Positions 1 through 39,338 of a DNA stretch of 39,338 nt are shown in pieces. The position numbers and the translations under genes are program-made. Under the pieces are notes generated by a model. That model ran no database searches. It had not been told where the DNA came from and worked only from the letters and a program-made list of their open reading frames with translations. This stretch comes from Alphaproteobacteria bacterium. Lineage in GTDB: Bacteria; Pseudomonadota; Alphaproteobacteria; JALCBB01. The stretch's first letter is position 1. Each line of letters begins with the position of its first letter. Where the stretch lies: assembly GCA_028066985.1 (NCBI GenBank), contig JALCBB010000004.1, positions 1-39,338 on the forward strand, given 5' to 3'.

Positions 1-100
1 TTTATTTTTTTGCGGGCTAGCCCGCACCCATCTGCTGGCATCGCTCGCTTGAGCCGGCATCGTGAATGTCTAAGTCAAACTCCCACTAATGCCAGAGGTC
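1..100 (+). repeat. Structured ~100-bp repeat arm (locus E1; any partner arm lies outside the window)
   Basis: T-run + GCGGGCTAGCCCGC hairpin + TCGCTTGAGC...GTGAATGTCTAAGTCAAACTCCCACTAATGCCAGAGG, shared with 14 other copies in the window. Confidence 0.9.
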
Positions 101-145
101 GTTCCATGGGAAGTTTAAAAAAATCGGCGCCGTCAAACAAAGCCC

Positions 146-3100
146 TCAGCCCAATGACTCCACGCGCGCCGCGCAATACTTAAACTCCGGAATCTTCCCG
201 TACGGATCCAACGCCGAATTCGTCAGCAAATTCACACTCGCCTCCGCAAAACAAAACGGCACAAAAATCACTCCCTCAGGAACCTGCCGATCCCCGCGCA
301 ACAGTATCTCTATACTCCCGCGCCGCGTCGCAATACGCACCCGATCGCCCGCCGCAAACCCCAAACCCTCCATCTCGCGCGGATTCAACATCGCGACCGC
401 CTCAGGCTCCAGATCATCCAAAACCCCCGAACGCCGCGTTATCGCCCCCGTATGCCAATGCTCCAGCAAGCGGCCCGTCGTCAAAACCATCGGATACTCA
501 ACATCCGGAACCTCCGCGGGCGCGACCAATTCCGTCGCCACAAAGCGTCCGCGGCCGCTCGCCGTCGGAAAACCCTCGCCGAACAATATCTCGCGTCCGG
601 CGCCCGCCTCCGAATCCGCCGGATAAGTCACCGAATCCTCGCGCTCCAATCGCTCCCACGAGATGTTCGCCAGCGACGGCATCAGTTCGCTCATCTCCGC
701 ATACACCTCGCGCGGATGCCCGTAATCCCACGACAAGCCCGTCCGCCGCGCCATCTCCTGAATCAGTTCCCAGTCCATGCGCGCCTCCCCCGGCGGACGC
801 AAAACCGCCCGCCCCATCTGTATCTGGCGATTCGTGTTCGTATAAGTGCCGACCTTCTCCGCATGCGCCGACGCCGGCAGCACCACATCCGCGAACCACG
901 CGGTCTCGGTCAGGAAGATGTCCTGCACCGCCAGATGCTCCAACTTCGCCAATGCCGCCCGCGCATGCGCCTGATCCGGATCCGACACCGCCGGATTTTC
1001 GCCCAGAATATACATCCCGCGCACCGCCCCCGCCAGAATCGCCTCCACCACCTCAACCACCGTCAGCCCCGGCGACGGACTCAACCCGACACCCCACGCC
1101 GACTCAAACACCGCGCGCACCGAGTCGTCCGCGACCGAACGATAGTCGGGATACACCATCGGTATCAGTCCGGCGTCGGACGCGCCCTGCACATTGTTCT
1201 GTCCGCGCAGCGGATGCAAGCCCGTGCCCGCGCGTCCGATCTGTCCGGTAGAAAGCGCCAGCGCTATCAGACAGCGCGCGTTGTCGGTGCCGTGAATGTG
1301 CTGGCTGATGCCCATCCCCCAGAAAATAATGGAGCGCTCCGAGCGCGCATACAGCCGCGCGACCTCGCGCAAAACCTCCGCCTTCACGCCGCATACCGAC
1401 TCCATCGCCTCGGGCGAAAAGTCGCGCAGCGCCTTTTTCAATTCCGCGAAGCCCTCGGTATGCGCCTGAATGTACTGCGCGTCGGTCAGACCCTCTTCCA
1501 CGATCACATGCAGCATCGCGTTCAACATCGCCACATCACTGCCGGGACGAAAGCGCAGATCATACGCCGCGTGACGCGACAACTCCGAACCGCGCGGGTC
1601 GGCAAGAATCAATTTCGCGCCGGCGCGCGCCGCCGCCTTCAGGTAGGTCGCCGCCACCGGATGATTCTGCGTCGGACGCGCCCCGATCACGAAGATGCAG
1701 TCCGACTCCAGCGCCGCGGTGAACGGCGCCGTCACCGCGCCCGAACCGATGCCCTCCATCAGCGCCGCCACCGACGACGCGTGGCACAGCCGCGTGCAGT
1801 GATCCACATTGTTGCTGCCGAAACCCTGGCGCACCAGTTTCTGGAAGAGATACGCCTCCTCGTTGCTCGCCTTCGCCGAGCCGAATCCAGCGAGGGCGTC
1901 GCCGCCGTGCTTGTCGCGGATGCGCGTCAGTCCGCGCGCGGCGAAGTCCAGGGCTTCGTCCCAGGAGGCTTCGCGGAAGTGCGTGAAGGGGTTGTCGGGG
2001 TCAATCTCCATGTCGGCGGACTTCTCGGCGTCCTCAAGGCGAATCAGCGGACGCCGCAGACGGTGCCGGTGATGCACATAGTCAAAGCCGAATCTTCCCT
2101 TGACGCAGAGACGATTTTCGTTCGCGGGGCCGTCGCGTCCGTCAACCTTGACGATTCGCTCAATGACATCGCCGTTGCCGTCATTGACGGGGACAACGAC
2201 ACCGCCGCCGTTTTTGTCGTCCTTGTTAGCGACGGAGACGACAACACCGCCATTGTCGTCATTGTTTTTGTCGCCACCTTTTTTGTCACCGTCACTGTCA
2301 CCGTCATTGACAGAGGGGACGACAACACCGCCGCCATTTTTGTCGTCCTTGTTAGTGACGGAGACGACAACGGCGGCGCCGTTTTTGTCCCCTTTATTTT
2401 TGTCACCGTCGCCGAGACCATTGACATTCGCCGTGTAGACGCGCGTCTGACATCCCACGCCGCAATACGGACACAGCGTATCCACGCTGCGCTCGGGCGT
2501 GAGGGCGCGGCGTCCGTCTTCGGCGGAGACCAGCCGCGACTCCATCAGCGCGCCCGTCGGACACGCCTGCACACACTCGCCGCACGCCACACAACTGCTC
2601 TCGCCCATCGCGTCGCCAAGATCAAAAATGACGCGCGAGCCGCGTCCGCGTCCCGCCATGCCGATGACATCGTTCACCTGCACCTCGCGGCAGGCGCGCA
2701 CGCAGAGTCCGCAGTTGATGCAGGCGCCGAGTTGCACGGTCATCGCGGTGTGCGAGCGGTCGGCGGCGATCTCGCCGTGCGACGGGAAACGGCTCGTCGT
2801 CACGCCGACGCCTTCAGCCTGACGCCAGAAAACTCCGTCGGGGTCGGGCGACATCTCGCGCGCCGGCTGATCCGCGACCAGCAGTTCAAACACAAGTTCG
2901 CGGCTGCGGCGCGCGCGCTCGTCGCCGAGACGGACTTCCATTCCCGCCGTCGGACGCCGAATGCACGACGCCGCCAGCACGCGCTCGCCCTTGATCTCAA
3001 CCATGCATGTCCGGCAGTTGCCGTCGGCGCGGTAGCCGCTCTCGCCGCTGTGACAGAGGTGCGGGATTTCAACGCCGTGACGCCGCGCGGTTTCCCATAT

Positions 3101-3187
3101 TGTTTCGTTCGCGCGCGCCGTGACGGGCTTGCCGTCTATGGTGAACGGGATCTCCTCGGCGGGCGCGGGTTTTGTGCGACTGGACAT
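146..3187 (-). CDS. fdhF: Formate dehydrogenase alpha subunit (Mo/W-bis-MGD, Cys ligand, N-terminal Fe-S domains) with ~87-aa low-complexity insertion
   Basis: IPHLC...CRTCMV 2Fe-2S domain; CINCGLCVRAC and CVACGECVQACP 4Fe-4S motifs; CPYCGVGC...LCVKG; NVDHCTRLCHASS; LRGQNNVQG; C-terminal LTTGRLLEHWHTG and KIPEFK. Start moved from 3298 to the ATG at 3187 (MSSRTK), just before the first recognisable domain. Confidence 0.92.
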   Translation of the reverse strand: MSSRTKPAPAEEIPFTIDGKPVTARANETIWETARRHGVEIPHLCHSGESGYRADGNCRTCMVEIKGERVLAASCIRRPTAGMEVRLGDERARRSRELVFELLVADQPAREMSPDPDGVFWRQAEGVGVTTSRFPSHGEIAADRSHTAMTVQLGACINCGLCVRACREVQVNDVIGMAGRGRGSRVIFDLGDAMGESSCVACGECVQACPTGALMESRLVSAEDGRRALTPERSVDTLCPYCGVGCQTRVYTANVNGLGDGDKNKGDKNGAAVVVSVTNKDDKNGGGVVVPSVNDGDSDGDKKGGDKNNDDNGGVVVSVANKDDKNGGGVVVPVNDGNGDVIERIVKVDGRDGPANENRLCVKGRFGFDYVHHRHRLRRPLIRLEDAEKSADMEIDPDNPFTHFREASWDEALDFAARGLTRIRDKHGGDALAGFGSAKASNEEAYLFQKLVRQGFGSNNVDHCTRLCHASSVAALMEGIGSGAVTAPFTAALESDCIFVIGARPTQNHPVAATYLKAAARAGAKLILADPRGSELSRHAAYDLRFRPGSDVAMLNAMLHVIVEEGLTDAQYIQAHTEGFAELKKALRDFSPEAMESVCGVKAEVLREVARLYARSERSIIFWGMGISQHIHGTDNARCLIALALSTGQIGRAGTGLHPLRGQNNVQGASDAGLIPMVYPDYRSVADDSVRAVFESAWGVGLSPSPGLTVVEVVEAILAGAVRGMYILGENPAVSDPDQAHARAALAKLEHLAVQDIFLTETAWFADVVLPASAHAEKVGTYTNTNRQIQMGRAVLRPPGEARMDWELIQEMARRTGLSWDYGHPREVYAEMSELMPSLANISWERLEREDSVTYPADSEAGAGREILFGEGFPTASGRGRFVATELVAPAEVPDVEYPMVLTTGRLLEHWHTGAITRRSGVLDDLEPEAVAMLNPREMEGLGFAAGDRVRIATRRGSIEILLRGDRQVPEGVIFVPFCFAEASVNLLTNSALDPYGKIPEFKYCAARVESLG

Positions 3188-3270
3188 TGCTTCGCAGTGT
3201 ATACCTCTATGCCTCTTCGGGCAAGAATTCTGAAATTCGGCTGTATACGGCGATTTCGGGGCGGCTTTTT

Positions 3271-3303
3271 TCTTATTGCAAATGACTTTCATTAGCAATA
3301 AGA
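3271..3303. promoter_or_regulatory. Fur-box-like palindromic operator
   Basis: TCTTATTGC-A-AATGA-CTT-TCATT-A-GCAATAAGA is a near-perfect 33-bp dyad with an AATGA-N3-TCATT core, upstream of an iron-binding protein gene. Confidence 0.7.
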
Positions 3304-3346
3304 TAGGGAGGTGGAGGATAACGGGCTATTTGCAGGAGCGGGAACC

Positions 3347-4663
3347 GTGACTATGACAAGTCAAATTTTAATTTTTTGCGGGCAGCGCCCGCAGGCATCA
3401 GTTGGCGCGGTTCGCTTGAGCCGGCGCCGTGAATGTCTGAGTCAAACTCCCACTAATGCCGGAGGCTTGCTCTTCGGAACTTTTCGGAGTGCGACCTCTG
3501 GCATTAGTGGGCGCGGACTCCAGACTAGCCGCGACAGCGGCTCAAGCGAACTGTACCCGCAGACGGCTGGCGGCACTGCCGCCAAATTAAAATTGTTTCT
3601 CTCTTTAATTAAGAGACGAACGACCATCACGGCGTCCGTCGGGGGCAGGCTTATTAAGTCTGTCGCCGTCGCCGGTCTCGCCGTTCTTGTTCTCGGCGTA
3701 AATACCGCCCGGGCGCAGACCCTCAACATCTACACCGGCAGACACTACCCCGCCGACCAGATGCTCTACGATCTCTTCCAGTCTCAGACCGGCATCACCG
3801 TCAACGCGCTTGAAGGCAAGACCGGCGCCCTTCTCGAAAGGCTCCGCCTGGAAGGCGACGAAAGTCCCGCCGACCTCTTCATCACCGTTGACGCCGGCAA
3901 TCTCTGGCGCGCGCGAAATCTTGACCTGCTCGCGCCGGTCGTGTCCGATGTTCTTGACGCGAGGATTCCGCCGCATCTTCGCAGTCCTGAGAATCTCTGG
4001 TTCGGATTCGCGACGCGCAGCCGCATCGCGTTTTACAATCCGCGGGTTCTCGCCGCGCCGCCGCGCCGATGGAGCGACCTCGCCCTTCCCGAATACAGGG
4101 AGCAGATCTGCGCGCGGAGTTCGTCCAACATTTACAATCTGTCGCTGCTCGCCTCGTTCATAGAGCGCGACGGCGAAGACGCCGCCGCGCGCTGGGCGCA
4201 GGGCGTCGTCGCGAACTTCGCGCGTCCGCCGGCGGGCGGCGACACCGACCAGTTGCGCGCCGCCGCCGAGGGCATCTGCGGAGTCGCGATCGCCAATCAC
4301 TATTATTACGCGCGGCTGCTGGCGTCCGAAAGCGCGGCGGACAACGATGTCGCGGCGGCGCTGGTGCCGCTCTGGCTCGGCGAGGAGGGCGACGGCGTGC
4401 ATGCCAACATTTCCGGCGGCGCGCTGCTGCGGTCGGCGAAGAATCGGGAGGAGGCGGTGGCTTTTCTGGAATTTCTGGCGAGCGACCGGGCGCAGGAGAT
4501 TTTTGCGGAGGCGAACAACGAGTATCCTGTTGTTGCCGGTGTCGCGCTTTCGCCGGTTCTTGATGTTCTCGGGCTTCATCGGACGGAGGAGGTCAATGTT
4601 TCGGTTTACGGACGCAATCAGGCTTTGGCGCAGCGCATTTACGACCGCGCCGGCTGGCAATGA
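3347..4663 (+). CDS. futA: Fe(III) ABC transporter substrate-binding protein (FutA/FbpA family); start uncertain, 5' part runs through a repeat element
   Basis: LNIYTGRHY, SPADLFITVDAGNL, RSSSNIYNLSL, GGDTDQ, ANHYY and NNEYP motifs; signal-peptide-like LIKSVAVAGLAVLVLGVNTARA. AGGAG at 3334-3338 precedes GTG 3347 (alternatives GTG 3311, ATG 3353). Confidence 0.85.
   Translation: MTMTSQILIFCGQRPQASVGAVRLSRRRECLSQTPTNAGGLLFGTFRSATSGISGRGLQTSRDSGSSELYPQTAGGTAAKLKLFLSLIKRRTTITASVGGRLIKSVAVAGLAVLVLGVNTARAQTLNIYTGRHYPADQMLYDLFQSQTGITVNALEGKTGALLERLRLEGDESPADLFITVDAGNLWRARNLDLLAPVVSDVLDARIPPHLRSPENLWFGFATRSRIAFYNPRVLAAPPRRWSDLALPEYREQICARSSSNIYNLSLLASFIERDGEDAAARWAQGVVANFARPPAGGDTDQLRAAAEGICGVAIANHYYYARLLASESAADNDVAAALVPLWLGEEGDGVHANISGGALLRSAKNREEAVAFLEFLASDRAQEIFAEANNEYPVVAGVALSPVLDVLGLHRTEEVNVSVYGRNQALAQRIYDRAGWQ
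3363..3636. repeat. Composite repeat E2: two converging arms around a ~30-bp linker, plus a TTAATTAA-containing flank
   Basis: Arm + at ~3370-3466 and arm - at ~3497-3590; linker and flank match the reverse complement of parts of 33992-34170. Confidence 0.88.
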
Positions 4664-5028
4664 AGCGGCGAACCGCCTCCGGCATCAGGCGACGAACGGC
4701 CTCCGGCATTAGCGGGAGTTTGACTAAGACATTCACGATAGCCGCTCAAGCGAACCGCACCCGCAGATGGCTGGCGGCACTGCCGCCAAAAAAATTAAAA
4801 AATAATGAGAAAACAATTTATTTAATTGACACCATTAATTGTCTATTAATAATTAACAGAATAAATTATTTTGACCCCTTAAACAGTCCAATTGCTTTTT
4901 AATTTATTTTTTTGCAGGCAGCGCCTGCGGGCATCAGTTGGTACGGTTCGCTTGAGCGGCTATTGTGAATGTCTTAGTCAAACTCCCACTAATGCCAGAG
5001 GCCGTGCTTCGATTGTCCCTAAATTAAT
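4664..5028. repeat. Composite repeat E3: diverging arms around an AT-rich core
   Basis: Arm - at ~4698-4800, AT core ~4800-4905, arm + at ~4905-5003; short partial duplication CGAACNGCCTCCGGCAT at the left end; lies between convergent genes. Confidence 0.9.
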
Positions 5029-5033
5029 TGTTT

Positions 5034-6251
5034 TTAATTTTCCGCCGGCCGCAACCGCGCAAGAGGACGCTCGTCTATCGGCAGATGCAGCACCGTCGCC
5101 AGCACCCCGAACGCCACCGCCGCCAGCCACATCCCGTCATACGAACCCGTCCGATCATACAGATAACCGCCCAGCCACACGCCCGAAAAACTTCCCAGCT
5201 GATGACTGAAAAACACAAACCCGAACAGCGTCGCCATATACCTCACGCCGAACACCTGCAGCACTATCCCCGATGTCAGCGGCACCGTCGACAGCCACAG
5301 CAAACCCATCACGCCCGCGAACATCAGCACCACCGGCTCCGTCTTCGGCAACACCAGCAGCGCCACTATCGCCAGAGTCCGCGCGAAATAAATGAAACTC
5401 AACCCCAGACGCTTGCTGAAATACTGTCCCGCAACCCCCGCGCCGAACGAGCCGATGATGTTAAACAGTCCGATCAGCGACAGCGACCACGCCCCGATAG
5501 ACGCGCCCATTCCCAGATCCTGCAGATACGCCGGAAAATGCACCGTGATAAACGCGACATGAAAACCGCACACGAAAAATCCGAGCGTCAGCAGCACATA
5601 ACCGCGATGCGCGCGCGCCTCCAATAACGCCGAGCGCAGACTCTGCCCCGTGTCCTCGTCCGCGGCGGTCGGATCGCTCGCGGGCAGCGCGAACACCAGA
5701 ACCACGATCAGCAGCACCGACGCCGCCAGTCCGTAGAGTCCCGCCGTCCAGCCGTAGTTCGCTATCAGCGCCTGTCCGAACGGCGAGAACAGCACCTGTC
5801 CGAGCGAGCCCGACGCCATTCCGAGGCCGAGCGCGAACGAACGGCGCTCCGGCGATATGACTTTGACGATAGCGCTCAGCGCAATTGAGAACGACGCGAA
5901 TCCTATTCCGATTCCTGTCAGGATTCCCGCCGTGAAGGTCAGGACGAAGCCGTCCTGCGCCTGTGACATTCCGACGAGTCCGATCGCGTAGATCAGTCCG
6001 CCGATCGCGAGTATTCGCGACGGGCCGTAGCGATCCGAGAGCGCGCTTGCGACCGGCACTGTCGCGCCCCAGAGCAGGTTCTGAGTCGCGAGGGCGAATG
6101 CGAAGGTTTCGCGTCCCCAGCCGCGTGTCGCGGTCATCGGCTCCAGGAAGAGGCCGAGCACCGAGCGCGGACCGAAGCCCAGGAACGATATCAGGCAGCT
6201 CGCCGTGATGACGACAAGCGGTGTGCGCCAGGCGCGGATTGCTGTAGTCAT
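5034..6251 (-). CDS. MFS transporter
   Basis: 405 aa with about 12 hydrophobic segments; SALSDRYGPSR motif-A-like loop; GGYLYDRTGSYD near the C-terminus. Confidence 0.88.
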   Translation of the reverse strand: MTTAIRAWRTPLVVITASCLISFLGFGPRSVLGLFLEPMTATRGWGRETFAFALATQNLLWGATVPVASALSDRYGPSRILAIGGLIYAIGLVGMSQAQDGFVLTFTAGILTGIGIGFASFSIALSAIVKVISPERRSFALGLGMASGSLGQVLFSPFGQALIANYGWTAGLYGLAASVLLIVVLVFALPASDPTAADEDTGQSLRSALLEARAHRGYVLLTLGFFVCGFHVAFITVHFPAYLQDLGMGASIGAWSLSLIGLFNIIGSFGAGVAGQYFSKRLGLSFIYFARTLAIVALLVLPKTEPVVLMFAGVMGLLWLSTVPLTSGIVLQVFGVRYMATLFGFVFFSHQLGSFSGVWLGGYLYDRTGSYDGMWLAAVAFGVLATVLHLPIDERPLARLRPAEN

Positions 6252-6289
6252 GCCGTTAGTTTTACCAGACCGGCCGCGCCTCGTCCAGA

Positions 6290-6597
6290 TTAATTACAGA
6301 GACAATCGAAGTGCGATCTTTGGCATTAGCGGGCGTTTGACTCAGACATTCACGACAGCCGCTCAAGCGAACCGCACCCGCAGATGGCTGGCGGCACTGC
6401 CGCCAAAAAAATTAAATTAAAAAGAAAATAATTTATTTAATTTGACTCCTTAAACAGTCCAATTGCTTTTTAATTTATTTTTTGCAGGCAGCGCCTGCGG
6501 GCATCAGTTGGCGCTGTTCGCTTGAGCCGACACCGTGAATGTCTTAGTCAAACTCCCACTAATGCCAGAGGCTGTTCTTCGTCTGTCTCCTGATTAA
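6290..6597. repeat. Composite repeat E4: diverging arms around a short AT core
   Basis: Ends TTAATTACAGAGACAATCGAAG... and ...CTTCGTCTGTCTCCTGATTAA; core CCTTAAACAGTCCAATTGCTTTTTAATTTATTTTTTTGC identical to E3. Confidence 0.9.
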
Positions 6598-6603
6598 AGG
6601 CTC

Positions 6604-7962
6604 TTAAGAATTTGACGGGGCGCGTAAAGAAACAAACTCCTCCGAAACCGTCGGATGAATCGCGAAACAACGGTCAAGGTCGTCCTTCGTCGCTCCGGCC
6701 GCCAAAGCCAGAGCGAAAACCTGCGCCAATTCAGGGCCCTCCTCGCCCAGCATCTGCACGCCAAGCAAACGACCACTACCACGCTCCGAAACAACCCGAA
6801 TGTAAACACGCTCCCCGCGACCCGACAACGCAAGACGCAGCGGACCAAAATCACTGTCCCAGACCTGAACCTCATAACCGCGCGCGCGCGCCGCCTCCGC
6901 CGTCAGGCCGACCTCCGCCAAAGGCGGATGCGTGAACACCGCCGTCGGAATGTTCTCATACACCAGGTCCGCCGCGCCGCCGCCGAAATGCTTCGCCGCG
7001 AAACACTCGCCCTCCGCAAGCGCGACCGGCGTCAACTCGCGTCCGCGCGACGCCGCGTCGCCAAGCGCGAACACCCCCGACACGCTCGTACAATAATTGC
7101 CGTCAACCTCAATCTTGCCCGCGCCGTCAAGCCGCACCCCCGCGTCCTCAAGTCCCAGTCCCGCCACACGCGGACGCCGACCCACCGCCCAGAGCAGTCC
7201 GTCGCCGCGCACCTCGCGACCGTCACCAAGAACAACCTCGTAACCCCCGCCGCGCTCGCGCACGACATCCACCGCGGCGTCCAGCAACAGTCGCGCGCCC
7301 CCCGAACGCAAAGCATGCGCCAGATGCTCCGACATCACCGCGTCAAAACCGCGCAGCAACCGCGACCGGCGATGAATCAACGTCGTCTCCACGCCCAGTC
7401 CGCAGAAAATAGACGCGAACTCGCACGCGATATATCCGCCGCCCACCACTACCACCTCGCGCGGCAGATCTTTCAGATGAAACAGGTCGTCCGAAACCCA
7501 CGCCGCCGGCACGCCCGAAGGCCGCCACGGCTCCATCCCGACCGCAAGCAGAATCCGCCCGGCGCGAAAACTCTCGCCGTCAACAACAACCTCGTTCGCG
7601 CCGCGCAGCCGCGCGCGTCCGCGCACAATCCGGACGCCGGCGGTGTCCAGCGTGTTCTGATAGGCGTCGTTGAGCCGCCGAATCTCGCGGTTCTTGTTCG
7701 CGACCAGCCGCGTCCAGTCAAGCGCGGGAGCGGGAAGGTCCCAGCCGAAGCCGCGCGCGTCACGCGCCTGCTCCGGCACCGCCGCCGCATGATGAAACAA
7801 CTTCTTCGGAACACATCCGAGATTGACACAGGTGCCGCCGAGCGCGCGGTCTTCCACAAGAACAACCCGCGCGCCGAAGCCCGCCGCGCGCCGCGCCGCG
7901 CGCACTCCCCCGGAGCCGCCGCCGATGACGACAAGATCAGACAATTCGCCGGCGGCGGACAT
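6604..7962 (-). CDS. gor: Glutathione-disulfide reductase
   Basis: DLVVIGGGSGG FAD motif, GGTCVNLGCVPKK redox disulfide, GGGYIACE NADPH motif, LTPVA, AIHPTVSEEF. Confidence 0.9.
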   Translation of the reverse strand: MSAAGELSDLVVIGGGSGGVRAARRAAGFGARVVLVEDRALGGTCVNLGCVPKKLFHHAAAVPEQARDARGFGWDLPAPALDWTRLVANKNREIRRLNDAYQNTLDTAGVRIVRGRARLRGANEVVVDGESFRAGRILLAVGMEPWRPSGVPAAWVSDDLFHLKDLPREVVVVGGGYIACEFASIFCGLGVETTLIHRRSRLLRGFDAVMSEHLAHALRSGGARLLLDAAVDVVRERGGGYEVVLGDGREVRGDGLLWAVGRRPRVAGLGLEDAGVRLDGAGKIEVDGNYCTSVSGVFALGDAASRGRELTPVALAEGECFAAKHFGGGAADLVYENIPTAVFTHPPLAEVGLTAEAARARGYEVQVWDSDFGPLRLALSGRGERVYIRVVSERGSGRLLGVQMLGEEGPELAQVFALALAAGATKDDLDRCFAIHPTVSEEFVSLRAPSNS

Positions 7963-8017
7963 TCAATGCGGACTCCGTTCAAGATGCGCGAAAAACACGG
8001 TGCTATACTAGCGAAAA

Positions 8018-10063
8018 ATGCGCGGCGACGACTACCTGGACTACATCGACCGTCTGGCGACGGCGCGGCGCCGTCTGCGCGCGGAGGAGACGCGTCCGTT
8101 CCGCCTGACTTCCGAGGTGCAGCCCGCCGGCGACCAGCCCGCCGCGATCGCCGCCCTCGCCGACGGACTGACAGCAGGACGCCGCGACCAGGTGCTCATG
8201 GGCGTGACCGGCTCGGGCAAAACCTTCACGATGGCGAATGTGATCGCGCGGCTCGGACGTCCGGCGATTGTTCTGGCGCCGAACAAGACCCTGGCGGCGC
8301 AATTGTACGGAGAGCTGCGCGGGCTTTTCCCCGGGAACGCGGTGGAGTATTTCGTGAGTTACTACGATTATTATCAGCCGGAGGCGTATGTTCCGCGCAG
8401 CGACACCTATGTCGAGAAGGAGGCGTCGGTCAACGAGCAGATCGACCGCATGCGTCATTCGGCGACCCGCGCGCTTTTTGAGCGGCGCGATGTGGTGATC
8501 GTGGCGTCGGTGTCGTGCATTTACGGCATGGGTTCGCCGGAGACCTACGCCGAGATGGTCTTCGCGCTCGCGCGCGGCGAGACCTGCGCGCGCGAGGAGG
8601 TCATCCGCCGTCTTGACGACCTTCAGTATCGGCGCAACGACGGGAACTTCGCGCGCGGCACTTTTCGCGCGCGCGGCGATGTGCTGGAGATCTTTCCGGC
8701 GCATCTGTCGGACCGGGCGTGGCGTCTGTCGTTTTTCGGCGACGAGGTGGAGCGGATGACGGAGTTTGATCCCCTGACCGGCGAGCGCCACGGCGAGCTG
8801 GACGATGTGAAGGTCTACGCGAACAGTCATTATATCGTGCCGCGTCCGACCCTCGGACAGGCGATGGAGCAGATCGGCGCCGACCTCGAGCGCGAGGCGG
8901 CGGCCTTTGACGCGGCGGGCAAATTATTGGAGTCGCAGCGGCTGCGGCAGCGGGTGTCGTTTGATCTGGAGATGATGGAGGCGACCGGCAGCTGCGCGGG
9001 CATAGAGAATTATTCGCGTTATCTCTCGGGACGGAATCCCGGCGAGCCGCCGCCGACCTTGTTTGAATATACTCCCGAGGACGCGGTGCTGTTCGTGGAC
9101 GAGAGTCACATCACGGTGCCGCAGCTGGGCGGGATGTACAAGGGCGATTTCGCGCGCAAGACGACATTGGCGGCGCATGGTTTTCGACTGGCGGCGTGTG
9201 TTGACAATCGTCCGCTGAAGTTCGCGGAGTGGGAGGCGATGCGTCCGCAGACGGTGTATGTGTCGGCGACGCCCGGCGACTGGGAGACGGCGCGCTCGCC
9301 GGCGGCGACGGAGCAGGTGGTGCGTCCGACGGGCTTGCTGGATCCGGAGTGCGAGGTGTATCCGACGGAGGGCCAGGTCGACGAGATTCTGCGCGCGGCG
9401 GGCGAGGCGGCGCGGGCGGGACGCCGCACTTTGATCACGACTCTGACGAAGCGGATGGCGGAGAATCTGAGCGAGTATCTGGGCGAGGCGGGTTTGCGGG
9501 TGCGTTATCTGCATTCGGACATAGAGACCTTGGAGCGCATCGCGATTATTCGGGATTTGCGTCTGGGTGAGTTTGATGTGCTGGTGGGGATTAATCTTTT
9601 GCGCGAGGGGCTGGACATTCCGGAGTGCGGTCTTGTGTGCATACTTGACGCGGACAAGGAGGGTTTTCTGCGTTCGGCGCGTTCATTGATACAGACGATC
9701 GGCCGCGCGGCGCGCAATGTTGACGGACGCGTGATGCTGTTCGCGGATGCCGAGACGGCGGCGATGCGCGCGGCGCTGGGGGAGACGCGGCGGCGGCGGT
9801 CGCGTCAGGAGGCGTATAACTTGGAGCATGGGATTATTCCGGAGTCGGTTCGCAAGGGGGTTGCGGATGTGCTGGGGGGTTTGACGGATGTTGGTTCGTC
9901 TGCTGTGGATTTCGGCGGTGTGGAGGGGGGCGTGTCTTTGCGTTCGTATCTGGAGGAGTTGGGCGAGCGGATGCGGAGCGCGGCGGAGGTTTTGGAGTTT
10001 GAGGAGGCGGCGCGTCTGCGCGATGAGATTCGGCGTCTGGAGGAGGAGGAGTTGGGCTTGTAG
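8018..10063 (+). CDS. uvrB: Excinuclease ABC subunit B
   Basis: [25 protein letters not shown] beta-hairpin, [14 protein letters not shown]-terminal UVR domain [11 protein letters not shown]. Confidence 0.97.
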
Positions 10064-10164
10064 TCGCGGTGACGGCGCCGCGTTTTGCGGGAGGCGCGGG
10101 CAGGGGTGCTGGAATTCAACTTTAGGTTGTATTGCCTGAATTGATCTGTCGCGGAGGCGGGGGG

Positions 10165-13086
10165 TTAGATGTCCAGGCCGCCGCTCTCCGAGGAGGGGCG
10201 GACTTTGGCGTGGTCCAGGATGTCTTTGATGTTTTTGTGCCCCTTGATCATCTGGTTGAAGAACTCCTGACCAAGCAGCACATACTGCCACTCGCAATGC
10301 GAGCGGTGTTCGGGCGGCAGTTCGTTGACTCTTCTGCACCAGTCGCTTGCCGCCGTCATTTTGCGCGTCACATTCGGATGCGAAAGCTGGTCTGTCCCTT
10401 TCGTCTCGACGAGATAGATCGTGTCGTCGCACCGGACGATGAAATCCGGCGAATAGCGCGAGAAGTCTCTCTCGACTCGTATGTAGCGGAACTTCAGAAA
10501 GTCGTGTTTGTACTCGTCGATTTTGCAGAAAGCCCGCACGGACGCGTCCCGGTCGGCGGCCGTGATGAAGTCTCTCTCGAACCCGCCCCTCTGCGACGCG
10601 AAGCGAAGTCTCTCGTAGATGCACTTGGAGACCGGAAGAGAAAGCGATTCCCGCATCCTCAGCGCGGGCACTTCGGAGAGGCGTTTGTGGAAAACCTGCG
10701 TTTCCCCGACGATTTCCGTTTCTTCGGATTCCGCCAGAGCGATTGTCGCCTCCTTGATGATGTGCTCGGCGACATAATCCAGCAGGAGCAGCCGCCAGTT
10801 TTCGTCTTCCATCGGGTCCATCTCGCGCGCGAAGAGGCGCGTGCGTATGTACCTGTCGATCCACTCGGCGATGAGCGGTCTTTGCACCTGGAGGTAGGGG
10901 AATCTCGCGAATGAACGGGAATCTCTGACGAGCGACCTGCTCGCCACATTTTCGGAGATTCTTGTGGTCATGCGCGCCAGGTAGTCGTTGTAGCCCCTGG
11001 AGGTCATCACTCCGCCCTTGACGCTGTAGTCGCCGAACCTGGTTTTCTTCTGCACATCCACGGAGGCGGCGCGGTCGTGCCTTTGCAGCGCGCTTTTCAG
11101 CTGACTGAAGTCCATCGTGTTGAAAGGCTTCAGACTGTTCACATCAAAGGTTTTCGGCTTGATTTCTTCGTCGGTCTCAATCCAGCGGACGGGAATCTCA
11201 AAGTCGTACGCCTCGTATCCGTCGCGCAGTTCCACGCTCAGCATGTCGCCGATGACTTTATTTCTCGGATCGTCGTCCGTCGCGACGATCAGATTATCCG
11301 CCATCAGTTCGTCGTAGTAGTCCTGAAAATTCGGGTGTTCAATGATGGACAGCATGTCAATCAGGCTGTCCGGCGCGTGACCGTCGTCGATCAGTCTGCG
11401 GTTTTCTTTTTTGGCGTCGGTGTAGTCCGCCTCGCGCCACATCAGGCGGAGACCGCGCCCGATGGTCTGCTCCAGCAGAATGCGCGACCCCGCCGTGCGC
11501 AGAGGAACGATGACGCAGATGTTGTTGACATCAAACCCCTCGCGGAGCATCAGCACATTGATGACGACGCGCGGCTGCTCGTGATCGTCCAGATCAAAGA
11601 GCCGCTCGCGCAGTTTCGCCCATTCGCCCTGCTTCAGTTCCCCCTTTCTGCTTGAGTCCACGGTCAGGATGTCTTCTTCCGTGAGCCCTTCGCCCAGCAG
11701 GAATTCGCTCACGAGCGGAGTGACGGTGGTGTCCTCGCAGACGACGAGCATCTTGGGGCGTTTCGTTTCGTCCAGTTTCCGAAACTCCGTCTCTAGGATT
11801 CCGAGTTTGGTGATGCCCATTCTCAGCATGAGACGCTGACCCTCGGACAGAGACCTTGCCTTCCCCTTTTTTCTCCTGCCCTCCTCGTAGCGCTCGGCGC
11901 GATAATCCATGTCGAGCTCCTCCTGCGGTATGGCGCCGCTTTCAATCCGTTTGTCCAGCAGCAGAGACTTGACGAGGAGATTGCGCAGCGCCTCCTTCAG
12001 GTCAAAGTCGGATATGATGTGGGGAAAGTGGGACGGCGTCGCCGACGCCGTTTTCTGGCTGTAGGGAGTCGCCGAGAAGTCAAAGCGCGTGAATCTGCCC
12101 TGCTTGGGTTCGGCGATGTAGTTCAGGCTTTTCTTCCACTCCACGACGGAATCCTTCTGTCTCGCGTCTTCATGGATGTGGTGCGCCTCGTCGTTGAAGA
12201 CCATCAGGCTGGGAAGCCCGTGCAGGTATTCCAGAATTTCCCCCTTGAGCCGCTTTTTGTTCAGTTGCCCCAGGTCGCTTCCCGCGCCCGCGCCAAGCGG
12301 AGTCGGCAGGATTCCCTTTATCACATCTTTCGGGTCGGGAGTTTCGCCCGGGGTTATGAACGCGTCCTCCTCGCCGTCGTCCGCTTCATCAATCTTGTCC
12401 TGGATGGCGTGCCAGTTGGTGACGGCGATGACGCCGTCGCCAGTTGTTTTCCGGCCGATGTCCTCCTTGCGGCAGAAGGCGTTTCCGATGAAGGCGAGGA
12501 CTTCGCCTCTGTATCGTTCAGGGATAAGCAGGTCCTGGTATTTGTGGAAGTCGGATTTTTCCAGATCCGGTTTCCCGTCTTTTTCCTTGCCGAGGAAGGC
12601 GTCCAGAATTCGCTGATAGACGATGAGTCCGGGCGTGATGATGAGAAAGTTTTTTGTGAATCTGTCGGGAGCCTCGGAATAGGAGGCGTTCAGATACGAC
12701 CAGATGAGCAGGGCGTGAAGCACCCAGGTTTTGCCGGTGCCGGTCGCCATCTTGACGCAGTACAGAGGATGAAGGTCCGTGCCATCCTTCGGCAGAAGAC
12801 CGCCGAGAAGTTCCCTCGGCGCGACTTCTTCGTACAGATGCTTCAGGTTTCTGGTCTGCAGGACTTCGTGGGCGTAGACGGCGTTCAGGATCGCCTGTTT
12901 CTGTCCCTTGTGAAAATTGATGTCGCGTCCGCCTGTCCACTCGCCGGCGAACCAGAAGCGCAGCAGTTCGGCGGTCATCGGCGACACCTTGTCCAGCATT
13001 GGCGCCGCCCCGTCTTCCAGACCGCTTGCCTCCCCGTTCACCATTCGGGAGAGGGTGCGCGCGAGAGTGAGATCGTTCAGCGCCAT
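10165..13086 (-). CDS. res: Type III restriction enzyme Res subunit (system 1)
   Basis: KMATGTGKT, DEAHH, FSATP, MLREGFD and EQTIGRGLR SF2 helicase motifs; C-terminal PDFIV...LVETKG PD-(D/E)xK nuclease; start overlaps the mod stop (TAATG). Confidence 0.9.
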   Translation of the reverse strand: MALNDLTLARTLSRMVNGEASGLEDGAAPMLDKVSPMTAELLRFWFAGEWTGGRDINFHKGQKQAILNAVYAHEVLQTRNLKHLYEEVAPRELLGGLLPKDGTDLHPLYCVKMATGTGKTWVLHALLIWSYLNASYSEAPDRFTKNFLIITPGLIVYQRILDAFLGKEKDGKPDLEKSDFHKYQDLLIPERYRGEVLAFIGNAFCRKEDIGRKTTGDGVIAVTNWHAIQDKIDEADDGEEDAFITPGETPDPKDVIKGILPTPLGAGAGSDLGQLNKKRLKGEILEYLHGLPSLMVFNDEAHHIHEDARQKDSVVEWKKSLNYIAEPKQGRFTRFDFSATPYSQKTASATPSHFPHIISDFDLKEALRNLLVKSLLLDKRIESGAIPQEELDMDYRAERYEEGRRKKGKARSLSEGQRLMLRMGITKLGILETEFRKLDETKRPKMLVVCEDTTVTPLVSEFLLGEGLTEEDILTVDSSRKGELKQGEWAKLRERLFDLDDHEQPRVVINVLMLREGFDVNNICVIVPLRTAGSRILLEQTIGRGLRLMWREADYTDAKKENRRLIDDGHAPDSLIDMLSIIEHPNFQDYYDELMADNLIVATDDDPRNKVIGDMLSVELRDGYEAYDFEIPVRWIETDEEIKPKTFDVNSLKPFNTMDFSQLKSALQRHDRAASVDVQKKTRFGDYSVKGGVMTSRGYNDYLARMTTRISENVASRSLVRDSRSFARFPYLQVQRPLIAEWIDRYIRTRLFAREMDPMEDENWRLLLLDYVAEHIIKEATIALAESEETEIVGETQVFHKRLSEVPALRMRESLSLPVSKCIYERLRFASQRGGFERDFITAADRDASVRAFCKIDEYKHDFLKFRYIRVERDFSRYSPDFIVRCDDTIYLVETKGTDQLSHPNVTRKMTAASDWCRRVNELPPEHRSHCEWQYVLLGQEFFNQMIKGHKNIKDILDHAKVRPSSESGGLDI

Positions 13087-14993
13087 TATTCTGTCTCGGC
13101 GGAGGCTTCGGCTTCAAAGCCGAAGACATCCGCGACGCGCACGCAGATTTTTCTGGAACCTTCCACCGGCTCCAGGTCGCCGAGGGTCGCGGAGGTTCGG
13201 ACCCGATCCGGTTCCGGATTCTCTTCGTCGCCGCGATAGTTCTGCCACACCGAGCGAAATGTCTCGCCGTCGTAGTCGGGGTCTACGCTCCAGTACGAGA
13301 TGAGCGAGAGCGGGTCTTCGGCGATGAGCCGCTCCACTTTTTTACGATCCTCATCCTTGAGGTTGATGGCGTGCGGCGACAGCAGGACATAGTTTCCCAG
13401 CGAAACTTCCAGCGTCTCGCTTTTTTCGTGTCTGGCGCGCTTCACCTCGCCCAGGGTGAGATACTGCAGAGGGGAGAAGCGCACCTCGTCTGGCTTCAAA
13501 CCGCCCCCCTCTTTTCGTATTTTCTCCAGCAGGTCGGGAGGAATGACCAGCACCTCCACCTCCTCGCTGTATCCGTTTCGCAGATACTCGCTCATCTCGG
13601 GATCAAAGTTCCAGCCGAGCAGGGTGGCGTTCTCGAATCCTCCGAGCCGGGTTCGCTTGATTTCCATGACGCTTCTCAGCGTTTTCAAGCCCGTGGTTTT
13701 TCTCGGACTGTCCACATAGACAAGGCGATTTTCCTTGACTTTTTCCCCGAGGTTCCCTTTGGGATTTGCTTCGTGATGAAGCGGCGTTCCGCCGAAAAGT
13801 TTGATGACGATCTGCGCCAGATCCCCCGCGGTCATCCTGCGTCCGCCGATGCTCTTTTGCGCCGTGATGCGCGCCTCCTCGGCGTGGTAGTCGCCGATGT
13901 GCATGTAGAGAAACGGCGCCGCTTCTTTTTTCACCAGTTCTTCGCGCGAAATCATGCACGCCGGCTTGCCGGAATCGCAGACGATCCATCTGCGCCCCAG
14001 CCTTTCGGCGACGCGCGCTGTCGTGCCGCTGCCGGTGAAAAAATCAACGACGAGATCGCCCTCGTCGCTTGACGCCTTGATGATGCGCTCGAGCAGACCT
14101 TCGGGCTTCTGTGTCTGATACCCCGTTCTTTGCGTGTTTCGCGTAGCGGTTGCAAATGAAGGAATGTCCGACCACCAGTCGTTTTGTCTTTTGCCCTCCT
14201 TCATTTTCTCCCTGGCTAATTTCTCGGCTTCCTGACGGTCGGTGTGCCCTTTGCGCCAATAGGCGGTTACCGGCAGCGACTCGTAGTCGGCCGCCACCTC
14301 TTTCCAGTTGAAGGTGTTGTTTTCGGCTTTCGCGTAGAAAAGAATCGTGTCGTGCTTTCTTTTGAAGTGATTGTTCGCCTGACCGCCGCCGATATAGCAC
14401 CAGACAATTTCGTTGCGGAAATTGTGCTCGTTGAAGATTTCATCCAGGACCAGTTTGATGACATGGCTCACTGTCGGATCGCAGTGCAGGTAGAAACTGC
14501 CCTTGTCGGACAGCAGTTCTCTCATCAGAATCAGGCGCGGAATCATCATTCCGAGATAACTCTCCGTGCCTTTTGTCCAGAAGTCCGAGTAGGCGAACTG
14601 CTGCAGCGTCGTCGCCGTCTGCTCCACCCTCCCTCCGGGCAGTTTCACCGAAAATGTGTAGTTCGCCCTGCTGTTGAACGGCGGGTCAATGTAAATCAGA
14701 TCCACCTTCCCGCGCAAAGAGGGAGACAACTCGTCACCCGCCAGCAAAGCGGTCATCGCGAGCAGATTGTCGCCGTAAATCAGCCTGTTCATGGACGCCG
14801 GATCAACCTCGACATCCTTGACATTCTGCTGCTTGTACAGCCTGTTCCATGTGCTGTCGCGCGAGGAAATCACGAGTTCGCGCACCTGGAGACCGATGCG
14901 GTTGCCCTCCTCGATGCGCTTGAGCGCGCGCTCGGCCTCGCGCTCGCCGTCGCTCACAATCTTGGGGAGTTTGTGTATCAGAGAGTCAGACAT
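13086..14993 (-). CDS. mod: Type III R-M Mod subunit, beta-class amino (likely N6-adenine) DNA methyltransferase (system 1)
   Basis: [15 protein letters not shown] (motif IV), [23 protein letters not shown] (motif I); translationally coupled to res. Confidence 0.9.
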
Positions 14994-15114
14994 CGGCAGA
15001 ACGGGGGGTTAAAGAAACAACCCGATAATCATAGAGATACTTCCGCCAGACCGCAAGCGCCGAAATTCGGCGCATTTCCGCCATCTCCGGACAGAAAACC
15101 TTGCCTTTTTGACC

Positions 15115-15371
15115 AGAAAAACGCGGCGGGGTCAATGCAGCCCGTGGAGCCGCGCCGTCTCCATCGCTCCCCGCGCACCGCATCTGCCAGTCTCCATCGT
15201 CAAAAACCAGGACGGGCGGAGGGCGCGCGTCGTGTGCGCCTCGCCGGGTGCAGACTGCGTCCGCGCGACGAGTGCGCCGTAAACGGCGCACGCTTTAATT
15301 TACTTTTATTTATTAATTTACTTTTAACAAGACGGCAAAGGACAAAAAACGCGGCGGGGTCAATGCCTCCC
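15115..15371. repeat. Imperfect direct repeat AAAAACGCGGCGGGGTCAATGC (x2) upstream of mod1
   Basis: Copies at ~15117-15138 and ~15345-15366; reads GCA-TTGACC on the minus strand. Confidence 0.7.
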
Positions 15372-15392
15372 GTGAAACAAAATCAGCGCCCC

Positions 15393-15782
15393 TCACCTCT
15401 TCCGAGAATCCAACACCCGCGCCCGCGACGCCGCCCGTCGCGCTCCCTCATCATCTCCAGCCAGCAACGCATCCACCGCCTCCGACATCGCCCGCGTCCG
15501 CGCCGCGCGCCGCCGCCGCTCCCTCAAACGCCGAAACCACCCCCGCAGCCACACCGGCGACAAACACAACAACAACACCCACCGCAGCAAAATCAACAGC
15601 ACCCACGACACCATCAACACCAATACCCCCAGCAGAAATACCCCCGCCTCCACACGAAAACCATCCGCGCCCGCCGTGGAACTCAACTCAACCGATAAAC
15701 GCCACGGCCAGGTCGCTCCCCACAACAATAACGCCACGAAAAACGACAGCAACGCCAGAATCGTCAGCGCGCGCAAGGTCAT
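15393..15782 (-). CDS. hemY: Short HemY_N-like membrane protein (probably truncated)
   Basis: Two hydrophobic helices, then WFRRLRERRRRAARTRAMSEAVDALLAGDDEGARRAA typical of HemY_N; expected position after hemC-hemD-COG4223; only 129 aa. Confidence 0.6.
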   Translation of the reverse strand: MTLRALTILALLSFFVALLLWGATWPWRLSVELSSTAGADGFRVEAGVFLLGVLVLMVSWVLLILLRWVLLLCLSPVWLRGWFRRLRERRRRAARTRAMSEAVDALLAGDDEGARRAASRARVLDSRKR

Positions 15783-15792
15783 CGCTCAACCC

Positions 15793-17301
15793 TCACGGAT
15801 TCAATCCCCGCACCGCCGCCAGATCGCCCAGCAACGCCGTCTCAAAACTCAACAACGCCGCCTCCGCCGCCAGACGCACACGCATCTCCTCCTGCCACGG
15901 CGCCAGAACACCGCCCGCGACACCGCCTAAACCCTCCAACGCCACCAAAGCCTCGCCGAAAGCATCGGCCGTCAACGCCGCCTCGGCGCGTCCGAGACGA
16001 CCCAGCAAACCCTCGCCGCCGCCAAGACGGCTGAAACGCAAGTCGCCCGGCAAACGCGACAAAACCCGTCCCCACCAGCCCTGCTCGCGCAGCCAGTCAG
16101 ACTCAACACGCGCCCGCAACATCGCGAACTCCGCCCGCAAACGCGCGCGCGGCGCAATGCCCGCGTCCGCACGCGTGCCAAGCGCCGAAACCAGCGCCGC
16201 AACACCGCCGGCCTCGCCATCACCGCCGCCGCCGCCCGACAAACGCAAAACCACATCCAGAGCCTCGCGGTACGGACGCCCCGAATCCACCGCATGTCGC
16301 AACTGCAAAATCGCCAGCGCCCGCACCGCCGCCTCGTCAGGACGCCGCCGCGCCAGTTCCTCAATCTCCTCAAGACGCGCGTCCAGCCCCGCCTCAAGAC
16401 GGCTGAAGGCGCGCGCGCTCAGCGTCAAGTCTTCCAGTTGCTCCTCCAGAAGCAGCAGCCGCGCCTCAAGCGCGCGCACCGCCGCGAGTTCCTCGGCGCG
16501 GAGAGCGGCCGCCTCGGCAAGCGCCGCCTCGGTCTCGGCGGAACGCGACTCCGCGCGCGGCGGCGGCTCGGGCAGAGTGCGCAGCGCCGGACGGACGCGT
16601 CCCTGCAGTTCGGCGGTCGTCTCTTCGGCGACGGGCGCGGACGGACGCTCCCAGCCGATGCGGTAGTCGCGGAAGACATCCAGCCAGGTCCAGACGATCG
16701 CCGCCAGCAGCGCGAACGCCGCCGACCAGGTGATGACACGCCGCGCCGCCGAAGCGCGTCCGTCGCCGCCGGGGGAAGAGGACGGCGACCGCGACCGTGA
16801 TCGTGATCGTGACGAAGACGGCGAGGACGATGACGGCGACGGCGAGACCGTCACCGTCTCCTGCGCCGCTGTTGTCGTCTCCGACTCTGACTCATTGACT
16901 GCGACCGTCGCCGTCTCTGTCCCCGTCGTCGTCGCCGTCTCTGTCTCCGTCCCCGTCGTTGTCGTTCCCGGCTCTGACTCGTCCACGACGACCACCGACG
17001 CCGCTGTTGCTCCGCGCCGTGTCGCTGTCCGTGTACGCGTCTGCGTCCGTGTCGCCGCGCCGCGCCGCCGCGCTGTTCCGAGGGCGGTTTCCAGTATTTC
17101 GCTGTTGATGCCGGCGCGTTCGGCGAAGTCGCGCACGGCGTCCTCGCGTTTCGGGGGGATTTTGCCGCGCAGTTTCCAGCCCTGCACCGTGGAAACCGAC
17201 AGCCCCAGTCCCGCCGCCAGCGGACGCAATCCGCCCGCCGCCTCTATCAGCGCCGCGACCGCTTCCAGTCCGTCGTCATGAGGGGAAGAGGGGGAGGACA
17301 T
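15793..17301 (-). CDS. COG4223/mitofilin (alphaMic60)-like inner-membrane protein with N-terminal Cro-like HTH and T/E/S-rich linker
   Basis: N-terminal GGLRPLAAGLGLSVSTVQGWKLRGKIP HTH; single TM (VITWSAAFALLAAIVWTW); coiled coil; LRHAVDSGRPY and W-E-RVRLAAE mitofilin-like C-terminus; syntenic position. Confidence 0.8.
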   Translation of the reverse strand: MSSPSSPHDDGLEAVAALIEAAGGLRPLAAGLGLSVSTVQGWKLRGKIPPKREDAVRDFAERAGINSEILETALGTARRRGAATRTQTRTRTATRRGATAASVVVVDESEPGTTTTGTETETATTTGTETATVAVNESESETTTAAQETVTVSPSPSSSSPSSSRSRSRSRSPSSSPGGDGRASAARRVITWSAAFALLAAIVWTWLDVFRDYRIGWERPSAPVAEETTAELQGRVRPALRTLPEPPPRAESRSAETEAALAEAAALRAEELAAVRALEARLLLLEEQLEDLTLSARAFSRLEAGLDARLEEIEELARRRPDEAAVRALAILQLRHAVDSGRPYREALDVVLRLSGGGGGDGEAGGVAALVSALGTRADAGIAPRARLRAEFAMLRARVESDWLREQGWWGRVLSRLPGDLRFSRLGGGEGLLGRLGRAEAALTADAFGEALVALEGLGGVAGGVLAPWQEEMRVRLAAEAALLSFETALLGDLAAVRGLNP

Positions 17302-18191
17302 TACAGCGACAGAATCTCCATTTGCCAGGGGAGCAGCGTCCGCGCCGTGTCGGCGACGGCGGGGCTGCGGGCGAGTCCGAGTATATGCGTACAGCGGGGT
17401 TCGTGTCCAGAGGCGCGGACAAGAGACGCGAACAGCCGCGCCGTACGCGCCGAGGGCAGGACTACGCCCGCGCCCGCGCCGCCGCGCCGCGCCATTTTCG
17501 GCGCCGCGCGCAGGACTGCTCTTGCGCCGCGCGGCAGATATTCCGCCGCCTTCATTTCGTAGAGAATCAGGGATTGGAGGTTGTAGCCGCCGGCGAGGAG
17601 GCTCTTTGCCGGTTCGGGAGACGCGTGTACGCCTCGCAGGTGCAGGAGCGGAGACGAAAACGCGTGTTTAAGGCGTACGGTTTCGGCGAGGGAGGCGCCG
17701 TTTCCGTCGGCGGTGCAGATGGTCTCAAAGCCGAATTTTTGCGCCGCCGCCGCCGTTTCGGCTCCGACGGCGTAGACGGGCAGCCGACACAGCCCCTCCT
17801 TCAGCCTGTACGCGTTTTCGCTGTCCGCCTTATACGCGTTCTGGTCGTCTGGACTATAAGCGTCCTGATTGCCCGAATTGCGCGTATTTTGGTCGTTTGG
17901 ACTGTAAATGTCCCGTTCGCCTGAATCGCCCGTGTTCTGGTTGTCTGACATATACGCGTTTTTGCCGTCCAAGCCATACGCGTTAAGAGCGCGTACGGCG
18001 TTGGCGCTCGTAAGAATGAGGGCGGAATCGGTTTTTCGCGGAAATTCAGCGAGTTTTTGAAGCACCTCCTCGGGCTGTCCGGCACGGCGGAAACTCCACA
18101 CGGGCGCGGAGATCGCCTCGTGTCCGAGCAGCGACAGGCGCCGCGCCGTCTCCCGCGCCTGATGCGGCGCGCGCAGAACAAGCACCCTCAT
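17301..18191 (-). CDS. hemD: Uroporphyrinogen-III synthase with internal 8-aa tandem repeat insertion
   Basis: MRVLVLR, ILTSANAV, VYAVGAETA, LHLRG, LYE, SARTA; overlaps the hemC stop (ATGA). Confidence 0.88.
   Translation of the reverse strand: MRVLVLRAPHQARETARRLSLLGHEAISAPVWSFRRAGQPEEVLQKLAEFPRKTDSALILTSANAVRALNAYGLDGKNAYMSDNQNTGDSGERDIYSPNDQNTRNSGNQDAYSPDDQNAYKADSENAYRLKEGLCRLPVYAVGAETAAAAQKFGFETICTADGNGASLAETVRLKHAFSSPLLHLRGVHASPEPAKSLLAGGYNLQSLILYEMKAAEYLPRGARAVLRAAPKMARRGGAGAGVVLPSARTARLFASLVRASGHEPRCTHILGLARSPAVADTARTLLPWQMEILSL
17793..17984 (-). repeat. Degenerate 24-bp (8-aa) tandem repeat x8 inside hemD
   Basis: NAYGLDGK/NAYMSDNQ/NTGDSGER/DIYSPNDQ/NTRNSGNQ/DAYSPDDQ/NAYKADSE/NAYRLKEG. 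Confidence 0.8.
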
Positions 18192-19213
18192 CCGACAAGT
18201 CCGCCGCGCCGCCGTAAAATCTCGCCGACACCAAAGGCGGCTTCAAGATGCGCGGCGAGGTCGGCGTCCGCTTTTAATGTACGCGTTTCGCGGACAAGAT
18301 CATCGGCGCCCTGAAACCACGCGTCCAGCGCCAGCGAGGGCGGCGCGGCAGGGCCGGCGGGGCCGGCGGTGAAGCGCGCGAAGACGCCGCAGGGCGTGTC
18401 GCAGTCGCCGCCGAGTCCGAGCAGGACGGCGCGCTCAATCTCGGCGCATCGGCGGGTTTGGTCGTCCTGGAGGGTCTGCGCGAGGGCGAGCGCCTCGGAG
18501 TCGGCGGCGGCGACGCAGACGGCGAGCGTTCCCTGGCAGGCGGCGGGCAGGAATTCGGCGGGCGGCAGGGGTGACGCGTCCAGGGGCGCGAGCGACTCTT
18601 CGCCTTCGGGGACGGCGAGACGGCGCGGCTCTCCGTCCGGCGTGTCTGGCGGCAGGCGGTCGAGGCGCTGGAGTCCGGCGGCGGCGAGGATGAGGGCGTC
18701 CATTTTGCCGGCGGCGAGTCGGCGGAGGCGTGTTGTGACATTGCCGCGTGTCGCGGTGATTTGCAGGTCTGGTCGCAGGTGTTGCAGCCAGGCGGCGCGG
18801 CGCGGCGATGATGTGCCGACCGCGGCGCCTGGGGCGAGGTCTTTGAGGGAGGCGGCGGTGTCGGCGCGGCAGACGAGGGTGTCGCGCGGGTCGGCGCGCG
18901 CGGGCGTGGCGGCGAGGATGATGCCGGTGTTGTCGGTGTCGGCGGCGGGGATATCTTTGAGCGAGTGTACGGCGAGGCGGCAGTGTCCGTTGCGGAGGGC
19001 GGTATTGATGGTGTCGGTGAAGGCGCCTTTGCCGCCGAGGGTTTTGAGGGGGATGTTGTCGCTTTCGTTTTTCTGGTCGCCGCGGGTGTGAGCGGGGATG
19101 AAGCGGAAGTTTTTGTCGGGCGCTGTGCTGCGGAGTTTGCGGATGACTTCCGCGGCCTGCGCCCGGGCGAGTCTGGAGGCGCGCGCGGCGACGGTTATGG
19201 TGTCTGTGTTCAT
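18188..19213 (-). CDS. hemC: Hydroxymethylbilane synthase (porphobilinogen deaminase)
   Basis: RASRLARAQ, TRGD, GGKGAFT, AVHSLKD, VGTSSPRR, RGNVTTRL, LAAAGLQRL, LGGDCDTP cofactor Cys. Confidence 0.95.
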   Translation of the reverse strand: MNTDTITVAARASRLARAQAAEVIRKLRSTAPDKNFRFIPAHTRGDQKNESDNIPLKTLGGKGAFTDTINTALRNGHCRLAVHSLKDIPAADTDNTGIILAATPARADPRDTLVCRADTAASLKDLAPGAAVGTSSPRRAAWLQHLRPDLQITATRGNVTTRLRRLAAGKMDALILAAAGLQRLDRLPPDTPDGEPRRLAVPEGEESLAPLDASPLPPAEFLPAACQGTLAVCVAAADSEALALAQTLQDDQTRRCAEIERAVLLGLGGDCDTPCGVFARFTAGPAGPAAPPSLALDAWFQGADDLVRETRTLKADADLAAHLEAAFGVGEILRRRGGLVG

Positions 19214-19228
19214 GTTGCGGGGGCGGGG

Positions 19229-22200
19229 CTAGGCGTCCCGCTCGCCGATGATCCTGGAGATCATGTCCTCGATGTAACCCTCATCCTCGGGATAAAGGAC
19301 ATAGCCCGGCAGCTCCGAATACATCTTCTCCACCTCCGCCTTCGGCGTCTGCGAAACGAGAAAATAATGCAGGCGGCAGTCGGAAAACTCCCGGCCGCTC
19401 TTCTCCCTGAGAGCCGGCTCGATCTTTTCCCTGAGGTAGTCGCCGAACTTCACCTTGTCGCTCGCGGGACCCGAATGCACAAGCCCCTTGGGGTCTATGA
19501 AGGCGATGTGCCGCCGGTCGTCCGCGAAGAGCCACATGATGAAGTCCTGGTAGAAGCCGTACTCAATGAAGCCGACCCCGTGTCCGCGGCTGCGGTTCCG
19601 CAGAAGGAAAATTTCCATGCCCCGGTCCCGGCCTTTTTTGTCCCACCACTTCAGCAGGGCTTCCAGGAAGTTCTTTTCGCCGTCGTTGAGACGAGCGTCG
19701 CCCGGAATCACCCTGGCTTCCCTGGGAGGGATGCTGTTCTTAAGCGCCAGAAGCGGCTTGTAAAGGTGCAGGTTGGAGGTGTCCGGCGCGGTAAGGCCGG
19801 CGTATCCCGGTTTGCCCTTTATGATCTCTCCGATGCTGTCCATCAGATGTTTGTTCTGCTTGTCGACGCGCACCTCGTACTTGCTGATGAAGTTGCCGTG
19901 GGACTTGTCCAGCCGCGCGTATTTGCGGTTCGCCGCGGCCCACTCTCTGAGTTCGCGGCGGCGGAAGTTCGTGACATACTGTTTCATCATGTCGGCGGCG
20001 ATGCTCTGCCAGTGGCGGAGTTTTTCCCAGTCGAGGCCTTCGGCGTCGGCGGGGTCGCCGCTCAGGCTGTACCAGTCGTCGTTTTCCAGGAGATCGTCCG
20101 CGAGGCGGTCGTCAAGGACGAGGTTATACCAGCCCTTCACCCGCTTGTGGCGAAGAAGCGCCTCCTGAATCGCGGCGCGGTCAAAAAACGCCTTGTACTG
20201 CGGCGGGATGCGGATGCGCGCGCCCTCGCCGGACTCGGACTCGCGCGCGCTCGTCATGGACGACACCGACATCCGCATGGCGAATTGAACTTCGTCCACA
20301 TCCCGCCCGTCTGAATGTTTGACAAGCACGGACACTTCTTCCCTGAAGCCGTCCTCGTTTTTTTCGGTTTTGACGATGGGGAAAGTCCTGCTGTCAAGCG
20401 TCTCTTCGGCGACGGTGACGGGAATCGTGAAGGGTTTCTGGTCGTCAAGCCCTTCCCGGCGCAGATACTCCTTGAATTCGGCGATGAAGTTCGCGCGCAG
20501 TCCGAAGATGTTGAGGGTTTCCAGGGTTTTGACGCCGGAGTCGGAACTGTTTATCTGGCGTTTGAGGTCGTTGTCCTTGCCGTGCAGACGAATTCCGCGT
20601 CCGAACAACTGGATGATCTCGGTGCCTTCGCTTTTGCCGACATTGAGCAGTCCCATCGTTGAGACGCGCCATGAATTCCATCCCTCGGTGAATTTTTTGG
20701 AGCCGATGAGAACGCTGACGCGCGAATTCGGCTCGTTGATGCGGCGAAAAAGGGAGCCGGAGAAGTTGCGGTCGTCGGCGATCGCGTCCGGCAGATGCTG
20801 CGCGCAGAGTTTGAGAAAGGCGGTGACATCGCCGATGTTGATGACGCCGAAGGGTTCGGCGACACCCGCGCGAAGAGCGATCTCGCCGTCGGCGTCGGCG
20901 ACTTTCTCCAGGTGCAGCGAGGCGGACGAATCGCTCTGAAAAACTTTGGCGAGCAGGTCGGCGTAAATTTCGCGGGGGTCGTCCTTCAGCGGAGAAAACA
21001 GGTCGCCGAAAATCGGATTGCCGTCCGCGTCCTGCAGGCTGTCGCCGTTCCGCAGGATGCCGCGGATGTCGGCTCTGGTCTGTTCGGGATCGCTCAGGAT
21101 TCCGTTCAGAAAAATCACGGCGTCCAGGACATCCGAGACTTTCGCCCGGTTCTCCGTGCGCACGGCGTTCACCCGCGCGCCGACGAAAACCAGCAGCGGC
21201 TTCTCAATGTTATGCTCCTGCCGCCACTTGTCGTCGGACTCGTAGGTCTTCATCTGCAGGTAGAACGCGAGGAGACAGGCGGTGAGATATTTGCGCCTGT
21301 CGTCCTGATTCTCAAAGCCCGCGCTGTTCAGGTTGAAGATTTTGAAGTCCTTGCCGTACTCGTCGTCGTAGAAGCGTCTGTAGGAGTAGTCAAACAGGAT
21401 GCTGCGCGCATACCGCTTGCCGGCGTCCTTGATCTGTCCGAAGGTGGCGGAGTATTCAAAGGAGAACCCGCGCCCGGTCATCGCGGCGCGGTATCGCAGC
21501 CACTTTTCGCCGCTGTGTCCGCGGTGTCCCTCGTCTATCATGACGAGGTTTTTGCTTTCAAAGGCGCTGACGGGAACCGTCTCGCCTTCTCTGGAGGTCG
21601 CGTCGTCGTCGCGGATTTTGTGAATGCTGACGATTTCCACTTCGCCGCGGCGGAAGCCGCCGATGTGTCTTTTGTCAAAGACGCGCGCCGCGATTCCGGA
21701 GTCGCGGAATTCCGCGAGATGCTGGAGAGCGAGGCCGTCGTTCGGAACGAGCAGAATCTCCTGGCTGATGTCGTGCTCGCGTCTGTATTTCTCCAGACAG
21801 CGGCGGAACTGAAGCAGGTTGATGTGCATCATCAGCGTCTTGCCGGAGCCGGTCGCGCTCCAGAGGGCGAGTCTGGCGAGGTCGCTTTCGTCATACCGGC
21901 TCAGCCGGAGAAAGCGGCGATGACGGTGCTCGTCCAGGTCGCGGAGCAGCGCCTCCTTGTCGTGGAACCACAGGTGCAGGCAGCGCTCGGAGAACATCAG
22001 AATCAGCCACTGGAAGTATTCCCACTGCAGGTCGCCGTCGCGCCGTCTGCCGATTTTTTCGGTATGCTCGCGGATGTTGTTGTCGTAGTCGGACAGATGC
22101 TGCCGGAGGTCGGGGTTCAGGCTTTCCTGATTCTCCAGAACCTTCGTGTAATTTTCCGCGGCGACATCTTCCATGAGGGTCTTGAACGCGCCGAGGTCGG

Positions 22201-22312
22201 GAATCGCGTTTCGGTCCAGGGGGATGGCGAACTGGTCGGCGAGAAAACTGAACAGAACGAGGCTCCTGTCCAGCGGGATCTCCGTGCGGGCGGAGGCTCG
22301 GCGCGACATCAT
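19229..22312 (-). CDS. res: Type III restriction enzyme Res subunit (system 2)
   Basis: SATGSGKT, IDEGH, EYSATF, KKFTEGWN, QLFGRGIRL; C-terminal QDFIMW...FIDPKG nuclease-like motif; ATGA overlap with mod. Confidence 0.88.
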   Translation of the reverse strand: MMSRRASARTEIPLDRSLVLFSFLADQFAIPLDRNAIPDLGAFKTLMEDVAAENYTKVLENQESLNPDLRQHLSDYDNNIREHTEKIGRRRDGDLQWEYFQWLILMFSERCLHLWFHDKEALLRDLDEHRHRRFLRLSRYDESDLARLALWSATGSGKTLMMHINLLQFRRCLEKYRREHDISQEILLVPNDGLALQHLAEFRDSGIAARVFDKRHIGGFRRGEVEIVSIHKIRDDDATSREGETVPVSAFESKNLVMIDEGHRGHSGEKWLRYRAAMTGRGFSFEYSATFGQIKDAGKRYARSILFDYSYRRFYDDEYGKDFKIFNLNSAGFENQDDRRKYLTACLLAFYLQMKTYESDDKWRQEHNIEKPLLVFVGARVNAVRTENRAKVSDVLDAVIFLNGILSDPEQTRADIRGILRNGDSLQDADGNPIFGDLFSPLKDDPREIYADLLAKVFQSDSSASLHLEKVADADGEIALRAGVAEPFGVINIGDVTAFLKLCAQHLPDAIADDRNFSGSLFRRINEPNSRVSVLIGSKKFTEGWNSWRVSTMGLLNVGKSEGTEIIQLFGRGIRLHGKDNDLKRQINSSDSGVKTLETLNIFGLRANFIAEFKEYLRREGLDDQKPFTIPVTVAEETLDSRTFPIVKTEKNEDGFREEVSVLVKHSDGRDVDEVQFAMRMSVSSMTSARESESGEGARIRIPPQYKAFFDRAAIQEALLRHKRVKGWYNLVLDDRLADDLLENDDWYSLSGDPADAEGLDWEKLRHWQSIAADMMKQYVTNFRRRELREWAAANRKYARLDKSHGNFISKYEVRVDKQNKHLMDSIGEIIKGKPGYAGLTAPDTSNLHLYKPLLALKNSIPPREARVIPGDARLNDGEKNFLEALLKWWDKKGRDRGMEIFLLRNRSRGHGVGFIEYGFYQDFIMWLFADDRRHIAFIDPKGLVHSGPASDKVKFGDYLREKIEPALREKSGREFSDCRLHYFLVSQTPKAEVEKMYSELPGYVLYPEDEGYIEDMISRIIGERDA

Positions 22313-25300
22313 TCAACGCCTTCAAACATCAGGCGGCGGAATTCGTATTCCGTCGGCAGCACGCCGTCAATGCGGCAGTCGCCGTTCGCGTAGACGGCGC
22401 TGAATTTTTTGCCGTGTTCTTCTTTCAGGCGATCGCAGAGCGCGCCGAGGGCGTCGTCGTCTGTCCGGCTTCGGCTGCGCCACAGTATCAGGACGCGGCG
22501 GCCGTCCAGGGTTTCGCCGATCACGACGCGCACATCTTCCGTCACGAATTGTTTCTGTACTTTCAGCCCGAGGAGGTAGTTGAAGGTTTCAACGAGGTCA
22601 ACGGAGCGGGGGGAGGTTTTCCCTTCGCGGGTGATGTTCAGCGCGTAGTTCATCGGTTCGTCCAGCCGGGCGATGTCCAGCAGGCTGGGGCTGTCGCGGG
22701 TTTCCACATCCAGCATGTAGCGGATGATGTAGTCAAAGCGGGATTCGGAGAAATCGTCCAGGGATTTCTGCTGGGCGGCGGTGGGGCGCGGGTCTTTGAG
22801 GTTGTCCAGGGCGTCTTCATAGGATTCCGTGCGCTGGACCTTGATGAGCCGCGGCGAACGGCTCTGTTCCCGCTCGCTGGCGGGTCTTTTCGGTTTGCCG
22901 TCTTTCCATTCGGGCGAGTAGGAGGCTTTTTTGATGCGCGGCACAAGCACCGTGTCAAAGTATTCACCCATCTCCATCAGGATGAATTTCCGCCCGCCGC
23001 CGTCTCGGCGATTGAGGTTGATGGCCGCATGACCAGTGGTGCCGCTTCCAGCGAAGTAGTCCAAAATGCCGGCATCACGGTCATCAACCGAGAACACCAG
23101 ATCTTCGTAAAGCTCCGTGGGATGACAATAAGGGAATGCCAGGTCCATCTTCCCGATGTCATCCATGCCCTTCCTGGCATTGGTGATCAAAGACGACAAT
23201 TCGGTTGTGCGGCTGTCCGACAGATACACCTTCCTCCTTGGCTGAGTCGTCTCATCTTCACCAAAAATTAACAAACCCTTCGCCCTCAGGCTGTCCATGA
23301 ATTCCGGCGTGTTGGACCAGCCCCTTTTGGGAACAGGGCAAGGCTTCCCGGTCTCGGGGTGTATTATCGGAACGAAAAACTTCTCGTCCGTCCTCTGTTC
23401 CGGAGCGCCCATATGAACGGACTGGTAGGGGCCGTTCTCGTCCATATGTTTGAACACATCCTCCCCGTCAAGGAAATCGTCTTTCCTGTCCTTCATCCAG
23501 CCGGAAAACTCCTCGGACCTTTCCGCCATGGACTTCGCGCGCTTCCTCATCAAAGAGGCGAACTTCTCCAGAATTTTGTCCGCCGACTTGCGCATTTTGA
23601 TCAGCTTTAATTTGCCCTGCCTCAGCAGGACAACATATTCATGCTGCGTAGACACCTTGTTGCTGCCCCCCACAGGATGAGATTTGTTCCAAATGATTGT
23701 TTCCAGATCTTCGGCGCTCAGGGCGTCAAAGATGCATGACAAATTTTTCTGCTCGTTTTCGTCAATGTGACACATCATCACCGACGCGTCGCCGATGAAC
23801 GGCAAGGAGGCGCTCAGGCAATTCTCCATCATGGTCATCCACGACGAATGTTTGTATCCGTTCTTGTAGAGGAAGCCGTTGGTATTAGTGTTGTACGGCG
23901 GGTCAATGTGGATGCACTTCACCTGCTCGCGGCAGCGATTCTCCAGCAGGCGCAGACCATGGAAATTGTCGCCGTTCACCAGAACGCCGTCGCAGATGTC
24001 GTCAATGTCGTGCGACTCGCCGACATGCGACAGCAGCGCCTCCTTGAAATCGGAGTCAAAATGTTTCGTGTCCACCAGAATGTGCGGCGCCGGCTCGGTC
24101 GTGCCGTAAAGCACCTTCCATTCCGCCGTCTGCGCCTCGTTCTCCAGAACCCGCGCGCGCAGGTCATCGGACAGAAAACGCCACGCCGCCAGCCAGTTCG
24201 TCTCCAGGACAAACTTCTTCTTCAGCCAGAGTTTCTTCTGAAACTCCTCCAGCTGCGCGAGCATGTCAATGATGTAATTCCCCACCTCCTGCGTCAGGCG
24301 AATTCTGTTCATCCATGAGCGAATCACCATCGGCGACGCGTCCGCGACATCGCTCAGGATCATCACCTCGTTCTTCAGGAAAAAATCCAGTTCGCGGCGC
24401 AGGAACGCGCCGAGGTCCTTGTGAATGAAGTAGTCAAAGCGATTGCGCGCGCTGAAAGCGCCGACATGCTTCTCCAGAAGGGTGCGGACAGGATCCCCGC
24501 CGAGCGACTTATTAAGCATCGCCTTCCATTCCTCCGGCAGGGAGGCAAGAATCTTCGTGACATTCCCGCCGTCGCAGTCCGCCTGAGTCGCCTTTCCGGA
24601 TTTTCGCTTCCCGTTCAGTTCCCGTGACGGCTCTTTAAAGGCGAAGTGAACGGTCAGAGTCCCGATGTTTTCGTCAATCTCAATCGGATTTCCGTCGCGA
24701 AGGTCGTCCGCGTCCGCGACCAGGAGCCGGCGGCCGTTCTGATCCTTGTTGTCGTTCTGCTCGGTCTCGGCGCGCGCCACGCGAAAAACGACCTTGCGCC
24801 GTCCGTCGTCCGCGAGGAACACATAGCGGGAGAAGTTCTCGGACGACTTGATGTAATACTGATCGTAATTCGCCCAGTGCAGCCGCACCTCTTCGCCCGT
24901 GTGCGACAGCATGTATTTGTCCTCGCCGCCGTAGCGCCGCTCGCTGATGAAGTCGCCGTCGCGGTAGTAGCGCCTGAAGAAATTGAACAGGTCGGAGTAA
25001 ATCGCGCGCGCCACCTCCTCCCCGTCGGGCCCCTCGTTCCGAAGCCGCTCCTCCAGCTCCATGATCACGGGCGTGGCAGAAATCTGCTTTTCGCTCTGCC
25101 CCATATCCAGCAGAGCCTCCCGTTTCTCCTGCAACTCTCTTCTCGCCCGCATCGCTGTCGCCGTGCGCACCTCGCCGAACCTCTCCTCAATCTTCCGGGG
25201 CAGGTCTTCGCCCAGAAACCGCCGCATCTCCGCGCTCTTTATGCGCAGAATGCGGTAAATGCCGAAGTCCAGATCCCCGCGGTCAATCTGGAAGATCTCC

Positions 25301-25341
25301 TCGATCTTCGCCCTGAGCAGGTCGTACGGTTGCTCGCTCAT
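22309..25341 (-). CDS. mod: Large (1010 aa) Type III R-M Mod subunit, adenine DNA methyltransferase (system 2)
   Basis: DLDFGIYRI N-terminus, GDNFHGL, IHIDPPYNT (motif IV), LDYFAGSGTTGHA (motif I), ESYEDALDN, DLVETFNYLLG. Confidence 0.9.
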   Translation of the reverse strand: MSEQPYDLLRAKIEEIFQIDRGDLDFGIYRILRIKSAEMRRFLGEDLPRKIEERFGEVRTATAMRARRELQEKREALLDMGQSEKQISATPVIMELEERLRNEGPDGEEVARAIYSDLFNFFRRYYRDGDFISERRYGGEDKYMLSHTGEEVRLHWANYDQYYIKSSENFSRYVFLADDGRRKVVFRVARAETEQNDNKDQNGRRLLVADADDLRDGNPIEIDENIGTLTVHFAFKEPSRELNGKRKSGKATQADCDGGNVTKILASLPEEWKAMLNKSLGGDPVRTLLEKHVGAFSARNRFDYFIHKDLGAFLRRELDFFLKNEVMILSDVADASPMVIRSWMNRIRLTQEVGNYIIDMLAQLEEFQKKLWLKKKFVLETNWLAAWRFLSDDLRARVLENEAQTAEWKVLYGTTEPAPHILVDTKHFDSDFKEALLSHVGESHDIDDICDGVLVNGDNFHGLRLLENRCREQVKCIHIDPPYNTNTNGFLYKNGYKHSSWMTMMENCLSASLPFIGDASVMMCHIDENEQKNLSCIFDALSAEDLETIIWNKSHPVGGSNKVSTQHEYVVLLRQGKLKLIKMRKSADKILEKFASLMRKRAKSMAERSEEFSGWMKDRKDDFLDGEDVFKHMDENGPYQSVHMGAPEQRTDEKFFVPIIHPETGKPCPVPKRGWSNTPEFMDSLRAKGLLIFGEDETTQPRRKVYLSDSRTTELSSLITNARKGMDDIGKMDLAFPYCHPTELYEDLVFSVDDRDAGILDYFAGSGTTGHAAINLNRRDGGGRKFILMEMGEYFDTVLVPRIKKASYSPEWKDGKPKRPASEREQSRSPRLIKVQRTESYEDALDNLKDPRPTAAQQKSLDDFSESRFDYIIRYMLDVETRDSPSLLDIARLDEPMNYALNITREGKTSPRSVDLVETFNYLLGLKVQKQFVTEDVRVVIGETLDGRRVLILWRSRSRTDDDALGALCDRLKEEHGKKFSAVYANGDCRIDGVLPTEYEFRRLMFEGVE

Positions 25342-25514
25342 CGCCTCAAAGTTCCTCTCTCGTTCCCATGACCCGAATCGCCATGAACTCCCGACACCCT
25401 ACACCAGTTTTTCAGAAAAAACACCCCCCCGAAAAGGCGGCGCCGTCAATGCCTCCCCTGAGCCAAAATACGCCCCGACTACACAAAAAAAGCCGGCGCG
25501 CCTACAATCTCCAC

Positions 25515-26597
25515 ATGCTCATCCTCGCCATAGAAAGCACCTGCGACGAAACCGCGACCGCGCTCCTCAAGACCACGCCGCAGCACCACATCCTCGCGCA
25601 GCACATCACTCCGCAAACACAGCACCGGCGCTTCGGCGGAGTCGTGCCCGAAATCGCCGCCAGACAACACCTCGCAAACCTGCCCGCGCTCCTCGGACAA
25701 ACCCTCCGCGGACAGCCGCAGCCCGGCGCCGTCGCCGCCTCGTGCGGGCCTGGACTCATCGGCGGACTCATCACAGGCGCCTCCGCCGCGCGCGCCCTCG
25801 CCCTCGCCTGGCAGACGCCCTTCCTCGCCGTCAATCACCTCGCCGCGCACGCCCTCTCGCCGCGGCTCGCGTGGCCCGAACTGAAGTTTCCCTACCTGCT
25901 GCTGCTCGCCTCGGGCGGACACTGCCAGACCCTCGCCGTCTCCGCGCACGACAAATTCCGCCGCTACGGACAAACCCTGGACGACGCCCCCGGCGAAGCC
26001 CTGGATAAAGCCGCCCGCCTCCTCGGACTCGGATGGCCCGGCGGACCCGCCCTGGAAAAACACGCCGCGACCTTCCAGCCCGAAAATCCGCAGCAGCGCC
26101 GGGACGCCCTCGCGCTCCTGCCCGATCCCCTCGCGCGGCGCGGCGACAGCGACGGCGACGGCGCGAACCTTGATTTCTCCTTTTCGGGACTCAAAACCGC
26201 CCTCGCCCGCAAAGTAAACAATTCCCCCGCCGCTTCGGTCGACACCGCCGCGCTTGCCTTCGCCTTCCAGGAGCGCGTCATGCGGAGCCTCGCGCGCGGC
26301 GCCGGACGCGCCCTCGCGCGCTTTCGCCGGGAGCACGCCGCCGACACGCCCCTTCTCGCCGCCGGCGGAGTCGCCGCCAACCGGCGTCTTGCCGCGCTGC
26401 TTTCCGAGGTTGCCGTGCGGCACGGCGCTGAGTTCCTTCCTCTTCCTGCGGGACTTTGCACTGACAACGCCGCGATGGTCGCGCATGCCGCGGGCGAGCG
26501 TGTCCGTGCCTGCGGTGATGGAGAGCCGTTTCCTGACGACGGATTTTGCACTCCGTTGCGTCCGCGCTGGCCGCTTGACGCCGGCGCTGTCGCCTGA
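25515..26597 (+). CDS. tsaD: tRNA N6-threonylcarbamoyltransferase TsaD
   Basis: ILAIESTCDET, GGVVPEIAARQH, GPGL, VNHLAAH, SGGH, DDAPGEALDK, DFSFSGLKT, GGVAAN, CTDNAAM; start set at ATG 25515. Confidence 0.95.
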   Translation: MLILAIESTCDETATALLKTTPQHHILAQHITPQTQHRRFGGVVPEIAARQHLANLPALLGQTLRGQPQPGAVAASCGPGLIGGLITGASAARALALAWQTPFLAVNHLAAHALSPRLAWPELKFPYLLLLASGGHCQTLAVSAHDKFRRYGQTLDDAPGEALDKAARLLGLGWPGGPALEKHAATFQPENPQQRRDALALLPDPLARRGDSDGDGANLDFSFSGLKTALARKVNNSPAASVDTAALAFAFQERVMRSLARGAGRALARFRREHAADTPLLAAGGVAANRRLAALLSEVAVRHGAEFLPLPAGLCTDNAAMVAHAAGERVRACGDGEPFPDDGFCTPLRPRWPLDAGAVA

Positions 26598-26647
26598 CCT
26601 TTGGCGCGAATTCTGCTATTCTGTTTTCGGAACCGAGGAGACCTCCT

Positions 26648-27055
26648 GTGGCGTACTGGCTTGTCAAGTCTGAACCTGAAGACTACTCGTGGCAGGATCT
26701 CCTGCGCGAGCGTCGCGCGCTCTGGGACGGCGTGCGCAACGCCGCCGCCCGCAACAATCTCGCGCGGATGCGAGTGGGCGACCGTGTATTTTTCTATCAT
26801 TCGGGCGGTCCGCGCGAGATTGTGGGGATCGCGAAGGTTGTGCGCGCGGCGCTGCCGGATCCTGCTGACGGTCGCTGGCTTGCGGTGGAGATCGCGCCTG
26901 CGAAGACATTGTCGCGTCCTGTCGCGCTGTCGGAGTTGCGCGGCGACGGTCGCGCGGCGCGGATGGTTTTGCTGCGGCAGCCGCGTCTTTCGGTGCAGCC
27001 TGTGGGTGTTTCGCACTGGAGGCTTGTTCTTGAGCGCGGCGAGGGGACGAAGTAG
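26648..27055 (+). CDS. EVE domain-containing protein
   Basis: YWLVKSEP, WDGVRN, MRVGDRVFFYHS, RLSVQPV; GAGGAG RBS before GTG. Confidence 0.92.
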   Translation: MAYWLVKSEPEDYSWQDLLRERRALWDGVRNAAARNNLARMRVGDRVFFYHSGGPREIVGIAKVVRAALPDPADGRWLAVEIAPAKTLSRPVALSELRGDGRAARMVLLRQPRLSVQPVGVSHWRLVLERGEGTK

Positions 27056-27070
27056 CGCCGTGTTTTTGTC

Positions 27071-27471
27071 ATTAATTAAGGCGACAAACGAAGAACGATC
27101 TTCGGCATTAGTGGGAGTTTGACTTAGACATTCACGATAGCCGCTCAAGCGAACCGCACCAACTAATGCCCGCAGGCGCCGCCTGCAAAAAAAATTAAAT
27201 TAAAAAGAAAATAATTTATTTAATTAACCCCATTAATTGTCTATTAATAATTAACAGAACAAATCTCTTTTTAACACATTAATTGTCTATTATTAATTAA
27301 TGAAAAACAATTTATTTTAATTGACCCCTTAAATGGTCTAATTGATTTTTAATTTATTTTTTTGCGGGCTAGCCCGCACCCGTTAGTTGGCGCGGTTCGC
27401 TTGAGCCAACACTGTGAATGTCTTAGTCCCACGCCCACTAATGCCAAAGAGCGCACTTCGTGGTCTCTTAA
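27071..27471. repeat. Composite repeat E5: diverging arms around an extended AT core
   Basis: Arm - ~27100-27200, core with ATTAATTGTCTATTA duplicated, arm + ~27352-27450; both ends finish in TTAA. Confidence 0.9.
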
Positions 27472-30400
27472 TTTTCGGGGAGGCCGCTCAGCAACTTCAA
27501 ATGCCGGTTCGCCAGCAACAGCATAGACAAGCGCGGGTTCGCATCCACCCGCAACTCCGACAACAACTCGTGCGCCCGCTCATACTCCCGCCGATGCCGG
27601 CTCACCCAGCGGCCGATCGTCGCCTCCGGCTCCAAACCACGCCGCCCGCCCTGCGACAATATCCGCATCGTCAAAGCCGCCTGGTGAAAGTCCGCGTCCT
27701 CCAGCAGACTCTGAACCGCCAGTTTGTCCCACAATGTCAGACGCGGCACCTTCCCCGCCGCCGAACGCAGCCAGTCATACCCGAAATACTCCCCCACCCC
27801 GAAAAACAAACCCGCCACCTCCGCCACAGGCAGACCAAAACGCTGCGCCAGGTCCGATATCCCGCACGCCGACGACAAAAACGGCAGAAACGCCACCTCC
27901 CGCGCCAATGAACCGACAATCCCAAGTTCCGTAAATCGCTCCACCCGCCCCGCGAAACGCGCCAGACTGTCACCCTCAAGCAAATCCGCGCCCATCTCCG
28001 CCAGAGCCTCCACATCGCCGCGATAGCGCGCGACCTGCACCCCGATCGCGCCGTCGGCGCCGTTGCGCAAAAACCACGCCGTCGCCAGTTCGCAGAGACG
28101 CGCCGCCTCCACCAGCACCGCCTCGTCAGGACGGCGCGGATCAAAATCCATCGCCTCCGCAAGACGCCACAGACGCGGAATGGAAAACAACGCCAGCGTC
28201 ATTATCCACGCCCGCACCACCGCCTCGCTCTCGCTCCCCGTGCGCTCGCCGATCTCGCTCACAAACGCCACGCCCATCCGATTGCCGACGCCGTTCGCCA
28301 GCAGCATCGCCGTGATCTCGCGCCGCAGCGGATGCCGCAAAATCTCCGCCGAATAACGCCGCGACAACACCCCGGGAAAATACGCCAGCAACTCCGACTC
28401 CAGAAACGAATCCTCAAGCAGGTCCGAACCGATCAGGTCGTCATACAGGGCGTTCTTCGTGTGCGCCAGAAGCACAGACAACTCCGGACGCGTCAGACCC
28501 AGGCCGCGGCGGTTTCTGTCCTCAAACTCCTCGGCCTCCGGCAGACCCGACAGGCGACGGTCTAATTCATGGTGTCGCTCCAGATGCCGTATCACATGAC
28601 GCAGCCGGTCGCTCAGCGCGACGCTCAAGCCCTCCATCACGCTCAGACTCTGCACCTGCAGAAAATTATGACGCAGGACATGCGCCGCCACATCCGTCTC
28701 CATTGAGCCGAGCAGCCGGTCGCGCGCCGCGCGCGACAACTCGCCGCGCGACTCCGCGCCCGCCAGCAGAATTTTGATGTTCACCTCGTGGTCGGAGCAG
28801 TCCACGCCCGCCGAGTTGTCAATGAAGTCGGTGTTGATGTGTCCGCCGCAGGTCGCGTATTCAACGCGCCCGGCCTGGGTCACGCCGAGATTCGCGCCCT
28901 CCGCCACCACCAGCGCGCGCACCTCGCGGCCGCGGACGCGAATCGCGTCGTTGGCGTGGTCGGAGAGCGCCGCGTCGCTCTCATGACTGCCGCGCACATA
29001 AGTGCCGATGCCGCCGAACCACAGCAGGTCGGCTTCGGCGCGGAGAATCGCGCGCATGATGTCGGCCGGCGGCATCTCGCCCGCGTCAACTCCCAGACGC
29101 CGCGCCGCCGCCTCGCTCAGGCGAATCTGTTTCTCCGAACGCGCATGCACGCCGCCGCCGCGCGACAACTTCGCCGTGTCAAAATGATTCCAGTCCAGGC
29201 CGCCGCGAAAGAGCCGGCGGCGTTCCGCGAACTGAACGGACGGGTCGGGATTCGGATCCAGAAATATCCAGCGATGATTGAACGCCGCCACCAGCCGCAG
29301 CGAGCGCGACAACAGCAGTCCGTTGCCGAAAACATCGCCCGACATGTCGCCGACGCCTGTCACCGTGAGCGGCGCGGTGTCGGCGTCGCGTCCGAGTTCG
29401 CGGAAATGGCGGCGCACCGACTCCCACGCGCCGCGCGCGGTGATTCCCATCTCCTTGTGGTTGTAGCCCGCCGACCCGCCGGACGCGAAGGCGTCGCGCA
29501 GCCAGAAGTCGTGCGCCGCCGCGACGCCGTTGGCGATGTCGGAAAAATTCGCCGTGCCTTTGTCGGCCGCGACAACAAAATAGGGGTCGGGCGCGTCCAG
29601 ACAGACCACGCCTTCCGGACGCAGAAGGGCGCCGGCGGCGTCGCGGTTGTCGGTCACCTCAAGGAGCGCGGTGATGAAGCGGCGATACGCGTCCTCGCCC
29701 GCGGTCGCCAGCGCCGCGCGCTCGGCGGGCGGACGGCGCAGGGCGAAGCCTCCTTTCGCGCCCGCGGGAACAATCACCGCGTTTTTCACTTCCTGCGCCT
29801 TCGCGAGTCCGAGAATTTCGTCGCGGAAGTCGTCCGGGCGGTCGGACCAGCGCAGTCCGCCGCGCGCGATGCGTCCGAAGCGCAGATGCACGCCGTCAAA
29901 GTCGGGCGCCGAGACGAAAATCTCGGCGAGCGGACGCGGACGCGGCAGAAACTCAAGGCGGCGCGGCTCCAGTTTGAACGACACGACTTCGCCGCTGCGG
30001 CTGTCGGCGCCGGCGCGCCAGTAGTTGCTGCGGACGATCGCGCGCACCACTTCCAGGAGGGCGCGGAGGATTCTGTCCTGCGCGGCGTCCGAGACGGCTT
30101 CCAGGGTTTTTTCAATTTGTGTTTCAATCGCCGCGCCGCGCCGCTTGCGTTCTTTTGCTGTCGCCGTCACCGTCGCTGTCACCGTCGCGGACGATGACGG
30201 GGACATTAACGGTGACGATGATGCGCCCGCTGTCACCGTCTCTGTCACCTTCGCGGACGAGGACATTAACGCGGACGATGACGATGGCGCGCTCGTCGTC
30301 ACCGTTTCTGTCTCCGTCTCCGTCACCGTCGCTGTCTCCGTTTCCCCCGCGTCCGGGCGGAGGCGCGTTTCAAACAGCGACACCAGCATCCGCGCCGCCG

Positions 30401-32954
30401 CCGGCGTCCGCATCAGCGCGTTGGCGATGGAATCCAGACTCGCCGGAAAACGCGTCTGCAGAAGATAACGGCCGAAGGCGCGCAGAATCGCCGCCTCCTG
30501 TGGCGACAGGCCGGCGCGCAGAACCAGGCCGTTCATGCGGTCGTCTTCAATGCGTCCTGTGAGGACGCCGACAAAGCACTCCGCCAGCGCCTCGCGGATG
30601 TGCGCCGGCGGCGGCGGCGAGTCTCCGAGCAGCAGCGAAAAGTCGTAGAGCCAGATGCGGTGGCCGCCCGTCGTGCGGAACGAAAATGTATGCTCCTCGC
30701 GCACGCGGAACCCCATGCGCTCAAGCACCGGCAGCGTGTCCGAGAGCGAAAGTTGATCGCCCGGATGCAGACAGCGAAACGCCAGACGCGCCTCGCCCGA
30801 AGGAACATCGCCGGGCGCGTCATACGCCCGCTCCCCCGGAGACGCGCGCGCGCTCACATGATCGCCGAACCACTCCAGCCGCGCGCGCAGTTCCGCCTCT
30901 TCGGCGACCTGATCCAGCCACGCCAGATCCGCCGACGCCTGAATCGGCGCGTAGCGGTCGGCGTATTCGTCGGAGATGCTGCCGCCCCATCGGCGCAGCA
31001 CCGCCGCCGCGCGCTCCTCGCCGAGGCGTTCTATCAGACGCCGCGCCAGACGCTCGCGCCACGAACGCAGACGCTCGTCAATCTCGCGCGTCAGTCGCTG
31101 CAGCGAAATCTGCCGCCGCGCGCCGATGAAGAGTCCGTGAACGCGGACGAGCGAACTTTCGTCGTGAACGGCGCGGAGGGCGTGCGGCTTCGCGTCCAGG
31201 GCGCGCGCGACATAGCGGCGGATTTCTTCCAGCGCCGCCTCGCTCACATTGAGACGCGGCAGGCAGAGCGTCACATACCAGAGTTGCTCGGTCGTCTCGT
31301 GATGCGCGAAGACCCGCGTGCCGGGCTGTTCCTGAAGGCTTTCTATCGCGACCGCGAGTTCCGCCGTGTGCGGGGCGGGAAGGTGAAACAATTCGTCGCG
31401 CGGCCAGGTGTTGAGGATATGCCGCAGCGCCTTGCCGCTGTGCGACGACTCCGAGAGGCCGGCGCGTCCGGTGATTTCCACGAGTTTGCGGCGCAGGATC
31501 GGAATCTCGCCGATGTCTATGAAATACACATTGGAGGTGAAGAGTCCGACGAACATCGCGAAGACCGGCTTCTGTCCGCGCGCGGCGGGAAGGCGCACGA
31601 CCACGAGGTCCATCGGCGCGTCCAGATGAACGCGCGAGCGCATGCTGGATTTCCAGATCACCAGACGGCCGGGCGGCTCGTGGCGCGTCTTCGGCAGATT
31701 TTCGCGGCGACGGAAAATGCCGAGCGCCCGGCTCTGACTGCGGCGGCGCTCGGTGCCGGTCAGCGCGCCGAGGAATGTGAAGTGATCGTCGGCGAGCCAG
31801 CGCAGGAACTCGGCTTCTTCGGCGCGTTTTTCGCTTCGTGAGGACGAGGCGTCGGCGGCGAGGATGTCGGCGATTTCGCGGCAGCGGCGGCGCATCGCGC
31901 GCCAGTCGGCGACGGCGAGGTTGAGGTCGGCGTAGGTTGAGCGCATCTCGGCGTGAATCTCCGCCATTCGTTCCACCGCGCTCGGCGAGAGTTCTATCAG
32001 CACGACGGATTCGCTTTTGCGTCCGCGTGTTTCGGCTGTTGTGCCGGTCTCGCCGGCCGCGTCGGCTCTGGAGCCGGGGACGAGGTGCGTGAGGCGTCCG
32101 CCGGAGTCGCGGACGACGGAGACGACCGGATGCAGCACGAGGCGCGTCTCAACGCCGAGACGATTCAGCGCCGCGAGGGTGCTGTCGACGAGGAACGGCT
32201 TGTCGTCGTGAATCGTCAGCAGAAACGGACGCGCCGCCGACATCGGGTCGGATGACGGCGCGTGAAAGACTTCAAGAATCTCGCGTCCGCCCGCGCGTCT
32301 TCGCAGACGGCGGAAACTGTGCGCCGCCGCCGCCGCGAGCGCGGCCGGATCGCGCGCGCGCAGGGCTTCGTCGGTTGTGGTGGCGAAGAGGGCGGGCAGG
32401 TAGCGCGCCGCGAGCGCGAGTTCTTTTTTGTCGGACGCGTCGCCGAGGTCAATGCCGCCCGCCTGTCCGGCGAGTGCGAAGAGGGTCTGCGTCGGCTTGC
32501 CGCGCGGCGCGCGCAGGTAGCCGAGGCTTTCGGCGCTCAGGCGGTCGCGCACGCTGCCGGCTTTTGCCTGTCTCTTCGCTCCCGCCTTTGGCGCCGCCGC
32601 CGTTGTCGCCGCCTTTTTTGTCACCTTTTTGGTCGACGGGGACGATGAAGCCGCCCGCCTCGCCGCCCGTTTTTTTGTCGCCGCCGTTTTTGTCCCCGGG
32701 GACGACGAGGCTGCGCGTCCTCTCGCCTTTTTTGTCGCCTGCTTCGCGGACGCCGTTTTTGTCGCCCGCTTCACTGACACCTTTTTGGTCGACGGGGACG
32801 ATGAGGCTGTCCGTCTCCTTGTCCGGCTTTTTTTCGGCGCCGTTTTTGTCGCCCGCTTCGCGGACGCCTTCTTTGTCACCTTTTTGGTCGACGGGGACGA
32901 TGAGGACACCCGCCCTCTCGCCTGTTTTTTTGTCGTGCGTGTCTTTCGCGCCAT
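27468..32954 (-). CDS. gdhB: Large NAD-specific glutamate dehydrogenase with K/A/T-rich N-terminal extension and an internal T/S/E insertion
   Basis: DKPFLVDS, GVHLRFGRIARGGLRWSDR, VKNAVIVPAGAKGGF, DPYFVVAADKGTA, DAFASGGS, GVGDMSGDVFGNG, EGANLG, DNSAGVDCSDHEVNIKI; GGAGAGG RBS. Confidence 0.93.
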   Translation of the reverse strand: MARKTRTTKKQARGRVSSSSPSTKKVTKKASAKRATKTAPKKSRTRRRTASSSPSTKKVSVKRATKTASAKQATKKARGRAASSSPGTKTAATKKRAARRAASSSPSTKKVTKKAATTAAAPKAGAKRQAKAGSVRDRLSAESLGYLRAPRGKPTQTLFALAGQAGGIDLGDASDKKELALAARYLPALFATTTDEALRARDPAALAAAAAHSFRRLRRRAGGREILEVFHAPSSDPMSAARPFLLTIHDDKPFLVDSTLAALNRLGVETRLVLHPVVSVVRDSGGRLTHLVPGSRADAAGETGTTAETRGRKSESVVLIELSPSAVERMAEIHAEMRSTYADLNLAVADWRAMRRRCREIADILAADASSSRSEKRAEEAEFLRWLADDHFTFLGALTGTERRRSQSRALGIFRRRENLPKTRHEPPGRLVIWKSSMRSRVHLDAPMDLVVVRLPAARGQKPVFAMFVGLFTSNVYFIDIGEIPILRRKLVEITGRAGLSESSHSGKALRHILNTWPRDELFHLPAPHTAELAVAIESLQEQPGTRVFAHHETTEQLWYVTLCLPRLNVSEAALEEIRRYVARALDAKPHALRAVHDESSLVRVHGLFIGARRQISLQRLTREIDERLRSWRERLARRLIERLGEERAAAVLRRWGGSISDEYADRYAPIQASADLAWLDQVAEEAELRARLEWFGDHVSARASPGERAYDAPGDVPSGEARLAFRCLHPGDQLSLSDTLPVLERMGFRVREEHTFSFRTTGGHRIWLYDFSLLLGDSPPPPAHIREALAECFVGVLTGRIEDDRMNGLVLRAGLSPQEAAILRAFGRYLLQTRFPASLDSIANALMRTPAAARMLVSLFETRLRPDAGETETATVTETETETVTTSAPSSSSALMSSSAKVTETVTAGASSSPLMSPSSSATVTATVTATAKERKRRGAAIETQIEKTLEAVSDAAQDRILRALLEVVRAIVRSNYWRAGADSRSGEVVSFKLEPRRLEFLPRPRPLAEIFVSAPDFDGVHLRFGRIARGGLRWSDRPDDFRDEILGLAKAQEVKNAVIVPAGAKGGFALRRPPAERAALATAGEDAYRRFITALLEVTDNRDAAGALLRPEGVVCLDAPDPYFVVAADKGTANFSDIANGVAAAHDFWLRDAFASGGSAGYNHKEMGITARGAWESVRRHFRELGRDADTAPLTVTGVGDMSGDVFGNGLLLSRSLRLVAAFNHRWIFLDPNPDPSVQFAERRRLFRGGLDWNHFDTAKLSRGGGVHARSEKQIRLSEAAARRLGVDAGEMPPADIMRAILRAEADLLWFGGIGTYVRGSHESDAALSDHANDAIRVRGREVRALVVAEGANLGVTQAGRVEYATCGGHINTDFIDNSAGVDCSDHEVNIKILLAGAESRGELSRAARDRLLGSMETDVAAHVLRHNFLQVQSLSVMEGLSVALSDRLRHVIRHLERHHELDRRLSGLPEAEEFEDRNRRGLGLTRPELSVLLAHTKNALYDDLIGSDLLEDSFLESELLAYFPGVLSRRYSAEILRHPLRREITAMLLANGVGNRMGVAFVSEIGERTGSESEAVVRAWIMTLALFSIPRLWRLAEAMDFDPRRPDEAVLVEAARLCELATAWFLRNGADGAIGVQVARYRGDVEALAEMGADLLEGDSLARFAGRVERFTELGIVGSLAREVAFLPFLSSACGISDLAQRFGLPVAEVAGLFFGVGEYFGYDWLRSAAGKVPRLTLWDKLAVQSLLEDADFHQAALTMRILSQGGRRGLEPEATIGRWVSRHRREYERAHELLSELRVDANPRLSMLLLANRHLKLLSGLPEN
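32575..32945 (-). repeat. Degenerate coding repeats (SSSPSTKK / ATKTA units) in the gdhB 5' end
   Basis: TTTTTGGTCGACGGGGACGATGA x3 (~32626, ~32782, ~32881) plus a variant; repeated TTTTTGTCGCC. Confidence 0.8.
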
Positions 32955-33012
32955 TTAAGCCTCTCCCGAAAGACAACCCTAGCAGATTTTCGCCGTCCGC
33001 AAAAACCCGAAG

Positions 33013-33903
33013 TCAGCCGCCGCCGCGCTCGCCGCGCGCAAGCAGAATCGCCCCCTCAAGAGCATCGCCAAGCGGCTCCGACAAACATCCGCGCCAGCGC
33101 GAAGACAGCAAAGGCGCGTAAAGTCCGCTCAAGCCCCCCAGCAGAAACAGACGCGGTGAACGCTCCGGACACAACGCCGCCAGGGTCGCCTCCAACGCCG
33201 ACAGCGCGCGCGCGATGATCGCCGCCGCCGTCTCGTCTCCGTCGCGCGCGCCCGCGAAAACCCGCGGCGCATACCCCGCGAAGTCGCGCGGCGTCGCCGA
33301 AGCCGCGAACAACGCCAGACGCGGCGCGTCTCCGCCGAACTCTTCAAGGATCGCCGTCGTCAGGGGCGTGCGCGGCGTCACTCCGTCATGCGCCAGGAGC
33401 GACTCGCGCACCGCCTCAAAACCGATCACCGCGCCCGACGACTGATCGCCTCCCATGAAACCCCAGCCGCCCAGACGGAAAATCTCGCCGCCGCGCCGCG
33501 CGATATACACCGAACCCGTGCCGAGCAAAGCAAGCGCGCCGTCGCTGTCCGCGTCGCCGAGCGCGCCCGCGAGCGCCGTCTCGGAGTCGCTCACAATGCG
33601 CAGCGAGCCGAACGGCAGACGAGCCGAAACACGCGCCGCCGCCGCCGCGTCAATGTTGGAACCCGCGAGACCCAGCACCGCGTGACTCGCCGAAAATATC
33701 CGCGCCAGATCGCCGTTGTCCGCGCCCGCCGCGCGCGCCGCCTCGGACGCCGCCGCGACAATGCGCTCCGCCGCGAGCGTCTCGTAACTCGTCAGATTGC
33801 TGGATTCCGCCGCGCCGCGTCCGCGTATCGCGCCGTCGCGCGGCGCATACGCCGCCCGCGTGCCGCTGCCGCCGCCGTCAATCCCGAAAAACACCTCGGT
33901 CAT
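33013..33903 (-). CDS. BadF/BadG/BcrA/BcrD-type ATPase, probable N-acetylglucosamine/sugar kinase
   Basis: GIDGGGSGTR, LGLAG, IVSD, LGTGS, GGWGFMGGDQSSG, LLGGL, DALEGA. Confidence 0.85.
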   Translation of the reverse strand: MTEVFFGIDGGGSGTRAAYAPRDGAIRGRGAAESSNLTSYETLAAERIVAAASEAARAAGADNGDLARIFSASHAVLGLAGSNIDAAAAARVSARLPFGSLRIVSDSETALAGALGDADSDGALALLGTGSVYIARRGGEIFRLGGWGFMGGDQSSGAVIGFEAVRESLLAHDGVTPRTPLTTAILEEFGGDAPRLALFAASATPRDFAGYAPRVFAGARDGDETAAAIIARALSALEATLAALCPERSPRLFLLGGLSGLYAPLLSSRWRGCLSEPLGDALEGAILLARGERGGG

Positions 33904-33939
33904 TTAATTAACCTGCACACCCTGTCGTCCGTCAGTGAA

Positions 33940-34338
33940 AAACAATTTTAACTTTGCGGACAACGGCCGCAGGTTCAACCACGATTTAATTGACACCGTG
34001 GCGGTCGTCTGTCCCTTAATTAAAGAGAAAGACAATTTTAATTTTTTGCGGGCAGCGCCCGCAGGCATCAGTTGGCGCAGTTCGCTTGAGCCAACACTGT
34101 GAATGTCTAAGTCAAACTCCCACTAATGCCAGAGACCGCACTTCGAAAAGTCCCGTAGAACAAACCTCTGGCATTAGTGAGCGCTGAATTCAGACTCTTA
34201 AAGCAGTCGCTCAAGCGAACAACACCCACTTAAGCCCGCGGGCGCTGCCCGCCTCAAGCGAACAACACCCACTTAAGCCCGCGGGCGCTGCCCGCCTCAA
34301 GCGAACAACACCCACTTAAGCCCGCGGGCGCTGCCCGC
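33940..34338. repeat. Composite repeat E6: degenerate stub, converging arms and triplicated half-arm
   Basis: Stub AACAATTTTAACTTTGCGGACAACGGCCGCAGG at ~33941; arm + ~34038-34135; arm - ~34165-34252; linker and flank homologous to E2 inverted. Confidence 0.85.
34210..34338. repeat. Perfect 43-bp tandem repeat x3
   Basis: CTCAAGCGAACAACACCCACTTAAGCCCGCGGGCGCTGCCCGC at 34210, 34253 and 34296. Confidence 0.95.
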
Positions 34339-34346
34339 CGCCACTG

Positions 34347-34418
34347 AGCGGGCGAAGGGATTCGAACCCTCGACCCCAACCTTGGCAAGGTTGTGCTCTA
34401 CCCCTGAGCTACGCCCGC
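34347..34418 (-). tRNA. tRNA-Gly (GCC)
   Basis: GCGGGCGTAGCTCAGGGGTAGAGCACAACCTTGCCAAGGTTGGGGTCGAGGGTTCGAATCCCTTCGCCCGCT forms a canonical cloverleaf with anticodon GCC; followed by CAG, not CCA; TGGTATAGT -10-like box upstream. Confidence 0.96.
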
Positions 34419-34440
34419 ATACACAAAAACTATACCACAC

Positions 34441-35724
34441 CTACGGACACACAGGCAACTCCGACGAACCATGCCGCCGCGCCACCGAAAACTCCACCAC
34501 CCCGCCCAGCAAAGCGAACCCCCCCGCCAGCAGAAACAACCCCTCGTATCCCCCCAGCGTGACCAGCAGCCACACATAAAACGCCGACCCCGCCGCCTGA
34601 AACAAACCGAACAAAAACGACGCCCGCGCCCACACCCGCCGGCTCAACACCTCGTCGCCTCCGAGCAAAGCGCGAAGCCGCGCCGCCAGCACTCCGACCT
34701 GCGCGAAATTAAACACCCCGATGCAGAACGACATCACGCCCAGCACCCACACATTAACACTCGCTATCGGAACCAGCAGCGTCACCCCCAGCGCCAGCAA
34801 AGCCACGCGATACGAAAAACCGCGGCCGAACCTGTCGGCGAAGCGTCCGAAACAGAGAGAGCCGAAAATCGCGCCCGCTCCCATCATCTGCCAGTACAAT
34901 CCGCCCGTCGACATCCCGTAACCGAGTTCGCGCACCACAAAATCAATAAACAGCACCTGCGGCATCGCCAGACTCAGCGAACTCAGCGAATACGAAATAT
35001 AACTCCCGACAACCAGACGATGAACCGCCGAATCCACGGACGAATCCGCCGACACCGTTTCTGCCGCCGTCATTGTCGCCGTTGTCGCCGTCATTGCCGG
35101 CGCCGTTTCTGCCGCCGTTCGCGCCGGCGCTGTCGTCACCGTCGCCGTTTCCGTCTGCGAAGACTCGCGGGTGTCGTCGCTCCACGCGGCCCAGGTCAGT
35201 CCCGTCAGCGCCAGACATGTCACGCCCAGACCAAGCCACACCGTCGTCAGACTCAATTCCGACAACAGCGGCACCAGCAGCCCCGACAAAATCAGACCGC
35301 CGCCCATTCCCGAAACCAGGATGCCGCCGATCAGCGCATGATGCGGCGGCGGCGTGCGCGACTGCACATTGAGCATCGCCAGGACCAGCACCACTCCCGA
35401 GGTCATGCCGCCGGCGAAGAGAAAAAACGCGAACCACGCGAACTCGCCGGGACGCGAACACGCGAAAAAACTCAGCGCCGCCACGCACAAAGACGCGCGT
35501 ATCGCCGCTCCGGACGGCACGCGGAACCACGAGAACGACGCCAGCAGCGCGCCGGCGAGGTATCCGAAGAGGTTGCCGACGCCGAGGGTGTAGGTTTGCG
35601 TTTCGGAGAACCATCCTGCCTCTATGGCGAGCGGAATGAGGGTGGCGAAACTGAAGCGCGCCAGTCCCATCGTCACGAGGAGCGCGCAGAAGCCCGAGAA
35701 CACTATGTAGATCGTGCGTGCCAT
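34441..35724 (-). CDS. YbfB/YjiJ-family MFS transporter with T/A-rich central insertion
   Basis: MGLARFSFATLIP, NLFGYLAGAL, GRFADRFGRG; about 12 TM segments; start set at ATG 35724 (the longer ORF is a read-through shadow). Confidence 0.85.
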   Translation of the reverse strand: MARTIYIVFSGFCALLVTMGLARFSFATLIPLAIEAGWFSETQTYTLGVGNLFGYLAGALLASFSWFRVPSGAAIRASLCVAALSFFACSRPGEFAWFAFFLFAGGMTSGVVLVLAMLNVQSRTPPPHHALIGGILVSGMGGGLILSGLLVPLLSELSLTTVWLGLGVTCLALTGLTWAAWSDDTRESSQTETATVTTAPARTAAETAPAMTATTATMTAAETVSADSSVDSAVHRLVVGSYISYSLSSLSLAMPQVLFIDFVVRELGYGMSTGGLYWQMMGAGAIFGSLCFGRFADRFGRGFSYRVALLALGVTLLVPIASVNVWVLGVMSFCIGVFNFAQVGVLAARLRALLGGDEVLSRRVWARASFLFGLFQAAGSAFYVWLLVTLGGYEGLFLLAGGFALLGGVVEFSVARRHGSSELPVCP

Positions 35725-35817
35725 GGCGGACAGGATCCCGTCGCAGAAGTCCCGCGCGGCGGCCGGAGCGGCGCGCGTCTTGTGGCTATAGCACTCCTGT
35801 GGCAGAAATACCAGACC

Positions 35818-36351
35818 ATGAGCGACAGCCCCGGCCAGGACGCGCTTTTCCGCCTGCTTGACGATCTCGGGATTCGGCGGCACACCTCGCGCCATCCGCC
35901 GCTTTTCACTGTGGAGGACTCGCGGCGTCTGCGCGGCGAGCTGCCCGGCGCGCATATCAAGAATTTGTTTCTTGTGGCGCGACGGGGGAAGCGCGAGAGG
36001 TCGTACTGGCTTTACACTTGTCTTGAGGAGCGCCGGGTTGATCTGCGGGGTCTGGCGCGCGCGCTGGACGCCGGTCGTTTTTCGTTTGCGGATGCTGATG
36101 TTCTGATGCGCCTGCTTGGGGTTTTGCCTGGCGCTGTGACGCCGCTTGCGGTGTTTGCGGATGCTGGTTGCGAGGTTCGTGTTGTGCTTGACGCGGCGCT
36201 TGTTCGGTCTGAGGAGGTGAATGCGCATCCGCTTGTTAACACGGCGACGACGCGTCTGGCGGTCGGTGATCTTGTGCGTTTTCTGGAGCATTGCGGACAC
36301 TCGCCGCTCTGGTTTGACCCTGACACGAATTCCCTTTCCCCCTCCCCTTGA
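35818..36351 (+). CDS. YbaK/ProX-family aminoacyl-tRNA editing (deacylase) protein
   Basis: HPPLFTVED, GAHIKNLFL, RFSFA, LGVLPGAVTPLA, NAHPLVNTAT; start set at ATG 35818. Confidence 0.9.
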   Translation: MSDSPGQDALFRLLDDLGIRRHTSRHPPLFTVEDSRRLRGELPGAHIKNLFLVARRGKRERSYWLYTCLEERRVDLRGLARALDAGRFSFADADVLMRLLGVLPGAVTPLAVFADAGCEVRVVLDAALVRSEEVNAHPLVNTATTRLAVGDLVRFLEHCGHSPLWFDPDTNSLSPSP

Positions 36352-36777
36352 GAATGAGACAGGCGAAGCGCGGCCTTTGGCATTAGTGGGCGTTTGACTA
36401 AGACATTCACAATAGCCGCTCAAGCGAGCGATGCCAGCAGACAGGTGCGGGCTAGCCCGCAAAAAAATTAAAAATAAAAAGAAAATAATTTATTTAATTG
36501 ACCCCCTAAATAGTCCATTTAATCTTTAATTTATTTTTTTGCAGGCAGCGCCTGCAGGCATCAGTTGGTGCTGTTCGCTTGAGCCAACATCGTGAATGTC
36601 TTAGTCAAACGCCCACTAATGCCAAAATTCGCACTTCGTCTGTCCATTAATTGTCAATTAATTTCTATTTAATTTTTTGCGGGCGACGCCCGCAGGCATC
36701 AGTTGGCGCAGTTCGCTTGAGCGGCTGTCGTGGCTAGTCTGAATTTAACTCCCACTAATGCCAGAGGCTGGTTCTTA
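36352..36777. repeat. Composite repeat E7: three arms (-, +, +)
   Basis: Arms at ~36375-36470 (-), ~36530-36625 (+) and ~36670-36768 (+) with AT-rich linkers; lies between convergent genes. Confidence 0.9.
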
Positions 36778-37608
36778 ATTAGTTTCATCAAGGTCGACAA
36801 CTATCGGAGCATGATCACTCGGGCCCTTCCAGCCGCGCACACGCGACACCGTGTCCGTCCCGACAACATGCGGCGCCAGGCCGGGCGAACCCAGCGCGTA
36901 ATCCAGTCGCCACCCCCGCCCCGCCCCGAACGCGCCAGGATGCCGGTACGTCCACCAGCTGAAATGAAACTCCGCCGCCGGCACCCGCTCGCGCTCCAGA
37001 TCCGTCCAGCCGCCCGCGCGCACCATCCGCCCGAAACTCTCCCGCTCCAGATCCGTATGCCCGACACTCCGCCACGCCGTCTCGTGATTCCAGACATCCG
37101 TCTCCAGCCACGCCACATTCAGATCGCCGACCAGCAGCCGCGGAGTTTCCGCGTCCAGGGTGCGCGACCAGCGCGTCATCGCCGACAGAAAACGCAGTTT
37201 GTCGTCATACTTCGGATTTCGCTCCCGACTCGCGACACCGCCGCCCGACGGAACATAAAAACAATGCAACTCCACCTCGCGTCCGCCCGGCGCGATCTCC
37301 ACTGCCGCTGACAAGTGCCGCTTATCCTCTTTGCCGCGCCAGCGCCGCACAGGACGCGCCTCGAGACGCCGCCGCGACAAAATCGCGACGCCGTTATATC
37401 CGCCCTGTCCGAGCACGATCTGATGCTCGTATCCCCATCGCCGGAAGGCGTCGCGCGGAAAGAAGTCGTCCGCGACTTTCGTCTCCTGCAGACACAGCAC
37501 ATCCGGACGCAAAACCCGCGCCAGCCGTCCGACCTGCGAAAGCCGCCGCCGCACCGAATTCACATTCCACGACATCACCCGAAGTCCCGGAGAATTTTCA
37601 GACACCAT
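36775..37608 (-). CDS. xth: Exodeoxyribonuclease III
   Basis: SWNVNSVR, DVLCLQETK, GYNGVAILS, YVPSG, GDLNVA, FSWWTYR, GWRLDY, PSDHAP. Confidence 0.95.
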   Translation of the reverse strand: MVSENSPGLRVMSWNVNSVRRRLSQVGRLARVLRPDVLCLQETKVADDFFPRDAFRRWGYEHQIVLGQGGYNGVAILSRRRLEARPVRRWRGKEDKRHLSAAVEIAPGGREVELHCFYVPSGGGVASRERNPKYDDKLRFLSAMTRWSRTLDAETPRLLVGDLNVAWLETDVWNHETAWRSVGHTDLERESFGRMVRAGGWTDLERERVPAAEFHFSWWTYRHPGAFGAGRGWRLDYALGSPGLAPHVVGTDTVSRVRGWKGPSDHAPIVVDLDETN

Positions 37609-38031
37609 CCGCCGTCACCATCATTGTCGCTGTCGGCGCCGCCGCGAAATCGGGTTCCAGAAACGCGCAAGGCGGCGCGCCAAGGGGGGAACTTTGGTCG
37701 CGACCGCCTTGCTCAACCCTTCGGCGCTTTACTCCTCCGGCAGGGGGCTCCCGGAGTCCGTTCGCGCGGCGGAAGACATCGCCTCCCGCGCGCCGCGCCC
37801 AAGGGCATGCTCAATGTTCGTATTTTGCGCCCGAAAGCCCTCCCCGGCAAGACCTTCAGAAAACCCCCTTGATTCTCAAAGAGATTTTTATCGCGGAAAA
37901 TCCTCCCCGCCGCCCCGACGGGCAGGACGCCCCCGCCCGAAATCTCCGCCCCGCGCAACTCCCCTGAAATACACGACTTTTCGCCTCCGCGCCCGGTCTT
38001 TGCCCCTCCCGCGATTCGCGCGCATGGAAAC

Positions 38032-38060
38032 CTTGATTTTCTCCTTTAAAACCCCTAAAT
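38032..38060 (+). promoter_or_regulatory. Possible RpoH (sigma32)-type promoter for yccA
   Basis: CTTGAT-N16-CCTAAAT resembles the alphaproteobacterial RpoH consensus CTTGAA-N15/16-CCTATAT. Confidence 0.4.
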
Positions 38061-38109
38061 TCGGAGTATAACCGAGACCCCTGCGAACCCCCTAGGAGAG
38101 GAACTTCCG

Positions 38110-38850
38110 ATGTCCGACCAGCAGCCTCGTCAGTGGGGCGGCGCCGTTGCGCAGCCTGCTTCTGATGTTATTAACGAGGGCGAGCGCGCCTTCATGCTCC
38201 GTGTTTTCAACTGGATGGCGCTTGCCGTCGCTTTCACGGGCGCGGTTTCGCTTTTTGTGGCGTCGGTGCCTGTGCTGCTCGCGTTCGCGCAGGGCGCGGG
38301 GATCATCGGCTTTTTCGCCATCATCGGACTCGGACTCTTCGCTCCCCGAATCATCGCCACGAAGTCTCTGAACGCGGCGCAGATCACTTTCTGGGCGTAT
38401 GCCGGTCTCTGGGGATTTTTCATCGCTCCGATCATCAATCTTTATCTGCAGGTGGATCCTGGACTCCTCGTGCGCGCCTTTTTCATCACTTCGGCGACAT
38501 TCGCGGGCGTCAGTCTTTACGGATACACCACGAAGCGCAATCTCACCCGTGTCGGCACTTTCGCGGTGATGATGATTCTCGGAGTTCTTGTGGCGGCGGT
38601 GGTGAATCTTTTTGTCGGCAATCAGATGCTTGACCTGCTGATTTCGGTCGCTGTTGTCGGACTTTTCTCGGCGGTGACGGCCTGGGAGGTGCAGTCGTTG
38701 CGGCAGAGTTATTATGATTCTCCCGGCACGGGCGAGGCGGGCGAGGTTGTGATCGCGCGCAAGTCTATTCTGGGGGCGCTGCAGTTGTACGGCAGTTTTG
38801 TGGTTTTGTTTGTGCACATTCTCAACATTCTCGGCCACATGCGCCGCTGA
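38110..38850 (+). CDS. yccA: Bax inhibitor-1/YccA family membrane protein
   Basis: RAFMLRVFNWM, AFFITSATFAGVSLYGYTTKRNL, GALQLY; about 7 TM segments; AGGAGAGG RBS. Confidence 0.9.
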   Translation: MSDQQPRQWGGAVAQPASDVINEGERAFMLRVFNWMALAVAFTGAVSLFVASVPVLLAFAQGAGIIGFFAIIGLGLFAPRIIATKSLNAAQITFWAYAGLWGFFIAPIINLYLQVDPGLLVRAFFITSATFAGVSLYGYTTKRNLTRVGTFAVMMILGVLVAAVVNLFVGNQMLDLLISVAVVGLFSAVTAWEVQSLRQSYYDSPGTGEAGEVVIARKSILGALQLYGSFVVLFVHILNILGHMRR

Positions 38851-38870
38851 GCGCTGGTGTTTGTCGGGGT

Positions 38871-39215
38871 ATGGGGGTGCCCGAGCATCTCAGCGCGCAG
38901 CAGCGCCGGCGGCGGAGGCGCCGGCGGCGGCAGGTCGCGTGGGGCGCTTTGCTCGGGGTTTTATTTTTTTATTTGCTGCTGACGCTGGTTCAGGGCCGGC
39001 ATCGTTTACAGGAGCAGCGGCTGCTGGAGCTGCGAGTCGAGCGGCTTGAGGGCGAGTTGGGGGAGTTGCGTGATCGGCGCGAGGTTCTGGAGCGGCGCGC
39101 GGGTTTATTGCGCGCGGAGTCTCTGGATGCGGATTTGCTTGACGAGGGCGCGTTGCGGGAGCTTGGTTTTGTCCGGCCTGAGGATCTGCTGATTGTGCTG
39201 CCTGAGGACGAGTAA
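38871..39215 (+). CDS. ftsB: Septum formation initiator (FtsB/DivIC-like)
   Basis: Basic N-terminus, one TM, G-x-x coiled coil, LDADLLDE...ELGFVRPED. Confidence 0.75.
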   Translation: MGVPEHLSAQQRRRRRRRRRQVAWGALLGVLFFYLLLTLVQGRHRLQEQRLLELRVERLEGELGELRDRREVLERRAGLLRAESLDADLLDEGALRELGFVRPEDLLIVLPEDE

Positions 39216-39218
39216 CTA

Positions 39219-39338
39219 TTAATGGAGACAGACGAAGTGCGGCCTTTGGCATTAGTGGGCGTTAAATTCAGACTAGCCACGACAGCGGCTCAAGCGAGCG
39301 ATGCCAACTAATGCCCGCAGGCGCTGCCTGCAAAAAAA
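39219..39338 (-). repeat. Repeat arm E8 (runs to the window edge)
   Basis: TTAATGGAGACAGACGAAGTGCGGCCTTTGGCATTAGTGGG...GCAGGCGCTGCCTGCAAAAAAA. Confidence 0.9.

Follow-up and report, generated by a model that had tools for sequence, protein, structure and literature searches.

Approximately 7% of the small (2.01 Mb) genome of this sponge-associated bacterium consists of a single non-coding palindromic repeat family, whose members lie mostly at the 3' ends of genes and vary as mosaics of one another. Our preferred interpretation, which we hold to be moderately probable, is that these are lineage-restricted, intergenic mosaic repeats of the BIME/MITE kind that act at the DNA level and that, after an ancient amplification, came to form a recombining population.

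The initial annotation of the window (the whole stretch of DNA analyzed, 39,338 nucleotides) had counted 15 repeat arms at eight loci. A two-part pattern taken from the arm consensus matched the window exactly 15 times, always at those eight loci, and had no match in each of 100 shuffles (0 expected). Genome-wide, nhmmer identified 1087 arm matches on 197 of the 199 contigs, showing that the family is not limited to its own contig; these matches formed 638 loci with a total of 140,650 bp. Many of the loci (350 of 638) were at contig ends, and 338 of the 398 contig ends lay inside an arm. Of 669 copies compared, 667 were distinct in sequence, with a median pairwise identity of 76%. The family had not been recognized in the initial annotation, and we likewise found no match to it in Rfam, plasmids, phages or the 190 other genomes searched (0 of 40 relatives and 0 of 150 genomes of the class), from which it appears to be lineage-restricted.

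As the assembly is fragmented into 199 contigs ending in the repeat, we considered whether the repeats might be an assembly or binning artifact, or be confined to one contig. We give this explanation practically no credence. Arm copies sat between ordinary housekeeping genes on almost every contig and almost all were distinct, and in four sequencing runs from three studies, a diverged strain included, element loci had a summed contig depth as much as several hundred times greater than unique DNA. The repeat is not an artifact, because contigs from runs of three studies show this very high depth at its loci, and the breadth of its distribution over the contigs also refutes the single-contig reading.

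Anatomy of the arms and of the composite element

The arm is approximately 120 nt long and comprises an AT-rich leader with a terminal T-run, a perfectly paired GC hairpin of 14–15 nt with a 6-bp stem, a body of ~85 nt and a tail that often ends GTCTC-TTAATTAA. The termini were heterogeneous, however, as only 369 of 877 arms had the GTCTC-TTAA tail. The consensus of 927 genomic copies agreed with the one proposed initially from the window alone. REPs carry a conserved 5' tetranucleotide, GTAG, and its reported absence from the family was borne out by that consensus, in which the hairpin is directly preceded by the T-run, as it is in nearly all copies.

The hairpin stem was Watson–Crick paired in 3987 of 4014 cells (99.3%) and existed in five co-varying types, without a G-T versus A-C bias. 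By contrast, a 12-bp stem (GGCATCAGTTGG/CCCACTAATGCC) was not maintained (5732 of 8028 cells Watson–Crick), and compensation was absent for its alternative 5' modules. The earlier description of the arms as structured therefore holds for the GC hairpin and not for the longer stem.

In the canonical element, two arms are placed head to head around one to four AT-rich units of ~45 nt each. Among 287 internal loci there were 81 diverging pairs ("-+"), 47 loci of the form "-++" or "--+", 102 single arms and eight converging pairs ("+-"), and the head-to-head and tail-to-tail joints differed. The canonical element couples two arms of different hairpin type, a feature that was new here: 92 of 139 diverging pairs joined type A to type T, compared with three A-A and eight T-T pairs. 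The composite arms formed inverted repeats of 100–134 nt that were 71–90% complementary, and the composite ends read TTAATTAAGAGAC...GTCTCTTAATTAA. Core lengths clustered at ~76–83, 118–131 and 165–177 nt, with the core units oriented toward the T arm in 68 composites, toward the A arm in 22 and mixed in two. Only eight of 90 internal solo arms had a matching inverted 5' leader.

The arms of the window, whose coordinates are those of nhmmer placement, and its cores, which were read from the sequence, are as follows (the first arm was also read and aligned):

2..116 (+): arm, hairpin type T (GCGGGCTAGCCCGC), truncated where the contig begins
3364..3486 (+): arm, hairpin type G, left half of a converging pair
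3473..3594 (-): variant arm, hairpin type C (GGCGGCAGTGCCGCC), GTGGCTAGTCT-type body, right half of the converging pair
4681..4801 (-): arm, hairpin type C, left arm of a diverging composite
4802..4899 (no strand): AT-rich core, with an A-run, repeat units with a TTGAC motif and a T-run
4900..5023 (+): arm, hairpin type A (GCAGGCAGCGCCTGC), right arm of the composite
6295..6418 (-): arm, hairpin type C, left arm of a diverging composite
6419..6470 (no strand): short AT-rich core, one unit
6471..6593 (+): arm, hairpin type A, right arm
27077..27198 (-): arm, hairpin type A, left arm
27199..27349 (no strand): AT-rich core, about three units
27350..27464 (+): arm, hairpin type T, right arm
34035..34157 (+): arm, hairpin type G, left half of a converging pair
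34143..34252 (-): variant arm, hairpin type G, right half of the converging pair
34253..34338 (-): two more copies, both perfect and 43 nt long, of the arm segment next to the hairpin (nhmmer, as partial copies)
36355..36473 (-): arm, hairpin type T, left arm of a diverging composite
36474..36526 (no strand): short AT-rich core, one unit
36527..36648 (+): arm, hairpin type A, right arm of the composite
36666..36782 (+): third arm, in tandem, hairpin type G (GCGGGCGACGCCCGC)
39221..39337 (-): arm, hairpin type A, at the contig end

Both of the architectures initially described were found, with diverging pairs around an AT-rich core at 4681–5023, 6295–6593, 27077–27464 and 36355–36648 and converging pairs at 3364–3594 and 34035–34252, as was the three-arm locus (36355–36782). 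In the converging pair at 3364–3594 the arm tails overlap in a linker of roughly 35 nt. The second converging pair has a tail-like module plus TTAATTAA upstream of its left arm (33985–34030) and three tandem 43-nt copies at 34210–34338, two of which (34253–34338) were outside the earlier arm count. As a separate observation, the core at 4802..4899 contains the sole strong sigma-70-like match of the first 20 kb (4826–4853).

Position relative to genes and folding of the arms

The position of the elements was determined relative to 1488 genes predicted by a home-made codon-usage caller that probably under-calls. Elements were present in 87 of the 193 gaps between convergent genes, in 150 of the 844 between tandem genes and in 45 of the 252 between divergent genes, and only eight of the 288 loci flanked on both sides or enclosed by called genes fell inside a called gene. 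Among 521 gene-adjacent arms, 381 (73%) faced a gene 3' end and 140 a gene start, and in 183 of the 381 the stop codon was 20–40 nt from TAATGCC. The stop was TAA in 165 of the 252 genes with an abutting arm versus 289 of the 1229 without, and 193 genes (~13% of called genes) ended inside the terminal TTAATTAA motif, with a T preceding the stop in 70%. Together, these data indicated that most elements sit at the 3' end of a gene and abut its stop codon with their tail, the stop often being in the terminal motif; both the 3'-end bias and the placement of the stop are additions to the initial annotation.

The window illustrates these arrangements. The tail of the arm at 4681..4801 (-) comes after the stop of a solute-binding protein gene (ORF 3311–4663, +, translation taken from 3656), and an MFS gene (5034–6251, -) has its stop 11 nt past the arm at 4900..5023 and its start facing the arm at 6295..6418 (-). 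The arm at 6471..6593 (+) is followed by the stop of a Pyr_redox gene (6604–7962, -), and the stops of an EVE-domain gene (26648–27055, +) and a DivIC-like gene (38871–39215, +) precede the arms at 27077..27198 and 39221..39337, respectively. The tail of the arm at 36666..36782 reaches into the stop of an Exo_endo_phos gene (36775–37608, -), the arm at 36355..36473 (-) overlaps the start of an MFS_4 gene as called by longest ORF, and the 43-nt copies at 34253..34338 abut the 3' end of tRNA-Gly(GCC) (34346–34418, -). The glutamate dehydrogenase gene (27468–32954, -) has its TAA stop within the terminal GTCTCTTAA motif of the arm at 27350..27464, and this stop is within ~2 residues of the position in a 58%-identical orthologue, where the arm is absent downstream.

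RNAalifold analysis of 339 diverse arms predicted the hairpin alone on either strand, and the arm body folded with z-scores of -0.36 (top strand) and -1.12 (bottom strand). Folding was slightly better for the bottom strand (sense for the abutting gene) in 200 of 300 arms, and this strand had 729 wobble-compatible cells versus 264 on the top strand, which hints at some selection at the RNA level. Folding of the composite at 6290–6600 gave one long single-stranded DNA hairpin (-87.2 kcal/mol, z -11.4). At gathering score, the tRNA was the only match to Rfam 15 in the window, and permissive filters applied to 3300–6700 returned only sub-threshold matches, far below threshold for plant miRNA hairpins (e.g., MIR841, 43 bits versus 200). 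Intrinsic terminators were rejected as an identity for the arms based on their geometry, in which one strand has the T-run 5' of the hairpin and the other has an A-run 3' of it; the 23 terminator-like sites in 1–20000 were at chance level (21.3 expected) and none was within an arm. The arm is unlikely to be an RNA gene because the 14–15 nt hairpin is the only part conserved as structure. No ORF was found inside the elements, and the family is non-coding and protein-less and probably acts at the DNA level.

Mosaic variation and the origin of the copies

The initial annotation had noted that arm sub-segments are shuffled between copies, and this was borne out quantitatively. In a linkage analysis of 49 columns with a minor allele of at least 10%, r2 fell from 0.23 at 1–3 nt to 0.006 beyond 40 nt, 747 of the 750 pairs of sites separated by more than 20 nt showed all four gametes, and blocks were nearly independent (Cramer's V 0.07–0.21). 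Alleles at a frequency below 2% summed to only 0.4–0.6% per column, and no subfamily structure was found among the copies. The two arms of a composite were no more alike than random arms (0.749 versus 0.750), whereas tandem neighbor arms were (0.806, p 9e-8). Linkage equilibrium past ~20 nt and the scarcity of private mutations, neither of them previously described, fit short-patch recombination and not a recent burst of transposition, and overall the variation looks like recombination among old copies. Alternatively, equilibrium and few rare alleles could come from very old copies at mutation-selection balance, each functionally constrained, in which case they would speak for a host function instead of conversion.

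Searches for a source of mobility were negative. No transposase was found among eight families searched in the assembly, which is 95% complete and breaks at repeats such that a multicopy transposase could stay unassembled. Domains Y1_Tnp, DDE_3, DDE_Tnp_1, rve, IS110 and TnpB-type had no genome matches; for Y1_Tnp (PF01797, RAYT) the threshold was E<=0.01, at which six of 14 control genomes were positive. There was no multicopy transposase-like protein family in the genome and, as the initial annotation had stated, no transposase among the 20 main ORFs of the window. A transposase flanked by copies, which that annotation had suggested looking for, did not turn up among 12 ORFs sampled in 19 intervals that lie between hairpins facing inward. 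The 17 composites with TTAATTAAGAGAC at both ends had no direct repeat outside the terminal TTAA/TTAATTAA, where a TTAA/TA duplication is inseparable from the inverted repeat itself, and neither of two candidate nested insertions was a true one. At four loci examined in four runs, every contig broke at the element borders and none bridged them, hence no empty site was found; contigs of a diverged strain (hundreds versus ~40 base differences listed) stopped at the same borders. A genome of the same taxonomic family was too rearranged at the one locus compared, downstream of the glutamate dehydrogenase gene. The proposed analogy with BIMEs, REPINs and MITEs stands with respect to anatomy, abundance, intergenic position and lack of coding capacity, but its "mobile or amplifying" part gained no transposase, direct repeat beyond TTAA, nested insertion or empty site.

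Under our preferred interpretation, an enzyme now missing from the assembly would have amplified the family long ago, probably at TTAA- or TAA-containing sites, which at a genomic GC content of 60% would largely be stop codons or sites within existing elements. From that time on, the copies, numbering over 1000, would have formed a single recombining population: gene conversion or template switching would swap patches of ~10–20 nt among dispersed copies, cores would invert between inverted arms, and arms would duplicate locally in tandem; the three processes combined would yield the mosaic.

An active or recently active MITE, with the composite or a single arm moved in trans by a TA/TTAA-specific DDE transposase, is in our judgment unlikely. 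The source of the transposase would be an IS copy that was lost recently, varies between strains or is missing from the assembly, and the mosaic would reflect frequent insertion of copies beside, or within, the AT-rich ends of older ones. The long inverted arms and their terminal sequences, very high copy number, lineage restriction, side-by-side clustering of arms and enrichment of TAA/TTAA stops at element ends all agree with this, as does the definition of MITEs by TIRs, target duplications and an absent transposase gene in PMC3184786. Against it are the negative domain, protein-family and bracketed-interval searches, the lack of nested insertions, the borders shared with the diverged strain, and variation that, having no subfamilies and few private mutations, is unlike that of a burst. 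A REP/REPIN-type single-stranded DNA element, cut beside the GC hairpin by a RAYT-like HUH enzyme with the T-run in the role of the 5' tetranucleotide, we regard as highly improbable. The T-run adjoining a perfectly paired hairpin, the alternating orientations with distinct head-to-head and tail-to-tail linkers as in BIMEs, and the pairing of two hairpin types, as the two REP types of BIMEs pair up, are in its favor; however, Y1_Tnp was absent from a genome searched alongside positive controls, the hairpin is only ~12% of a conserved 120-nt arm, and no gene has the inverted hairpin flanks of RAYT genes.

Selection by the host, with each copy kept as a cis element of mRNA 3' ends, seems to us very unlikely. 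Read-through would make the bottom strand of the arm, or the whole composite, as a long imperfect hairpin, which would either shield the 3' end against exonucleases or be an RNase III substrate, as has been reported for REP and Correia elements. The 3'-end bias, a convergent-gap occupancy 2.5 times that of other gaps, the folding and wobble biases toward the bottom strand, the strong composite fold, the few rare alleles (which fit purifying selection), and the mRNA-stability effects and convergent-gene bias of REP/BIME on record in PMC3184786 are consistent with such a role. Yet the arm body is hardly more structured than shuffles, the 12-bp stem lacks compensation, partner arms are no more complementary than random arms, the geometry is unlike that of a terminator, more than a quarter of the arms next to genes point at a gene start, 45 divergent gaps hold an element, and composites are oriented at random relative to transcription (13:12). 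More speculatively, and we consider this distinctly unlikely, the elements may be a maintained genome-wide punctuation system rather than decaying transposon relics, with >1000 copies kept uniform and re-assorted in ~10–20 nt patches by a putative dedicated recombination activity, and with the host ending about one gene in eight with them, by means of the stop codon together with structure at the 3' end. Such an activity would recognize the conserved hairpin, the T-run and the two hairpin types. If this speculation is correct, a multicopy DNA family of a bacterium would be evolving in the manner of a freely recombining population, and would do so without a known mobility enzyme.

Comparison with known repeat systems

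Rickettsia palindromic elements (RPEs) are palindromic repeats of which some copies lie inside genes. The family resembles them as a lineage-specific palindromic repeat in the small genome of a host-associated alphaproteobacterium with a few copies within called genes, but most of its copies are composites located between genes, in which two arm types are paired around an AT-rich core.

As in BIMEs, two unit types pair, here A with T in most diverging pairs. Based on the properties of REPs and BIMEs given in PMC3184786, the family is also similar to the BIMEs and REPINs of gamma- and betaproteobacteria in having hundreds of intergenic copies around a GC-rich hairpin, and to BIMEs in its alternating unit orientation, differing head-to-head and tail-to-tail linkers, bias to convergent gene ends and lack of coding capacity. 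It differs in that its arms are ~120 nt long compared with units of ~35 nt, the hairpin is preceded by a T-run instead of the 5' tetranucleotide, a RAYT gene is absent from the genome, the core is built of ~45-nt units that are nearly all A+T, and the termini carry TTAATTAA and hold stop codons; none of the sequences searched was similar to it.

By description, the composite also resembles bacterial MITEs, among them Correia of Neisseria and Nezha of cyanobacteria: it is a non-coding palindrome of 270–400 bp whose inverted arms are long and whose ends are AT-rich and contain TA, it exists in many copies, it folds into a long stem-loop, and it has no internal transposase. MITEs are taken here as defined in PMC3184786. 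In contrast to MITEs, the family has heterogeneous termini, no cognate IS found and a target duplication inseparable from the terminal TTAA, and its copies are free mosaics in linkage equilibrium rather than subfamilies around master copies.

Arms and composites in the window and across the genome

A two-part pattern derived from the arm consensus matched exactly 15 times in the window and had no match in any of 100 shuffles, in agreement with the 15 arms at eight loci reported in the initial annotation. An nhmmer profile built on these 15 arms placed them within a few bases of their original positions and added two partial 43-nt arm copies at 34253-34338, adjoining tRNA-Gly(GCC). The region 34210-34338 contains three perfect tandem 43-nt copies of the hairpin-proximal arm segment, which sit 7 nt past the 3' end of the tRNA gene (34346-34418). 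Both pair architectures and the three-arm locus described from the sequence were recovered as well: four head-to-head (diverging) pairs with an AT-rich core, two tail-to-tail (converging) pairs with overlapping tails, and one locus with a third, tandem arm. The window's 20 main ORFs comprise ordinary housekeeping genes and two type III restriction-modification systems (ResIII helicase and N6_N4_Mtase, 10165-14993 and 19229-25341), and there was no transposase among them, as the initial annotation had stated.

The genome assembly comprises 2.01 Mb in 199 contigs, is 95% complete and includes the window as one entire contig (C71). At a cut-off of E<1e-3 the profile identified 1087 arm matches on 197 of the 199 contigs, which ruled out the possibility that the copies were confined to one contig. 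These matches form 638 loci and occupy 140,650 bp, or about 7% of the genome. Most contig ends (338 of 398) had an arm no further than 150 bp away, indicating that this repeat is where the assembly breaks. Loci set more than 300 bp in from a contig end numbered 287; they included 81 diverging pairs, 47 diverging pairs accompanied by an additional arm, 102 single arms and 8 converging pairs. The window region was also found in 12 DNA runs from three studies, labelled as sponge metagenome or as a coded organism. In the four runs compared, the summed contig depth at element loci was up to several hundred times that of unique DNA. Together with the genome-wide matches, this depth indicates that the arm family is real and extends beyond one contig.

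The arm consensus, from 927 copies, consists of an AT-rich leader, a T-run, a hairpin whose stem is 6 bp long, a body of about 85 nt and a tail. The body has two invariant blocks, TCGCTTGAGC and CACTAATGCC, followed by a purine-rich stretch and CTTCG. The minimal 5' border of the arm is TTTTAATTTTTT and then the hairpin; at the 3' end the tail has the form CTTCG-TCTGTCTC-TTAATTAA in 369 of 877 arms, the remainder continuing into longer linker modules, the next arm or directly into unique DNA. A long-bodied variant on another contig (C80:15690-15945) has the usual leader, hairpin and CGCTAATGCC end, but its interior holds about 150 nt of unrelated sequence, which also occurs in the tails of other arms.

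The hairpin stem was Watson-Crick paired in 3987 of 4014 cells, with five co-varying types (T, 357; A, 286; G, 111; C, 29; S, 15). There was no G-T versus A-C asymmetry in the stem, which fits a DNA-level palindrome. A longer, 12-bp stem is not maintained among the copies: about 45% of them have alternative 5' modules that are uncompensated. RNAalifold, applied to 339 diverse arms, predicted the hairpin alone on either strand, and arm bodies folded barely better than shuffles (z -0.36 for the top strand and -1.12 for the bottom strand). The Rfam comparison called for at the outset gave no family for the arms: at gathering scores the tRNA was the sole match in the window, and under permissive filters the arms gave only plant miRNA hairpin matches far below threshold. 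Based on the restriction of conserved structure to the hairpin, the weak fold scores and the lack of an Rfam match, an RNA gene or riboswitch-like leader was rejected. A whole composite does form a single long hairpin when folded (-87.2 kcal/mol, z -11.4) because its arms are inverted; partner arms were no more similar to each other than random arms (0.749 vs 0.750).

The pairing of arm types in composites was strongly biased. Of 139 diverging pairs, 92 were A-T, 3 were A-A and 8 were T-T, while type frequencies lead to an estimate of about 32% A-T pairs under independence; the four diverging pairs in the window were all heterotypic. Core lengths clustered near 76–83, 118–131 and 165–177 nt, corresponding to one to three units of about 45 nt. 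The units pointed toward the T arm in 68 composites, toward the A arm in 22 and were mixed in 2, indicating that a canonical orientation exists and that about a quarter of the cores are inverted.

An inverted copy of the tail motif was present upstream of 8 of 90 solo arms, and both ends carried the motif in one, so the inverted termini belong to the composite rather than to the arm. The same counts led us to reject the idea that a solo arm is a small MITE bearing inverted ends of its own. In 17 clean-ended composites nothing was duplicated beyond TTAA/TTAATTAA. No arm was split by another arm, and two candidate nested insertions that might have served as internal empty sites proved to be a run of N and a long-bodied variant arm. 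Other small repeats occur near the arms. One family, D17 (AAAACGCGGCGgGGTCAATG...), is present in the window at 15118-15162, 15346-15390 and 25432-25476, and its motif often directly adjoins arms on other contigs. An 18-nt palindrome, ATGTTTCGCGCGAAACAT, recurs at one or both flanks of solo arms, sometimes in arrays (e.g., contigs C7, C41 and C87), and could represent a third repeat or a site where a protein binds.

Position of elements relative to genes

All gene-position figures here carry the caveat that they depend on a home-made codon-usage caller, which called 1488 genes. Occupancy by elements was 45% for convergent gaps (87 of 193) and 18% for both tandem (150 of 844) and divergent gaps (45 of 252), and eight element loci lay inside genes. 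Arms lying within 150 nt of a gene numbered 521; they faced its 3' end in 381 cases and its start in 140. For 183 of the 3'-facing arms, the stop codon lay 20–40 nt from TAATGCC, a position within the terminal motif. The stop was TAA in 165 of 252 genes with an abutting arm versus 289 of 1229 others. In total, 193 genes (about 13% of those called) ended within the terminal motif, and a T preceded the stop in 70%. An example is the glutamate dehydrogenase gene, whose TAA stop lies within the arm's GTCTCTTAA and whose product ends within about two residues of the end of its 58%-identical orthologue in the same-family genome G001, where no arm lies downstream. The 170-bp gap 3' of the G001 gene contains a short array of GACAA.. 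units that repeat about every 12 nt (G001 region L027, 4225-4340).

The elements showed no preferred orientation with respect to transcription (composites, 13:12; core units, 14:11). Core units of the TTGAC type resemble -35 boxes, and there was one good sigma-70 match at 4826-4853. However, arms preceded by promoter-like units faced a gene start in only 33 of 152 cases, which argues against a promoter role, as does the random direction of the units. A terminator role was rejected since the T-run lies 5' of the hairpin, the wrong geometry; terminator-like sites in 1-20000 were at chance level and none was within an arm.

Low-complexity tracts with a GTC/GAC period are found in the window at 2129-2434, 16892-16975, 30120-30383, 32555-32954 and 35048-35159. 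They lie in frame within housekeeping genes (a formate-dehydrogenase-like gene, glutamate dehydrogenase and an MFS gene) and are read in differing frames to give D/G/N/K-rich, T/E/V/A-rich or S/K/T-rich peptides. The genome as a whole has 114 of these tracts, which occur in several frames and senses. A link between arms and these coding tracts was rejected, with 3.5% of tracts within 100 bp of an arm versus 12.3% of random positions. One contig of a diverged strain (described below) omits 32617-32871, indicating that tract length varies between strains.

Together, these data describe one repeat family that accounts for roughly 7% of the 2-Mb genome of this symbiont and contains the stop codons of roughly one in every eight genes. 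The family thereby influences how genes end, how well the genome assembles and probably how it rearranges, in a sponge-associated bacterium that is very abundant.

Variation among copies and between strains

Full arm copies had a median pairwise identity of 76%, and 667 of 669 were unique. Alleles rarer than 2% summed to only 0.4–0.6% per column, and the minor allele reached at least 10% in 49 columns. Linkage between sites decayed rapidly, with a mean r2 of 0.23 at 1–3 nt, 0.13 at 4–10 nt, 0.056 at 11–20 nt, 0.012 at 21–40 nt and 0.006 beyond, and for sites separated by more than 20 nt, 747 of 750 pairs showed all four allele combinations. Sites were strongly associated within about five local blocks (the hairpin and its 3' neighbors, 36–47, 58–61, 63–82 and 83–87), and these were nearly independent of one another (Cramer's V 0.07–0.21). 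The earlier impression that arm sub-segments are shuffled between copies was therefore borne out. Tandem neighbor arms were more similar to each other than random arms (0.806, p 9e-8), whereas arms 1–20 kb apart on one contig were not (0.751).

A recent transposition burst predicts subfamilies, long-range linkage and mostly private mutations, and the data were the opposite on each. The simplest reading is that copies exchange short patches, by ectopic gene conversion or template switching, that the cores of elements invert and that arms duplicate locally. An alternative is that the copies are very old and each is at mutation-selection balance, which would imply a host function. Overall, the evidence favors recombination among copies as the principal process still at work. 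Near-complete linkage equilibrium across more than 600 distinct copies gives unusually clean support for the view that dispersed bacterial repeats can evolve as a recombining population, in contrast to lineages descending from master copies. Long reads from the three sampled populations would allow direct measurement of how fast ectopic conversion proceeds in a wild symbiont and how long its tracts are.

Two runs of the third study carried hundreds of listed differences from the window, versus about 40 in the others. Contigs of this diverged strain end at the same element borders (27117-27123, 27432-27467, 34058-34061, 34373-34388, 36393-36394, 36711-36741 and 39253), so the four loci compared are probably occupied there too. 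No contig bridging an element and no empty site was found in the four runs examined. The summed depth of 19400-25384 was about 2–10 times below that of neighboring DNA in the two diverged-strain runs and level in the other two; the second type III system may be strain-variable. A toxin-antitoxin-like HTH_17 and PIN_3 gene pair is present in three copies (C100:5078-5883, C43:12573-13402 and C74:5071-5873) that are 72–84% identical and each have arms nearby. Its use as a paralogous empty site was abandoned, as the homology was too complex to read.

Mobility genes and relation to known repeat systems

Searches of the 95%-complete, repeat-broken assembly for Y1_Tnp, DDE_3, DDE_Tnp_1, rve, the TnpB-type domain and the IS110 DEDD domain gave no matches, and reverse transcriptase (RVT_1, PF00078) was likewise not found; some control genomes were positive in each enzyme-family search. 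A retroposon with an A-tail was rejected based on the PF00078 result. The genome has two tyrosine recombinase genes of the Phage_integrase family, which we presume to be XerC and XerD. An all-against-all comparison of called proteins gave 20 small families, and 11 sampled family proteins were transporters, glycosyltransferases, Sel1, PIN, a methylase and the like. Intervals of 450–5000 bp bracketed by arms had hairpin ends inward, the layout expected for an autonomous copy, in 19 cases versus tails inward in 229. Twelve ORFs tested from the 19 intervals included no transposase; three had no Pfam family and one had a weak PD-(D/E)XK match. The lack of a transposase in an assembly of this completeness, broken at repeats, is not proof.

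The arm was not identified by BLAST in 40 relatives, including the only same-family genome, by blastn against plasmids and phages, or outside its own genome by a covariance model run against 150 genomes across the class. Pattern scans of two public collections, both of which may exclude near relatives, gave at least four single matches in genome_contigs and none in metagenome_contigs. Two of the matches listed were in Psychrobacter, within an apparent coding signal-peptide region, and are considered chance matches. The arm family and its sequence strings were not found in the portions consulted of the literature on sponge symbionts and MITEs, where supplementary repeat annotations could exist.

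These findings identify the arm family as a new, very abundant BIME/MITE-like mosaic repeat. That part of the initial annotation is upheld; the suggestion of mobility is not upheld for the present day, and the evidence from the copies points to recombination. REP/RAYT systems are defined by a 5' motif and a RAYT gene; in contrast, the arms have no REP-type 5' motif, which separates them from REPs by definition, and the genome has no RAYT gene. The heterotypic A/T pairing in a transposase-free genome reopens the long-standing problem of how mosaics of the BIME type spread and are maintained, here in a BIME-like system outside the gammaproteobacteria.

Follow-up and report, generated by a model that had tools for sequence, protein, structure and literature searches.

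Slippage-generated low-complexity regions in protein-coding genes are familiar from Plasmodium (PMC5762703). In prokaryotes, slippage-generated low-complexity regions of coding sequence (cryptic simplicity) are treated in PMC10120016. Rickettsia palindromic elements (RPEs) are described as discrete units, approximately 150 bp long, for which family consensus sequences exist and in which a peptide is conserved (PMC10969869). Quasipalindrome template-switch mutagenesis, as presented in PMC7202029, PMC8604942 and PMC5941160, acts at single sites, where it makes point-like corrections or inverts a spacer. PARCELs, according to PMC2996958, consist of a defined 25-residue domain (DUF285/TIGR02167), an amphipathic repeat found in accessory ORFs and spread by horizontal gene transfer. 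In the account of PMC6649704, mitochondrial genes of Nematomorpha carry long perfect inverted repeats, with conserved regions of the protein encoded in the arms. The window analysed here is the whole 39,338-nucleotide stretch of contig JALCBB010000004.1 from a small sponge-symbiont bacterium (genome 2.01 Mb), in which GAC/GTC tracts lie in unrelated genes and show likenesses to each of these systems.

Extent, anatomy and reading frames of the GAC/GTC tracts

The genome (95% complete, 199 contigs, 60% GC) contained 585 period-6 GAC/GTC tracts forming 421 islands; this count was obtained after subtracting 92 matches inside the repeat element of the genome, from 677 before the MITE filter. Tract abundance is far above chance: when runs of four in-phase copies with a period of 6 were counted, GAC/GTC came first among the 64 triplets (151 + 159 found vs. 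approximately 0.9 expected), and GACGGNGACAGNGACGGNGAC occurred 33 times in the genome, whereas its reversed control occurred 0 times. The enrichment was restricted to this lineage in the comparisons with 30 relatives and 300 genomes of the class, since the four-GAC pattern was found 310 times here versus at most 30 times in every one of the relatives (three times in the sister genus), and a stricter tract pattern gave 107 matches versus at most 13 across the class genomes. Tracts were contained in 209 of 1317 homology-supported coding segments, that is, roughly one in six conserved genes is touched by them. The vocabulary recurs genome-wide, far beyond the tracts listed in the first-pass annotation, and is prominent in lineage-specific insertions, being borne by 94 of the 159 inserts with a length of 12 aa or above, for which polarity was judged against one reference genome with the exceptions of formate dehydrogenase (FDH) and NAD-glutamate dehydrogenase (GDH). 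Low-complexity inserts are numerous in the sister genus too (1093 measuring 5 aa or more), but their units are varied and hardly any words recur among them.

The tracts are laid out as quasi-palindromes, in which a (GAC-RRY)n arm is followed by a GGCGCC-like centre (GGCGCC/GCCGCC) and a (RYY-GTC)n arm. Both arms were present in 15 of the 159 inserts, compared with seven of 795 random CDS segments and none of 316 sister-genus inserts, and a fold z below −2 was reached by 17% of 107 inserts here versus 8% of 212 inserts of the sister genus. The tracts thus contain imperfect inverted repeats capable of folding back, as needed by quasipalindrome template switching. They also display the short-unit periodicity expected of slippage-type, microsatellite-like tracts (Tandem Repeats Finder periods of 6, 12, 24, 30, and 66 in the window), as well as the length-dependent persistence and local unit similarity of such tracts. 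Persistence climbed with length (N1–N5 of 88103, 5414, 999, 310, and 140, with ratios of 0.06, 0.19, 0.31, and 0.45), and spacer identity within tracts was 0.198 versus 0.094 after permutation (maximum 0.118 in 200 permutations). Identity between spacers i and i+2 was 0.230, indicating 12-nt units.

The tracts occupied all six frames of conserved genes as well as non-coding DNA, and in conserved genes identical words were read with their GAC falling on the first, second or third codon position, in either orientation. Outside the homology-supported CDS, which makes up 66% of the genome, 276 of the 585 tracts were located, and, in the unfiltered set of 677 (MITE matches included), 10.5% of tracts had no spanning ORF of 100 codons, versus 8.0% of random sites. 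Overall, tract frames followed the distribution of the seeds, apart from shifts in the D-frame (58.5% of tracts vs. 40.1% of seeds), the V-frame (8.7% vs. 23.4%) and the position-2 frames (4.6% vs. 10.8%). The codon dialect of the tracts differs from that of the remaining genome, RRY codons accounting for 34% of insert codons versus 15.8% in conserved CDS. The earlier claim of sharing at the DNA rather than the protein level is borne out by the several frames, both strands, non-coding copies and distinct codon dialect.

Tracts in the window and their alleles

The following tracts were located in the window:

2165–2428, minus strand: insert of approximately 83–90 aa in the FDH alpha subunit, with alternating GAC and GTC arms; peptide DGDKNKGDKNGAAVVVSVTNKDDKNGGGVVVPSVNDGDSDGD...
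16770–17070, minus strand: tract region of a conserved hypothetical protein, where T-frame tracts TGTETETATTTGTETATV adjoin the opposite-orientation tract SPSPSSSSPSSSRSRSRSRS
26142–26165, plus strand: short D-frame tract GDSDGDG in TsaD (translation; Pfam TsaD)
30150–30350, minus strand: internal insert of GDH, with the FDH words translated starting one base further on; TETATVTETETETVTTSAPSSSS...TVTATVTAT
32560–32954, minus strand: N-terminal K/T/A/S-rich low-complexity extension of the GDH ORF, holding 32604–32625 (VTKKAAT) and 32835–32850 (TKTAP)
35040–35165, minus strand: T/A-rich central-loop tract of a YbfB-type MFS transporter; TETATVTTAPARTAAETAPAMTATTATMTAAETV
37612–37640, no strand assigned: non-coding tract just upstream of the start codon of xth (Exo_endo_phos)

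The FDH insert divides the Molybdop_Fe4S4 domain at the tip of a beta-hairpin, so that the Pfam match falls into two pieces, and it was missing in seven of seven aligned orthologues. It contains 57-nt direct repeats spaced at 126 nt and five inverted-repeat pairs, and its single-strand DNA fold had a z of −5.18, with 0 of 200 shuffles equally stable. In the AF2 model the insert is predicted to be disordered (pLDDT 21–30 at residues 257–339), flanked by strands at 247–256 and 341–350. FDH proteins from different strains (1013, 977, and 973 aa) diverge within the insert, and four insert alleles were found among proteins at least 98% identical, distinguished by indels of GD, of S and of 38–41 aa. 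The size of the last is close to the 126-nt (42-aa) repeat spacing. Across relatives, the site measures approximately 3 aa in the seven orthologues and approximately 5 aa in the sister genus, rises to 14 aa in a relative with 80% identity and reaches 50–90 aa here, a stepwise series that looks like growth in place.

The internal insert of GDH sits between the HM3 and catalytic domains (Pfam domains stop at residue 867 and restart at 946), has tandem repeats of periods 12, 24, and 66 and a fold z of −2.21, and differs among strain alleles; against the sister genus, gaps were seen at 30168–30185 and 30204–30350. Within the N-terminal extension, the contig of another strain omits 32617–32871 (255 nt). 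The sister-genus GDH has a likewise open, K/A/P/T-rich N-terminus, TKTAP included. Among near-identical strains, compared by protein alleles and contig tables, differences were chiefly whole-unit indels within tracts, and the protein alleles of FDH and GDH (+3, −24, and +19 aa for GDH) combined indels with dense substitutions, no inversion being seen between strains at this protein level. The inter-strain variability raised in the first-pass annotation was therefore found, and the unit-wise length polymorphism among close strains (FDH, GDH, and the 255-nt skip) is as in slippage-type tracts.

In the region of the hypothetical protein, tandem repeats of periods 12, 24, and 30 were detected at 16905–16964, gaps against the sister genus at 16834–16926, 16972–17001, and 17041–17070, and 21–42 gap letters over 15401–17794 in contigs of another strain. 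The MFS tract (residues ~433–475; periods 9 and 12) lies mostly between the Pfam matches to MFS_4 (262–445, the end of which it overlaps) and MFS_1 (489–656). The TsaD tract, with a period-6 repeat at 26136–26163, was unchanged in eight of eight cluster members, and short tracts are thus stable. The tract at 37612–37640 lies beyond the end of the xth ORF (36775–37608) and is thus non-coding.

The three FDH–GDH string pairs reported in the first-pass annotation proved exact (2269–2290 vs. 32604–32625, 21/22; 2374–2389 vs. 32835–32850, 16/16; 2285–2305 vs. 30166–30186, 20/21), as did their peptides, GDKKGGD, DKNGA, and DGDSDGD in FDH and VTKKAAT, TKTAP, and TVTATVT in GDH, although the translation of 32604–32850 is not certain because some database GDH calls (1591–1718 aa) start downstream, without the extension. 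Its further tracts at 16770–17060, 35040–35165, 26142–26165, and 37612–37640 are likewise present. That annotation erred in describing every tract as rich in GAC on the sense strand, since 16770–16850 is antisense to the gene and reads SPSPSSS..SRSRSRS, and the rule is also broken by the alternating arms of the FDH insert. The label "Mic60-like" had no Pfam support, a scan of the hypothetical protein (P0003) returning 0 families.

Origin of the tracts

We consider it moderately probable that these are lineage-specific, hypermutable, cryptically simple tracts, grown in place by slippage and fold-back template switching and filtered by selection. The seeds would be ordinary GAC or GTC, ubiquitous in a 60% GC genome, which would lengthen in place via replication slippage, at first by 6 or 12 nt at a time and subsequently by units of 50–130 nt. 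A complementary arm would be added by fold-back (intrastrand template-switch) copying, giving the (GAC-RRY)n, GGCGCC/GCCGCC, and (RYY-GTC)n succession. Tract growth would be blind to genes; selection would purge frames yielding stops, Arg/Cys/His or Val-rich strings and retain tracts read as D/G/N/S or T/A/V/S/P peptides where these fall in linkers, tails, and loops at the surface. We infer the enzymology of slippage and template switching, as well as the reason why GAC/GTC expands, and it is the anatomy of the tracts that suggests template switching. The nucleotide-level process invoked in the first-pass annotation fared accordingly in part: the quasi-palindromic layout of the tracts makes template switching plausible, while insertion of a pre-formed element is unsupported. 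A repair defect explaining the lineage specificity was not found, MutS, MutL, the PolA 5′-nuclease, RecJ, and XseA being present; SbcD is absent from both this and the sister genus. With one grammar recurring at approximately 420 loci, the tracts are more alike than slippage acting independently at each would predict.

The sharing of words between genes bears on whether growth in place is sufficient. Exact words were common to 264, 82, 26, 5, and 2 gene pairs among inserts at k = 15, 18, 21, 24, and 27, the sharing of 15- to 21-mers lying far above both codon shuffles and a first-order codon Markov model (82 vs. 0.6 and 1.6 at k = 18; 26 vs. 0.1 and 0.2 at k = 21), in agreement with the earlier expectation of k-mer sharing above controls. 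Of 78 shared 21-mers, the 45 listed were all non-periodic and used in different phases and strands, and the 16-mer GACAAAAACGGCGCCG of the second string pair occurred 44 times in the genome, in the peptide contexts DKNGA.. and TKTAPKK. Such sharing would suit concerted evolution, in which tracts arise locally and ectopic short-patch template switching or gene conversion then spreads words of 10–25 nt, inter-tract spread being the main cause of the single vocabulary across loci, frames, and strands. Nevertheless, sharing dropped geometrically, 3- to 5-fold with each extra codon, and fell below an overfitted second-order codon model, so copied patches beyond approximately 2–3 codons of context are not required; exact-word sharing revealed no long copied module among the inserts and no donor–recipient pair was identified. 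We regard this explanation as possible but rather unlikely. The 18-mer sharing above controls implies that some inter-tract exchange or a strongly sequence-specific step must be added to slippage. An active, sequence-specific writing of tracts in this lineage appears to us less likely still; a candidate would be fold-back synthesis primed at hairpins, or the repair of breaks, with a preference for GAC/GTC hexamer hairpins and perhaps with exchange in trans. If it were true, genes and spacers would continuously gain DNA of RRY periodicity that is open in five of the six frames, giving an obligate symbiont an inbuilt supply of novel loops on the surface of its essential proteins.

Transposition in frame of a discrete, palindromic RPE- or MITE-like mini-element that later decays would account for the palindromic character of the tracts and for their in-frame occurrence in unrelated housekeeping genes (FDH, GDH, MFS, and TsaD, for example), and the genome does have a repeat of 800–1000 copies that itself lies in frame within ORFs. 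The tracts, however, are depleted near this repeat (4.1% within 100 nt vs. 10.2% of random sites), no consensus element of fixed length with defined ends was found among the inserts, the few long words (24-mers shared by five gene pairs, 27-mers by two) and the stepwise growth of the FDH site speak against it, and the Rickettsia RPE-like insertion suggested at first is very improbable. Equally little credence is due to the writing of GAC-periodic DNA at breaks or hairpins by an enzyme such as a reverse transcriptase or primase-polymerase, which the confinement to one hexamer family and one lineage might recommend: RVT_1 (PF00078), pursued as a lead of the first-pass annotation, had 0 matches in this genome (95% complete, 199 contigs) and one in the tract-less sister genus, a template locus was not seen by way of word sharing, and strain differences resemble ordinary unit indels. 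Selection at the protein level for D/G/N-rich loops (for cation binding or host interaction, for example), with DNA likeness arising from codon bias, agrees with the D-frame excess over seed expectation and with the placement of inserts in loops, linkers, and tails. As an origin of the tracts it is largely refuted and highly improbable, since the same words give T/V/A or S/P/L peptides and are also found in non-coding DNA, insert codon usage deviates from the genome's own bias, and the FDH insert is predicted to be disordered with freely varying allele lengths; it could still determine which tracts are retained.

For growth in place under a selective filter, the implication is that one DNA-level bias, not protein-level selection, would have written most recent additions to conserved proteins, making this lineage a natural system for slippage and fold-back copying as makers of new coding sequence. 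Long tracts may be usable as length markers distinguishing strains of the sponge symbiont, and caution is needed as hundreds of sites disturb gene callers, alignments, and phylogenies of the lineage.

Comparison with described systems

Like the RPEs described in PMC10969869, the tracts are palindromic DNA that sits in frame within unrelated metabolic genes, adds peptide segments tolerated by the fold and belongs to an alphaproteobacterium with a reduced genome, but they lack a consensus, fixed length and long shared words and appear to grow in place. With quasipalindrome mutagenesis they have in common imperfect inverted repeats in coding DNA whose arms are able to template each other; the difference is the proposed repeated creation of arms at hundreds of loci, which the anatomy suggests. 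PARCELs are similar in that their repeats are coding and show dyad symmetry in the DNA, whereas the hosts here are housekeeping genes, and DUF285 was not found in a Pfam scan of six window proteins. The coding palindromes of Nematomorpha are also inverted repeats inside functional protein-coding genes, whereas the tracts here are short, imperfect, lineage-specific additions. Slippage-generated low-complexity regions share with them short-unit periodic DNA, expansion and contraction among close strains, an origin at the DNA level and disordered segments inserted into otherwise conserved proteins. Unlike such regions, a single hexamer family (GAC/GTC) accounts here for 94 of the 159 inserts measuring 12 aa and upwards, and the tracts are quasi-palindromic, on both strands and in several frames, with an enrichment unseen in the 300 class genomes. 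The nearest parallel is the low-complexity flood of Plasmodium; the palindromic grammar and the use of several reading frames set this lineage apart from it.

GAC/GTC tracts of the window and the genome

The genome holding the window (G000; 2.01 Mb in 199 contigs, 60.6% GC, completeness rating 95%) contributes it as one entire contig, C71 (39,338 bp). Its two main genes were named from homologues as the formate dehydrogenase alpha subunit (FDH) and the NAD-glutamate dehydrogenase (GDH) of an alphaproteobacterial MAG, and Pfam matches supported FDH, GDH, TsaD, a YbfB-type MFS transporter and an Exo_endo_phos nuclease. Public runs containing the GDH stretch came from three studies; some are metagenomes of sponges and others belong to a coded organism. 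The features most relevant to the analysis are the following:

2165-2428, minus strand: insert in FDH, with alternating GAC and GTC arms
16770-16850: tract running opposite to its gene
30150-30350, minus strand: internal insert in GDH
32560-32954, minus strand: N-terminal extension of GDH
37612-37640: tract outside the xth ORF

The first-pass annotation had reported GAC-rich words shared by unrelated genes and read in different frames. Direct inspection of the sequence showed its three string pairs to be exact, the peptides given for the FDH and GDH words to match the actual translations and its other tracts all to be present where it had placed them. The statement that all tracts are GAC-rich on the sense strand does not hold for 16770-16850 and the FDH insert, and the protein labelled "Mic60-like" matches no Pfam family. 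The N-terminal extension that contains the GDH words (32604-32850) is missing from some database gene calls; the sister genus retains an open, similarly basic N-terminus in GDH.

In G000, 151+159 runs of four in-phase GACs at period 6 were counted, versus about 0.9 expected from the triplet frequency, and the GAC/GTC count for four in-phase copies is the highest of all 64 triplets. Among 30 relatives the maximum of the four-GAC pattern was 30, while the sole genome of the same family, that of the sister genus (G001), had 3. A stricter tract pattern was matched 107 times in G000 and 13 times in the runner-up among 300 genomes of the class, where all matches were copies of one 21-mer; the others had at most 3 (the tally takes in the unpublished genome G240 with one match, on which nothing depends). 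Tracts, that is, period-6 runs of GAC or GTC (arms) separated by spacer triplets, were defined by pattern. The initial threshold of at least three GACs gave 677 tracts, of which 92 were removed as motifs within an abundant palindromic repeat of the same genome, leaving 585 tracts grouped in 421 islands. A tie to this repeat was rejected, since only those 92 were repeat pieces and the other 585 are depleted near it.

The spacer triplets between GACs are RRY (purine-purine-pyrimidine) in 70% of cases, chiefly GGT, GGC, AGC, AAT, GAC and GAT. In many tracts a GAC arm is paired with a GTC arm around a GGCGCC or GCCGCC centre, and thus the two strands read alike. With the G of GAC as the first codon base, the arms encode D-x-D and V-x-V peptides (e.g. 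DGDKNGAVNVSV); the frame starting one base further on yields T-x-T and S-x-S peptides (e.g. TETETITAAPSLSS). The FDH insert contains 57-nt direct repeats at 126-nt spacing and five inverted pairs. Folded as single-stranded DNA, it reached z = -5.18 and the GDH insert z = -2.21; relative to their own codon shuffles, 17% of 107 inserts in G000 versus 8% of 212 in G001 had z < -2. The hexamer GGCGCC itself has 3295 copies in G000, about double the simple composition expectation, and 110 in G001, about one sixth of it, an avoidance that might stem from a restriction system.

Marker 9-mers of the abundant palindromic repeat occur 800-1000 times in the 2 Mb, and the sister genome lacks this repeat family. 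In the window, copies lie at about 85, 3452-3500, 4988, 6558, 27104-27437, 34122-34340 (enclosing a perfect tandem array at 34210-34339, 43 nt x 3.0 with 100% matches), 36379-36754 and 39248-39307, and contig depth spikes at these sites in all four runs. Pieces of the repeat are in frame within ORFs having sister-genus homologues in contigs C27 and C189 of G000 (e.g. ...PLALVSEDSLTSHDVGSSERCPQMPAGAARKKIK...), and in C27 such a piece adjoins GAC tracts. In this respect the abundant repeat resembles the RPE insertions of Rickettsia. Along 1-39338, both GC skew and AT skew fluctuate strongly, by as much as 0.3 over kilobase distances.

Lineage-specific inserts and shared words

Alignment of the whole of G001 to G000 gave 1391 homology-supported segments covering about 66-67% of the genome, in which insertions of 5 aa or longer number 555 in G000 relative to G001 and 1093 in the reverse direction; the latter, about twice as many, total 12,595 aa. 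The polarity of inserts was settled by outgroups for FDH and GDH only. The FDH insert is missing from 7/7 aligned orthologues, the site carrying about 5 extra residues in the sister genus and 14 in an 80%-identical relative. Many inserts of G001 likewise consist of low-complexity tandem repeats, though their units are diverse (e.g. NTDTK, GTDSG, ETSAHGRTTI and SESPN); therefore proneness to such growth may be a family trait. The GAC/GTC vocabulary was present in 94/159 G000 inserts of at least 12 aa, versus 163/795 random CDS segments and 54/316 G001 inserts, and both arms in 15/159, 7/795 and 0/316, respectively.

Word sharing was examined across 184 genes, whose inserts of 8 aa or more number 293. 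DNA words are shared beyond shuffled controls, the 18- and 21-mer pairs far exceeding both the codon shuffle and the first-order model.

Table. Gene pairs sharing DNA words, observed and expected
Word length 18: 82 observed; codon shuffle 0.6; first-order codon Markov 1.6
Word length 21: 26 observed; codon shuffle 0.1; first-order codon Markov 0.2

The 585 inserts of G001 gave 2 sharing pairs at each of the two lengths. Of the 78 shared 21-mers, the 45 that were listed are all non-periodic and used in different phases and strands. Long copied modules are not supported as the source of this sharing, because a codon Markov model of second order predicts more of it than was observed; being overfitted, that model sets a conservative bound and does not prove independence. 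Sharing also drops 3- to 5-fold per codon added (5 pairs at k=24, 2 at k=27). Thus, the loci draw on one grammar of short words and have no long module in common.

Reading frames, strain variation and effect on proteins

Gene frames were assigned by homology to one reference, the sister genome. By this means 299 tracts in conserved coding segments received a frame, 10 were partial and 276 lay outside such segments; 209/1317 conserved segments bear tracts.

Table. Frames of tracts in conserved coding segments, sense strand
GAC, codon position 1: 175 tracts
GAC, codon position 3: 45 tracts
GTC, codon position 3: 39 tracts
GTC, codon position 1: 26 tracts
GTC, codon position 2: 10 tracts
GAC, codon position 2: 4 tracts

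These frames parallel those of ordinary period-6 GAC/GTC pairs, but the frame giving D-x-D is enriched, while that giving V-x-V and the position-2 frames are depleted. Sites spanned by no 100-codon ORF made up 10.5% of tracts versus 8.0% of random sites, a count that still included the 92 repeat-internal matches. Frame-proofness was rejected as a strong filter, since the number of open frames (out of 6) is 5.04 for long tracts and 4.74 for random windows of equal length, a small effect. The codon dialect of the inserts differs from the rest of the genome in RRY codons (34% versus 15.8%), GTC+GTT for Val (0.79 versus 0.57), ACG+ACA for Thr (0.79 versus 0.56) and GC3 (0.684 versus 0.752).

Strains were compared from protein clusters and contig tables. 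Contigs identical to the window occur in two studies, and those of the third, about 1-2% different, omit 32617-32871 (255 nt), have 21-42 gap letters over 15401-17794 and break at the internal insert of GDH. Within the FDH insert, the full-length cluster members (1013, 977, 977 and 973 aa, at least 98% identical) are distinguished by indels of GD, of S and of 38-41 aa. The GDH alleles differ by +3, -24 and +19 aa in the N-terminal region and by dense changes in the internal insert. The 7-aa tract of tsaD is unchanged in 8/8 cluster members. Outside the GAC vocabulary, tsaD alleles end in ...AGAVA or ...AGAVAVA (26580-26597), a 6-nt (VA) slip that agrees with a 6-letter gap over 25427-27123 in the contigs of another strain. 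Contigs in all four runs also have a joint at 24273-24386 that skips 112 nt within the 22309-25341 gene; this may reflect either a sequence variant or an assembly joint caused by repeats. A search of JGI metagenome contigs for strain DNA returned just 7 distant relatives (39-44% identity), and the GDH insert region as query matched its own cluster and one 40% relative only.

The FDH insert splits the Pfam match to the Fe4S4 domain. In an AlphaFold2 model from 68 sequences (mean pLDDT 69.7) it is placed between strands 247-256 and 341-350 without secondary structure, and its pLDDT of 21-30 weakly suggests disorder. The internal insert of GDH sits between two Pfam domains, and the MFS tract lies mostly between the two transporter halves recognized by Pfam.

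Origin of the tracts and known systems

Persistence of tracts climbs with length (ratios 0.06, 0.19, 0.31 and 0.45), and units are twice as alike within one tract as between tracts. The simplest account is growth in place, by slippage and fold-back template switching, followed by selection. Common GAC/GTC seeds would expand by replication slippage, to which fold-back template switching may add, the enzymology of both steps and the cause of the GAC/GTC specificity being presumed; the expansion would disregard genes, and selection would afterwards purge frames that do harm. The uniformity of the tracts probably owes something to short-patch exchange between them as well. At least one test contradicts each of three other origins, namely a discrete mobile element, a reverse transcriptase-templated process and selection at the protein level. 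An RVT_1 reverse transcriptase was not found in the 199 contigs of the 95% complete G000, and G001 had one match. Loss of mismatch repair was rejected as the cause, because both genomes have MutS and MutL. The PolA 5′-nuclease domain, RecJ and XseA are likewise present in both, and SbcD, found in neither, is therefore not the explanation for the difference between the genera. None of the machinery genes checked accounts for this genus differing from its sister.

Our search of the main text of openly accessible articles found no account of tracts like these in a sponge symbiont. Slippage-driven low-complexity growth in prokaryotic genes is established (PMC10120016), and in-frame palindromic elements of Rickettsia (PMC10969869), dyad-symmetric coding repeats called PARCELs (PMC2996958) and coding palindromes in the mitochondria of Nematomorpha (PMC6649704) are known. 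None of these systems, as described in the four papers, has the whole combination seen in G000, where one hexamer grammar, quasi-palindromes, several reading frames and non-coding copies occur together at hundreds of loci of one small genome.
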